Positions 1-39,053 of a stretch of 39,053 bases of DNA are shown in pieces. The translations under genes and the position numbers were made by a program. The stretch is from an uncultured Bryobacterales bacterium (GTDB lineage: Bacteria > Acidobacteriota > Terriglobia > Bryobacterales > UBA6623). Each line of letters begins with the position of its first letter. Positions within the stretch are counted from its first letter, which is position 1. The stretch lies in NCBI GenBank assembly GCA_964405625.1, contig CAYOPA010000003.1:1-39053 (forward strand). Direction: 5' to 3'. A model generated the notes under the pieces. The model searched no databases, was not told the origin of the DNA, and saw nothing but the letters and a program-made list of their open reading frames with translations.

Positions 1-907
1 AGGGCGTTACGATCAGCGTCGCCTCGCCCAGCTTGCGGGCCAGATCGGCCGCGGCCAGACCGACCGCTTCGTGTTGGCCGCAGTTGTCCGGCGCCAGGAT
101 CAGCCGGTTGCGCTCCACGCCGGGCGCGACGGCCCTGGCTTTGGTCAGGTCATGGACCGCCTCCAGCACAGCCTCGGAGACGCCGTGCGAGCCCTTGGCT
201 GCGATGCGCTCGCGCCATTCGGTTACAAAGCGATCCGGTTGCGGCTGGCGCCGGCCGGCGGCGGAAGCTTGACGCGAGAACAGCTCCGTGAGCCCGATCC
301 CGCCGCGGCGCATCGACTCGGGCCAGTCCGGGCGAGTCGCCGCCTCGGCTGATGCGGCCGGCGCGGCCTCGGCGACGGCGGCGGTCCGGCGCGGACGGCT
401 CCAACCTACCCGCAGCAAGGTCAGCGAAAGCAGGGCGGCCGTTGACCAATGCGCCGCCGGGTATGACGAAGCAGTGTCTCCCAAGCGCGACCAAGCGGCC
501 GCCAACAGGACCAACAACGGCAGCGAGCAGAGCATGACCCAGCGCCGGTTGTCGGTTTCGTAGCCGATCGATCCCGCCAACCAACGCCCGCGATCGGCCG
601 CGGTCTTCGTCGCTAGGCCGATCATCAACAGGCCCCCCCATGCCAGCAAGGGAAGAAACAGCCACACCTCCTGGCGGTCCATCCACGGAATCCGCGGCGC
701 CACCCCGGGATAGCCCGCCGCGAAGGCGTAGAGGAGCAGCAGCGGGACGCCGATCGCAGCGACGGTCCAGGCGGCGACGCGGCTCCAGTAGGTCCCCGTG
801 TCGCCCAGCTCGGCGCGGCCGCGGGCGCCCAGGTCCGCCAGCAAGGTCAGCAAGAAGCCGACCAGCAGAACCACAAGCGGCAACAAGCCGTTGAGCTCGA
901 AGCTCAT
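1..907 (-). CDS. Partial CDS (runs off the left edge): N-terminal multi-TM region followed by a degenerate SF2/DEAD-box-helicase-like P-loop region
   Basis: Translated by hand; not in the ORF track. ATG at 907 overlaps the upstream TGA (ATGA) and follows GAGGGGAGGAG (SD). Open for 302 codons to the edge: MSFELNGLLPLVVLLVGFLLTLLADLG... with about 4-5 hydrophobic segments, ending NRLILAPDNCGQHEAVGLAAADLARKLGEATLIVTP. Confidence 0.8.
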   Translation of the reverse strand, partial: MSFELNGLLPLVVLLVGFLLTLLADLGARGRAELGDTGTYWSRVAAWTVAAIGVPLLLLYAFAAGYPGVAPRIPWMDRQEVWLFLPLLAWGGLLMIGLATKTAADRGRWLAGSIGYETDNRRWVMLCSLPLLVLLAAAWSRLGDTASSYPAAHWSTAALLSLTLLRVGWSRPRRTAAVAEAAPAASAEAATRPDWPESMRRGGIGLTELFSRQASAAGRRQPQPDRFVTEWRERIAAKGSHGVSEAVLEAVHDLTKARAVAPGVERNRLILAPDNCGQHEAVGLAAADLARKLGEATLIVTP

Positions 908-3306
908 CGCTCCTCCCCTCGCTTGAGCAGCTCGGTCGGCACGCCAAGCTGCATCTCCAGGAAGTAGGCCCGCTCCCCGCTCTCTCCGCCCGCGGGCCGC
1001 TGGTAGCCGGCTTCGCTCAGGTCATTGGCCACGCCCTCCAGGTTCAGCCACGTCATGGGGAATATGCTCGATCGCGTGACGGCCGACTCTGTTGGCGCCT
1101 GCAACAGAAAGAACGCCAGCGGCGGCTTGGAACAGAGCTTGATGGCCGCGCCCAGCGCGTCGGCGCGCTCGCGCTCGCTCACTGAAGGGCCTTCGCCCGA
1201 GCCGGTCTGAATCGGGTCGCGATAGTCGGCGCTGAGCTTGTCCAAGAAGACCAACGGGCGCAGAAACTCCTCGCAGTATCGCTCCGACCAGCTTCCAAAG
1301 AGATCCAGCTTGGTCTGCCGCTCGCCGAAGTGGGTCGGCTCGGCGGTGCGCTGGCTGAAGACGGCCGCGAGATCCTCGTTGCGCTCCAGTTGGCGCAGCG
1401 CGGAGTGTCCGCGGCGGCGGCCGTCGAACTGGGGGCGCGGTCGGCTCGAGTCCACGCCGTTCATGTCGAGAAAGCTGCCGAGCTGGTCGATCAGCCAGTC
1501 GATCTCGCGGGCACGGCGGCTGAGCAGATCTTTCACGCGCAGCAGCTCGCCGAGCACGTCGCCCAGCACCCGCATCCGCAGCGAGGCCGCGACGCTTTCG
1601 GCATGGGCTCGGAGCTCTTGCTGAACGGCCGCCGAGCGAGTGGCCGTCCGAACGCAGTCCGTCAAGCGCCCCCGCTGGGCGTGGCGGGAAAAGTCGTCGG
1701 CTCGGCGCGAGCGCTTCTCGATCGAGCGCTGGAATACCTGCCGCCCGAGCTGCCAGCCCAGCAGCCAGAAGGCGGCCAGCATGGCGATCGGCGTCAACCG
1801 CTGCGCCCAGCCCTCCAGCTCCACGAATTCGCTCAGCGCGTCCGTCGCGAACGGCGCGGCGGCCAGTGCGAAGACGACGCCAAGCAGCGGCCACCAAACA
1901 TCGGCGAGCCGTTCCGTGCGCACGCGCCCTGCTTGGAACGTTTGGTATTGTTGATGCCGCTCGATGACGGCTTCAAACGGGTCGGCCTCTTCACCGGAGA
2001 CCGCCGAGTTGTCCGGGGGAGGCTCGTAGCGCAGCCGCGGCTCGAAGCGCTCGATCTGGTCGAGCAACTGACCGATGGTCAGCGGATCGCGGACAGCGTC
2101 GAGCTCGCGCAGCACCGCGCCCTCAAGCCGTTCGCGCAGGCCGGCCAGGCGCTGCTCGGCGATGACGCGGGATTCCCGTCCGGCTTCCTGCGAAATCTGG
2201 TCCTTGAGCGCCCAAACCGACCGCCGCCAGCCTTCGGCGACCTGCCGGGGCCAGTCGGGCGCGGCGGGGTCCAGCTTCAGGAGCTTGGTCTCGATCTCGT
2301 CGATCCCCTTTTCGCGCAAGGCGTCGATGCTGTCCAAACCGAGTGTCTGCTCGAGCTGCTCAGGCAGGTAGTCGTGGAGAATCTCGGCCAGCGGCTCGCG
2401 CCGGGCGGTCTCGCCCCGCTTGATGAGGTAGTCCAGAAAGAGCCGCGAATACGTGGCGGCGCTGAGGCGCGCGATCAGCCCGAAGCTGAGCTGGATGCCG
2501 CGAATGCCGACCAGGGCCGCCGCCGGCGCGCCGTCGTCGTCGCGCTGGTAGAGCCGCTCATTATCCCCTTGCCGCTGGCCTTCAAAGAGCAGGAACTCCA
2601 GGAATAGTGCGGTTTCGTCGATACGGGCGTCGCGGTCGCGATGGCCGCCGCGAGTCTCGCTGTCAAACAGGTAGACGCGGCCGAAGTTGGGTTGGCGGCG
2701 CTCGGCGGCCTGCTGGTTGCGTTCGAAGGCGTGCGCCACGGCGTCGCGGATGCGGTTGTGCTCCGCCGAAGTGCGCCAGTAGTCGTCAAAATCGAGGATC
2801 TGGAGAAAGTTGAGCTGGTCGGCGCCTTGTTTGACGCGCGTGAGGGCGAGCCCCTGCGAGAGCTCGCGCAGCATCGGCTCGACCACTTCTTGCAGCTTGC
2901 CGACAGCCTCGGCCCGGCTGGGGTGTGCCAGCACAATCACGTCCAGACCCTGGCTGCGGTCGGCGGCGCCGTGCGCGTCGGCGGCGTGCAGGCGGCGTTT
3001 CGCTTCGCCGGCGGCCCGCGCCAAGCTTTCGCCCACGCCGTAAGGGCCGGGCTCGACCTCCTCGATCTGACGAAACAGATCGACCATCACCTCCGGCGTA
3101 CGCTCCTTGCCGCTGCGGGGGTCGAGCGGGTCGGCGGCCCACAGCAATGCCAGCCCGCGCAGTCGGCGGCGTTGCAGGGAAGCCGGATCGTCGCGTTCTT
3201 CCCACTCCAGCGAGCCGCGCGCGGCGGCGCTGCGCAGCAACCGCTCGAGCACGGTGCGGCCATAGTCCCCGTAGCCGACGAGGATGGTGGGATGCAGGCG
3301 CTTCAT
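904..3306 (-). CDS. Divergent, probably GTPase-inactive tubulin/FtsZ-like protein with an internal TM hairpin (800 aa)
   Basis: N-terminal ILVGYGDYGRTVLERL matches the tubulin-like GxGxxG loop. Segments are collinear with the adjacent tubulin-like gene, but the GGTGSG signature is replaced by LAHPSRAEAVG. Two hydrophobic helices: WWPLLGVVFALAAAPFA and LTPIAMLAAFWLLGWQLG. Confidence 0.7.
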   Translation of the reverse strand: MKRLHPTILVGYGDYGRTVLERLLRSAAARGSLEWEERDDPASLQRRRLRGLALLWAADPLDPRSGKERTPEVMVDLFRQIEEVEPGPYGVGESLARAAGEAKRRLHAADAHGAADRSQGLDVIVLAHPSRAEAVGKLQEVVEPMLRELSQGLALTRVKQGADQLNFLQILDFDDYWRTSAEHNRIRDAVAHAFERNQQAAERRQPNFGRVYLFDSETRGGHRDRDARIDETALFLEFLLFEGQRQGDNERLYQRDDDGAPAAALVGIRGIQLSFGLIARLSAATYSRLFLDYLIKRGETARREPLAEILHDYLPEQLEQTLGLDSIDALREKGIDEIETKLLKLDPAAPDWPRQVAEGWRRSVWALKDQISQEAGRESRVIAEQRLAGLRERLEGAVLRELDAVRDPLTIGQLLDQIERFEPRLRYEPPPDNSAVSGEEADPFEAVIERHQQYQTFQAGRVRTERLADVWWPLLGVVFALAAAPFATDALSEFVELEGWAQRLTPIAMLAAFWLLGWQLGRQVFQRSIEKRSRRADDFSRHAQRGRLTDCVRTATRSAAVQQELRAHAESVAASLRMRVLGDVLGELLRVKDLLSRRAREIDWLIDQLGSFLDMNGVDSSRPRPQFDGRRRGHSALRQLERNEDLAAVFSQRTAEPTHFGERQTKLDLFGSWSERYCEEFLRPLVFLDKLSADYRDPIQTGSGEGPSVSERERADALGAAIKLCSKPPLAFFLLQAPTESAVTRSSIFPMTWLNLEGVANDLSEAGYQRPAGGESGERAYFLEMQLGVPTELLKRGEER

Positions 3307-3325
3307 CGCCGTCGGCCTCGCGGCG

Positions 3326-6300
3326 TTACCCGGCCGCGTCCTTGTCCGGCGGCGGGTCGAAGCTCAATTCGCTCTCGCGCAACAGCGATCCGGATGCAGC
3401 GGAGCCTTGCGTCAGCGGCCGTCCGCTCTTGGCGTCGAGCAGGTCGTCCACAATCGACTGAATCACCCGCAGCACCGGCTGATCGAGCTCCTCCTGGCGC
3501 GAGTTCTCGCCGCGGCGGGCGGCCATGGCGATATCTTCGATCAACTTGCCCGCCCAGGAGCGCAGGGTCTCGGCGCGGCGGCGGAGCTCGTCGGGTCCGT
3601 AGGACTCCTTGGCGGAGTCGACCATTGTTTTGAAACGCGGCCCCAGGTCCTGGTCCAGGTGGTACTCGCCCAGCGTGTAGAGCGCCGCGGCCAGGTTCTC
3701 GCCCAGCGGCTCGCTGTCCTCGGCGTTGCGGCGCCAGAACAGTCCCTCGCGCGTCTTGACGATTACTTGCGTCAACAGGCCATCGACCAACCGGTCCAAC
3801 GCCCACGAGGCGCTCAGCTCGCCCTTGCGCGGGTTGAGGTTCGGCAGCGCCTTCTCCCAGTGGTAGTCGGTGTGCAGATGGTACGCGCGGCGCTCGTTGG
3901 CGGCCACCCGCTCGTAGGCGTTCTCAATGTCGCCCACCACGGCGGCGAAGTAGTACAGCGGGATCGGCAGCTCCATGTCGTGCACGATCGCCAGGTGCGG
4001 GCTTGACCAGCCCGAGTGCTGCGGCTCGCGCCCGCCGCGCTCCAGAATGCGGCGCAAACGGGAGTCGAAGTCCGGCGACACGGAGTCCTTCTTGATGACG
4101 TAGTGCCGCGTCTGCGCCACCTTCACGCCGTCGTCGAGCGTGTCGAGCTCTTCCGAACGCAGCCGCGCCGTCACCCCCGCGAGCTGCGAGAAGGCGACCA
4201 GCTTGCGGTCTACATAGTGGTCGATCTCCGCCTTGCTCGGGGGCTCGCCGGCGCGGCCGGGGGTCAGCAGGCGCGCTTCCAGCTCCAGGCCGGTCTCGAT
4301 ATTGAGCGCCTTGACGTCGTCGTCGCCGTAGATGGTGCGCCGCAGCCGGTCGCGGCCCAGCTTGAGCAGGGCTTGGCGCAGGTCGGTGACGGCCTGGCGC
4401 TCGGATTTCTCGACAAAGCGGCCGCTGCCGGGGTCGCGGACGGGCTTGAGCTCGGCGGCAATGGATTGCGAGAGCACGTTGCGGTCATACGTGGTCATGT
4501 CGCGCCCGCCGTCCACGAACAGCGCGCGGTAGACCTCGGGCCAGATGCGGCGCCGGGGCTTGTCGAGCGTCTCAAAGACCTCCACAGTTAGCGCCATGCG
4601 GGCGATGATCGGATTCGCGCCGCGCCGCAGGGACTCGGCCTCGGTCTCCATGTCCTGCACGAGGTCGTTCATGCGGGTGGCCAGCCGGGCGTAGAGGTGG
4701 CCGCGCTTCTGCATGTAGTCGAGCAGCTCGCGGTACTGCGACTGCTCCAGCTTGGCGTCGAAGTAGCGCTTTTGGGCTTGGGCTACCGTCTGGAAGTTCC
4801 GCTGCGCCTCGTCGCGAGTGCGCATGAAGGTTTCTTCGTCGTGCCGGAACCCCCACTTCTTGGCTTCGGCGGCCTGTTGCAGGTTTTCCAGGAACTCGCG
4901 CTCCAACCGCTCCTTGACCTTGGGGTTTTCGAGGCTGCCTTTCTCGGCTTTCTCGAAACGCTCCTTGATCTCCGGCATGATCTCGCGCTCGCACAGGTCC
5001 AGCAGGCGCAACACCAGATAGCGCTCTTGCATCGGGTCGAGCTTGAGGTCGCGAATCACATCGCCTTCGGCGGCTGAGTTGCGGACCTGCTCCAGGCCCT
5101 CGTCGACGACGACGGCGCCCTTGCGGATGTCCTCCACCAGCCCGTTGACCTGCTGGAGGTACTGGTTGACGCCCTCGCGGTGGAAGACGAACACGCGCTG
5201 CTTGATCGAAACCCTGTTCAGGATCGGCTCGCGCTGCTTGGCCAGCTCGGCGCGGACCTTTTGCACCAGCGTCTCGGCGCGGCGGGCCTCGCCGTTTTCG
5301 TCCACGCCGCCGGTTTTGCGGCCCAGGTCCACGTCCTCCACCAGCCGCTGCCAGTAGCCGTTGGTGATCTCGTCGCGCTCGTCCTGCTGCGCCATCGCCT
5401 GGACGGAGAGCACGAAGGCCTTGTTGATCTCGCGGTAGCGGTCCTCCTCCGCCATGTTGCGGAATTTTGGGTCTTCGTAGTTGACCTGCAAGCGCTCCAG
5501 GGCGCGGGCGCGGTCATCGGCGGCGTCCGGGCTGACACCGAAGGTGATCTGCCGACGCAGGGCTTCCGCCGCGAAGCGCAGCGCTGAGTACTCGTGCAAA
5601 TCCTCGGCCGGCAGCACCAGCGTCGCCAGCCCGAACGCGCCGAAGTTCTTGGCATAGCCGCGGCCGACATTCTTGAGGTCGCCGGGAAAACGGGTCAGTT
5701 CGGTGAGGTGCTTTTCGTAGTTGTCCGCCTCGCTGAGGATGCGCCCGATGATGGGCGTAAAGGCTTGCCAGAAGGTCGCGTCGGCCGCTACCGCCACGAT
5801 ATCGCCGACGGCCATTTGCGGCGGCAGATCGTAGATCGACGAGTAGTAAAACGGGGCGGTCTTCACGCGCGGCGGCTCGGCGCTGGACTGGTTGTTCCAG
5901 TAGACGAAGGTTTCGCCGTTGGGCAGATCCTTCTGCACGTCCGGGTACTGGATTTTGGTCAGGTGCTCGAGTTCCTTGAGCGCGGCGTAGGTGTTGGCGT
6001 GGATGTCTTGGTGCAAGTCCGGGGCGACCTTGTTGAGCAGCGTGGTGGAGAGCAGGAAGTTGCCGATCACGCGCGGCCGCCAGTGCAGGCTGCGGATCAC
6101 GTCCTGCAAAAGGTAGGCCGCGCACAGAAAGCAGCCCGAGCCGGTGCCGCCGGCCAGGGTGGCGTACACGTAGACGTAGATGGTGGGCGGGTCGGCGAGG
6201 CGGAACGTGTTGTCGGCCTCCAGCAAGTGGCGCAGCACCTGTGCGAACCGCTCGCGAATCTGCGGGCTGGAGTAGTGAAAGCCCAGCCGCGATTCCACCC

Positions 6301-6652
6301 GAATCTGGCCTGCGCCGAAGCCGCCGCCGGGTCGCGGCCGGTAAGCCTTATCCAGCCACTGCAGGGCCTGCTGGTCGCCGGATTTGCGGTAGTTTTCCAC
6401 CGCTTGATGCTTATCAAAAGCGCCGATGGTGATCTTGTTGCCGCGCGGAACATGTTCCAGCATGTTCTGGTCGTTGATGTCGGTGTCGATGGAAACGAAG
6501 GCGGTCAGGGGCCGCAACGCTTCGTCCCAATGGGGCAACTGCTTGGCCCGCGCGGCCATGCGATCGACGATTCTTGAGCCCGCGCCGCCGAGACCCACGA
6601 ACATGCGCGGCGGCACTTTTCCCTGCAAGCTCAGAATCGATTCATCCGCCAT
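3326..6652 (-). CDS. Tubulin-like domain protein (Tubulin_2 / FtsZl1-type GTPase) with long helical/coiled-coil C-terminal region (1108 aa)
   Basis: FVGLGGAGSRIV, GAGQIRVESRLGF, YATLAGGTGSG (tubulin signature, nt about 6134-6154), ANTYAALKELEH; SD GAGGAG upstream of the ATG. Confidence 0.92.
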   Translation of the reverse strand: MADESILSLQGKVPPRMFVGLGGAGSRIVDRMAARAKQLPHWDEALRPLTAFVSIDTDINDQNMLEHVPRGNKITIGAFDKHQAVENYRKSGDQQALQWLDKAYRPRPGGGFGAGQIRVESRLGFHYSSPQIRERFAQVLRHLLEADNTFRLADPPTIYVYVYATLAGGTGSGCFLCAAYLLQDVIRSLHWRPRVIGNFLLSTTLLNKVAPDLHQDIHANTYAALKELEHLTKIQYPDVQKDLPNGETFVYWNNQSSAEPPRVKTAPFYYSSIYDLPPQMAVGDIVAVAADATFWQAFTPIIGRILSEADNYEKHLTELTRFPGDLKNVGRGYAKNFGAFGLATLVLPAEDLHEYSALRFAAEALRRQITFGVSPDAADDRARALERLQVNYEDPKFRNMAEEDRYREINKAFVLSVQAMAQQDERDEITNGYWQRLVEDVDLGRKTGGVDENGEARRAETLVQKVRAELAKQREPILNRVSIKQRVFVFHREGVNQYLQQVNGLVEDIRKGAVVVDEGLEQVRNSAAEGDVIRDLKLDPMQERYLVLRLLDLCEREIMPEIKERFEKAEKGSLENPKVKERLEREFLENLQQAAEAKKWGFRHDEETFMRTRDEAQRNFQTVAQAQKRYFDAKLEQSQYRELLDYMQKRGHLYARLATRMNDLVQDMETEAESLRRGANPIIARMALTVEVFETLDKPRRRIWPEVYRALFVDGGRDMTTYDRNVLSQSIAAELKPVRDPGSGRFVEKSERQAVTDLRQALLKLGRDRLRRTIYGDDDVKALNIETGLELEARLLTPGRAGEPPSKAEIDHYVDRKLVAFSQLAGVTARLRSEELDTLDDGVKVAQTRHYVIKKDSVSPDFDSRLRRILERGGREPQHSGWSSPHLAIVHDMELPIPLYYFAAVVGDIENAYERVAANERRAYHLHTDYHWEKALPNLNPRKGELSASWALDRLVDGLLTQVIVKTREGLFWRRNAEDSEPLGENLAAALYTLGEYHLDQDLGPRFKTMVDSAKESYGPDELRRRAETLRSWAGKLIEDIAMAARRGENSRQEELDQPVLRVIQSIVDDLLDAKSGRPLTQGSAASGSLLRESELSFDPPPDKDAAG

Positions 6653-6747
6653 GGCCGTCTCCTCGTCGAAAAGTCGCCGTCAAAATCACCGCAACCGCCC
6701 GCCGTGCATTGCGCCGGGCTGTTGTTGAGGCATCGAACGCACCTATC

Positions 6748-9057
6748 TTATCCGGATCGCAATTCGAAATACAGGCTGCGGTCCACGGTGCGAAAGACGA
6801 TCCCGGTGGAGACGGGCGTCTCGCGGTCAGCTAGCGGCTCCCAGGTTCCGTCCACGGCCTGCCGCTCCAATGCGCCCGGCGTCTCCTCGCGCATCTGCAG
6901 GCGGGCGCCGTCGGCGCGCAGCCGGGCCAGAGCCCCTTTGCGCTTGCCGCTGAGCCGGAAGTCGGACTGCACATAGATTCGCGCGTCCCGATAGAAGCCC
7001 GCGCTCGCTCCCGAAGCCCGGCGGATCTCATAGAACACGCCCTCGTTGAGATCCTCCTCCGGCGAGAACTGCACGCCCAGCCTCGAGGGAAATCGCGACG
7101 GTGAGATGAAGCCGTAGGCGATGATTCCGCCCATCAGGATCGACGCCAATCCCGCCAGCCACTGCCAGTAGCACTCCAGCCATGGGTCGGGAATGATCTC
7201 GACTGAGAGCGTCGCCGAAGAGCGCAGCACGGAGCCGTCCACGCGGCGCGCCTCCAGGGTGATTTCGTGCTGCTCGTCGAAGCTGCACGCCGACGGGCAC
7301 TCGTTGGTCAGGATCTGGATGCGGTACCCATGAGGGCCGCCGGGTTGCAGGGTCAGCTCGACCGGATCGCGGCCAAGCTGCCGCCACTGGCCGTTGCTTT
7401 CGATCTCGACGCGCGCCCGCGAGCGGTCAAAATCGGTGGTCACGAAGACGTTGGTGGGCACGGACAGACGCACGCCGGGCAGGTCGAGGCGGCCGTCCAC
7501 GGCGCTGGAACTGCTCACCGGCCCCAGCTTAACGGGCGCCGGACGCGGGCCGAAGTCGAAATCGTCGAGTGCCGCGCCCGGCGGCGGAGGCGGGGGCGGT
7601 GCGGGAGGCGCCGGCGCGACGGGTTCGCTTGGCGCGGGCTGAACGGGAGGCGCGGGCGCCGGTGAAGGAGCGGGCGTCGGCCGGGTGGTCGGCGCCGGCT
7701 CGGGCGCAGGCGCCGGAGTTGGCTCGGGCGTGGGCGCGGGCGTCGGGGCCGGCGGAGGCGGGGGAGGGGGCGGCGCGTCGCTGACGTCCACCGTCAGATT
7801 CACCGTTCGATCGATGTCGCCGCTGCGCAGCCGCGCTTCCACCTGTTGGCGTCCGGAGCCGGAAAAATTCACCCGCGCCGAGTAGCGGCCGTCGGCGTCA
7901 CGTCTGAAATCGACCGGCGCGCCGTTGATTTTCGTATCCATCCGCAGGCTCGACAGGATGCGTGGGTCGGTAATGGCCGCGCCGGTGCGCTCGTCGTAGG
8001 CCTCAATGGTCAGGGTCGATTCCTGGCCGGTGGGGGCCGTGGTCGTCAGCATCCGCAGGCCGATGGAGCGCTCTTGAATCAGAATCCAGCCGCCGCCGGC
8101 GCGCGAGCCCGTGCGGAACGTCCAGGTTCCGGGGCGCGGGTTCTTGAAATGCACAATGCGGTAGCCGCGGTTGACGCCGTCGACCCCGACGGTGCTGCCG
8201 CCCCCGCGGTAGTTGAGGTCGAGCTCATCAGCGCCGGGGTTGCCGCCGCCTTGCTGAAGAGCGGGCAACGGACCGTCGGCTGCGACCACCAGATAGGCCT
8301 CCTTCACCATGTCGTCCATCTGGATGACCACGTCGCCGCGAATGGGGCCGCTCTTGACGTTCTGCGCGCCCAGGAACCGCTGGTAGACCTCGCCGACAGC
8401 CTTAGCCAAGTCAAATGCGCTGCGGGCCGCCGTGGCGTAAGCGTACGGCGGGTCGCCACGAAACGAGCCCGCATCCGTGCCCAGATTGATGGCCGCGATC
8501 ATCGCGCCCGAGCCGCGCAACTGGTTGAGCTCCCGCAGCAAAGGCGCTTCGCACTCGCCGAGCCCCCCGGCGTCGGCGACGATCAGCAGCAGCCGCGGCC
8601 CGGAATTGCCCAGAAACTGAAACGCAGTGTGGAGCTGGCGCGCGAAGTGGGTGTAATTGTTGTAGATCAGAAAATCCGTGAGCTGCCGCTTGAAGCTTTC
8701 CCGAGGGCCCCGCAGCTCCAGCATGAGCGAGGAGTCGGCCGGGGCGGAGCAATCTTCGTGGAATGGTCGGGCGATTCCGCCGCCCAGCAGCACTTGCAGC
8801 GCCGGCGGGATGGACGAGCGCTGCGCCGCGTCCCGCGCCTCGGCCGCCTGGCGTTCGTTCATCATGCGGAAGACCGCGTAGCGGTCGCCGTCCTCGACAA
8901 TGTCGCCGATGATCTTGGAGAGCTGCTCGGCGTAGTCCTGCGGATCGTACTCCTTCATGGAGATGGAGGTGTCCACCACAACGGCGATTTTGCGTTGGGC
9001 GGGGGCGGCGACGGCTGTCAGCAGCGCGACGAGGGTGATGAATAGCAGTTGCCGCAC
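6748..9057 (-). CDS. vWA-domain single-pass membrane protein, copy 4, with Pro-rich linker (769 aa)
   Basis: GTG start 2 nt after the upstream stop; signal peptide; VVVDTSISM MIDAS; NPRPGTW beta-sandwich motif; Pro/Ala/Thr linker; TM WQWLAGLASILMGGIIAYGF; about 120-aa cytoplasmic tail shared with paralogues. Confidence 0.88.
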   Translation of the reverse strand: MRQLLFITLVALLTAVAAPAQRKIAVVVDTSISMKEYDPQDYAEQLSKIIGDIVEDGDRYAVFRMMNERQAAEARDAAQRSSIPPALQVLLGGGIARPFHEDCSAPADSSLMLELRGPRESFKRQLTDFLIYNNYTHFARQLHTAFQFLGNSGPRLLLIVADAGGLGECEAPLLRELNQLRGSGAMIAAINLGTDAGSFRGDPPYAYATAARSAFDLAKAVGEVYQRFLGAQNVKSGPIRGDVVIQMDDMVKEAYLVVAADGPLPALQQGGGNPGADELDLNYRGGGSTVGVDGVNRGYRIVHFKNPRPGTWTFRTGSRAGGGWILIQERSIGLRMLTTTAPTGQESTLTIEAYDERTGAAITDPRILSSLRMDTKINGAPVDFRRDADGRYSARVNFSGSGRQQVEARLRSGDIDRTVNLTVDVSDAPPPPPPPPAPTPAPTPEPTPAPAPEPAPTTRPTPAPSPAPAPPVQPAPSEPVAPAPPAPPPPPPPGAALDDFDFGPRPAPVKLGPVSSSSAVDGRLDLPGVRLSVPTNVFVTTDFDRSRARVEIESNGQWRQLGRDPVELTLQPGGPHGYRIQILTNECPSACSFDEQHEITLEARRVDGSVLRSSATLSVEIIPDPWLECYWQWLAGLASILMGGIIAYGFISPSRFPSRLGVQFSPEEDLNEGVFYEIRRASGASAGFYRDARIYVQSDFRLSGKRKGALARLRADGARLQMREETPGALERQAVDGTWEPLADRETPVSTGIVFRTVDRSLYFELRSG
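7579..7775 (-). repeat. Low-complexity Pro-rich linker (PPPPPPPPAPTPAPTPEPTPAPAPEP...PPPPPPP) within vWA copy 4
   Basis: Read directly from the translation; about 65 aa of P/A/T/E repeats. Confidence 0.9.
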
Positions 9058-9059
9058 TG

Positions 9060-11396
9060 TCAGCCTCCGGTCCTGGGCTCGAAGTACAAGGACTTATCGT
9101 CACTACGGTAGACGACGCCCGTGCGCGCCGGCGTTTCCTCAGGCGGCAACTCTTCCCATTCGCCCAGCAGATTCTCTCGCCACAGAGTGTGTCCCACGGC
9201 CGGCTGGATCATCACCCGGCCGCGATCGGCGCGCAGCCTCGCCAGCGCCGCCCGTTTGGCTCCGGAGACCCTGAAGTCGGGGCTTAAGTATAGCCGCGCG
9301 TCGCGGTAGAACCCCGCGCGTGAGCCCGGCTGCGAGCGAAAACGGTGGAAAAACCCCTCCTCCAGGTCCGCTTCCTGCGAGAGCTGGACGCCGTCGCGGG
9401 CGTTGAATCGCGACGGCGAGGTGAAGCCGTAGACCACCACGCCCCCCAGCATTGTCGCCAGCGCCGCCGCGAAGTATTGCCAATAGCAGTCCCAGAACGG
9501 ATCGCCGATGACTTCGGCTTGCAACGGCGCCCGCAGCTCGACCACGCTGCCGTCGGCGCGTTCGGCGCGCAGCACGATCTCGTGCGGTTGCGAGGGCGAG
9601 CAGGCCGTCGGACAGCTCTCGGCGGCCAGGCGCAAGGCGACCCCGCGAACCCCCGGCCGCAGCCGGAGCGCCGGCTCGTCGCGGAGCGGCGTCCAGCCCT
9701 CGTCAGTCTGGATCAGCAAAGGCGCGTTGGACAGGCGCAGGGTGGTCGCCGCCCGCGCCCGCACTTGGCCCAACACCTCCACGCCGGACAGGTCCAGCAT
9801 CCCCAGAGCTTCCTTGCCGCCGCGGATTGGTCCCAGCGTGACTGCGGGCAACGGACCGGATGCCGAGAGCCGCCCCAGCGCCTCGACCCGAAAATCAACG
9901 CCGTCACCCGCCACGCCCGGCGGCAACTCCAGCCGCAACGCGAGCTCGCCGGATCGCTCCGGCGTCCACTGCGCGCTGTAGCCGCCGGAACCGTCGTGCG
10001 CCAGCCGGATTGTGGCTCCGTCAGGCAGACGCGCTTCCACGTACGGCGGGGCTCCAGCCGTCGAACCTCCGCCGCCCCGCAAGCTCGCCCGCGCCCGGAG
10101 CGTCACCGGCTCTCCCATGTCCACCTTGGCCGGAATTTGCGGCTCGATCGTCCAGCCGGGCTCGCGGAAATCGAGGCTCAGGTTCAGCCGCCGCTCCAGG
10201 TCGCCGCCTCGCAACACGGCCGACGCGGTCCGGCGCCCCGCGCTCGGCAGGTTGGCGCGGGCGCTGAGGATGCCGTCACCGGCTTTCTCGTCGCCGTTGG
10301 CTCCGTCGTCGCGGAGGGTCAGGCGCTGGCCGTTTAAGTCCAGGTCCACTTGCAGCGAGGGCAGGTCGGCCCCGACTATGCGCTGGCCCGTGCGCTCGTC
10401 GTAAACCTCAAAGGCGATCAGCGCCGACGGCCCCGCGGTGAACGCTTCCAGCGGCCGGACGGCGATGGCCGACTCCTCTATCAGCATCCAGCCGCCCGCC
10501 GCCGAGCCGGCTTGGAAGCGCCAGCGCCCGCCCCGCGGATGGGTCAGCCGGGCGATGCGGTAGTCGCGTCGCTTGCCGTCGAGCCCGATCGTCGAGCCGC
10601 CTCCGCGCAGGTTCAGGTCCACGGCCTTAGCCGAGGGGTTGGACGGACCCGGCGTGAGCGCTGCGAAATCCCCATCGGCCGCCGCCACCAGAAAGGCTTC
10701 CTTGACGTAGGGGCCGATCTCGACCTCGATGGCGCCGCCCTTGAGCCGTCCCGTCTTGGCGCCACGCGAGCCTAGAAAGCGCTGGTAGACCTCCGCGACG
10801 GCGTCAATCAGCTCGCCGGAATCGCGGGCCGCGCTGCTGAAGTGGAACGCCGGGTTGGAGCCGAAACCGCCCGTAGTCGAGCCGATATTGACCGCCGCCA
10901 CCATGCCGCCGCTGTCGCGAAAGCGCTTGAGCGTGTTTGTGAGCGATACATCACACTCGTTGCTCAGCCCTCCGGAATCAGCCAGGAACAACAGCAGGCG
11001 GTCGTGGGACGGATCGAGGGTCAGCAACTCCAGAGCCGTGTGGATGGAAGCCGCAAACTTGTTGCCGCCGGTGTAGCGGCCAATGAACCCGTCGATCGAG
11101 CCCTTGAATCCGGCATAGTCGCCCGGCCGCATCGCCAGGCGCAACGCCGGGGTCGGCGGGGCGGAGCAGATATCCACCTCGCTGGAGCTGGGCGGCAGGC
11201 GGTTGACTTGGTAGCGGTCGCCGGGCTCGGTGAGGTCCGCCAGGATCTTGGCAAGCTGGACGGCGTATTTGGGCGCGTCCATGCGGATCATCGAGCCCGA
11301 AGTGTCGATCAGCACGTTCACGCGCCGCTCGGCCATGGCCGGGACCGCCAGAGCGAGGGCGGCCGCCAGGGCCGCGAGCGGGAGGCGCGGGTTCAT
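9060..11396 (-). CDS. vWA-domain single-pass membrane protein, copy 3 (778 aa)
   Basis: Signal peptide (AVPAMA); VLIDTSGSM MIDAS; HPRGGRW; LRDDGANGDEKAGDGILS motif; TM YWQYFAAALATMLGGVVVYGF; conserved tail. ATGA overlap with the upstream gene. Closest paralogue of 6748-9057. Confidence 0.88.
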   Translation of the reverse strand: MNPRLPLAALAAALALAVPAMAERRVNVLIDTSGSMIRMDAPKYAVQLAKILADLTEPGDRYQVNRLPPSSSEVDICSAPPTPALRLAMRPGDYAGFKGSIDGFIGRYTGGNKFAASIHTALELLTLDPSHDRLLLFLADSGGLSNECDVSLTNTLKRFRDSGGMVAAVNIGSTTGGFGSNPAFHFSSAARDSGELIDAVAEVYQRFLGSRGAKTGRLKGGAIEVEIGPYVKEAFLVAAADGDFAALTPGPSNPSAKAVDLNLRGGGSTIGLDGKRRDYRIARLTHPRGGRWRFQAGSAAGGWMLIEESAIAVRPLEAFTAGPSALIAFEVYDERTGQRIVGADLPSLQVDLDLNGQRLTLRDDGANGDEKAGDGILSARANLPSAGRRTASAVLRGGDLERRLNLSLDFREPGWTIEPQIPAKVDMGEPVTLRARASLRGGGGSTAGAPPYVEARLPDGATIRLAHDGSGGYSAQWTPERSGELALRLELPPGVAGDGVDFRVEALGRLSASGPLPAVTLGPIRGGKEALGMLDLSGVEVLGQVRARAATTLRLSNAPLLIQTDEGWTPLRDEPALRLRPGVRGVALRLAAESCPTACSPSQPHEIVLRAERADGSVVELRAPLQAEVIGDPFWDCYWQYFAAALATMLGGVVVYGFTSPSRFNARDGVQLSQEADLEEGFFHRFRSQPGSRAGFYRDARLYLSPDFRVSGAKRAALARLRADRGRVMIQPAVGHTLWRENLLGEWEELPPEETPARTGVVYRSDDKSLYFEPRTGG

Positions 11397-13693
11397 TGGT
11401 CAGATTCAGCGCCGGAGGAGAATTCGGTGCGAAAGGTGCGAACCTCGCCGCTGGATGTCTGATAGCGGTAGCCGCGGCGGGCTTCGACGGCGTAGAGGTT
11501 GCCGTCGGGGGTGGGAACGTCACGCCAATCGGCGCCCACTTGCTGCTGCACGGCCCGTGCGCCGGCGGGAGGGCGGAAGGCGTACAAGTCGCCGGCCAGG
11601 GGCCGGAACCAGCCCAGCGGCGACTGGCCGCCCGGCGCCTCCATCGGAAGCTCGGACTCCAGCGCCGCTACCCGGCGGAACAGCGGCGCATCTCCCAGCG
11701 GCAGCGGTGTGAACGGCCCTTGCGGCCCCGGCGCGGACGCTGCGCGGAAGTCCGGCGGCAAGGTCGGGCGGTAGCGGGCGAACCAAGCCAGCGCCGCCAG
11801 CAGCAGCAACAGCAGCAGCAACGTCGCCAGCGACCAGTAGCGCTGCAACAGGTTCGGCTGGGCCACTTCCAGCTTGACCGTGAAGGGGTCGGACAGCGCG
11901 CCCAGCGGCATTTCGCGATAGGGCGTCTCCGCCAGGCTGAAGTGCAGCTCAACGCCGGCCGAGCCGCCTTGGCCGGGCCGTCCGATCTCCACGCAGACCT
12001 GGAAAGGCCGCTCGGAGCCTTCGGCCGAGTCCGAGCGCTTGAGCCGCGCGATCAACGCCGAATCGAGCTCGGCTGTCCACGGATCGCGGCCCGGCTGCGG
12101 CTCTCGCACCGGACGCGACGCCACCGAGGAGCCCTGGATCTGCAATCGCACCGAGGCGCCGCCCAGCGGCCCGCTGCGCAGCTCCGCCTTGGGGTCGAGC
12201 GACGCCGTCAACCGGTAGGGCCTGCCCGTGGAGGCGCGGGCCTCAAAGCGGTCCCAGGGTTCCAGCAAGAGCGCGAAATTGGCGCAGCCCACCTCCGAGC
12301 GGGCTAAATTCCCCCGATCGGCGTCGGCAGTGGCGGGGGTGGAGCGTATGCGCAGCAATGGCTTCACCGTGGCAGCCATCCCTTCCACGCCGCTCAGCGT
12401 CTCCAGCGTCACCTCGCCGCGCATGGCCCGCACCTCCAGGCGGCCCAGGTAGGAGTCAGCGCCCGCCGGAAAGGTCTCCTTGAAGACCGGGCAGACCTGA
12501 AACTCGCGCGCGTCGCCGTCCGAGTTGAGCTCGCCGCCGGAAGCAGGGAACCAGCCGTCGATATAGCTCGGGCCGGAGATCCGGAACGACACCGTGATGT
12601 CCGCCGGCGGAGGCTCCCTGGAGCCGCCCTTCAGCCGTAGCGCCACCGTCTGGCAGAGGTCGCTGCGGGTGGCCAGCGTCTCAAAGCCGCGGGGAGTCGC
12701 CCAGCTCAGCTCAATCTCGGGAGGACGCAGAATGGCGATGGTGGCGTTGGGAGCTGCCGTCCGGATTGGCGTGAGCGCCTCGGGTATCGGGGCCGTCAGC
12801 CAGCGCAGGGCATAGGCGGCGCCCACTTCCGAGGCGACTTGCAGCGGGTTCGGCGTCCCCAGCGGCTCGGTCGGCGACAGCTCAAAGCCGGGCTGAACCG
12901 CGGACTTCCAAAAAGCCACCACAGCGGCGTTTTCCGGAATCACCCGACCTCGCAGCCGCAGTGAGTTGCCACTGACGGTCTCCGAGACATACCCGCAACA
13001 GCGCCCGAAAATCTCGATCATGTTCTCCAACAGGTTCTGGCCCGACGGGTCTTCAAAAACCTCGCCCAGGCTGCGGCCGTCCGGGTTGATGGCCGGGTCC
13101 GAGGGATTCACGACCGGTTGAAAGAAGCCCGAAGCCGCGGCCGCCTGGTCGCCGAAAGCCAGCACCAGCAGGCGCGTGTTCGTCTCCAACATACGCGGCG
13201 CCAGCTTGCGCAGGATCAGGCTCTGGTCCAGGTCGGCGCGATCGCTGAGGCCATCGGTCAGTACCACGACCAAGCGCTCGCCCTCGCGGGCTTCCAAGCG
13301 CTTCGTCGCCACGCAAAGGGAAGGGTAGAAGTAGGTCCAATCGGCGTCGTAGGCCAGCGCTGCGAGCCGCGTCTGCAAGTTCGCCCCGGCGGCCGCTCCC
13401 GACGAGCCGCGCGTGGGCTCGACCACGCCGCCGGAGCGCTCCTCGCAGGGCTCGCTCGAATCGGTCCACTTCTGGCCGCCGGGCTGGAAAGGGATGACCT
13501 CAAAGGTGTCGCCGGAGGCCAAATCCGGGCGCGCCAGGTCAAACAGCATCGCCGTCGAAAGCGTCGCCAGCCGCTTGGGGTCCTGACGCAGCATCGACTT
13601 CGAGGTGTCCAGAATTACGACGATGTGCCGCGCGGCCTGGGCCGTCGACGCCAACAGCAACAAGCCCGTCAACAGCAGCGCATAGCGTCTCAT
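11393..13693 (-). CDS. vWA-domain single-pass membrane protein, copy 2, the most divergent (766 aa)
   Basis: Start reassigned to ATG 13693 (TGATG overlap with the upstream stop), giving the signal peptide MRRYALLLTGLLLLASTAQA. VILDTSKSM and VVVLTDGLSD MIDAS elements; TM YWSLATLLLLLLLLAALAWFA; more divergent tail. Confidence 0.85.
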   Translation of the reverse strand: MRRYALLLTGLLLLASTAQAARHIVVILDTSKSMLRQDPKRLATLSTAMLFDLARPDLASGDTFEVIPFQPGGQKWTDSSEPCEERSGGVVEPTRGSSGAAAGANLQTRLAALAYDADWTYFYPSLCVATKRLEAREGERLVVVLTDGLSDRADLDQSLILRKLAPRMLETNTRLLVLAFGDQAAAASGFFQPVVNPSDPAINPDGRSLGEVFEDPSGQNLLENMIEIFGRCCGYVSETVSGNSLRLRGRVIPENAAVVAFWKSAVQPGFELSPTEPLGTPNPLQVASEVGAAYALRWLTAPIPEALTPIRTAAPNATIAILRPPEIELSWATPRGFETLATRSDLCQTVALRLKGGSREPPPADITVSFRISGPSYIDGWFPASGGELNSDGDAREFQVCPVFKETFPAGADSYLGRLEVRAMRGEVTLETLSGVEGMAATVKPLLRIRSTPATADADRGNLARSEVGCANFALLLEPWDRFEARASTGRPYRLTASLDPKAELRSGPLGGASVRLQIQGSSVASRPVREPQPGRDPWTAELDSALIARLKRSDSAEGSERPFQVCVEIGRPGQGGSAGVELHFSLAETPYREMPLGALSDPFTVKLEVAQPNLLQRYWSLATLLLLLLLLAALAWFARYRPTLPPDFRAASAPGPQGPFTPLPLGDAPLFRRVAALESELPMEAPGGQSPLGWFRPLAGDLYAFRPPAGARAVQQQVGADWRDVPTPDGNLYAVEARRGYRYQTSSGEVRTFRTEFSSGAESDQ

Positions 13694-15855
13694 CAGCCCA
13701 GCCTCGTCGCGGTTTGGAAAAACGGCCCGCGCTCGCCGATGCGGTAGGTCTCGCCGCCGCGAATGCGGGCCCCCGCCTCGGGAACTTCGTCCCAATCGCC
13801 CACGCCGCCGTCGCGATACAACATGCCGCTCGTGCTCTTGACCATCACCGTGCGTGGTCCCACCGCTTCCAGCGCCACCACGGCGCCCTTCTTATTGCCT
13901 GTGACGCGGAAATCCGCTGTCAGGTAGGCTTTGGCGTTGCGGTACCAGCCTTTGCGCGTCCCCTTCCAGCTTCGGATGGATTGCGGCAGGTTGTCCTCGA
14001 TGTCGTCAAGCTCGGGCACATAGACCAGCGCCAGCTCGCGAGGGAAGGAGTGGGGCTTGATGAAGCCGTAGATGATGAACGCCAACACCAGCAACGCCAG
14101 AGCGCCCAGAATCCACCACTTCCACAGCTCCCAGAACGACAGGCCGTTGACCTGCCAGCTCAGCTCCAGCGGGACGCCGGCGCTGGGCGCGTCCACGCCG
14201 CGCATCCGCAGCTCGGTCCAGCGCCGGGCGTCGCCGCTGGAGGACGGCGCGCGTCGCTCGGTCACCAGGCACAGCGTCTTCTCGTCGGTCGGGCCGAGCA
14301 GCAGGGGCTCTCCGCCAGGCCGGGAAACGCCCGCCGCCGCGCGCAGCTCCAGTGCGTGACCGCCGGGAAGCGTCTCCAGCATCTTCAGCTCCAAGGGGAC
14401 GTTGCCCACGTGCTCGGCTTGGAACACCAGCGGGCGACAGGCTTCCTCGCCGGCCTTGAGCGTCCCGAAATCCAGCGAAACCGGCGGGCCGGAGTAGCGG
14501 AACATGCCGCTGACGTCGATTACGCCGCGCGCGGTGCGGTCAACAAAGCTGTTCGACGCGCGCACGATCACCGGCGCGGGGCCGGGCTGGGTCAGGGTGA
14601 TCTTGCCGGTGAAGCGACCGTCGCCGGACTCGCGCAACTCCACCGTGCGGCCCTCGATGGTCGCTTCCATCATGACCTCTTCGCCCAAGTCGGCCGGACG
14701 AATGTCCGCGCCGCCCTCCGAGGCCCGCAAGACCACGGTCATGGTCGTCTCAACGCCGGAGATCACCGAGCGCGGCTCCAGAATGTGCGGCGCCAGATCG
14801 GAGCGCTCAATCACGGCGTAGGAGACGTTCGGCCCGCCGCCGGTGGCGCGGACCTCCCACTGCCCAGGAGCGGGGTCGCTTAGGTAGGCCACTCGGTAGG
14901 CGCCCGCTCGGGTCTGCTGGTCGGCGGCGAAGTCCGCGGCGATCTCGCCTCCGGGGCCCGCCACGCTTGCCGCCGATAGAGTCGCGTCGCCGAAGATCAC
15001 CACCCAGGCCTCGTCGATCTCGGGCTTCATCTCAAAACGCGGGTTTGCGGCCACGCGGCCGTCGGAACGGAACGGCGCCCTTACGATGCGCCGGAACGAA
15101 TCGGCGAAGGCCGACATCAGCTCGGCCGGGCCGCTGGCTTGGCGGCGCGGCAGGCCGGCTTCGGCGGCTTGGTCGGTGCTGCCGCGGCCGAACACGATCG
15201 CCTCGACGCCAACCTCGTCCTGCTGGAGCTTTCGGAGGATCTCCATCGACTGCGGCCAGTCCTCGGCGTCGCCGTCAGAGAGGACGATCAGCGTTCGCGG
15301 AATATCAGGCGCGGAGTGGCGATTCTGATCGAAGATCGCCTTAGCCGTCGCGAAAGAGAACGCGAAAAAGCTCTCGTTCCCGTCGGCTTCGAGGTGGGCG
15401 TCGAGCTCGCTCTTAAATTGCGTCGAGCCCCGCCGGTCGCGAATCTTCTCCCCAACGAGGCGCTTTCCCTCCAGCAGCTCGCGGCCGACCTCCGGCGGCA
15501 GCGAGTAGCCCGAGCAATTCATGCTGGGGTCCTCGCGGCAAGGCTTAAACTCGCCCGATTGGACCATGCCGACGCGCTCTTTGTCCCTGGTGGCGGACAT
15601 CAGGCGTAGGATGGCGAGCTTGCCGGGCACTATGTCGGAGAACAGCTTGGAGACAAGCACCGAGGTGCGCTCGGGGTCCATGCCTGGATTGAGCATGCTC
15701 CGGGAGGTGTCAACGACAACGGCGACGTCGGTCGGAAACGAGTCTTGGGCCGAAAGCGACGCGCCGAAGCAGGCCAGCCAGGCCAGCGCGAGCGCCGTCG
15801 TCGGGCCGTGAACGGCGGCTCGATGTCTTCGTAAAGAAAAAGCCCGAAAAGGCAT
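13693..15855 (-). CDS. vWA-domain single-pass membrane protein, copy 1, first gene of the cluster (720 aa)
   Basis: Signal peptide (..GASLSA|QD); VVVDTSRSM and LIVLSDGD MIDAS elements; DPAPGQW; TM WWILGALALLVLAFIIYGFI; conserved tail (GWYRNAKAYLTADFRVTG). Confidence 0.88.
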   Translation of the reverse strand: MPFRAFSLRRHRAAVHGPTTALALAWLACFGASLSAQDSFPTDVAVVVDTSRSMLNPGMDPERTSVLVSKLFSDIVPGKLAILRLMSATRDKERVGMVQSGEFKPCREDPSMNCSGYSLPPEVGRELLEGKRLVGEKIRDRRGSTQFKSELDAHLEADGNESFFAFSFATAKAIFDQNRHSAPDIPRTLIVLSDGDAEDWPQSMEILRKLQQDEVGVEAIVFGRGSTDQAAEAGLPRRQASGPAELMSAFADSFRRIVRAPFRSDGRVAANPRFEMKPEIDEAWVVIFGDATLSAASVAGPGGEIAADFAADQQTRAGAYRVAYLSDPAPGQWEVRATGGGPNVSYAVIERSDLAPHILEPRSVISGVETTMTVVLRASEGGADIRPADLGEEVMMEATIEGRTVELRESGDGRFTGKITLTQPGPAPVIVRASNSFVDRTARGVIDVSGMFRYSGPPVSLDFGTLKAGEEACRPLVFQAEHVGNVPLELKMLETLPGGHALELRAAAGVSRPGGEPLLLGPTDEKTLCLVTERRAPSSSGDARRWTELRMRGVDAPSAGVPLELSWQVNGLSFWELWKWWILGALALLVLAFIIYGFIKPHSFPRELALVYVPELDDIEDNLPQSIRSWKGTRKGWYRNAKAYLTADFRVTGNKKGAVVALEAVGPRTVMVKSTSGMLYRDGGVGDWDEVPEAGARIRGGETYRIGERGPFFQTATRLG

Positions 15856-15945
15856 GGCCCCGACCCCTAAGATAGTAGCCTAAGCGACCGCCGCGCGGGA
15901 CGGGCTCCGGCCCGCGTGCGTCGGTGCGGTTCAGACCATAGCGCC
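15856..15945. promoter_or_regulatory. Divergent promoter region between the vWA/tubulin cluster and the pseudokinase gene
   Basis: 90-bp gap between head-to-head genes. An AT-rich patch CCTAAGATAGTAGCCTAAG (15866-15884) has -10-like hexamers on both strands (TACTAT minus, TAAGAT plus) and a CCTAAG direct repeat. Confidence 0.45.
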
Positions 15946-18549
15946 ATGAGTGAGATGCAATCGTCCGACACTGCTCCGGCTCCGAAAATCAAACGTTGCC
16001 CGAAGTGCATGCAACCGGCGCAGCCCGGCGCGAAGTTTTGCGACTCGTGCGGCTCCGCCCATGATGCGCGGCCGGACGCCCCCGGCGACCCGCCGGTCGG
16101 TTCGGTCATCGGCGAGCGCTACGAGATGGGGCTGGCGCTCGGCGCGACGCCCTACGGCCGGGCCTACATCGCCTGGGACGAGGCCGCCTCGGAACCGCGC
16201 GTCCTGGTCGCTTCCCATGGCCCGCAGCAGTTCGCCTCGGAGCTGGCCGAACCCGCCGCCGCCGAGCAGACCGCCCGCTACTTCGCCGGCCGCAGCATCA
16301 CCACGACGCCCAAGGTCGAGGGCGCGGCCACGGCGATCGAGCTGCTTGTCGCCGGCGACCGCCTCATCAATGTTTTCGACGAGCCGTCGGGCCGGAGCCT
16401 CGTCAACGCCGACACGCTGCTGGACGCGCTGGAGTCCCGCAACGCCGTCCCGAAGGCCGAGGAGACCCGCGGAATCTTCGCACCGATCGCGCACGCCTTG
16501 CAGGGCGTCCACGCTACCGGCCGGACGCATGGCCGCGTCTCGCCGCACACCATCTACATTGGGGCGGGCGCTCCGGCGATGCTGCTGGACGTGCCGGCTA
16601 TTCAGGGCAATGACGACCCGCGCGCGGCCGCGCTGCTGGATGTCCCTTTCGCCGCTCCCGAGCTGCGCTCGGGCCAGCCCGCCACGCCCGCCTCGGACGT
16701 CTACTCGCTGGCCGCCACGATCCTGCGCGTAATGACCGCCCGTCCGCCGGGAACGCGTTCCAAGCACGAGATTGTCAGCGACGTACGGCAGGCCGGCGCC
16801 CCCCAGCCGGCGGGTGAAGTCCTGGCGCAAGCCCTGTCGCAGGGCCCCGGCGACCGCTTCGCCTCGGTGGAAGCCTTTTGGCAGGCCTACATGGCGGCGT
16901 TTGCGAAGAAGCCGGCCGCCGCTTGGCCCAAGCTCGTGGCGATGATCCTGTTGCTGTTGGGCGTGATCGCGGGCGGCGTCTACCTGGGGATAGAATTTGG
17001 GCCGAGCTTGCTGGCGATGCTGCAGGGCGGGCCGAAGATTGTGCTCGAGGGGCCGAAGGACCCGGTTCCCCTCGGTGGCGACGCGACAGTACGCTGGGAG
17101 GCGCCGGCGGATTCTCGAGTGACGATCGACGGGCTGGAAGTTGATCCCTCGGGCTCGACGATCGTCAGCGGCCTGGACGCCGACCGCGAAATCGCGCTCC
17201 AAGTCACGCTGGCCGACGGGTCGGTCGAGACGCGCAAGCTGCAACTGCGGGTCGCCGCTGAGGCGCCGCCGGGCCCTGCCGAAGCTGAAGCTGAAGCTTT
17301 GGAGATTACCTTCACCGCGCCGGACGAGCCCGCGCCGTATGGCGGCGCGGCCCGGCTGAGCTGGATCGTGCGCGGCGCTTCTTCGGTGACGCTCGACGGC
17401 AACCCGGTGGACCCGGCGGGCTCGTTCCTCGTTAGCGGGCTGTTGGCGGACGAGACGCACACCCTGGAGGCGGTGGCGGCGGACGGCTCGCGGCGGACGC
17501 GGCAGGCTTCCATCCGCGTGCAGCCGGGCGCGCCGCCGTCCACGGGCGGCGTGCGGCGCGACCCGGAGGAGAAGCGAATTCCGATCGCTCCGCCTCCACC
17601 GCCAGCCCGGCCCTTGGCGCTCTCGTTTGTGCCTTCCACGCTCAGCGTCCCCTTCGGCGGCGATGTCGAGCTGCGCTGGGAGGCCGTCAACGCCCGCTCG
17701 GTGACGCTCGACGGCAAGACCGCGCCGGTCAAGGGCTCGCAACAAGTCAGGGGCCTCGAAAAGGATCAGACATTCGTGTTGAGCGCCGTCGGCGTGGACG
17801 GCTCCCGCGAGGAGCGGCGGCTGGACATCCGCGTCAGCAAGCCCGGCGCTCCTTCGGTGACGGCTTTTGCCGCCGAGCCTGACAGCGTGCTCCCGGGCGC
17901 GACGACGACGCTGCGCTGGCAGGTTTCCGGCAACTTTACCTCGTTGTCCATCCAGCCCGGCGGCCCGGTCTCCGGCGCAACCGGCACGCGACAGGTTAAG
18001 CCGGCCGCCTCGACCGAATACACTCTGACCGCGACCGGCCCGGGCGGTTCCGTTTCGGCGAAAACGACCGTGCGGGTCCGCCAGCCGCCGCCGACAATTG
18101 TGAGCTTCAGCGCCACTCCGCCGACGGTCTCCTGCCAGGACGCCGCGCAACTGGAATGGAACGTTCGCGACGCCACCGACGTGAGCATCGACCCCGAGCC
18201 CGGCCGCGTGGGCGCTTCGGGCAGCGAACGCGTGCGTCCGGGACGCGATCGCACCTACACGCTCACCGCGCGCGGTCCCGGCGGCGTCACCTATAAGGAA
18301 GCGTCGGTGGCGGTGGCTTATAGCGGGCCGAAGTCCGGCACGATTCACATCAAGCGGCGGTTGCAGAGCGGATTGTCATTTGAGGTTCCGGGTTTTCCCT
18401 GCACTCCGGTGACCGTGTCCGTGACGGGGGATCCCCTCGAAATGGTCCAGCCGCCGACGCAACGCGGCAGCGACTGGGTGGCTTATTTTAAGAGCTCTCG
18501 CGCCGGAAACCGGGAAGTGGAGAGCGTAATCCGCTGGACGGTGCGGTAG
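15946..18549 (+). CDS. Zn-ribbon + Ser/Thr kinase-like (pseudokinase) + TM + five Ig-like repeats; membrane receptor (867 aa)
   Basis: CPKC...FCDSCG; IGERYEMGLALGATPYGRAYIAWD, HGRVSPHTIYI, LLDVP, FAAPE, SDVYSLA (Hanks fold, catalytic residues substituted); TM LVAMILLLLGVIAGGVYLGI; five G-x4-LxW...GS..V repeats. ATG 15946 preferred to GTG 15916. Confidence 0.85.
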   Translation: MSEMQSSDTAPAPKIKRCPKCMQPAQPGAKFCDSCGSAHDARPDAPGDPPVGSVIGERYEMGLALGATPYGRAYIAWDEAASEPRVLVASHGPQQFASELAEPAAAEQTARYFAGRSITTTPKVEGAATAIELLVAGDRLINVFDEPSGRSLVNADTLLDALESRNAVPKAEETRGIFAPIAHALQGVHATGRTHGRVSPHTIYIGAGAPAMLLDVPAIQGNDDPRAAALLDVPFAAPELRSGQPATPASDVYSLAATILRVMTARPPGTRSKHEIVSDVRQAGAPQPAGEVLAQALSQGPGDRFASVEAFWQAYMAAFAKKPAAAWPKLVAMILLLLGVIAGGVYLGIEFGPSLLAMLQGGPKIVLEGPKDPVPLGGDATVRWEAPADSRVTIDGLEVDPSGSTIVSGLDADREIALQVTLADGSVETRKLQLRVAAEAPPGPAEAEAEALEITFTAPDEPAPYGGAARLSWIVRGASSVTLDGNPVDPAGSFLVSGLLADETHTLEAVAADGSRRTRQASIRVQPGAPPSTGGVRRDPEEKRIPIAPPPPPARPLALSFVPSTLSVPFGGDVELRWEAVNARSVTLDGKTAPVKGSQQVRGLEKDQTFVLSAVGVDGSREERRLDIRVSKPGAPSVTAFAAEPDSVLPGATTTLRWQVSGNFTSLSIQPGGPVSGATGTRQVKPAASTEYTLTATGPGGSVSAKTTVRVRQPPPTIVSFSATPPTVSCQDAAQLEWNVRDATDVSIDPEPGRVGASGSERVRPGRDRTYTLTARGPGGVTYKEASVAVAYSGPKSGTIHIKRRLQSGLSFEVPGFPCTPVTVSVTGDPLEMVQPPTQRGSDWVAYFKSSRAGNREVESVIRWTVR

Positions 18550-18559
18550 TATACGCCTG

Positions 18560-19810
18560 ATGCGCGCAGCAATTCTCACGCTGTTCCTTCCGGTCCTGCT
18601 CGTCGGGGCCGAGCTCCCTCTGGTCCAGCCGAACGATGTGGGCCTATCCACCGAGCGGCTGGAGCGGATCACCGCCGCCATGAAGGATGATGTGGAGGCC
18701 GGGCGCCTGCCGGGAGCAATCGGCCTGGTGGCCCGCCGCGGGAGCATCGCCTACTTCGAAACGGTCGGCAAGTCCGACATGGAGCAGCGGCGCGCGATGA
18801 CGCCGGACACGCTCTTCCGCATCTATTCGATGTCCAAGCCCATCACCAGCGTCGCGCTGATGATGCTGCATGAAGAGGGCAAGTTCCGGCTGACCGATCG
18901 CGTGGACCGCTATATCCCCGAGCTGCGCGACCTGCCGGTGGCCGAGGAGAACGTTTTCTACCCCGCCGACCCGGAAAACATCAACCGCCTCATGGCGCGC
19001 CGCCCGATGACCGTGCAAGATCTGATGCGGCACACCTCCGGCATGGCTTACGGCTTCAACGGCGACACGGCTGTGGACCGGCTATACCGAGACCACAAGG
19101 TCGTCGATTGGGACTCGCCGCTAACCACCATGATCGACCGTCTTGCCAAGCTGCCGCTGCTCTATCATCCGGGCGAAAAATGGCACTACAGCATCGCGGT
19201 GGACGTGCAGAGCCGTCTGGTGGAGGTCCTTTCGGGGATGAAGTTCGACCGCTACCTGCGCGAGCGGATTTTCGAGCCGCTGGGGATGGTTGATACGGCG
19301 TTTTACGCGCCCAAGGAGAAGCACGACCGCTTCGCGCAGATTTACGGGCTGGAGGACGGCAAGCTGAGCGTCTCCGAGCCCGACCAGTCCGACCGCTTCA
19401 AAGCGCCGCCGGCCTGGCACTCGGGCGGAGGCGGCCTTGTGTCGAGCGCGATGGATTATTTTCGCTTCTGCCAGATGCTGCTCAACGGCGGCGAGCTCGA
19501 CGGCGAGCGCCTGCTGAGCCGTAAGACAGTCGAGCTGATGACGCGCGACCACTTGGCGCACGCCGACCCGGACCGCGCCCGTACGACGGGGTACGGCTTC
19601 GGGTTGAATTTCGCTGTGCACGTGGACCCGTCGGTGAGCGGTTCGGCGGCGTCAGTCGGCGAGTACAATTGGGGCGGCGCGGCCGGCACCAAGTTTTGGA
19701 TTGACCCGGTCGAGGAGATGATCGGTATTTACATGATCCAGATCCGGCCTGGCGGCGGAGCCTTCGGCCAGACGTTCAAGGAATTGGCGTACCAAGCGAT
19801 CGCCGACTGA
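18560..19810 (+). CDS. Serine hydrolase, beta-lactamase class C / AmpC-like family
   Basis: FRIYSMSKPIT (SxxK), LMRHTSG, PGEKWHYS, GGGGLVS, WGGAAGTKFWIDP; signal peptide. Confidence 0.93.
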   Translation: MRAAILTLFLPVLLVGAELPLVQPNDVGLSTERLERITAAMKDDVEAGRLPGAIGLVARRGSIAYFETVGKSDMEQRRAMTPDTLFRIYSMSKPITSVALMMLHEEGKFRLTDRVDRYIPELRDLPVAEENVFYPADPENINRLMARRPMTVQDLMRHTSGMAYGFNGDTAVDRLYRDHKVVDWDSPLTTMIDRLAKLPLLYHPGEKWHYSIAVDVQSRLVEVLSGMKFDRYLRERIFEPLGMVDTAFYAPKEKHDRFAQIYGLEDGKLSVSEPDQSDRFKAPPAWHSGGGGLVSSAMDYFRFCQMLLNGGELDGERLLSRKTVELMTRDHLAHADPDRARTTGYGFGLNFAVHVDPSVSGSAASVGEYNWGGAAGTKFWIDPVEEMIGIYMIQIRPGGGAFGQTFKELAYQAIAD

Positions 19811-19832
19811 GGTCTATCGGGGCGGGCCGCCC

Positions 19833-19945
19833 GTGGCGCGGGCTTTAATGAAGCCCGCAGCGTCGGCTTTCGAGCCGACCTTCCGAGTAAGTTGCGCGGG
19901 CCTCGAACTGGGGGTCGAGGCGGCAGGCGTGGGCGCCTGCGCCAC
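19833..19945. repeat. REP/REPIN-like palindromic element between convergent genes
   Basis: GTGGCGCGGGCTTTAATGAAGCCCGC hairpin, then GTCGGCTTTCGAGCCGAC hairpin, and at the other end an inverted GTGGCGCAGGCGCCCACGCCTGC (minus strand). Both ends start GTGGCGC. Confidence 0.65.
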
Positions 19946-19954
19946 CATCTCGTC

Positions 19955-21283
19955 TCACTCCATCCCCGGCGCCCCCTCCATCACGTCCTCTTCCCAAGCC
20001 ACCCAGCGCGCGCGCATCGCCTCCAGCCTCTCCGGCTCGGCCGCCGCCAGATCGTTCCGCTCCCCGATATCCTCGCTGAGCCGGAACAGATGCTCTTTCT
20101 CCTCCGGATCGAGCAGATACTTCCAGCCGTCCTCCACCAGGGCCCGTTGCACCGGCCCGCGCGGGTTCTGATAGCGGAAATACAGCGGCCGGCGCGGCAA
20201 GGCGCCGTCGCCTTCGATCACCGGCAGCAGGCTCACGCCGTCCAGCGGGCGGTAGTCCGGGGCGGGGACTCCAGCCAGATCGAGCGCGGTTGTGAACAGG
20301 TCCATCGCGATGGCGGGCTCATCCACGACCTTGCCCTTGGGGAAGCGGCCGGGAAACCACGCCAGCAGAGTCGAGCGGATACCGCCCTCCCAGAGCTCGG
20401 TCTTGAAGCCGGAAAACGGCGCGTTGCGGGCGACAATCGGCATGCCGCCGTTGTCGCTCATGAAGAAGACGGCGGTGTTGTCGTCCAGTCCCTGATTCTT
20501 GATGCTCGCGATGACTTCGCCGATTTGCGAGTCGAGCGCTTCCACCATCTCCACGTATTTTTTCCGTGTGCGCCAGGTCTGCCGCGTCAACACTTGGTCG
20601 CCCGCGAAATCTTTGTCGCCCGGTCCTTGGAACGGATCGTGCGGCGCGTTGAAGGGCAGATAGAGCAGGAACGGCTGGTCCTTGTGGCGGGCGATGAACT
20701 CAATCGCTTCGGCGGCGATGATCTCGGTCATGTAGCGGTCGTCGGTAATCGGCTCCTCGCCGCGCCACAGGTCCGGGTTGTCCAGTCGGTCGCGGTGGGA
20801 GAAGTAGTCGATGTTGCCCGCCACGAAGCCGGTAAAGGCCTCAAAGCCGAACCGCGTGGGAAAGCGGTCCTTGGGATAGCCGAGGTGCCACTTGCCGAAG
20901 ATGCCGGTGATGTAGCCGGCGTCCAGCAGATACGACGGCAGCAGCCGCACGCCGGGGTCGAGGCCCAGATTCCGTTCGGAGACGTAGATGACGCGATCGA
21001 CGCCGGTGCGTTGCTGGTACATGCCCGACAGCAGCGCCGCGCGCGTCGGGCTGCACACCGGAGCGTTGGCGTAGGCGTGGCTGAAGCGGACGCCTTGCTC
21101 GGCCATCAGATCTAGGTAAGGCGTGCGAATGTCCGGCGCGCCGGTCACGCCCAGATCGCCGTAACCGAGGTCGTCGGCCAAGATGATCACGATGTTCGGC
21201 GGACGGGTCGGCTCTTCGGCGGGCGGCCCTGAACCGCAGGCGCCCAATCCCAACGCCAAGCCAATCAGTAAAAACGACCGCAT
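19955..21283 (-). CDS. Sulfatase (formylglycine-dependent, arylsulfatase A-like), probable lipoprotein
   Basis: PNIVIILADDLGYGD, CSPTRAALLSG (CxPxR), GKWHLG, APHDP, SDNG; lipobox LGAC. Confidence 0.95.
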   Translation of the reverse strand: MRSFLLIGLALGLGACGSGPPAEEPTRPPNIVIILADDLGYGDLGVTGAPDIRTPYLDLMAEQGVRFSHAYANAPVCSPTRAALLSGMYQQRTGVDRVIYVSERNLGLDPGVRLLPSYLLDAGYITGIFGKWHLGYPKDRFPTRFGFEAFTGFVAGNIDYFSHRDRLDNPDLWRGEEPITDDRYMTEIIAAEAIEFIARHKDQPFLLYLPFNAPHDPFQGPGDKDFAGDQVLTRQTWRTRKKYVEMVEALDSQIGEVIASIKNQGLDDNTAVFFMSDNGGMPIVARNAPFSGFKTELWEGGIRSTLLAWFPGRFPKGKVVDEPAIAMDLFTTALDLAGVPAPDYRPLDGVSLLPVIEGDGALPRRPLYFRYQNPRGPVQRALVEDGWKYLLDPEEKEHLFRLSEDIGERNDLAAAEPERLEAMRARWVAWEEDVMEGAPGME

Positions 21284-21290
21284 GGGGACG

Positions 21291-21296
21291 ATTATA
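21291..21296 (-). promoter_or_regulatory. -10 box TATAAT 7 nt upstream of the sulfatase ATG (leaderless-type promoter)
   Basis: Minus strand reads TATAAT-CGTCCCC-ATG; no SD; the hexamer contains the TAA stop of the EamA gene. Confidence 0.6.
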
Positions 21297-22176
21297 CGGT
21301 CGATTGCCTGCGCATCTCACTCCAGGCAAGACCGGCCAGGATCAGCCCGCCGCCCAACAAGGTGTTCGGCCCGACCGTTTCGCCTGCAATTAAGACCCCA
21401 GCCAGCGTCCCCATAAAGGGCTGCAGGAAAAGGCTCAGCGCCACCTTCTGCACCGGCGCCCGCTTGAGCAGCCAGAACCAGACGCTGTACGAGAATACCG
21501 ACGCGCCCACGCCGAGGAACGCGATCGAGGCCCAGGCGGTCAGGCTCACGCCGGAGAGATCGAACCCGCTCCACAGACCGGAGTAAGCGACGCCCGACGC
21601 CAGGAACCCCGCGGTCTTCAGCAGCCCCATCGTCACCACCGGATCATGGGTCCTGACCAGCCGCGCGCCGTTGATGGTGACGCTGATCTCCAAAAGCATC
21701 GAGGTCAGGAAGAGGCCGTTGCCGAAGAGCCGCTCGCCCGCCTGCCCCTCAATGCTCCAGCCGACACCGGAAAGGACAAGCGCGCCGGTTAGGCTCATCG
21801 CTCCGGCCGCCCAGGTTCGCGAGGAAAGCGTCTCGCCGAGGAAAACGGCGGCAAAAACCATCGTCAGCAGCGGCTCGAGCGCCACCAGGATGGCCATGTC
21901 CATCGCCTGCGTGCTCTGGGCCGCGCTGACCTGCAACGTCGGCGCGACGCCGAAGTTCAACGCCCCCAGCAAGCCGATCAAAGCCCAGTCGCGGCCGGAG
22001 TAGCGCGGCCTGCCCTTGCGCAGGATCAGCGGCAGAAACAGCAGCGCCGCCAAGCCATAGCGCAGGGTGACGACGGCGCCCACGGGCATCTCCGCCCCGG
22101 CGAGCTTCATCGCCACGTAGCTGCCGGCCCAGACCGACTGCGCCGCCACCAGCCAGAGCCACAGACGAGCGCTCAA
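21292..22176 (-). CDS. DMT/EamA family transporter
   Basis: About 10 hydrophobic helices in two EamA repeats (LRYGLAALLF, LEPLLTMVFAAVFLGE, FLQPFMGTLAGVLIAGE); TTG start preceded by GGGAGGA. Confidence 0.92.
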   Translation of the reverse strand: MSARLWLWLVAAQSVWAGSYVAMKLAGAEMPVGAVVTLRYGLAALLFLPLILRKGRPRYSGRDWALIGLLGALNFGVAPTLQVSAAQSTQAMDMAILVALEPLLTMVFAAVFLGETLSSRTWAAGAMSLTGALVLSGVGWSIEGQAGERLFGNGLFLTSMLLEISVTINGARLVRTHDPVVTMGLLKTAGFLASGVAYSGLWSGFDLSGVSLTAWASIAFLGVGASVFSYSVWFWLLKRAPVQKVALSLFLQPFMGTLAGVLIAGETVGPNTLLGGGLILAGLAWSEMRRQSTV

Positions 22177-22191
22177 TCCTCCCAGTGTCGC

Positions 22192-23091
22192 TCAGGCGCG
22201 AAACGGGTAGACGCTCAGCGCGGTCTTGCCCAGAATCCACTCCTTGTCCTCGGCGGTGAAGAACGGGATCAAGTCCTGCATGATCACCAGCTCGTAGAAG
22301 TTGGCGTAGATCATCCGCTTGGCGCCAAAACGGTCGTAGATGCGCCGCAGGTAGGGCCACATGTCGCGGTAGGGAGGCTTTTCCCTCGAAGGGTTGTGCA
22401 GCGAGGTGCGGATGTAGACGTTGGGATGCTTGTCGAGGTCAAGCAGCGGGTTGATGCCTTCCGAGTCCGGCCGCGTGATGTCGATCATCGCGATATGGTC
22501 GACCACGACCTTGACCCCCGGAAAGCGCCTCGCCATGTCGCCGACCTGCCCGATCTGATGCGGCGACAGGAAGATATTGAACACCGCCCCGAGCTCTTCG
22601 GCCTTCTTCCAAAGCGGGTAGCTGACCGGATCGTTGAGCCAGACCACATCCGGGTCATACCGAGGGCTCAGACGCAGCCCCGCCAGATACTCTTCCTTCA
22701 TCAGCCGCTCCAGCCGGGCAGGATTTTCCGGATCGTCGGGCCGGTGGAGCCGGTGGCCGACAAGCAGCCCGATGCCGGCGAATTTGTCCGGGAAGGTACG
22801 GACGCAGTAGCTGGTATAGGAGTTATTGGTTCCGTAGTAGCAGACGTGGCTGATGACGACCTTGTCGATGCCGTGGGTGTTCATCTCCGCCAGCAGATGC
22901 TCGCGGGAGTAGTCGCGGTCCGGGATCGAATTGGGGCAGTTCGCTCGGCTGGGGTCTGGAGCGAAGCGCGGGTCGTGGATGACCCAGGCGTGCTCGGCGG
23001 CGTTGACGATCGGCGATCGATCAGCGGCGCGGGAAGGGGAACCGAGCAGAGCGCCCGTTCCGGCGAGTTGGAGGCATTGGCGTCGAGTCAT
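22192..23091 (-). CDS. Amidohydrolase_2 family protein (lactonase-like) with Tat signal (299 aa)
   Basis: Start reassigned to MTRRQCLQLAG (Tat). GIDKVVI, GLRLSP, LWKKAEELG, VVVDHIA, HPNVYIRTS, FGAKRMIY, WILGKTA follow the family pattern; TACAAT at 23106-23111 upstream. Confidence 0.82.
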   Translation of the reverse strand: MTRRQCLQLAGTGALLGSPSRAADRSPIVNAAEHAWVIHDPRFAPDPSRANCPNSIPDRDYSREHLLAEMNTHGIDKVVISHVCYYGTNNSYTSYCVRTFPDKFAGIGLLVGHRLHRPDDPENPARLERLMKEEYLAGLRLSPRYDPDVVWLNDPVSYPLWKKAEELGAVFNIFLSPHQIGQVGDMARRFPGVKVVVDHIAMIDITRPDSEGINPLLDLDKHPNVYIRTSLHNPSREKPPYRDMWPYLRRIYDRFGAKRMIYANFYELVIMQDLIPFFTAEDKEWILGKTALSVYPFRA

Positions 23092-23168
23092 GGCCGGCGA
23101 CTCGGATTGTACGCCATTGAGCCCTTGGCTGGAGCTTCCGCCTTTCGTGCGGCTGGTTCCGGGCGACC

Positions 23169-23215
23169 GCAGCGCGGACTTTTGCAAAGCCCGCAGGGTC
23201 GGCTCTCGAGCCGAC
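23169..23215. repeat. Second copy of the double-hairpin REP-like element
   Basis: 38/47 identical by hand alignment to 19833-19879; intergenic, just past the DHDPS-family stop. Confidence 0.75.
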
Positions 23216-23220
23216 ATTCT

Positions 23221-24129
23221 TCAGACCGTGCCGGCAGCTTCGACCCTTTCCAGCCAGCCCGGCAGCCACGCCCGCAGCGCATCGAGCTCTCGTTCCCGCT
23301 CTTCGCCGGGCGGGAAAGCCAGCCGCGCCGGAAACAACCCGCGCACTTCGGCGATCACCTTCAGCGCCCAGGGGTACGGCAGCTTCTCCATCCGGGCCAA
23401 AGCCTCGCGGAATAGCGCCGCGGCTGCGTCAAACCCCTCCTTGTCGCCGAAGGCGTGCGTCCCAAAAAGCGCCACCGTAGCCTCGGGCACAACTCCCGTC
23501 GGACCCGAGATCACGGCGTCGATCAGGTCCCGCTCGATCGCTTCGACCAAGACCTTGTCATGCCCCAAAATCCGGCAGGCGCCGAGCTCGGGCCGGGCGG
23601 TCAGCATCTCCAGGGCGTCCAGACGGCCGCTGGAGTCCTTGACGCCGATGATGTTCGGCACGGTCTCGATGAGCCGGACGATTACTTCGGCCTCGATCGG
23701 CGAGGTAAAGGCGGCTAGGTTGTAGATTAGGACGGGGCCGGGGATACGGGCGGCCGCGGCGCGGTAGAAGTCCTCGAGATCGCACTGCTCGTAGCGGTAG
23801 AAGTGCGGCGGCGGAAGCAGCACGGCGTCGGCGTCGGTTCGCGCCGCGTGGGCGGCGAGCGCAACGCTGTCGTCCAGCCGTACGGCGCCGATGCAGGCGA
23901 TCAGCTTGGCTTGGCCGTCGATCACTTTGGCGGCTCTCTCGAGCAACGATTTGCGCCGCACCGGGCTCAGGTCGGCGTATTCGCCGGTGCCGCCCGCTAT
24001 CACGAAGCCGGTCACGCCCTTGAGCAGGCCATGCCGGATGTTGTTTTCCAGCCCTTCCAGAAACAGCTCGCCGGCGGGGTGGCGCGGAGTCAAAACGGCG
24101 GCCAATGGCCCTTTGAATGGATGTTGCAT
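23221..24129 (-). CDS. Dihydrodipicolinate synthase / class I aldolase family protein
   Basis: AVLTP, AGGTGEY, ADAVLLPPPHFY, LIYN, IIGVKDSSG (Schiff-base Lys). Start 24129 chosen for the upstream GAGGA; 24147 is the alternative. Confidence 0.9.
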   Translation of the reverse strand: MQHPFKGPLAAVLTPRHPAGELFLEGLENNIRHGLLKGVTGFVIAGGTGEYADLSPVRRKSLLERAAKVIDGQAKLIACIGAVRLDDSVALAAHAARTDADAVLLPPPHFYRYEQCDLEDFYRAAAARIPGPVLIYNLAAFTSPIEAEVIVRLIETVPNIIGVKDSSGRLDALEMLTARPELGACRILGHDKVLVEAIERDLIDAVISGPTGVVPEATVALFGTHAFGDKEGFDAAAALFREALARMEKLPYPWALKVIAEVRGLFPARLAFPPGEERERELDALRAWLPGWLERVEAAGTV

Positions 24130-24518
24130 GACAGTGGGGTTCCTCATTGTGGAGTGGCGCGGCAGCCGCTCGCAAGGACCGTAATGGTTTGCGCCGGAAA
24201 TATTGACACTGAGCAACTCCGTTCGAATCGGTTTACCACGCCGGGGCGTTGCGCCCTAGCCGCCACGGAATCCCAGCTATTTCGATCAGGCCCATTCGCC
24301 GCTGAGAACGGAGCGGTCCGCGTCGGAACCACTGGCGCGGCGAAGTCCTCCATGCCCTCGAAGGTGATTGCGTCGAATTGCCGTGGAATCGGCGGTTGGC
24401 GGGGGCCTCAGAGGGGGGCGGGAAAACCCCGCCCGCTCGCTTTTCGAAATTCGGACATTTGTCGGACACGCCCTTTCTGAGCAACTTTCGGCTTTGGCCT
24501 AAAGTTGTTGAAAAGACG

Positions 24519-24593
24519 TGGTGAGCGCGGTAGGGCTCGAACCTACAACCTAGTGATTAAGAGTCACTTGCTCTACCATTGAGCTACGCGCCC
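24519..24593 (-). tRNA. tRNA-Lys(CTT)
   Basis: GGGCGCGTAGCTCAATGGTAGAGCAAGTGACTCTTAATCACTAGGTTGTAGGTTCGAGCCCTACCGCGCTCACCA: cloverleaf, anticodon arm AGTGA-CT-CTT-AA-TCACT, GGTTCGA T-loop, encoded CCA. Confidence 0.97.
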
Positions 24594-24606
24594 TCTCGAA
24601 AACCCT

Positions 24607-24615
24607 AGATTAGCA
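24607..24615 (-). promoter_or_regulatory. Extended -10-like promoter (TGcTAATCT) for tRNA-Lys
   Basis: 13 nt upstream of the tRNA 5' end; overlaps the TAA stop of the heparinase-like gene. Confidence 0.5.
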
Positions 24616-27018
24616 TGGAATCGCGGTCGCGCTCAGCACTTCCGCAACCTCGAATGTGGATAGCGCCTTCGAGATGCGGTTCGCGTCGGGCAAGGGAGTT
24701 GACGTGCGTAAGCCGCCGCCGCGGCTCCATTCCAATTGCTCCGCCGGCCCGGTCTCCGGCAGATCCAGCAGGCGTTTGCCCGCCCAGGAGATCCGGCTGA
24801 CTCCGACCGCAAGCAGTTTCGGCTCACCTGGACCGGTCTCGTAGGCCAGAAACCGGGCGTCACTCTCCAGCGGGCCGAGTTTCCACAGCTTCGCCGCGTC
24901 CGCGAAGCACAGCAGCGCGGCCGACCCGGCGCGTTGGTCGGCGTATGCGGTGACGTCCAGGCCGCGTCCGTCTCGCAGCAGTTGAACCGACTCGACTCCC
25001 GTTTCCCGCCGGCCCGCGTCGCATTCCAGCGCCGTCGCCCATTCGGCCGGCAGCTCCAGTGTGGCGCTGTAGCGGACGCTCGGAGCCGCCTCCAGCCGCC
25101 CGTAGCAGGGAGACCAATCGTCGGCGAAAATTTCACGAGACCAGGCCGGATTTCGAGGCGAGACGATTCGTAGCCTTTCGCCGTCTTCGGTCTCAAACGA
25201 GACCTCGTCCGGCGATAGGGTCTTAATGAAAAAATCCGCGCCGATCCGCCAGGAAACAGCCGCCTCTCGCCGGCCGGCGCCTTCCACGCGGTCGCGGACG
25301 AAGAGCCTGCCGTGCTTCCACAGAACTACCCAGCGACGATGGACTGCCGGCGGGCTGAGGCGCTCGTATCCGGAGTGCGAGCCGACGGCCAGATCCAGCG
25401 CCTTGCTTGTGACGAACCGTTCGGTTCTTGCGTCCGGCAGGGCTTCCCAGCCGAACGAGCCCGCGGGCTCCGCTTGGTTGAGCCGGTCCAGGCAGACCGT
25501 GCTGTGGGAGGCGGAGCCGCGCAGCAGGTTGCGCTCCGGCGTCTGCCGCGGGTAGCGGCCGGTCCCCGGATCGAGCAGCACGTAGCGTCCATTGCGCGCC
25601 CACTGCAGGCTCAGGGCGTCGGCGTGGCCGTGCCCGCCGCTCAAGGCGCCCATGGGGCCGGCGTCAAAGACGACGGCCGACCGCGGGCCGCCGTCGGCGA
25701 CCAGCACGTGAAAGCCGCTGTCGTCGTGGCGCTTCGATGGTTGCGGGTCGTCGGCAATGGCGAGGGCGTCGAAGCGTTTGGCGGCGTCGGGACCCAACAG
25801 CCACAGGGTTTCTTCGCGGAGATCGCCCGAGGCGCCCTTCAGGTCCGGCCGCCGAAACAACAGGGCGGCCGTGCACAGCGGGTCCAACAAGTGCTTGGGG
25901 CGATTGCGCGCGCCGTCAAAGAGCCGGCCGCCGTCGTCGTCGCCGAAGCGCGCCGGCAATCCGCCGGCGGAGAGCCTCCACAACCAGTCGGCCATACGCT
26001 CCACGAGCTTGCGGAGATCCTGCGGCAGCTCGTCGCGGTTGGCCTCGGCCAGCGCCAGAAAATGCAGGTACATGTCCAGCGCATAGACGTGGTAATAGGT
26101 GGATTGCTCGAAATAACCGCCGTCGGAGTGGACCTGCCGCTTGACTTCGCTGATCAGAATGTCGCGTCCGAGCTCGCGCCATCGAGCCGACGCCTCGAAG
26201 CCCCGGCAGACCGAGCCGATGGCGTAGAGCGCCAGGGCCTCGCCCAGCAGGTGGGTGTTGGGTGAGAAGTAAGTCGACAGAAAGCGCTCAAGGTAGGCGG
26301 CCGCTTGCCCCAGCCCGGCCTCGAGCTCGTCTCTGAAGTCCTTCTGCCGCTCGTCGGAACCGTCGGCGAGGCGCCACAGCCATAGCCACGATAGCGACCG
26401 GAAGGCGACTTCCAGGGCGCTGGTCCAATGGATGCCGCGCGGGTAGGGATTCTTGCGCTGAAAATCGCGGAACTGGTCGATCGCCTCGAAAAGGAAGCGC
26501 TCTTGGCCGCTTAGCCGCCAGGCTCTGGCCAAAACCGTCAGATGCTGATGGCGCCCCAGTTCCCAAACGACCTTGTGGTCGCCGACTTTGTCGTAGTCCA
26601 AATACGGCGTGCGCCGCCACGGCGTTCGAGGGGAGCGTTTGCTGCTGACTGGATCGAGGGACCAGTCGATGTCGCCGCCGAAATTGAGGTCCGGATAGCC
26701 GAGCAGATCGAAGCGTCGGGCGCAGATCTTTTCGGCGCGCCGGATGAGGTCGGCGACGAGATGCGGCGCTCGATCCTCGAGCTCGCGGACGACCGCCTTC
26801 ACCTGGTGGGTTTCGAGGAAATAGGTCCCAGTGACCGCCGCTCCGATGCGCTTCGGGCGGGCGGCCGGGAGCCCCACGACGCAGCGCAGGTCGTCCAGAC
26901 GCTTTTGGAGCTCCTGCCCAGCCCTGGCGCGAAGCTCGTCGCGGCTCATTTGGCGCAACTTGGCGAAGTTGGAGGCAGGGGCGGATCGCGAGGCAGGTGA
27001 TGAATCCGAAATCGACAA
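24610..27018 (-). CDS. Heparinase II/III-like (alginate lyase-like) family protein, EPS-locus associated
   Basis: DHKVVWELGRHQHL, NTHLLGEALAL, DGGYFEQSTYYH, FGDDDGG, GHGHADALS, LDPGT, HSTV. Start (TTG 27018 or a later ATG) uncertain. Confidence 0.9.
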   Translation of the reverse strand: MSISDSSPASRSAPASNFAKLRQMSRDELRARAGQELQKRLDDLRCVVGLPAARPKRIGAAVTGTYFLETHQVKAVVRELEDRAPHLVADLIRRAEKICARRFDLLGYPDLNFGGDIDWSLDPVSSKRSPRTPWRRTPYLDYDKVGDHKVVWELGRHQHLTVLARAWRLSGQERFLFEAIDQFRDFQRKNPYPRGIHWTSALEVAFRSLSWLWLWRLADGSDERQKDFRDELEAGLGQAAAYLERFLSTYFSPNTHLLGEALALYAIGSVCRGFEASARWRELGRDILISEVKRQVHSDGGYFEQSTYYHVYALDMYLHFLALAEANRDELPQDLRKLVERMADWLWRLSAGGLPARFGDDDGGRLFDGARNRPKHLLDPLCTAALLFRRPDLKGASGDLREETLWLLGPDAAKRFDALAIADDPQPSKRHDDSGFHVLVADGGPRSAVVFDAGPMGALSGGHGHADALSLQWARNGRYVLLDPGTGRYPRQTPERNLLRGSASHSTVCLDRLNQAEPAGSFGWEALPDARTERFVTSKALDLAVGSHSGYERLSPPAVHRRWVVLWKHGRLFVRDRVEGAGRREAAVSWRIGADFFIKTLSPDEVSFETEDGERLRIVSPRNPAWSREIFADDWSPCYGRLEAAPSVRYSATLELPAEWATALECDAGRRETGVESVQLLRDGRGLDVTAYADQRAGSAALLCFADAAKLWKLGPLESDARFLAYETGPGEPKLLAVGVSRISWAGKRLLDLPETGPAEQLEWSRGGGLRTSTPLPDANRISKALSTFEVAEVLSATAIPC

Positions 27019-27209
27019 GCCTTCACCGCTCCCTCCAGGTTACACCCCAGAGCCCCAACGCGGAGCTCGTCTTCGCGGGCGAGGACGTCACGTTTACGTG
27101 ACGATTCATACAGCGTGTTCGAGCCGCCCGTGGCCCCGGGATCAGCGTGATACACTGGCAAATGGTGACGCTTTTTTGCAGCCTGATCTCCGGCTTCGCT
27201 CGATTTCTG

Positions 27210-27836
27210 ATGGTGACCGTCATGGTGGTCGCTTGGCTGGCTTATCCCGTGGACTGCGTAGCCCAGGGTGAGCCGGGTTCTTCGGGCGTGGACTTGAGCG
27301 GCCTGCAATCCGGTCCTGTCGGCATTCCGGAGAAAGGGCCTGACGAAGAGCCCTTCGTGGTGGGCGTGGGCGACGTTTTGCAGATCAGCGTCTGGCGCGA
27401 GCCCGAGGTGTCGGTGGCTGCCGTTACAGTCCGGCCTGACGGGAAGATTTCCGTTCCACTGATTAAAGAAGTTTATGTCAGCGGCCTCACGCCGGTGGCG
27501 ATCGAGCAGGAGCTCACGCGCAAGTTTGAGCAGTTGATTAACAGCCCGGTCGTGACAGTCATCGTCAAGGAGACGCACAGCCAGCAGGTGATCCTCTCCG
27601 GCGGCGTGGCGCGTCCCGGCTTGCTCGAAATCAAACCCGGCATGACGGTCATGCACGCGCTTTCGATCGCGGGCGGGGTTCGCGAGTATGCCAAGCGCAA
27701 GAAGATTTTCGTGATTCGCACGGTCGACAGCCGGCAAGTCACGATCCCGTTTGATTACACAGCAGTCATCACCGGCAAGGATCCGTCGAAGGATTTCTTG
27801 CTTGAGGCGGGCGACATGATTGTCGTCCCGGAATAG
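27210..27836 (+). CDS. Polysaccharide biosynthesis/export (OPX, Wza-like) protein, short periplasmic type
   Basis: VGVGDVLQISVWREPEVS..VRPDGKISVPLI (PES domain), one SLBB domain, ends LEAGDMIVVPE. Start uncertain (27147-27222). Confidence 0.92.
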   Translation: MVTVMVVAWLAYPVDCVAQGEPGSSGVDLSGLQSGPVGIPEKGPDEEPFVVGVGDVLQISVWREPEVSVAAVTVRPDGKISVPLIKEVYVSGLTPVAIEQELTRKFEQLINSPVVTVIVKETHSQQVILSGGVARPGLLEIKPGMTVMHALSIAGGVREYAKRKKIFVIRTVDSRQVTIPFDYTAVITGKDPSKDFLLEAGDMIVVPE

Positions 27837-27959
27837 GAGGGCCGCTAGCCGCGGAGGCAAAGGACCTCCGCCCGTGAATTGGTGATCTTGAGCCCGCACT
27901 CGGACCCTTGCCCGCGCCCTCCCGCCCGCTTAAAGTTCTCATTGGCATCTCCCAATCTC

Positions 27960-30900
27960 ATGAAACGCAACCTCTTTACTTTCGTTCTTCTGCTGGTGGG
28001 CTTGGTTGCCGGACCAGCGGGCCTGCGCGCTCAGCTTTCTCCGTCGGCGATCCGGGTGTTGGGCCAGGTTGACCTTCGCCAGAACGGCTTCAACTCCGTG
28101 GATGGCTCCGAGCTCGCCAATCCCAGCGGCGTGGCGATTGACGAGCGCGACGGACAGGTTCACGTCTACGTGGCCGACGCCTCCAACAACCGCGTGTTGG
28201 CGTGGCGCGACATCCGGGCACTCGAAAATGGCGCTCGGGCTGATATCGCGCTCGGGCAGCGCAGCTTGCGCCACACCATCCCCCTGGGTATCGGCAACGC
28301 CGGGCTGAGCCTTCCATCGGCGGTGGCTGTCAATCCGGCCACGGGCGATCTCTATGTCGCGGACACGAATCACCACCGTGTTCTACGCTTCCTGGAGCCA
28401 TTTGCCAATACGGCGCGGGTGGAGCCCGACAAAGTCTACGGCCAAGCCGATTTTGCGGAGCGACGGTTCAATCAGCCGTTTTTGGGCGCCCGCTCGATGC
28501 GTTCTCCCAGCGGGCTGGGTTTTGACGCCGCCGGCAACCTGTGGGTGGTCGATGCGGGCAATCATCGAATCCTGCGGTTTACCGCCGCCCAGTTGGATGC
28601 GGATCAACCCGAAGCTGACGTCGTGCTGGGGCAACCCGATTTTGATACCGCCCAGACCAACGGCGGCGCGGGCGCTGTTAACGCGGCGGGCTTCAATCAG
28701 CCTCTCTCGATCTCGTTCCACCCCAATGGCTCGCTCTACGCGGCGGACTTCAACAACGCCCGCCTGCTGGTGTTCCAGGCCCCGTTTCGGACGGGGCAGG
28801 CCGCCGAGTCCGTCCTAGGGCAGCCCGATTTTGTGACGCGGGCCGTGCCTCCAACGATCACGGCCAGCTCCATGCGCGGTCCGAACAGCCTCTACATTGA
28901 CCGGTCCGGCAATTTGTTCGTCGCCGTGGGGACGGAGAATCGCGTGCTGGTCTTCCAAGCAGTGGCCCAGTCCGGGCTCGGAATGGCGGCGGCTTCGCGC
29001 GTGATCGGCCAGCCGTTGTTGACCTCCGACCAGCCCAATGTGGGGACGTTCCCGTCAGCGAGCGCCTCGGGGCTGTTTTCGCCGTCTGATGTGTTTGGCG
29101 ATTCGACCGGAACGATCTATGTGGCGGATGGCGCCAACCACCGTCTGGTGGCGTTCAGCGACGGCAGTGCTCCGGCGACGAGAGTGCTCGGCCAGGCCGA
29201 CTTCGCGCGGAATGGGGCCAATCGCGTTGGCGCGGATAGCATGGGGAACGTCCTCGGCATCGCCATCGATTACTCCACCGACGGCTTCCCGCTGTACGTC
29301 TGCGACGCTTCGAACCATCGCGTGTTGGCGTGGCGTTCGTCGCTGCGGTTTCGCAATGGCTCTCCGGCGGATCTGGTCGTCGGCCAGCCGGATTTCGTGA
29401 CCGCTATCCCCAACGCTGACACCGGCCGGGCGCAGTCGCCCACCCGCACTTCGCTATCGCAGCCCCGCGGCGTCGACGTCGACGCCGACGGCAACTTGTG
29501 GGTCGCCGACGCGGGCAACAATCGCGCGCTCCGCTTTCCCAAACCGTTTGAACAGTCCGGCCGCGTCTCGGCGGACACTGTGCTCGGGCAGCAGGGATTT
29601 TTCACGTCGATCTCGGCTACGGTCAATGCATCGTCGCTGCGGAACCCGTTCGGCGTGGCGGTCGGGCAGAGCGGCGAGATTTACATTGCCGACACCAACA
29701 ACAATCGCGTGCTCGAGTATCCGGCCTCCCCGGCTTCAGGCGCCGCCGCCGTGCGGGTTTTTGGAAAGACATCGTTTGACAGCGGAACAGCGCCGACACA
29801 GATCTCGGCGTTATCTCTAAGCAATCCGACCGCGCTCGTCGTCGATCCCTTCAATTTCTTGGTGGTGGCGGACTCGTCGGCGCACCGGGTAGTGGTCTAT
29901 CCGCTCTCGCCCGACGCGCCGCCGGCGGCGATCACGGCGGGCACGGTAATCGGCCAGGATAGCTTTGAAGCGGGCGGCGCCGGCGCGGGACCGACGCGGC
30001 TGAACAGCCCGCAGGGCGTCGGCGTCAACCCCGAAGGCGTGATTTACGTCGCGGACTCGGGCAACAACCGGGTCTTGAGCTTCCCCAGCCTGTTTACTCT
30101 GCCGTCAACCGGCGGTGCGGCGACTCAAGCGCTAGGGCAGCCCGCGCTGAACACAAACAATCCCAACTTCAACACTCCGGACGGGCTGGCGACCAACGAA
30201 GGCATGTTCCAGCCGCTGGGCCTGTTCGTTGACCGTCGGGGCGGGGTCTGGGTGGGGGACGCCGGCAACAGCCGGGTCACGAACTTCGCGAGCCCGGCCA
30301 ATGGCGTCAGCGCCGCCACGTTTGTTGCGGGACAGAATGTGTCGCCCGGCTCGCTGGTGTCGCTTTTCGGGCCGGCTCTGAGCGAGGACGATGCGGTGGC
30401 CACCGCCGTCCCACTACCGACGGATCTGGCCGGGCGGGTTTTTGAAGTGAATGACGAGTTTCGCGCCGGGATCCTGTTCGTATCGCCGGGGCAGGCAAAC
30501 ATTCAGATTCCCGTGGACGCTCCGTCGGGGTTGCAGAGCCTGACCGTGCGCCGCTCCGACACCGACGAGGTGATTGCGGGCGGGCCGATCCTGCTGGGCC
30601 CGACCAACCCTGGGCTGTTCACGGTCTCGCAGGACGGCCGGGGCCAAGCGCTGGCGCTCAACCAGAACGGCGTTTTGAACTCGGCGGCCAACCCAGCGGC
30701 CCGGGGCAGCGTTGTCCAACTATTCGGCACCGGTCCGGGGCCGACCAACCCTGTGGTTCCCACTGGTCAGGCGGCCCCGTCGGGGCCGCTGGCCCAGACC
30801 CTCACACAGCCCGCCCGGACGCAGCTTGAGTGCCTGTCGCAGGGATTTGTGTGCGTGGCGTTCGCCAGCCGGCTCGGGGAGGTGCTCTTCTCGGGGTTGG

Positions 30901-31040
30901 CCCCGGGATTTGTCGGGCTGTGGCAGGTGAATGTCAAGATTCCGGATGATTACCCCGAGGCGCTGACCGGAGACGCAGTGCCGATCACGCTGGCCATCAA
31001 CCAACGTTTCAGCAATACTGTAACGGTAGCGATCCGCTAA
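27960..31040 (+). CDS. Secreted NHL-repeat protein (12 repeats, two beta-propellers) with C-terminal TIGR03437-like domain
   Basis: Signal peptide MKRNLFTFVLLL...AQ; 12 P-x-G/A-V...VAD..N.RVL repeats with VLGQxDF linkers; C-terminal VSAATF..VSPGSLVSLFG, LFVSPGQANIQIP, NPAARGSVVQLFGTG, FSGLAPGFVGLWQVNVKIP. Confidence 0.9.
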   Translation: MKRNLFTFVLLLVGLVAGPAGLRAQLSPSAIRVLGQVDLRQNGFNSVDGSELANPSGVAIDERDGQVHVYVADASNNRVLAWRDIRALENGARADIALGQRSLRHTIPLGIGNAGLSLPSAVAVNPATGDLYVADTNHHRVLRFLEPFANTARVEPDKVYGQADFAERRFNQPFLGARSMRSPSGLGFDAAGNLWVVDAGNHRILRFTAAQLDADQPEADVVLGQPDFDTAQTNGGAGAVNAAGFNQPLSISFHPNGSLYAADFNNARLLVFQAPFRTGQAAESVLGQPDFVTRAVPPTITASSMRGPNSLYIDRSGNLFVAVGTENRVLVFQAVAQSGLGMAAASRVIGQPLLTSDQPNVGTFPSASASGLFSPSDVFGDSTGTIYVADGANHRLVAFSDGSAPATRVLGQADFARNGANRVGADSMGNVLGIAIDYSTDGFPLYVCDASNHRVLAWRSSLRFRNGSPADLVVGQPDFVTAIPNADTGRAQSPTRTSLSQPRGVDVDADGNLWVADAGNNRALRFPKPFEQSGRVSADTVLGQQGFFTSISATVNASSLRNPFGVAVGQSGEIYIADTNNNRVLEYPASPASGAAAVRVFGKTSFDSGTAPTQISALSLSNPTALVVDPFNFLVVADSSAHRVVVYPLSPDAPPAAITAGTVIGQDSFEAGGAGAGPTRLNSPQGVGVNPEGVIYVADSGNNRVLSFPSLFTLPSTGGAATQALGQPALNTNNPNFNTPDGLATNEGMFQPLGLFVDRRGGVWVGDAGNSRVTNFASPANGVSAATFVAGQNVSPGSLVSLFGPALSEDDAVATAVPLPTDLAGRVFEVNDEFRAGILFVSPGQANIQIPVDAPSGLQSLTVRRSDTDEVIAGGPILLGPTNPGLFTVSQDGRGQALALNQNGVLNSAANPAARGSVVQLFGTGPGPTNPVVPTGQAAPSGPLAQTLTQPARTQLECLSQGFVCVAFASRLGEVLFSGLAPGFVGLWQVNVKIPDDYPEALTGDAVPITLAINQRFSNTVTVAIR

Positions 31041-31052
31041 CGGAGAGTCACT

Positions 31053-33347
31053 ATGAAGAATTCCCTCGAATTGTATCGGCGGCCGGTCGCGACGTTCATT
31101 TTCGCGGCGGTCCTGTTACTGTCCGTCGGCTGCATGAAGTCGCCGGAGCAGAAGTTCGCGGACTTCATGGAGAGCGGCCTGGCGGCGGTGGAGGAAGAAG
31201 ATTACGCCAGCGCCCTGATCCACTTCAAAAACGCGGCGCGCCTCGACAGCAACGAGGCCGAGCCGTTCTACCAGATTGCCGTCTGCCATCTCAATCGGGG
31301 CCAGCCGCAGGAAGCGGTGGACGCGGTCCAACAGGCGGTCCGGATCAATCCCGATCACGTCGAAGCCAACCTGCTGATGGCCCGCTTTATGGTGACCAGC
31401 AAACGGCAGGAGCTCTTACCGCGGGCCGAGGAGCTGCTGAACGGATTACTCGGCCAGGACCGGGGAAACTCCGACGCGCTATTTGTGCTGGCGGCCACGC
31501 GGGCGCAGCAGGGCTCGCCCGCCGACGCCGAGCGGTTACTGCTGGAGGCGCTCAAGAACCAGCCCGAGCACCTCAACGCGGCGATGGCGCTGGCTAGCTT
31601 GCGGATAAAAGAGGGCAAGCCCGACGAAGCTGAAAAAGTGCTGCGGGAGGCCGTCGGCAAGTCATCTGACCGTCGATTGGCCCGTCTTGCGCTAGGCCAG
31701 TTTTACGCCGGTCAGCAATTGGACGATAAGGCGCGCGAGCAGTTCGACACGATTGTGAAGGAGGATCCGACGTTCGGACCCGCATGGCTGGCAATCGGCA
31801 TGATGCACCTGAAGAAGAACGAGCGCGCCGAGGCCGAGGTGGTTTATAAGCGAGTCTCCGAGCTCGATGAAGAGCAGTACAAGCCGCTTTACGCGCAGAT
31901 CCTGGCCGTTAACGGCAAGACCGAGGAAGCCGTCGCCGAGTATGAGCGGCTGCACAAGGCCGAGCCGGACAACCGTGCTTTCCGCTCCAACCTGATCAAC
32001 GCCTACTTGCAGACCGGGAGTCCGGACAAAGCGGAGGCTCTGCTCAACGAAACCATCGAGCGCCGCCCGCGGGACTCAGATGCGCGCCTGCAACGGGCTG
32101 AGGTCCGCCGGCGCGCCGGCAATTTGGAGGGTGCGCAGTCGGACTTGGCGACCGTGCTGGAGATCCGTCCGAACTCCCACGAGGCGCACTATTTCCTGTC
32201 GAAGATTCACCAGGCGCGACGCGATAATCGGTTGCAGCGCCAGGAGCTCGACGAGGCCATGCGGTTGGACCCCTCCTACCTGCCGGCGAGGTTGGAAATG
32301 GTCCAGTCCATGCTGCAGAGCCAGAACGCGAGCAGCGCGCTCGACGTGCTCAACGAGGCCCCCGCGGATCAGGCGCAAACCATGCCGATCCTTGCGGCTA
32401 AAGTTTGGGCCTACGTTGCGATGAATCGTTACGACGACGCCAAGAAGACCCTGGCGGCCATCCCCGAAGCGCAGCGCGACACGGCCGAGATCAATCTGCA
32501 AGAGGGGGTGTTGCGGGCGGTCGCCAGGGACTTCGCGGGGGCGCAGACGTTCCTGAAGCGCTCGCTGGAGCAGAATCCGCAGGACGTGCGCGCGCTGAAC
32601 GCTTATGCCGGGACCTTCGTGGCGCAAAAGCAGGTAGCGCGCGCGCTGGAAGTGGTCCGCGGCCAAGCCGAGCAGTTCCCGGACTCGCCGCAGATGCAGC
32701 TTGCGCTCGCCGGGTGGTATGAGCGGGCGAACTATCGCCAAGAGGCGCGCGCCGCCTATCGCGCGGCCCACGAAGCCGGCGATACCAGCGGCGAAGCCGC
32801 CATTATGACCGCCCGGCTGGACGCGGCCGACGGTAAATATGACGAAGCCGTGAAGACGTTGGAGGACCTTTTGGAGAAGAGCCCCCGCAGCGTGGCCGCT
32901 TGGCGGATGTTGGGCTTGGTGAATGACGCGGCCGGCAGGGGCGACCAAGCGATTGTCGCCTACCGCAAAGCCGTGGAAATCAACCCTGAAAACTTCGTCG
33001 CGCTAAACAATCTCGCCTATCTGCTCTCGCAACGCAATGAGCGCTTGGAAGAGGCGCTGTCGTTCGCGCAGAAAGCCAAGGAACTAGCGCCGGAGTCGGC
33101 CGACGTGGACGATACCCTGGGCTGGATCTACTACCAGCGCGGCGTCTTCGCAACCGCCGCCGTGCATCTTCGCGCCGCCGCCGCCGCCAACCCTGACAAC
33201 GCGCTCACGCAGTACCATTTGGCGATGGCGCAGGCCAAGACCGGCGACGCCTCCGGCGCCCGAAAGAGCTACGACGCGGCGGTGCGGTTGGACTCCAATC
33301 TGCCGGAAGCGAAAGAGGCGTTGGCGATCATCGAGGCTGCGAAGTAG
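31053..33347 (+). CDS. TPR-repeat lipoprotein, PrsT-like (PEP-CTERM system associated)
   Basis: Lipobox SVGC; ALIHFKNAARLD; tandem TPRs; C-terminal ALNNLAYLL, DTLGWIYYQRG, YHLAMA; next to an exosortase. Confidence 0.85.
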   Translation: MKNSLELYRRPVATFIFAAVLLLSVGCMKSPEQKFADFMESGLAAVEEEDYASALIHFKNAARLDSNEAEPFYQIAVCHLNRGQPQEAVDAVQQAVRINPDHVEANLLMARFMVTSKRQELLPRAEELLNGLLGQDRGNSDALFVLAATRAQQGSPADAERLLLEALKNQPEHLNAAMALASLRIKEGKPDEAEKVLREAVGKSSDRRLARLALGQFYAGQQLDDKAREQFDTIVKEDPTFGPAWLAIGMMHLKKNERAEAEVVYKRVSELDEEQYKPLYAQILAVNGKTEEAVAEYERLHKAEPDNRAFRSNLINAYLQTGSPDKAEALLNETIERRPRDSDARLQRAEVRRRAGNLEGAQSDLATVLEIRPNSHEAHYFLSKIHQARRDNRLQRQELDEAMRLDPSYLPARLEMVQSMLQSQNASSALDVLNEAPADQAQTMPILAAKVWAYVAMNRYDDAKKTLAAIPEAQRDTAEINLQEGVLRAVARDFAGAQTFLKRSLEQNPQDVRALNAYAGTFVAQKQVARALEVVRGQAEQFPDSPQMQLALAGWYERANYRQEARAAYRAAHEAGDTSGEAAIMTARLDAADGKYDEAVKTLEDLLEKSPRSVAAWRMLGLVNDAAGRGDQAIVAYRKAVEINPENFVALNNLAYLLSQRNERLEEALSFAQKAKELAPESADVDDTLGWIYYQRGVFATAAVHLRAAAAANPDNALTQYHLAMAQAKTGDASGARKSYDAAVRLDSNLPEAKEALAIIEAAK

Positions 33348-33370
33348 AGCACGGGCGAGCTACGAACAAC

Positions 33371-33409
33371 AAACCGGGCGCCTGCCGGGATCGGAGGCGC
33401 CCGGTTTTT
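33371..33409 (+). terminator. Intrinsic terminator, possibly bidirectional
   Basis: AAACCGGGCGCCT-11 nt-AGGCGCCCGGTTTTT between convergent genes. Confidence 0.8.
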
Positions 33410-33437
33410 CGTGCACCCGGGGGAAACCCGGCCGCCG

Positions 33438-34061
33438 TTACGGCAGAATTGCGTCGGCGGCGGGAATAATTCGGCGCGCGAAATCCAGCGCCGCCTCGTC
33501 GGCCCATTCTGAATCGGGCGCGATGATACGGACGATCGATCCGGCGGTGCGGCCCGAAAACGCGGCGTCCCAAACTAAGCTCGCCTTGGCCATGTACTCG
33601 CTGGCCACCACGCGACCGCTGTTTTGGTACCAGTAGTAGACGACCAGCCGCTGGCGGCCCCGCTGCACCCAGTATTTGTTGATGCTGACCTTGCGGTCGC
33701 CCAAATCGAGCTCGGTCACGTCGTAGTCCCACATCTCCCAGCCGGCGCCGGGCAGGCAGTTGCGCGGCGAGTGCATGGACTCGCCCGCCCGCTGCATGGC
33801 GTAAAACGCAAAGAAGAGCTCCAGCCACTGATCGCCGTTGCTGTAGCCGCGAATCACGTAGTCTGTGGCATTGAGCACGGCTTCGGTGTCCTCGCCGAGC
33901 CGCTGGTCAAAGGTGACTTTCCAGTCGCCGATCGTACTCGGAAACTCTTCCAGGGGCCGTCGAAGCTGCTGGGGCTCACGTACGCCCGCCGAGTGGGCCG
34001 TTACCAGCGTCAGCGCCAGCAGCAGCGCGGTGACGCTGACGCGCCAAGACCAGTTCTTCAT
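33438..34061 (-). CDS. epsI: EpsI family protein (exosortase-associated) (207 aa)
   Basis: Start reassigned to MKNWSWRV (ATGA overlap with the exosortase stop); LEEFPSTIGDW, HSPRNCLPGAGW, VVYYWYQ, GSIVRI. Confidence 0.88.
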   Translation of the reverse strand: MKNWSWRVSVTALLLALTLVTAHSAGVREPQQLRRPLEEFPSTIGDWKVTFDQRLGEDTEAVLNATDYVIRGYSNGDQWLELFFAFYAMQRAGESMHSPRNCLPGAGWEMWDYDVTELDLGDRKVSINKYWVQRGRQRLVVYYWYQNSGRVVASEYMAKASLVWDAAFSGRTAGSIVRIIAPDSEWADEAALDFARRIIPAADAILP

Positions 34062-34945
34062 CTCGATTGAGCTCCCGCGGGCGCCGGCGCCGCCTTGCCT
34101 TCCATCGCGGACATCGCCAGTGCCAAGCCGTACAGAATGGCAAATCCGCAGAGAAACACGATCCAGCCGGAGAAGGAATGGAAAAAACCCTCCGCCAACT
34201 CCGGATCCTGTCGCGCCATCAGGGCCGTCACCACGATGCGCACGACGTTCATAAAGACCGCCGTCGGGATCGCGAGCAGTACGAGCAGCGTGCGCGCCAG
34301 AGTGCTGCGGCAGATAAAGAAGCCGATCACCAATCCGAGCACCGTCAGCGAAGACATGCTCCGCAGTCCGCTGCACGCTTCGGCCACCCCCAACGAGATC
34401 TCGGCCAAGTTCATGATGTTGCCGTCGCGGTAGACCGGGATTCCGAGCACCTGCAAGGCCTGGCTGGCGACTGCCGAAGACCACAACTGCAGCGGTGTGG
34501 CCATCTTGTTGTAGAGAATCTGCGGCAGCGGCACCATCGTCGCCAACAATACCAGCGAAAAGAGCATCCGTTTGAGGCGGCCAAAACCCCAGAAAGTCAA
34601 AATCAGCCCGGTCAGAATGATGACAATCGACATCCGAGTCAGAAAGAATTCGGCGCCCAGCTTGCCGATCAGCAGGACCAGGCATCCGAAGGCGGTGACC
34701 ACCAGGCCGCGAGCGTCCTGTCGGCCTGGAACGGCCAAGATCTCGTCCTTTTGGATCCAAGCGATGTAGGCCGCCAACGGCGGGATGAGGATGCCATGCG
34801 AATAGGCGTCGTCGGTCATCCAGACCTCGAACATCGACGGTACGACATCCCAGTACAACGCGACCAGCAGGCCCGTGACCGCCGCCAACGGAAACCAGGG
34901 AAGATTCTTCCAGTCAATTTGCAGCGTGGCTTCGGATTGATTCAT
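34058..34945 (-). CDS. Exosortase (EpsH family) (295 aa)
   Basis: YSHGILIP, GIPVYRDGN, VAEACSGLRS (Cys), NVVRI (Arg), FHSFSGW (His); multi-TM; start at MNQSEAT. Confidence 0.95.
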   Translation of the reverse strand: MNQSEATLQIDWKNLPWFPLAAVTGLLVALYWDVVPSMFEVWMTDDAYSHGILIPPLAAYIAWIQKDEILAVPGRQDARGLVVTAFGCLVLLIGKLGAEFFLTRMSIVIILTGLILTFWGFGRLKRMLFSLVLLATMVPLPQILYNKMATPLQLWSSAVASQALQVLGIPVYRDGNIMNLAEISLGVAEACSGLRSMSSLTVLGLVIGFFICRSTLARTLLVLLAIPTAVFMNVVRIVVTALMARQDPELAEGFFHSFSGWIVFLCGFAILYGLALAMSAMEGKAAPAPAGAQSR

Positions 34946-34971
34946 GAGACGGGCGCTCTCTCCAAGCCGCG

Positions 34972-36363
34972 CTACTGACCGCGGCCCCACAGAATGATTT
35001 TAACTGTTTGGAGTACAATCGCTACATCGAAGAAGATTGAAACGTTCTTCAAATAAAACAGGTCGTACTCGAGTTTTCTTAGCGCGTCCTCGACCGTTGC
35101 GCCGTAGGGATAGCAAATCTGAGCCCAGCCGGTGATGCCGGGCCGTAGCGTGTGGCGTTCATCGTAGAACGGAATTTCGGCGCGCAACCTTTCGACAAAC
35201 TCCGGTCTTTCCGGCCGCGGTCCGACCAAGCTCATTTCGCCGCGAATAACGTTGATGAACTGTGGCAGCTCGTCAAAGCGGTACTTGCGCAGGAAGCCGC
35301 CGATGCGCGTTACGCGGGGATCGTCCTTCTGCGCCCAGCGAGCTACACCGTCTGCTTCGGCGTCCTCGCGCATCGTGCGGAACTTCATCAACTGAAAGCA
35401 GCGTCCCTCGTGCCCGACCCGGATCTGGCGGAACAGCATCGGTCCTTTCGAGTCCAGCCGGACGCAAATTCCGACGACGACCATGGTAGGCAGCGACAGG
35501 CACAGGCCGACCAAGCCCATCGCCAGATCGATAACCCGCTTGAACGCCGAGGCGTACCGTGAGCGGCGAAAGCCCTCGGAAAAGAGGAACCAGGAAGATG
35601 GGATGGTCTCGATCGCCACCCGGCCGGTGAGCGCGGCTAGCATGGCGCGGGCGTCTTCGATCGCCACGCCGCGGGTGCGGGCGCGCAACAGGCCCGGCGT
35701 GGGCGTGATTTCCGATTGATCCAGAGCAACGATCAGCTTCTCCACCGTGTAGGTTTGCAGGATCTGGTCGAGGTCGTTGATGTGGCCCAGAACGTCGAGG
35801 TCATGGCCGCCGCCACGCCGGTCGCGGTCCGTCTCGATGAATCCGACGACGCGCATGTTCAGGTCGGCCCGGCGGCCGATCTCCACGGCGGTGGTCCGGG
35901 CCAAATCGTGCGCTCCCACCAGCGCCACGTTCAATTTGGGAACGGCCCCGTGCCAGAAGCGGTCGGTCAGCCAGCGCACGATCAAGGAAAACAGCAGCAT
36001 CAGCCCGACGCCGACGCCGAAGACGCCTCGCCCGAGCCGCAGTTCAGGCACGGCGAAGTAAAGCGCGGCCAATCCGAAACAGGCCACGCCCATCGCCTGC
36101 GCGAGGCGAAAGAACTCATCGCCGACGCTGCCGAGTGTGGCTTGTGCGTAAACGTCGTTATAGTAGGCGCACACCAAGAACCCGAGTAGCACCACGGCCA
36201 GGCGGTAGCCGAAATCCGGCATCGTGGTTGCGAAGGCGAAAGTTTCCGGATCGTCGGCGCGCAGGTAGGTCGCTAGCACGAACGCGACAACTCCGGCCGA
36301 TAGGTCAGCCACGAAGAGTAAGAATGCCTTTCGTGAGACGTACTGGCTGAAAATCCGGAACAT
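34972..36363 (-). CDS. Priming sugar-phosphate transferase (WcaJ/GumD-like; PEP-CTERM-associated type)
   Basis: N-terminal TMs, Rossmann-like domain, [68 protein letters not shown]. Confidence 0.95.
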
Positions 36364-36428
36364 GGACCTTGTGCGACGGCTGCCACGAGGCCTCCATCAA
36401 GACGCCTCCGTCGCCTGTGGGAGAGGAC

Positions 36429-38723
36429 CTAGCGCAACTGCGCCGGGCTCCAGATGAATGAAGCTTGCATGCGGTGGATCGAGTTGTTGAAGAACAGACC
36501 GCGGAACGGCGATTCGAACTGGCCGAAATAATAGCTGGTCTGCAGTGCGCTGGTCGCCGTCACCCGGCGGCTGACTGCGAATCCGACCGTCTTCATGATC
36601 AGATTGTTCTCGCCGATGCCCACGAATCCAATATTGCCTTTCGAGTAGGCCGCGGTGGCGTTGGTCGACCACAGTGAGTCGCGGCTCATCCAACCCCAAC
36701 CGGCGCTGCCCCGCGTCGTGTGGCGGGCGCCCAACCCGAACGAGTCGCCCACCATGCGGCTGGCTTGCACGCGGAAGCGGTGTTGCCGCAGACGGTATGA
36801 CAAATTGCCGTTGGCGGTCCACGACGAAAACCCGCGCATCGGCAGCCCCAGTTGGGTCCCGTCGAAGCTCTCGTTGCGAAGCTCTCCGACGCTGATCGTT
36901 CCCACGCCGATGCCGCCACCGTAGTTCCATGAGCGGCCCAAACGTTGCGAAACGCTCACCGTGGACTGCTGCATTTCGTTCGACCGAAACGTGGAAAGCA
37001 TTTGGGCGCGGGTGTGGCCGACGCTGAGGTTGGTGCGACGGTTCAGCGCATAGCGCATCGAGCCGTTCGTCGAGACCCGACGAAGGTTCTGGATCCGGCC
37101 CAGCCCCATTCGGCTGACCCGCCTGCCGATGCTGGGATCGTCCAGCAACCGGGTGTCGTTGACCGCGCCGCTAAAGGCGAACGACAGTCGGGGGGAGTAG
37201 GCATAGCGCGCATTGGTCGAGGCTGAGACGTTGAGCAGCCGGCTCAAATCCAGCCCGCTTCCGCCCTCTTCCTCCACTACCGGAGACCCAGTCAAGATGG
37301 AGGCGAACTCATCGTCGGTGAGCTCGCCGGCTTCCACCATCCGGTAGAGCTCGTCAAAGGATGTCGGGCGATTTTCGACCGTGCTAAAGAGCGGCGTTTC
37401 GATCCAGAAGGCCTCCATGCCGGAGTTGTTGACCGACGCCGACCCGCCCAGCGTCCAGCGTCGCGAAAGTTGATGCCCGGCGTTGAACCGCATTCGGTGG
37501 TCGGTTGTATTCCACTCGCTGAACCGTGCGCGGCGGCTGTGGCTGGGCGTATAGCCGAAGCGGAAGTTCGATCGCTGAAAATTGCGAAGGTACCCGACGG
37601 TGCCGGCGGCGCCGTAGTCGTAATCCGAGCCCAGGCTGGTCATGATGTTGCGCTGGCTGGCGATTCCGTTGGAAGAGTATCCGCCGAAGAACGTCACGTT
37701 CTGCAGATAGAAGCCGGGAATGATCGACAACGTCTCTGAGGCCCGAGTAAGAGTGTCGTCGATTGAGGTGAAGTCGCTGCTGGGCTCGAAATAGCGTTCC
37801 TGGCCGGAGAGCGCGTTGCGGTAGGGCGAATCGGAGACCATCGACACGGCCGCCTGAGCCGCCGCGCTGTGCAGAGCCGTGTGAGCCCGCCGACGGGTTT
37901 CCTCAGTTGCGCCGACCGGGCTGGATTCCGTCGAATCGGCCTCCCTGGACGGGCCCTCCGATGCGGGTTGATCGGCGCCGCCCAGATTCGGGGCCGCGTT
38001 GGATTCCGGTGCGATCGTTCGCCGGGAGGGCGTGGTGGTAGCGGATTCGCCGCCCGTAGCGGACTCGGCGCCTCTCGCCGACGTCCCGAACGGCGACGAT
38101 TCGAATGCGGCGCCGCCGGTGGAAAGCTGTGGCGCGACCACCCGCGCCGGCGTCAAAGTGGACAGATCCACCACCGCGTCTTCATCATTTTCGTCCGCGT
38201 CTTCGTCCGCGGGCTTGGCTGGAGAGGCGTCCGGCAGCGGAGCGTCGGCTTGAGCCAGAAGAAGCAGCTCGGTAGGCTCGTTGTTTTCGGACGCGGCGAG
38301 ATGCCGCTCGCCTCTTGTCGGCTGGAATGCGGCCAAGGCCAATTCCGCGGCGCGAATGCGGGCCGCGCGCAACGCCAAGTCGCGGGAGACGCTGGAGTAG
38401 ACTTCAGCGGGCCCGGGCGCCGCCGTCAGCGCCGAGACGGCGGCCATGTCCGCCGCCGAGCGGCGGGCCGCCAAGCCGAGATCCTCGGATACAGCGGCCA
38501 ATTCACGCAAGGTTCCAATCTGCGGCGCCGCGGATTCCCCTGCGTCTCCCATCAGCCTGACTTCGCGCTCTTCCGCCTGGGCGGCCCGAACGCCTAGACC
38601 CCAAACGATCGGCGGTACTACGGTCAACGCGACGAGGAGCCTGTACAGCCGCCGCAACCCCACCTTCTTGGCTTGAACCGAGAGACTACATCCCTGCTGT
38701 TTCCTGCCGATGGTTAATTGCAT
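36429..38723 (-). CDS. Putative outer-membrane beta-barrel of the EPS locus with a long low-complexity N-terminal region
   Basis: SD GAGGGGGAG; signal-like segment; C-terminal about 430 aa of alternating aromatic/Gly/Ser strands (e.g. NGNLSYRL, LQTSYYF, QASFIW); directly upstream of the sugar transferase. Confidence 0.65.
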   Translation of the reverse strand: MQLTIGRKQQGCSLSVQAKKVGLRRLYRLLVALTVVPPIVWGLGVRAAQAEEREVRLMGDAGESAAPQIGTLRELAAVSEDLGLAARRSAADMAAVSALTAAPGPAEVYSSVSRDLALRAARIRAAELALAAFQPTRGERHLAASENNEPTELLLLAQADAPLPDASPAKPADEDADENDEDAVVDLSTLTPARVVAPQLSTGGAAFESSPFGTSARGAESATGGESATTTPSRRTIAPESNAAPNLGGADQPASEGPSREADSTESSPVGATEETRRRAHTALHSAAAQAAVSMVSDSPYRNALSGQERYFEPSSDFTSIDDTLTRASETLSIIPGFYLQNVTFFGGYSSNGIASQRNIMTSLGSDYDYGAAGTVGYLRNFQRSNFRFGYTPSHSRRARFSEWNTTDHRMRFNAGHQLSRRWTLGGSASVNNSGMEAFWIETPLFSTVENRPTSFDELYRMVEAGELTDDEFASILTGSPVVEEEGGSGLDLSRLLNVSASTNARYAYSPRLSFAFSGAVNDTRLLDDPSIGRRVSRMGLGRIQNLRRVSTNGSMRYALNRRTNLSVGHTRAQMLSTFRSNEMQQSTVSVSQRLGRSWNYGGGIGVGTISVGELRNESFDGTQLGLPMRGFSSWTANGNLSYRLRQHRFRVQASRMVGDSFGLGARHTTRGSAGWGWMSRDSLWSTNATAAYSKGNIGFVGIGENNLIMKTVGFAVSRRVTATSALQTSYYFGQFESPFRGLFFNNSIHRMQASFIWSPAQLR

Positions 38724-38852
38724 GCGGTCTCCCCCTCACGTCATCCGTCCGCCAGCCCTAAAGACGGGCCCATGCCCCGCCTCGGAGGCGACGGCGGGAG
38801 CCTGCTGCGGCGTCGCGCCCCGGCGCTGCGCAACCCTTGCGGACTCAGGGCG

Positions 38853-38861
38853 ATTATAACA
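38853..38861 (-). promoter_or_regulatory. Extended -10 promoter TGTTATAAT for the beta-barrel/sugar transferase/exosortase/epsI run
   Basis: Perfect TGnTATAAT about 130 nt upstream of ATG 38723 in otherwise GC-rich DNA. Confidence 0.65.
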
Positions 38862-38947
38862 CGGAGGGCCCCTGCTTCCGCACGCTATTTGCCGCCCAGC
38901 GCGCCAGCCGACAGTGCGCAGGTCGCGCACCATTTTCCAATCCCCAA

Positions 38948-38997
38948 ATGAGCCTGAAGGCGGGCAGTGATTCCAATGCGGGATGAGCCTGAAAGCG
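38948..38997. repeat. 15-bp direct repeat ATGAGCCTGAA(G/A)GCG, 35-bp period
   Basis: Copies at 38948-38962 and 38983-38997 with one mismatch. Confidence 0.6.
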
Positions 38998-39053
38998 AGG
39001 GAAGGGGTCCAGGAGAAGGGGGCGGCTTGAGCCCCTTTCCCCTGGTCAACCCG

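Follow-up and report, generated by a model that had tools for sequence, protein, structure and literature searches.

The genes between positions 1 and 15855 of the window (the whole 39,053-nucleotide stretch analysed here) probably represent the upstream two-thirds of a ~25-kb module of 10-11 genes, i.e. an FtsZl1(Tubulin_2)-vWA-GTPase operon or, more precisely, a divergent, unlisted lineage of the DO-GTPase/GAP1-N2 systems. The type of gene system has already been predicted in print (PMC2875224, PMC7159879); what is new is the lineage, its membrane-anchored 'dead' tubulin and a transmembrane (TM) protein of the MZB type. The gene cluster is confirmed as real and conserved, not a chance adjacency, and the window contains only part of it, the row running off the left contig end.

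Seven co-oriented minus-strand genes, g1-g7, span positions 2-15855 and are joined as the sequence-only reading had described (Table 1); g8 is divergent from g7 and lies 60 nt from the g7 start. The likely start of g6 is the ATG at 13693, replacing the TTG at 13795, which begins an ORF in which this ATG is codon 35. A scan of positions 1-18600 gave eight terminator-like matches (11.2 +/- 3.1 expected by chance), none of the eight within an intergenic gap.

Table 1. Genes, gene junctions and protein domains at the left end of the window.
Feature	Residues	Positions	Strand	Basis and remarks
g1		2-907	-	ORF list; cut by contig end
g2		904-3306	-	ORF list; 800 aa
g3		3326-6652	-	ORF list; 1108 aa
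g4		6748-9057	-	ORF list; 769 aa
g5		9060-11396	-	ORF list; 778 aa
g6		11393-13693	-	ORF list; 766 aa from ATG at 13693
g7		13693-15855	-	ORF list; 720 aa; first gene of row
g8		15916-18549	+	877 aa; head-to-head with g7
Junction g7/g6				TGATG, 1-nt overlap; read from sequence
Junction g6/g5				ATGA; read from sequence
Junction g5/g4				2-nt gap; read from sequence
Junction g4/g3				95-nt gap; read from sequence
Junction g3/g2				19-nt gap; read from sequence
Junction g2/g1				ATGA; read from sequence
g3 Tubulin_2 domain	18-365	5558-6601	-	Pfam PF13809; long C-terminal extension after
g2 N-terminal domain	~4-300	2407-3297	-	
g2 two conserved hydrophobic helices in helical insertion	~465-530	1717-1914	-	
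g2 C-terminal alpha/beta part	620-800	907-1449	-	
g5 vWA domain	25-207	10776-11324	-	AF2 model
g5 four beta-sandwich domains	214-629		-	AF2 model
g5 TM helix	634-658	9423-9497	-	AF2 model
g5 beta-rich cytoplasmic tail	668-776	9069-9395	-	AF2 model

This gene order recurs elsewhere. A g2 relative is encoded at 30 loci in other genomes, all from Acidobacteriota and Gammaproteobacteria, where the gene set is kept together, as proposed for one conserved, co-oriented module; orthologs of every module gene, with 28-87% identity, follow one another there just as they do here. When only loci reaching far enough are counted, Tubulin_2 lies directly upstream of the g2 relative in 23/27 and the TM-MZB protein directly downstream in 25/27; a coiled-coil protein is present in 19/27, a DO-GTPase in 17/24 and a GAP1-like protein in 16/22. 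The g5-type vWA protein is present in 17/23 loci, the g6-type, in the same position, in 13/21 and the g7-type in at least 10/21, with g7 orthologs just outside three loci; g7 orthologs adjoin the module in all five related genomes searched. Among 1.84 billion proteins, 169 cluster representatives match, and the sole match among 401 genomes sampled from the phylum is the source genome itself. In a quick g2 tree, which has several long branches, acidobacteriotal and pseudomonadotal rows are interleaved, at least two label changes being forced by supported branches. Seven or eight gammaproteobacterial loci, mostly of Chromatiaceae, have a partial module only, reflecting either sub-modules able to stand alone or decay.

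In related loci the gene order runs on from g1 into the coiled-coil protein (about 800 aa), the DO-GTPase and the GAP1-N2-like protein; complete loci always continue in this manner, and it is these genes that place the locus in the system type predicted in PMC2875224 and PMC7159879. The gene list of the sequence-only reading, limited to the window, was incomplete in lacking these three. In the source genome, contig C597 carries the remainder of g1 together with the beginning of the coiled-coil gene, and C598 carries the DO-GTPase and GAP1-like genes. Pfam DO-GTPase2 matches were found in 13/14 family members (best E 1.8e-11), and the alignment motifs GPSxxGKT, EDRAG and SKAD show that the P-loop, Walker-B and [ST]KxD motifs are all intact in the predicted GTPase. 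Pfam GAP1 models match none of 11 GAP1-like members at E <= 0.1; the GAP1 identity rests on gene position and a language-model look-alike search, in which GAP1-N2/GAP1-M clusters of the Atlas come nearest (score 0.93, with 200 features in common) and 9 of the 10 best matches fall in one family or clan. Long forms of the DO-GTPase carry a fused N-domain of the GAP1-N2-like protein, the N-domains of the two matching by hhalign with 100% probability (E 4e-81).

The g3 protein is an FtsZl1/Tubulin_2 protein (PF13809 E 6.9e-39, 134.5 bits vs a cut-off of 27) and the only PF13809 match in the source genome; its GTP-binding motifs are intact, GGxGS and GGTGSG being invariant in 13 orthologs. For g2, no family match was found in Pfam, NCBIfam or PADLOC. 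Its AF2 model (pLDDT 82.8) matches tubulins and FtsZ by Foldseek with a probability of 1.00, and VIA-align superimposes it on tubulin with Z 18.8 and an rmsd of 4.3 A over 300 aligned residues (model range 4..800). The family alignment has GxGxxG at the first loop and lacks the glycine-rich T4 loop, and two hydrophobic segments are present in 20/20 members. Thus, g2 is predicted to be a membrane-anchored tubulin-fold protein without the GTP signature, which bears out the proposed pairing of active and dead tubulin-like proteins at the level of prediction. Since there is no significant sequence similarity between g2 and g3 (the best BLASTP alignment, E 0.028, lies outside the tubulin domains, and hhalign gives a probability of 3% across 33 columns), the 'pair' rests on the predicted fold.

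The four proteins g4-g7 are paralogs sharing a signal-peptide/vWA/beta-sandwich/TM/tail layout, and all have a DxSxS motif and an N-terminal hydrophobic leader. By hydropathy and alignment, each has a hydrophobic stretch ~120 aa ahead of the C terminus; that of g5 falls just under the hydropathy threshold and was placed via alignment and the model. The g4 protein, a close paralog of g5 (43% identity), has a DTSIS MIDAS motif, beta-rich domains with a Pro-rich linker and a TM helix (634-652) followed by a ~115-aa cytoplasmic tail; g6, with DTSKS, a TM helix and a tail, is the most divergent; and g7 (DTSRS, TM helix 581-599, tail) matches Pfam VWA narrowly (E 3.8e-5, 24.4 bits vs a cut-off of 23.8). 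In the g4/g5-type family, 13/15 members match VWA_2, and D31, S33, S35, T120 and D140 are invariant. The g5 model (pLDDT 86) has a vWA fold, which aligns to 4fx5 with Z 17.1 and an rmsd of 2.8 A across 169 residues. As far as the modelling shows, three to four type-I proteins of the module expose a MIDAS-bearing vWA domain and four beta-sandwich domains on the outer side of the cytoplasmic membrane, in line with the single-pass, extracytoplasmic topology suggested earlier.

The arrangement of a MIDAS vWA followed by Ig-like domains is also that of ANTXR2/CMG2, integrin I-domains, SpaC and PitA, and ANTXR2 further shares the single TM helix and cytoplasmic tail; the ANTXR2 tail links to the cytoskeleton. 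Against animal vWA receptors and pilus-tip adhesins the g5 model scores Z 14-17.5 (ANTXR2 vWA domain, 16.6-16.8; ANTXR2 ectodomain, 17.5 over 250 residues) and against integrin I-like domains 12-15, with PitA and SpaC as top Foldseek matches. The integrin/ANTXR2 analogy is a fair one for architecture alone, as the sequences are just 8-18% identical. The present proteins have no sortase signal, and the cytoplasmic tail, a conserved beta-rich domain of ~115 aa in each vWA protein, has no detectable relative in the searches. The FHA domain anticipated for such loci was not found in the tail, which gave an FHA lead at noise level only.

The window encodes the first 302 aa of the ~970-aa g1 protein: four N-terminal hydrophobic helices (by hydropathy), then the first part of a helicase core that is MrfA/YprA-like but degenerate, with APDNCGQHE at the Walker-A position. 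The gene continues on C597, the start of which overlaps the window's first bases (reverse complement) by ~41 nt with one mismatch, and a full-length relative (L002:12394-15321) matches both the window piece and G000:C597:5-2038. Pfam MZB (MrfA Zn-binding domain) matches 12/12 full-length relatives (best E 5.3e-11), and the family profile matches YprA (6znp) at its C terminus (E 1.2e-8) and, weakly, in the motif II region (E 0.059). Judged by these profiles, g1 is a MrfA/YprA-type helicase derivative, its motifs I and II degenerate and its Zn-binding domain retained, much as the helicase-like assignment had it.

The g8 protein has a zinc ribbon (Pfam DZR, E 2.5e-4), a pseudokinase domain (Pfam Pkinase, 21.3 bits vs a cut-off of 31.7), a TM helix (341-359) and extracytoplasmic beta-rich repeats. 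Alignment to PknE (2h34), in which HRDVKPEN is replaced by HGRVSPHT and DFG by DVP, indicates that it is a divergent pseudokinase with the catalytic loop residues absent, as had been proposed. Its assignment to the system did not hold. Of five related genomes searched, the closest relative alone has an ortholog (56% identity, likewise placed divergently next to g7), the other four giving generic kinase matches or none; in the four upstream regions of relatives read, no kinase precedes g7, and CHAT proteins lie just upstream in two. Therefore g8 is a lineage-specific neighbour, outside the module core. The window flank holds ordinary envelope and polysaccharide metabolism genes and no mobile-element genes.

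By comparison with known systems, no bench-characterised match was found; the match is to predicted types. FtsZl1 operons, as outlined in section 6 of PMC2875224 (Makarova and Koonin, Biol Direct 2010), include vWA proteins, protein kinases and a diverged GTPase. The present g3 is similar in size (~1100 aa; founding protein Huta_2051, 1051 aa) and is linked to intact-DxSxS vWA proteins, a diverged P-loop GTPase, a kinase-like gene and many TM proteins. By contrast, the 2010 text describes no inactive second tubulin-fold partner, helicase-derived component or GAP1, all of which are predicted here. The GAP1-N2 systems of Kaur, Burroughs, Iyer and Aravind (eLife 2020, PMC7159879, sections 27 and 29), with their tubulin theme, are themselves computational predictions only. 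Shared with that theme are a DO-GTPase then a GAP1-like gene, one or two tubulin(-domain) genes with long C-terminal extensions, membrane-bound extracellular vWA proteins with beta-sandwich repeats and an uncharacterised beta-rich domain, and several TM-bearing components; the kinase-like neighbour with zinc ribbon, TM helix and beta-rich domain recalls their third theme, although here it is catalytically dead. [quoted passage not shown] In the main text of PMC7159879, searched by word, DUF1998, 'inactive tubulin' and Acidobacteria do not occur, and none of seven helicase mentions is in the GTPase-system sections; the present lineage is either outside that set or only within its source data.

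Tubulin heterodimers (alpha/beta-tubulin, BtubA/B, Asgard AtubA/B), to chains of which the g2 model aligns with Z about 18, are likewise encoded side by side and have one non-exchanging/non-hydrolysing partner, as g3 and g2 are predicted to be with and without a working nucleotide site, respectively. In g2, however, the GTP signature is wholly lost, with no kept bound nucleotide, a membrane hairpin is predicted, and sequence similarity to g3 is undetectable.

From its gene content, the module is most likely an assembly system associated with the membrane, switched by a GTPase and equipped with envelope sensors. The vWA ectodomains would bind an envelope or foreign ligand, the signal would pass inwards and reach the cytoplasmic tails as well as the membrane-anchored partners, and the DO-GTPase/GAP1 pair may act as the switch governing GTP-dependent Tubulin_2 assembly on the membrane-anchored inactive paralog, so that the membrane could be reshaped or breached. 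We infer, as did the sequence-only reading, that outside ligand binding is coupled to a tubulin-like GTPase. Because the distribution is patchy and cross-phylum, an accessory role, in conflict/defence or a niche-specific envelope function, is more likely than housekeeping. Roughly, defence or conflict has somewhat less than an even chance, envelope remodelling or contact response a clearly smaller one, and the rest falls to unknown roles. The defence reading is weakened in that the module yielded no classical toxic effector domain and PADLOC defence models do not match g1-g7.

It is rather unlikely that the module is a housekeeping or developmental cytoskeleton for membrane remodelling or vesicle formation, with no conflict role. 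Membrane remodelling and vesicle biogenesis were indeed proposed for FtsZl1 operons (PMC2875224, section 6), and the many membrane-anchored parts, the lack of a recognisable toxin/nuclease domain or PADLOC match for g1-g7, and the ordinary flank are consistent with such a role. By contrast, the very sparse, phylum-crossing distribution, the partial copies, the second copies within one species (Lamprocystis purpurea, L021 and L029) and the CHAT neighbours are typical of accessory, exchangeable systems. A self-contained outside-in 'bacterial integrin', made up entirely of four vWA receptors, the tubulin pair, a dead helicase and the pseudokinase and serving contact sensing or envelope remodelling with no separate GTPase switch, is quite improbable. 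It would account for the receptor-like g4-g7, with ANTXR2 ectodomain and integrin I-like domains among the best structural matches, for the tight gene joins and for the divergent g8 ortholog in the nearest relative, but complete loci and the source genome itself continue into the coiled-coil, DO-GTPase and GAP1-like genes, and g8 orthologs are missing from four of the five relatives searched. At this high G+C (0.65-0.71), both strands abound in long spurious ORFs, which might suggest that the adjacency is fortuitous or that the large ORFs are not genes; this exceedingly improbable reading is refuted by the same-order orthologs in other genomes and the locus-wide synteny counts, and the models fold with pLDDT 83-86.

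The minus-strand row g1-g7 belongs to a conserved module combining a Tubulin_2/FtsZl1 protein (g3), a second protein of predicted tubulin fold (g2), an MrfA/YprA-related membrane protein (g1) and vWA-domain membrane proteins (g4-g7). A scan for the g2 family in 185,579 species, each represented by a single genome, gave 30 loci, 14 labelled Acidobacteriota (Thermoanaerobaculia, Holophagales) and 16 Pseudomonadota (Competibacteraceae, Methylococcaceae, Chromatiaceae, unclassified). In the complete loci the order is vWA(g7)-vWA(g6)-vWA(g5)-Tubulin_2-g2-g1, followed by genes for a 770-820-aa coiled-coil protein, a DO-GTPase and a protein of ~500 aa; the gene row is kept together and in the same order in other genomes, as the sequence-only reading had asked of it. 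The additional vWA paralog g4 is found in the window and in the nearest relative locus, L002. The lineage offers a sharply conserved, compact set of 10-11 genes.

The window is the whole of its contig, in a genome bin of 5.8 Mb and 827 contigs, and the row is cut within g1 by the contig end. The start of a second contig of the same genome, C597, overlaps the left end of the window (1-60, reverse complement) over ~41 nt with one mismatch; the break has the look of one made in assembly where strains differ. The remainder of g1 and the beginning of the coiled-coil gene lie on C597, and a third contig, C598, carries the DO-GTPase gene and the GAP1-like gene following it. The overlaps and short gaps reported earlier for the row agree with the sequence read at each junction, and for g6 the ATG at 13693 is best placed and is preferred over an upstream TTG. 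No terminator-like matches fall in the intergenic gaps, all eight being inside coding sequence (chance expectation 11.2 +/- 3.1); a scan for sigma-70-like promoter sites, which is uninformative for this phylum, gave none in 1-18600. The G+C content of the window is 0.65-0.71, and long spurious ORFs are therefore abundant on both strands; the genes named here are those with orthologs in other genomes.

Features of the window, of the g5 model and of related loci (L-numbers denote loci of related genomes)
Feature	Location	Description
g1-g7	window 2-15855, minus strand	seven large ORFs
g8	window 15916-18549, plus strand	one ORF
Junction g7/g6		TGATG
Junction g6/g5		ATGA
Junction g5/g4		2-nt gap
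Junction g4/g3		95 nt
Junction g3/g2		19 nt
Junction g2/g1		ATGA
g8 extracytoplasmic part	window 16990-18549 (residues ~360-877)	several similar beta-rich units of ~90 aa
Envelope/polysaccharide run	window 18560-27018	beta-lactamase-fold protein, sulfatase, EamA transporter, amidohydrolase, heparinase II/III-like protein
Right-hand run, plus strand	window 27879-38723	1053-aa NHL-repeat protein, 764-aa TPR protein
Right-hand run, minus strand	window 27879-38723	DUF3485 protein, sugar transferase (Bac_transf), 764-aa protein without Pfam match
g5 model, first domain	residues 25-207	Rossmann-like alpha/beta domain
g5 model, middle	residues 214-629	four beta-sandwich domains
g5 model, TM helix	residues 634-658	
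g5 model, tail	residues 668-776	beta-rich domain
Long DO-GTPases	L005:17628-19304, L006, L007, L012, L014, L016-L018, L020, L021	~555-670 aa (ORF calls), N-terminal domain of ~290 aa
Short DO-GTPases	L002, L003, L009, the window's own genome	~250-280 aa, without the N-terminal domain
Partial modules	L023, L026, L028, L029	g2+g1 only
Partial modules	L022, L025	g3+g2 only
Partial module	L027	
Tubulin_2 gene in two overlapping ORFs	L012:6676-9968, L027:6324-9900	frameshift or assembly error
Extra genes between last vWA gene and Tubulin_2	L005:4863-6613, L017:4756-6606, L021:4438-6432	
CHAT-domain proteins upstream of g7 ortholog	L048:3421-5385, L049:1154-5563	same strand

By its sequence g3 is unambiguously a Tubulin_2/FtsZl1 protein, and it is the only Tubulin_2 protein in its own genome. 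It matches PF13809 (Tubulin_2) with an E-value of 6.9e-39 and 134.5 bits (cut-off 27) over profile positions 2-355 of 356; in 13 g3 orthologs the T1 loop residues G20, G22, G23, G25 and S26 and the T4 loop residues G168, G169, T170, G171, S172 and G173 are invariant. At 1108 aa the protein fits, by size alone, the FtsZl1 layout, in which the FtsZ-like domain is followed by an extended coiled coil and by a C-terminal domain of alpha-helical type, as set out in the available text of PMC2875224. In two related loci the Tubulin_2 gene is found in two overlapping ORFs.

The neighbouring protein g2 is predicted to have a tubulin/FtsZ fold without sequence-level membership in that superfamily. No Pfam or NCBIfam family matches it; PADLOC and NCBIfam give nothing for g1-g7. 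The g2 family is small and uniform, with 22 clusters in a word-indexed protein search, and the same 22 proteins were returned when the search was repeated with an alignment. When 1.84 billion proteins were searched with the profile, 169 representatives matched, the full-length members being mostly of 780-890 aa; the best 150 of the 169 matches are ~800-aa proteins or shorter pieces matching along the profile. The AF2 model of g2 (pLDDT 82.8) matches tubulins, FtsZ, CetZ and BtubA with a Foldseek probability of 1.00, and Asgard tubulins are also matched. On alignment to tubulin chains (VIA-align) the model gives Z 18.8 and rmsd 4.3 A with 300 residues aligned, the alignment spanning model residues 4 to 800 and tubulin residues 1 to ~390. 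This suggests a layout in which residues 4-300 would form one tubulin domain and an alpha/beta region at ~620-800 the other, with a helical insertion at 300-620. Two hydrophobic helices lie within the insertion in 20/20 family members; on inspection of the window protein, this putative hairpin has Arg/Lys residues on its outer flanks and acidic ones in the loop between the helices, as would suit a hairpin whose two ends are cytoplasmic.

Although the g2 family retains a GxGxxG first loop, the glycine-rich T4 signature is absent, xPxxxExxG following the strand GLDVIVLA in 20/20 members, so that canonical GTP binding by g2 appears unlikely; the T4 position was taken from the order of secondary structure elements in the model and not from a residue-level superposition. 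BLASTP finds no significant similarity between the tubulin domains of g2 and g3, and hhalign comparison of the two families gives a probability of 3% over 33 columns. As no relationship between the two is detectable in sequence, the description of g2 as a "dead tubulin" is a statement on its predicted fold. The structural hypothesis to emerge is of an active tubulin-like GTPase adjoining an inactive tubulin-fold partner that would be anchored in the membrane.

Within the window g1 comprises 302 residues only, with four hydrophobic helices and then the start of a soluble domain; its full-length relatives are of ~930-1020 aa. An MrfA Zn-binding (MZB) domain is present in 12/12 of these relatives (best E 5.3e-11), that of g1 itself lying outside the window on C597. 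The family profile matches the C terminus of YprA (6znp, chain residues 620-734) with E 1.2e-8, and for the middle part alone the best match in the PDB is once more YprA, in the motif II region and in the same chain order, albeit weakly (E 0.059). The position of motif I (GxGKT) reads APD[DN]CGQxE in the g1 family, and in the weak match (E 0.059) the IDELH of YprA (motif II, DExH) stands opposite WWDLE-type residues, motif II being unconserved; no DEAD or Helicase_C Pfam match was found in the 12 full-length relatives. It is reasonable to regard g1 as helicase-like and probably inactive: the MZB domain and the YprA matches bear out the helicase likeness proposed in the sequence-only reading, and motifs I and II are degenerate.

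Each of the four vWA proteins g4-g7 starts with a hydrophobic leader and has a DxSxS motif among its first 60 residues. A long beta-rich stretch leads to a single hydrophobic helix ~120 residues from the C terminus, and the C-terminal tails that follow are related to one another. The helix of g5 is just under the threshold of the hydropathy scan and was taken from the paralog alignment and the model. Because of the leader and the one late TM helix, as judged from hydropathy and the model, we infer that the vWA domain lies outside the cytoplasmic membrane, a topology that would suggest signalling across it. Among g4-g7 the Pfam VWA model matches g7 only (24.4 bits, cut-off 23.8); in a 15-protein alignment of the g4/g5 family (E <= 0.1) VWA_2 matches 13/15 (best 5.4e-8) and VWA 6/15, and the assignment of g6 was judged by alignment to its paralogs only. 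In the AF2 model of g5 (pLDDT 86) the first domain compares well with known vWA domains, including 4fx5 (Z 17.1, rmsd 2.8 A, 169 residues aligned) and that of ANTXR2 (Z 16.6-16.8); the predicted structure also matches the ANTXR2 ectodomain (Z 17.5, 250 aligned) and integrin I-like domains (Z 12-15), and the pilus-tip vWA adhesins PitA and SpaC take the top Foldseek ranks. In a structure search of the predicted model the beta-sandwich domains match Ig-, MG- and FNIII-like arrays alike. The four proteins have the MIDAS variants DTSIS, DTSGS, DTSKS and DTSRS, and D31, S33, S35, T120 and D140 are invariant across the g4/g5 family, consistent with a complete MIDAS in which T120 and D140 are assigned by position.

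The predicted cytoplasmic tails of g4-g7 have no detectable relative, a profile of 14 tails giving nothing below E 0.5 against PDB sequences. In an Atlas feature search the top rank went to an FHA cluster, but its score of 0.80 is also reached by one third of shuffled proteins, and so an FHA identity of the tail is not shown.

Of the genes beyond the contig end, that for the DO-GTPase is present in 17/24 assessable loci. The family shows a P-loop, EDRAG and [ST]KAD in alignment, and 13/14 members match PF19993, the exception being the N-terminally cut copy on C598, which is 76% identical to the L002 protein. The GAP1-like protein encoded by the last gene (~500 aa) matches no Pfam model, the Pfam GAP1 models included (0/11 members); in the Atlas it lies closest to clusters of the GAP1-N2/GAP1-M families (score 0.93). 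Homology links its first 290 residues with the N-terminal domain of the long DO-GTPases (hhalign probability 100%, E 4e-81), and the position of the gene downstream of that for the DO-GTPase fits the layout of the GAP1-N2 systems (PMC7159879).

The plus-strand gene g8 is a lineage-specific neighbour of the module. Its product combines a zinc ribbon and a kinase-like domain with a single TM helix and repeats rich in beta structure; the Pkinase match (21.3 bits) is below the Pfam cut-off of 31.7, and PADLOC and NCBIfam give generic kinase similarities only. In alignment with PknE, HGRVSPHT stands opposite HRDVKPEN and DVP opposite DFG; the VAIK lysine is absent by sequence reading, not by alignment. 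With the catalytic HRDxKxxN and DFG replaced, g8 is a pseudokinase, in line with the earlier assignment. An ortholog (56% identity) in the same divergent position is found only in the closest relative genome, where a second kinase-like gene adjoins; no kinase lies upstream of the g7 ortholog in four other relatives, two of which, a Holophagales and a Thermoanaerobaculia bacterium, have CHAT-domain proteins there, one a 1469-aa TPR-CHAT protein. Several more large proteins encoded by the closest relative genome contain relatives of the g8 repeats.

Sequence work brought FtsZl1/Tubulin_2 proteins to light in 2010 and DO-GTPase systems in 2020. According to the available text of PMC2875224, in which Makarova and Koonin defined FtsZl1, its operons encode vWA proteins with an intact MIDAS, frequently secreted or bound to the membrane, together with protein kinases, a diverged P-loop GTPase and many TM proteins, and membrane remodelling was proposed for them. 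DO-GTPase/GAP1 systems were defined by Kaur et al., and the main text of PMC7159879 describes a tubulin theme within the GAP1-N2 type: in Firmicutes two tubulin genes with two vWA proteins, one having an extracellular vWA domain, and in Actinobacteria one tubulin gene with a membrane-bound FNIII-vWA protein that includes an uncharacterised beta-rich domain. GAP1-N2 systems are also described there as including a protein with rapidly evolving FNIII repeats.

The locus studied here resembles that theme in having a DO-GTPase gene in the neighbourhood and tubulin-domain genes together with membrane-bound extracellular vWA proteins. It differs from the stated range, Firmicutes and Actinobacteria, in that all 30 loci are in Acidobacteriota or Pseudomonadota. 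Range being no structural criterion, the locus is filed as a lineage variant of the tubulin theme. The sequence-only reading had named a match to an already characterised system as counting against it; such a match exists only in a weak sense, the system type matched being predicted but uncharacterised. No experimental study of FtsZl1/Tubulin_2 or DO-GTPase systems was found in the literature, and the available part of a 2026 preprint (10.64898/2026.10.19.760177) mentions DO-GTPases only in passing. What is new is the lineage, which extends tubulin-containing GTPase systems to two further phyla and which the supplementary tables of PMC2875224 and PMC7159879 may list, together with a predicted membrane-anchored tubulin-fold protein lacking GTP motifs (g2), a TM-MZB helicase derivative (g1) and multiplied vWA receptors; a word search of the main text of PMC7159879 found none of "Acidobacteria", "DUF1998" and "inactive tubulin".

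The distribution of the module, sparse and spread across phyla, favours a function that is accessory and exchangeable rather than housekeeping. Of 401 sampled genomes of the phylum only that of the window has a g2 match, none being found in the 400 others; a quick g2 tree, which has long branches and leaves out the partial g2 of L030, interleaves the phyla; CHAT-domain neighbours occur in two of four relatives; and partial and second copies exist. Seven or eight gammaproteobacterial loci, mostly from Chromatiaceae, have only g2+g1, g3+g2 or g3+g2+g1, and two copies occur in Lamprocystis purpurea DSM 4197, one nearly complete (L021), the other of g2+g1 only (L029). This cultured carrier makes the system testable outside metagenome bins. 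Against a defence role for the accessory function stand the lack of recognisable toxic domains and of defence-model matches in the module. The ways in which the parts of the module would communicate are inferred. A complex prediction for g2 with the g5 TM helix and tail (residues 630-778) scored 0.00, the mark being 0.32, and speaks neither for nor against contact between them.

A more far-reaching reading, to which we attach only a slight chance, is that g2 founds a family of integral-membrane proteins within the tubulin superfamily, the fold being split by the ~320-aa helical insertion and the hairpin resembling the membrane-inserting head of ClyA-type alpha-pore-forming toxins. On this reading g2 would pair with the GTP-binding Tubulin_2 protein and, on engagement of the vWA sensors and firing of the DO-GTPase/GAP1 pair, the two would polymerise on the membrane, the hairpins breaching or constricting it. 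If true, the system would be a membrane effector driven by a cytoskeleton, and its signal would pass from outside to inside in analogy to the coupling of integrins to the cytoskeleton. The alpha-pore-forming toxins AhlB, SmhB and MakA do give the best Foldseek E-values for g2 (5e-4), but the TM-scores are 0.1-0.2 and the rmsd values > 30 A; a relationship of g2 to these toxins is kept as a lead only.

In some gammaproteobacterial loci extra genes lie between the last vWA gene and that for Tubulin_2, those of L005 including an NMT1-like binding protein. What is left of the window (18560-39053) holds genes for ordinary metabolism of envelope and polysaccharides, its right-hand run of genes having the appearance of an exopolysaccharide locus.

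Follow-up and report, generated by a model that had tools for sequence, protein, structure and literature searches.

Two adjacent genes on the minus strand of a 39,053-nucleotide stretch of DNA from an uncultured Bryobacterales bacterium (the whole of the DNA analyzed here, called the window) encode an FtsZl1 (Tubulin_2) protein of 1108 aa (P0002; 3326..6652) and, behind it, a protein of 800 aa (P0001; 904..3306) for which searches of Pfam, NCBIfam and PADLOC returned no family, PF13809 included. The arrangement raises the question of what the anonymous second protein is and why it accompanies a tubulin-like protein. On the evidence given below we consider that the two genes probably encode a GTP-binding FtsZl1 protein and a duplicated copy that has turned into a pseudo-GTPase and is the predicted membrane partner of the active copy. 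Within the tubulin/FtsZ superfamily the FtsZl1 proteins are the branch that has diverged furthest, and sequence knowledge of the FtsZl1/Tubulin_2 proteins dates from 2010.

Results

The intact member of the pair was examined with profile searches and motif comparison. PF13809 matched P0002 with 134.5 bits (cut-off 27; E 6.9e-39) over residues 18-365, which span profile positions 2-355 of 356. A genome-wide profile scan showed P0002 to be the sole PF13809 match of its own genome, and 253 relatives of it were found at E<=1e-3. The Tubulin_2 GTPase domain, delimited by PF13809 and by its motifs (5558..6601, minus strand), contains the T1 motif FVGLGGAGS (6575-6601; GLGGAGS at residues 20-26), the GAGQIRVESR loop (6287-6316) and the T4 motif LAGGTGSG (6134-6157; GGTGSG at residues 168-173), all read on the minus strand. 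Residues G20, G22, G23, G25, G113, Q116, R122, G168, G169, T170, G171 and N220 of P0002 are invariant in all 36 diverse Tubulin_2 sequences compared. As judged from the sequence, P0002, the first transcribed gene of the pair, retains all nucleotide-binding motifs. DNYE at residues 310-313, conserved in 27-32 of the 36 sequences, is a candidate T7-type catalytic motif; according to the main text of Makarova and Koonin (2010; PMC2875224), T6-H7 of the FtsZl1 family could not be identified. Kyte-Doolittle analysis found no hydrophobic or membrane segment in P0002. The same organism has a separate canonical FtsZ gene on contig C6 of its genome.

On the minus strand upstream of the pair, four tandem genes, g3 to g6 (6748..15855), encode predicted periplasmic vWA proteins: g3 at 6748-9057, g4 at 9060-11396, g5 at 11393-13795 with a probable true start at 13693, and g6 at 13693-15855, which matched Pfam VWA with 24.4 bits (cut-off 23.8). 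A signal peptide and a MIDAS motif (DTSxSM) are present in all four, as are a single C-terminal membrane helix and a cytoplasmic tail of ~115-125 aa; g3, g4 and g6 resemble one another (E 1e-26 to 1e-148), and the order of the four genes is common to related loci. A gene for a Ser/Thr protein kinase is divergently transcribed from the plus strand (15916..18549); the kinase has a zinc ribbon at its N-terminus and a single membrane helix (residues 332-363), with weak Pfam matches to Pkinase and to zinc ribbons and with kinase matches in NCBIfam and PADLOC. Its ortholog, 56% identical, lies at the same position in the genome of the closest relative, and at E<=1e-10 no ortholog was found in four more distant genomes. 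At the other end, P0001 is followed by g0 (2..907, minus strand), whose 302 aa are the N-terminal part of a polytopic membrane protein of ~970-1020 aa truncated by the contig end. The fragment has four hydrophobic segments, the rest of g0 lies on contig C597 of the same genome, and in full-length relatives the C-terminus bears an MZB Zn-binding domain (PF09369, E down to 1.4e-8). The window ends within g0; farther downstream, relatives encode a DO-GTPase-like protein that matches PF19993 (27.1 bits in locus L002 and 35.4 bits in L011; cut-off 27). In the present genome a protein on contig C598 is 76% identical to the DO-GTPase-like protein of L002, and the own-genome scan with PF19993 was blank at E<=0.001. 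In L002 and L011 the open reading frames that follow the GTPase or g0 showed no GAP1 Pfam domain at E<=1. An anti-phage defense reading of the locus was considered; PADLOC gave only generic kinase models and weak tails (g0 and a neighbor) for the operon proteins. The rest of the window holds ordinary metabolism genes.

The linkage of the genes was compared across 30 related loci. In the window, a spacer of 19 nt separates the P0002 stop codon from the P0001 ATG (3307..3325, minus strand) and contains a GAGG Shine-Dalgarno-like element read from the sequence. An FtsZl1 gene lies directly upstream of the P0001-like gene, on the same strand, in 23 of the 30 loci, and in several of them, such as L007, L008 and L011, the two genes overlap by 4 nt. 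Three of the remaining loci have no room in which an FtsZl1 gene could be seen and four have none in the flank; in the one of these four that was checked, FtsZl1 lies ~10.5 kb upstream on the same strand. Lamprocystis purpurea has one P0001-like and g0-like copy ~10.5 kb from FtsZl1, with unrelated genes of the opposite strand in between. On the other side of P0001, its stop codon overlaps the start codon of g0 (ATGA), and 25 of the 30 loci have a g0-like gene behind the P0001-like one. Because P0001 overlaps g0 and not P0002, g0 could be the protein to which it is functionally closest, and P0001 could then be a tubulin-like pseudo-GTPase that serves as a scaffold or adaptor for g0 (or for the vWA tails) while FtsZl1 acts separately, as the joint retention of the P0001-like and g0-like genes in L029 and its relatives, with FtsZl1 ~10.5 kb off, would also suggest. 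We regard this as unlikely, given that FtsZl1 is immediately upstream in most loci, often with the 4-nt overlap, and that among the genomes checked the P0001 family occurs only where this FtsZl1 subtype also occurs; in addition, tubulin-superfamily paralogs that come in pairs are usually each other's partners. The two partnerships, with g0 and with FtsZl1, are compatible and not mutually exclusive.

A feature that sets P0001 apart from P0002 is a predicted membrane hairpin in the middle of the protein, within its helical half (residues 467-525; 1732..1908, minus strand), made of two hydrophobic helices seen as Kyte-Doolittle peaks, TM1 at residues 467-491 (1834-1908; 467-495 in one reading) and TM2 at residues 505-525 (1732-1794). 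The earlier note had assigned a hairpin to the second protein only, and this held true. The family-mean Kyte-Doolittle values peak at 1.73 and 1.92 over the hairpin; at least two mid-protein hydrophobic segments are present in 72 of 77 family members and one in the other 5, with no member lacking them. The short loop between the helices is acidic and both flanks are basic, an arrangement by which both large domains of P0001 would be cytoplasmic. The combination of GTPase, long helical region, hairpin and tandem paralogs resembles that of bacterial dynamin-like pairs, in which tandem paralogous GTPase-plus-stalk proteins carry a membrane-inserting hairpin or paddle. By this analogy the pair might carry out GTP-driven membrane tubulation, fusion or fission through the hairpin, and membrane remodeling was in fact proposed on gene context in the main text of Makarova and Koonin (PMC2875224). 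The likeness is one of architecture, and this role seems to us very unlikely: the GTPase fold of P0002 is of the tubulin type and not of the P-loop/dynamin type, and the hairpin is borne by the subunit without a nucleotide site. Membership in the dynamin-like proteins, whose architecture the earlier note had likened to that of the pair, found no backing in Pfam, NCBIfam or PADLOC, where neither P0001 nor P0002 matched a dynamin or P-loop family.

The P0001 family was collected by an exhaustive profile search, which yielded 169 representatives; among the 150 of these matches that were listed, none was an FtsZl1 protein of 1100 aa, and all were ~800 aa long or fragments. The tubulin-like N-terminal domain of P0001 (residues 1-345; 2272..3306, minus strand), defined by the alignment described below and its column table, includes the T1 remnant GYGDYG (3256-3288), the T4 equivalent GLDVIVLAHPSRAEAVG (2899-2949) and a family-specific motif, RIDETALFLEFLLFEGQR (2572-2625), all on the minus strand. 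At the positions aligned with T4 GGTGSG, P0001 reads RAEAVG. Across 77 members the six positions hold D/S/R, A/P/R, E (28 members), D (12) or A (11), V/A/T, L/I/V and, in 61 members, G, the last glycine being the only conserved T4 residue. The GAGQxR loop and N220 of Tubulin_2 fall in gaps of the family alignment. By sequence, then, the P0001 family is without the T4 signature, the GAGQxR loop and the conserved Asn (N220), in agreement with the earlier proposal that the pair joins one intact and one degenerate GTPase. P0001 also evolves faster than its partner as measured by sequence identity: in all 17 loci compared, orthologs of P0001 show lower identity (median 33.0%) than orthologs of P0002 (median 49.7%). 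What P0001 does retain are the T1 glycines G11, G13 and G16, kept in 68-75 of the 77 members, and because three of the four T1 glycines are kept some residual nucleotide binding may persist. These glycines, together with G136 (61/77), could be taken to mean that P0001 binds nucleotide through a non-canonical phosphate loop and that the pair consists of two active subunits, as in BtubA/BtubB. We hold this to be highly improbable, as substitutions occupy four of the six T4 positions (the Thr position is acidic in 40 of 77 members), the family has neither the GAGQxR loop nor N220, both invariant in 36 of 36 Tubulin_2 sequences, and P0001 outpaces its partner in divergence in every locus compared.

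The kinship of P0001 with the Tubulin_2 proteins lies below the reach of simple searches. Pairwise BLASTP of P0001 against P0002 was not significant (best match E 0.028, in unrelated C-terminal helices); the tubulin Pfam models PF13809 and PF00091 matched none of 60 family members at E<=1, and at this threshold no Pfam family was found consistently; TrkA_N matched 2 of the 60 weakly at the GxGxxG motif. Profile comparison with narrow alignments by hhalign was also weak, since the N-terminal strand and Gly loop contributed the bulk of the score (real score 33.7 against 33.2 for the best block-shuffle, with none of 60 shuffles reaching the real score). A clear signal was obtained only when the template was broadened with 10 diverse Tubulin_2 N-domains: residues 2-338 of P0001 then aligned with residues 11-417 of P0002 over 322 columns with a probability of 89%, E 2.3e-6 and a score of 53.5, compared with 39.5 for the best of 60 block shuffles (median 28.0) and 14.3 for the reversed template. 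When the N-terminal motif was cut from both sides, the real score (32.0) still exceeded that of the best shuffle (25.2), and again none of the 60 shuffles reached it. Aligning this Tubulin_2 profile with 29 FtsZ sequences served as a positive control and gave a probability of 92.4% and E 5.2e-7. The P0001 profile aligned directly with FtsZ was not significant (E 0.34), and because there is no direct match to FtsZ the link of P0001 to the tubulin/FtsZ superfamily runs only through Tubulin_2.

The broadened alignment also bears on the collinear motif pairs that the earlier note had drawn between the two proteins. All ten of its strings are present in the translations: VGLGGAG (residues 19-25), VYVYATLAGGTGSG (160-173), SSIYD (271-275), FGLATLVLP (340-348) and DMELPIPL (892-899) in P0002, and VGYGDYG (10-16), VIVLAHPSRAEAVG (123-136), VYLFD (211-215), VGIRGIQLS (266-274) and EMQLGVPT (784-791) in P0001. 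The first four pairs recur with the same pairing in the hhalign alignment; the fifth, C-terminal pair (DMELPIPL/EMQLGVPT) was rejected on a C-terminal comparison of E 0.29-0.33. Three attempts detected no sequence similarity between the C-terminal halves of P0001 and P0002. In the N-terminal domain, the P0001 family and Tubulin_2 have the structural residues W35, D215, E231, G267 and F286 in common.

Evidence on the fold was taken from ESM-Atlas models of two homologs, P0017 (33% identical to P0001) and P0004 (81% identical), both of moderate confidence (pTM 0.54 and 0.46, pLDDT 0.65 and 0.61, respectively). The P0017 model gave a TM by query of 0.61 to a cluster made up to 99% of PF13809 (657 aligned residues), and further rows gave a TM by row of 0.54-0.58 to PF00091, FtsZ and gamma-tubulin clusters. 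Of the 30 feature hits obtained with residues 1-345 of the P0004 model, 21 belonged to the Tubulin_2 set; the best structural match of this region (TM by query 0.59, 249 residues) had its aligned part named PF13809. A search of the family profile against PDB sequences returned nothing relevant; this search is too insensitive here, because a genuine Tubulin_2 profile also gave 0 hits at E<=10. Together, the hhalign comparison and the homolog models support the view that P0001 and P0002 are distant paralogs within the Tubulin_2/FtsZl1 branch, and P0001 probably retains a tubulin-like N-domain scaffold, with most of the T1 glycines kept. That P0001 is instead a non-tubulin protein with a generic Rossmann-like GxGxxG N-terminus, resembling P0002 by convergence or chance, as the BLASTP, Pfam and narrow-profile results and the missing direct match to FtsZ might suggest, is very improbable in our judgment against a broad-profile signal that outlives removal of the GxGxxG motif, model searches of two homologs that give Tubulin_2, tubulin and FtsZ clusters and not Rossmann dehydrogenases, and the shared structural residues.

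The pairing of an intact soluble protein with a degenerate, hairpin-bearing one recurs in two other FtsZl1 operon types. The second gene of L044 specifies a protein of 1081 aa (probability 97.7%) with CDTVGS at T4 and a hydrophobic region at 624-688. In L046 the second gene (family A4; probability 97.7%, E 2.4e-12) encodes 915 aa, is without the T1 glycines and has a hydrophobic region at 514-558. The first genes of both loci have GGTG[AS]G and are without a membrane segment. Because the active/dead arrangement is seen in three mutually very divergent operon families, it may be ancient or have arisen repeatedly; one origin for the degenerate lineages cannot be claimed, because the N-profile of P0001 was not significant against the A4 family (E 0.081). 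No second FtsZl1 paralog was detectable in 4 of the 8 other FtsZl1 loci examined.

Discussion

The results favor the interpretation that P0001, a degenerate FtsZl1 paralog by profile alignment and homolog models, is the predicted membrane partner of P0002. Because its GTP motifs have been lost but two membrane-spanning helices are present, P0001 may tether P0002 to the cell membrane. The dead copy would sit in the inner membrane and bind the soluble active copy, by way of the long helical stalks or of contacts of the tubulin type, and the heterodimer proposed in the earlier note could form in this way. GTP-dependent FtsZl1 assemblies would then arise only at the membrane, adjoining the four single-pass periplasmic vWA/MIDAS proteins and the polytopic MZB-domain protein of the same operon. 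In this reading the periplasmic vWA proteins would sense an extracytoplasmic cue and the cytoplasmic tubulin-like pair would turn this signal into assembly. The output might be membrane remodeling, as in Makarova and Koonin (2010), or, following Kaur et al. (2020), a response in conflict or immunity. More tentatively, and with the balance of probability against it, FtsZl1 proteins may in general be obligate active/dead pairs in which a membrane-hairpin pseudo-GTPase caps or nucleates the assemblies that the soluble subunit forms with GTP, with vWA sensors in the periplasm exerting control.

The system around the pair, consisting of vWA proteins, tubulin-like genes, a kinase and a DO-GTPase, is already known from work published in 2010 and 2020, and the earlier note made no mention of it. 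The present analysis reads the anonymous gene beside FtsZl1, from its sequence, as a putative membrane-embedded and nucleotide-dead copy. This would add P0001 to the tubulin superfamily as a candidate bacterial pseudo-GTPase, would account for the coupling of a soluble tubulin-like protein to periplasmic vWA sensors, and yields a testable design with a GTP-binding subunit, a membrane subunit and a co-expression set. In the literature searched, the main texts of PMC2875224 and PMC7159879 included, we found no experimental study of any FtsZl1/Tubulin_2 protein and no description of a dead or membrane-bound FtsZl1 partner. The locus would also widen the tubulin/vWA/DO-GTPase theme past the Firmicutes and Actinobacteria, its previously stated limits.

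Comparison With Known Systems

The vWA/FtsZl1 operon system was described computationally by Makarova and Koonin (2010; PMC2875224), whose main text proposes membrane remodeling from gene context and makes no mention of Acidobacteria. P0002 is a member of the FtsZl1 family treated there, and the locus shares with these operons the vWA proteins with intact MIDAS, the membrane proteins and the nearby kinase, as well as, in relatives of the present locus, a distinct GTPase downstream. It differs in that the main text of that paper has no membrane-hairpin paralog with degenerate nucleotide motifs as a fixed partner; the partner families A1-A2 and B1-B9 of its supplement may include the P0001 family, not recognized as tubulin-like. 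Tubulin-containing DO-GTPase systems were described computationally by Kaur, Burroughs, Iyer and Aravind (2020; PMC7159879), who, in the part of the paper that treats these systems, read them in terms of conflict and immunity. The systems described there combine two tubulin-domain genes with C-terminal coiled coils and vWA genes with extracellular domains, and two tubulin-domain genes (P0002 and P0001) with four extracytoplasmic vWA proteins are found here. The two also have in common membrane-proximal components as well as kinases that carry a zinc ribbon and membrane helices, and the relatives of the present locus have a DO-GTPase2-like gene after the operon. Unlike the GAP1-N2 systems of Kaur et al. 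(PMC7159879), the present relatives have no detected GAP1 domain, and the 10 tubulin-mentioning passages of that paper have no inactive or membrane-anchored tubulin copy.

If the reading of P0001 as a dead partner of P0002 is true, the pair would be a prokaryotic counterpart of the asymmetry of alpha/beta-tubulin in which the dead subunit is also the membrane anchor. As in alpha/beta-tubulin and BtubA/BtubB, paired paralogs of the tubulin fold would have functionally asymmetric nucleotide sites. In alpha/beta-tubulin GTP is bound by both subunits, whereas P0001 is without the phosphate-binding loops and is predicted to be membrane-embedded, and the present pair is known from gene linkage and paralogy. 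The second parallel is with the tethers of FtsZ, FtsA and ZipA, where a separate membrane-bound protein lets a soluble tubulin-like GTPase act at the membrane; in contrast to these, the tether proposed here would be a degenerate paralog of the GTPase, neither actin-like nor unrelated.

Results

The gene at 3326-6652 on the minus strand (P0002, 1108 aa) encodes a protein whose residues 18-365 match Pfam Tubulin_2 (PF13809; E 6.9e-39), the FtsZl1 family of Makarova and Koonin 2010 (PMC2875224), for which the accessible part of that paper states that T6-H7 could not be identified. P0002 carries both tubulin-type GTP-binding motifs (T1, GLGGAGS; T4, GGTGSG), no hydrophobic segment was found in it, and a genome scan returned it as the sole PF13809 match of its own genome, where the canonical FtsZ gene lies separately on contig C6. 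P0002 is the fifth gene of a minus-strand operon (window G+C ~68%), preceded in order of transcription by g6 (13693-15855), g5 (11393-13795; its probable true start is an internal ATG at 13693, overlapping the g6 end), g4 (9060-11396) and g3 (6748-9057). A 19-nt spacer with GAGG inside separates it from the gene on its 3' side, P0001 (904-3306, minus strand, 800 aa), whose stop codon overlaps the ATG of g0 (ATGA; 2-907, minus strand), which is truncated by the contig end at position 2. The genes g3-g6 (6748-15855, minus strand) are four tandem paralogues, each encoding a signal peptide directly followed by the MIDAS motif DTSxSM, a single C-terminal membrane helix and ~115-125 aa of cytoplasmic tail; the tail pattern GFYRDAR...DFR.SG...ALARLRAD is common to g3, g4 and g6, and g6 alone attains the cut-off of the Pfam VWA model.

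Divergent from the operon lies a kinase gene (15916-18549, plus strand); its product has a zinc ribbon and a single membrane helix and weakly resembles the defence-associated kinase models PD-T4-6, MkoA and MADS6. In the genome of the closest relative an orthologue is placed divergently at the same position, and none was found in four genomes that are more distant. The rest of the window (18560-38723) appears to encode ordinary envelope and polysaccharide metabolism (beta-lactamase-family hydrolase, sulfatase, EamA transporter, amidohydrolase, DHDPS-family enzyme, heparinase II/III-like, NHL-repeat, TPR and DUF3485 proteins, sugar transferase), and the ORFs at 26946-27899 and 36429-38723 had no Pfam match.

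P0001 had no match in Pfam, NCBIfam or PADLOC, and BLASTP against P0002 was not significant. The P0001 family is nevertheless real and under selection: a word-based search returned 22 close relatives, an exhaustive HMMER search returned 169 representatives at 50% identity (~800 aa or fragments, among the 150 of 169 matches listed), and species genomes contributed 30 loci, from the Acidobacteriota (Thermoanaerobaculia, Holophagales) and the Gammaproteobacteria (Competibacteraceae, Methylococcaceae, Chromatiaceae). When narrow alignments of this family and Tubulin_2 were compared by hhalign, only fragments aligned (P0001 4-38 with P0002 13-45, E 0.01; 210-322 with 270-401, E 0.0074), and the full-domain score of 33.7 was barely higher than the best of 60 block-shuffled templates (33.2), since most of it was contributed by the N-terminal strand and Gly loop. 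After the Tubulin_2 template had been broadened with 10 diverse N-domains from genomes, P0001 2-338 aligned with P0002 11-417 over 322 columns (probability 89%, E 2.3e-6, score 53.5), compared with a best score of 39.5 and a median of 28.0 for 60 block shuffles and 14.3 for the reversed template. With the first ~45-50 residues cut from both profiles, the score stood at 32.0, which none of the 60 shuffles reached (best 25.2). The broadened template also matched 29 acidobacterial FtsZ sequences (probability 92.4%, E 5.2e-7), while the P0001 profile did not match FtsZ directly (E 0.34), and the superfamily link therefore goes through Tubulin_2.

Two P0001 homologues were present letter for letter in the ESM Atlas of predicted structures. 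The model of P0017 (33% identical to P0001 at 99% coverage; pTM 0.54, pLDDT 0.65) lay nearest to Tubulin_2 clusters, the best match (TM 0.61 by query, 657 aligned residues) being to a 99% PF13809 cluster and another having a TM of 0.60; in one row the aligned part was named PF13809. PF00091, FtsZ and gamma-tubulin clusters were also matched (TM by row 0.54-0.58). For residues 1-345 of P0004 (81% identical), 21 of 30 feature hits fell in the Tubulin_2 set, and the best named structural match (TM 0.59, 249 residues) had an aligned part named PF13809. These predicted models of moderate confidence agree with the sequence result for P0001 and are no substitute for a model of P0001 itself.

The residues invariant in 36/36 Tubulin_2 sequences were then mapped onto the columns of 77 P0001-family members. 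T1 is mostly retained (G11 in 70/77, G13 in 68/77, G16 in 75/77), and A, E, D or R stands in place of its fourth Gly. The T4 positions of GGTGSG read D/S/R, A/P/R, E, D or A (28, 12 and 11 sequences), V/A/T, L/I/V and G (61/77), and alignment gaps take the place of the GAGQxR loop, N220 and the DNYE motif (310-313). Scaffold residues are shared with Tubulin_2 (W35 in 68 of the 77 members, D215 in 73, E231 in 73, G267 in 73, F286 in 66), and the family has a strongly conserved motif of its own, RIDEIxLFLEFLLFEGQR. Median identity to the window protein is 33.0% for P0001 orthologues versus 49.7% for FtsZl1 orthologues, and the former was the less conserved in all 17 loci with both genes full-length. 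Paralogy of P0001 and P0002, and degeneracy of P0001, are well supported.

Family-mean hydropathy in P0001 peaks at residues 473-491 (1.73) and 507-525 (1.92), and at this site at least two hydrophobic segments were found in 72 of the 77 members, one in 5 and zero in none. The earlier note, which had described a tandem tubulin-like pair from five motif pairs and a hairpin in P0001, was largely right: the hairpin and four of the motif pairs hold, and the fifth pair does not. The hairpin has Arg/Lys-rich flanks and a short acidic loop. Under the positive-inside rule, this would place both large domains of P0001 in the cytoplasm.

An FtsZl1 gene lies directly upstream of the P0001-like gene on the same strand in 23 of the 30 loci; in three (L016, L019, L024) the contig end is too close for the upstream gene to be judged, and in four, all from Chromatiaceae (L023, L026, L028, L029), none was within the flank. 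At L029 (Lamprocystis purpurea, G152, contig C69, 1-9988), one of two system copies in that genome, the FtsZl1 gene lies on the same contig and strand ~10.5 kb upstream; the copy is interrupted between it and the P0001-like and g0-like pair by opposite-strand genes (AcrB-type RND pump, HlyD-type fusion protein, AAA-ATPase_like/PDDEXK_9 proteins, LysE protein). A g0-like gene follows in 25/30 loci, its product (~960-1020 aa) being polytopic at the N-terminus and carrying an MZB zinc-binding domain at the C-terminus (E as low as 1.4e-8); g0 itself is of this MZB/DUF1998 type, the window copy being broken off at the contig end. The upstream order g6, g5, g4/g3 is kept in related loci, and past g0 the operon of relatives continues with an ORF of ~800-900 aa, a DO-GTPase2-like gene (27.1 and 35.4 bits against a cut-off of 27) and an ORF of ~500 aa. 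In the own genome these parts and the rest of g0 are on other contigs of the assembly (C597 and C598), and in relatives (L002, 12394-20174) the g0-like and DO-GTPase2-like genes come directly after the P0001-like gene.

Strong PF13809 matches occurred in 5 of 151 sampled Acidobacteriota genomes. Five further matches were weak, of which at least two (G025, G006; E about 1e-4) lie over the T4 part of the canonical FtsZ gene, so low-scoring Tubulin_2 hits from genome scans should not be taken for FtsZl1. In Pseudomonadota, PF13809 was found at E<=0.001 in 3 of 301 sampled genomes, above the cut-off in 2. In two of eight FtsZl1 loci that belong to other operon types, an intact soluble copy is immediately followed downstream by a degenerate paralogue with a mid-protein hydrophobic pair. 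At L044 the second gene (1081 aa; hydrophobic region 624-688) has a partial PF13809 match (E 2.8e-13; hhalign probability 97.7%) and a T4 reading CDTVGS. At L046/L063 it encodes 915 aa (hydrophobic region 514-558), lacks the T1 glycines and has no Pfam match; its family at L046, A4, gave an hhalign probability of 97.7% (E 2.4e-12) and comprises at least 157 clusters, with a precomputed PF13809 hit in 10 among the 120 clusters listed. The degenerate families had no detectable match to each other (E 0.081). A second paralogue was not detected in four of the eight loci, and at L048 the downstream ORF is 731 aa. At L045 (G040, contig C47, 1869-11862, minus strand) two Tubulin_2 genes stand in tandem, and their products (1482 and 1419 aa) are both extended at the N-terminus by ~100-150 aa; both copies were tallied as intact, with GGTGSG seen in the 1482-aa copy only and no match to it found by the pattern script in the 1419-aa copy. 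This tubulin-like pair is of another kind than that in the window.

Discussion

It is reasonable to infer that P0001 and P0002 may form a heterodimer, or that P0001 may serve as the membrane anchor, as had been proposed; the likeness to dynamin architecture drawn at the same time is an analogy only. In the accessible parts of PMC2875224, PMC7159879 and PMC9871819, and in literature searches, there is no mention of an inactive, membrane-anchored FtsZl1 paralogue, although supplementary tables may list the family without that interpretation. According to the accessible text of these sources, FtsZl1 operons contain vWA proteins, kinases, a distinct GTPase and many lineage-specific membrane proteins (PMC2875224), and Tubulin_2 proteins were set aside as divergent in a 2023 survey (PMC9871819). 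Kaur et al. 2020 (PMC7159879) describe, in the part available, GAP1-N2 DO-GTPase systems built around tubulin genes, whose Firmicutes versions have two tubulin-plus-coiled-coil genes and two vWA genes. Overall, the arrangement found here is a new variant inside a system known so far from computational work only.
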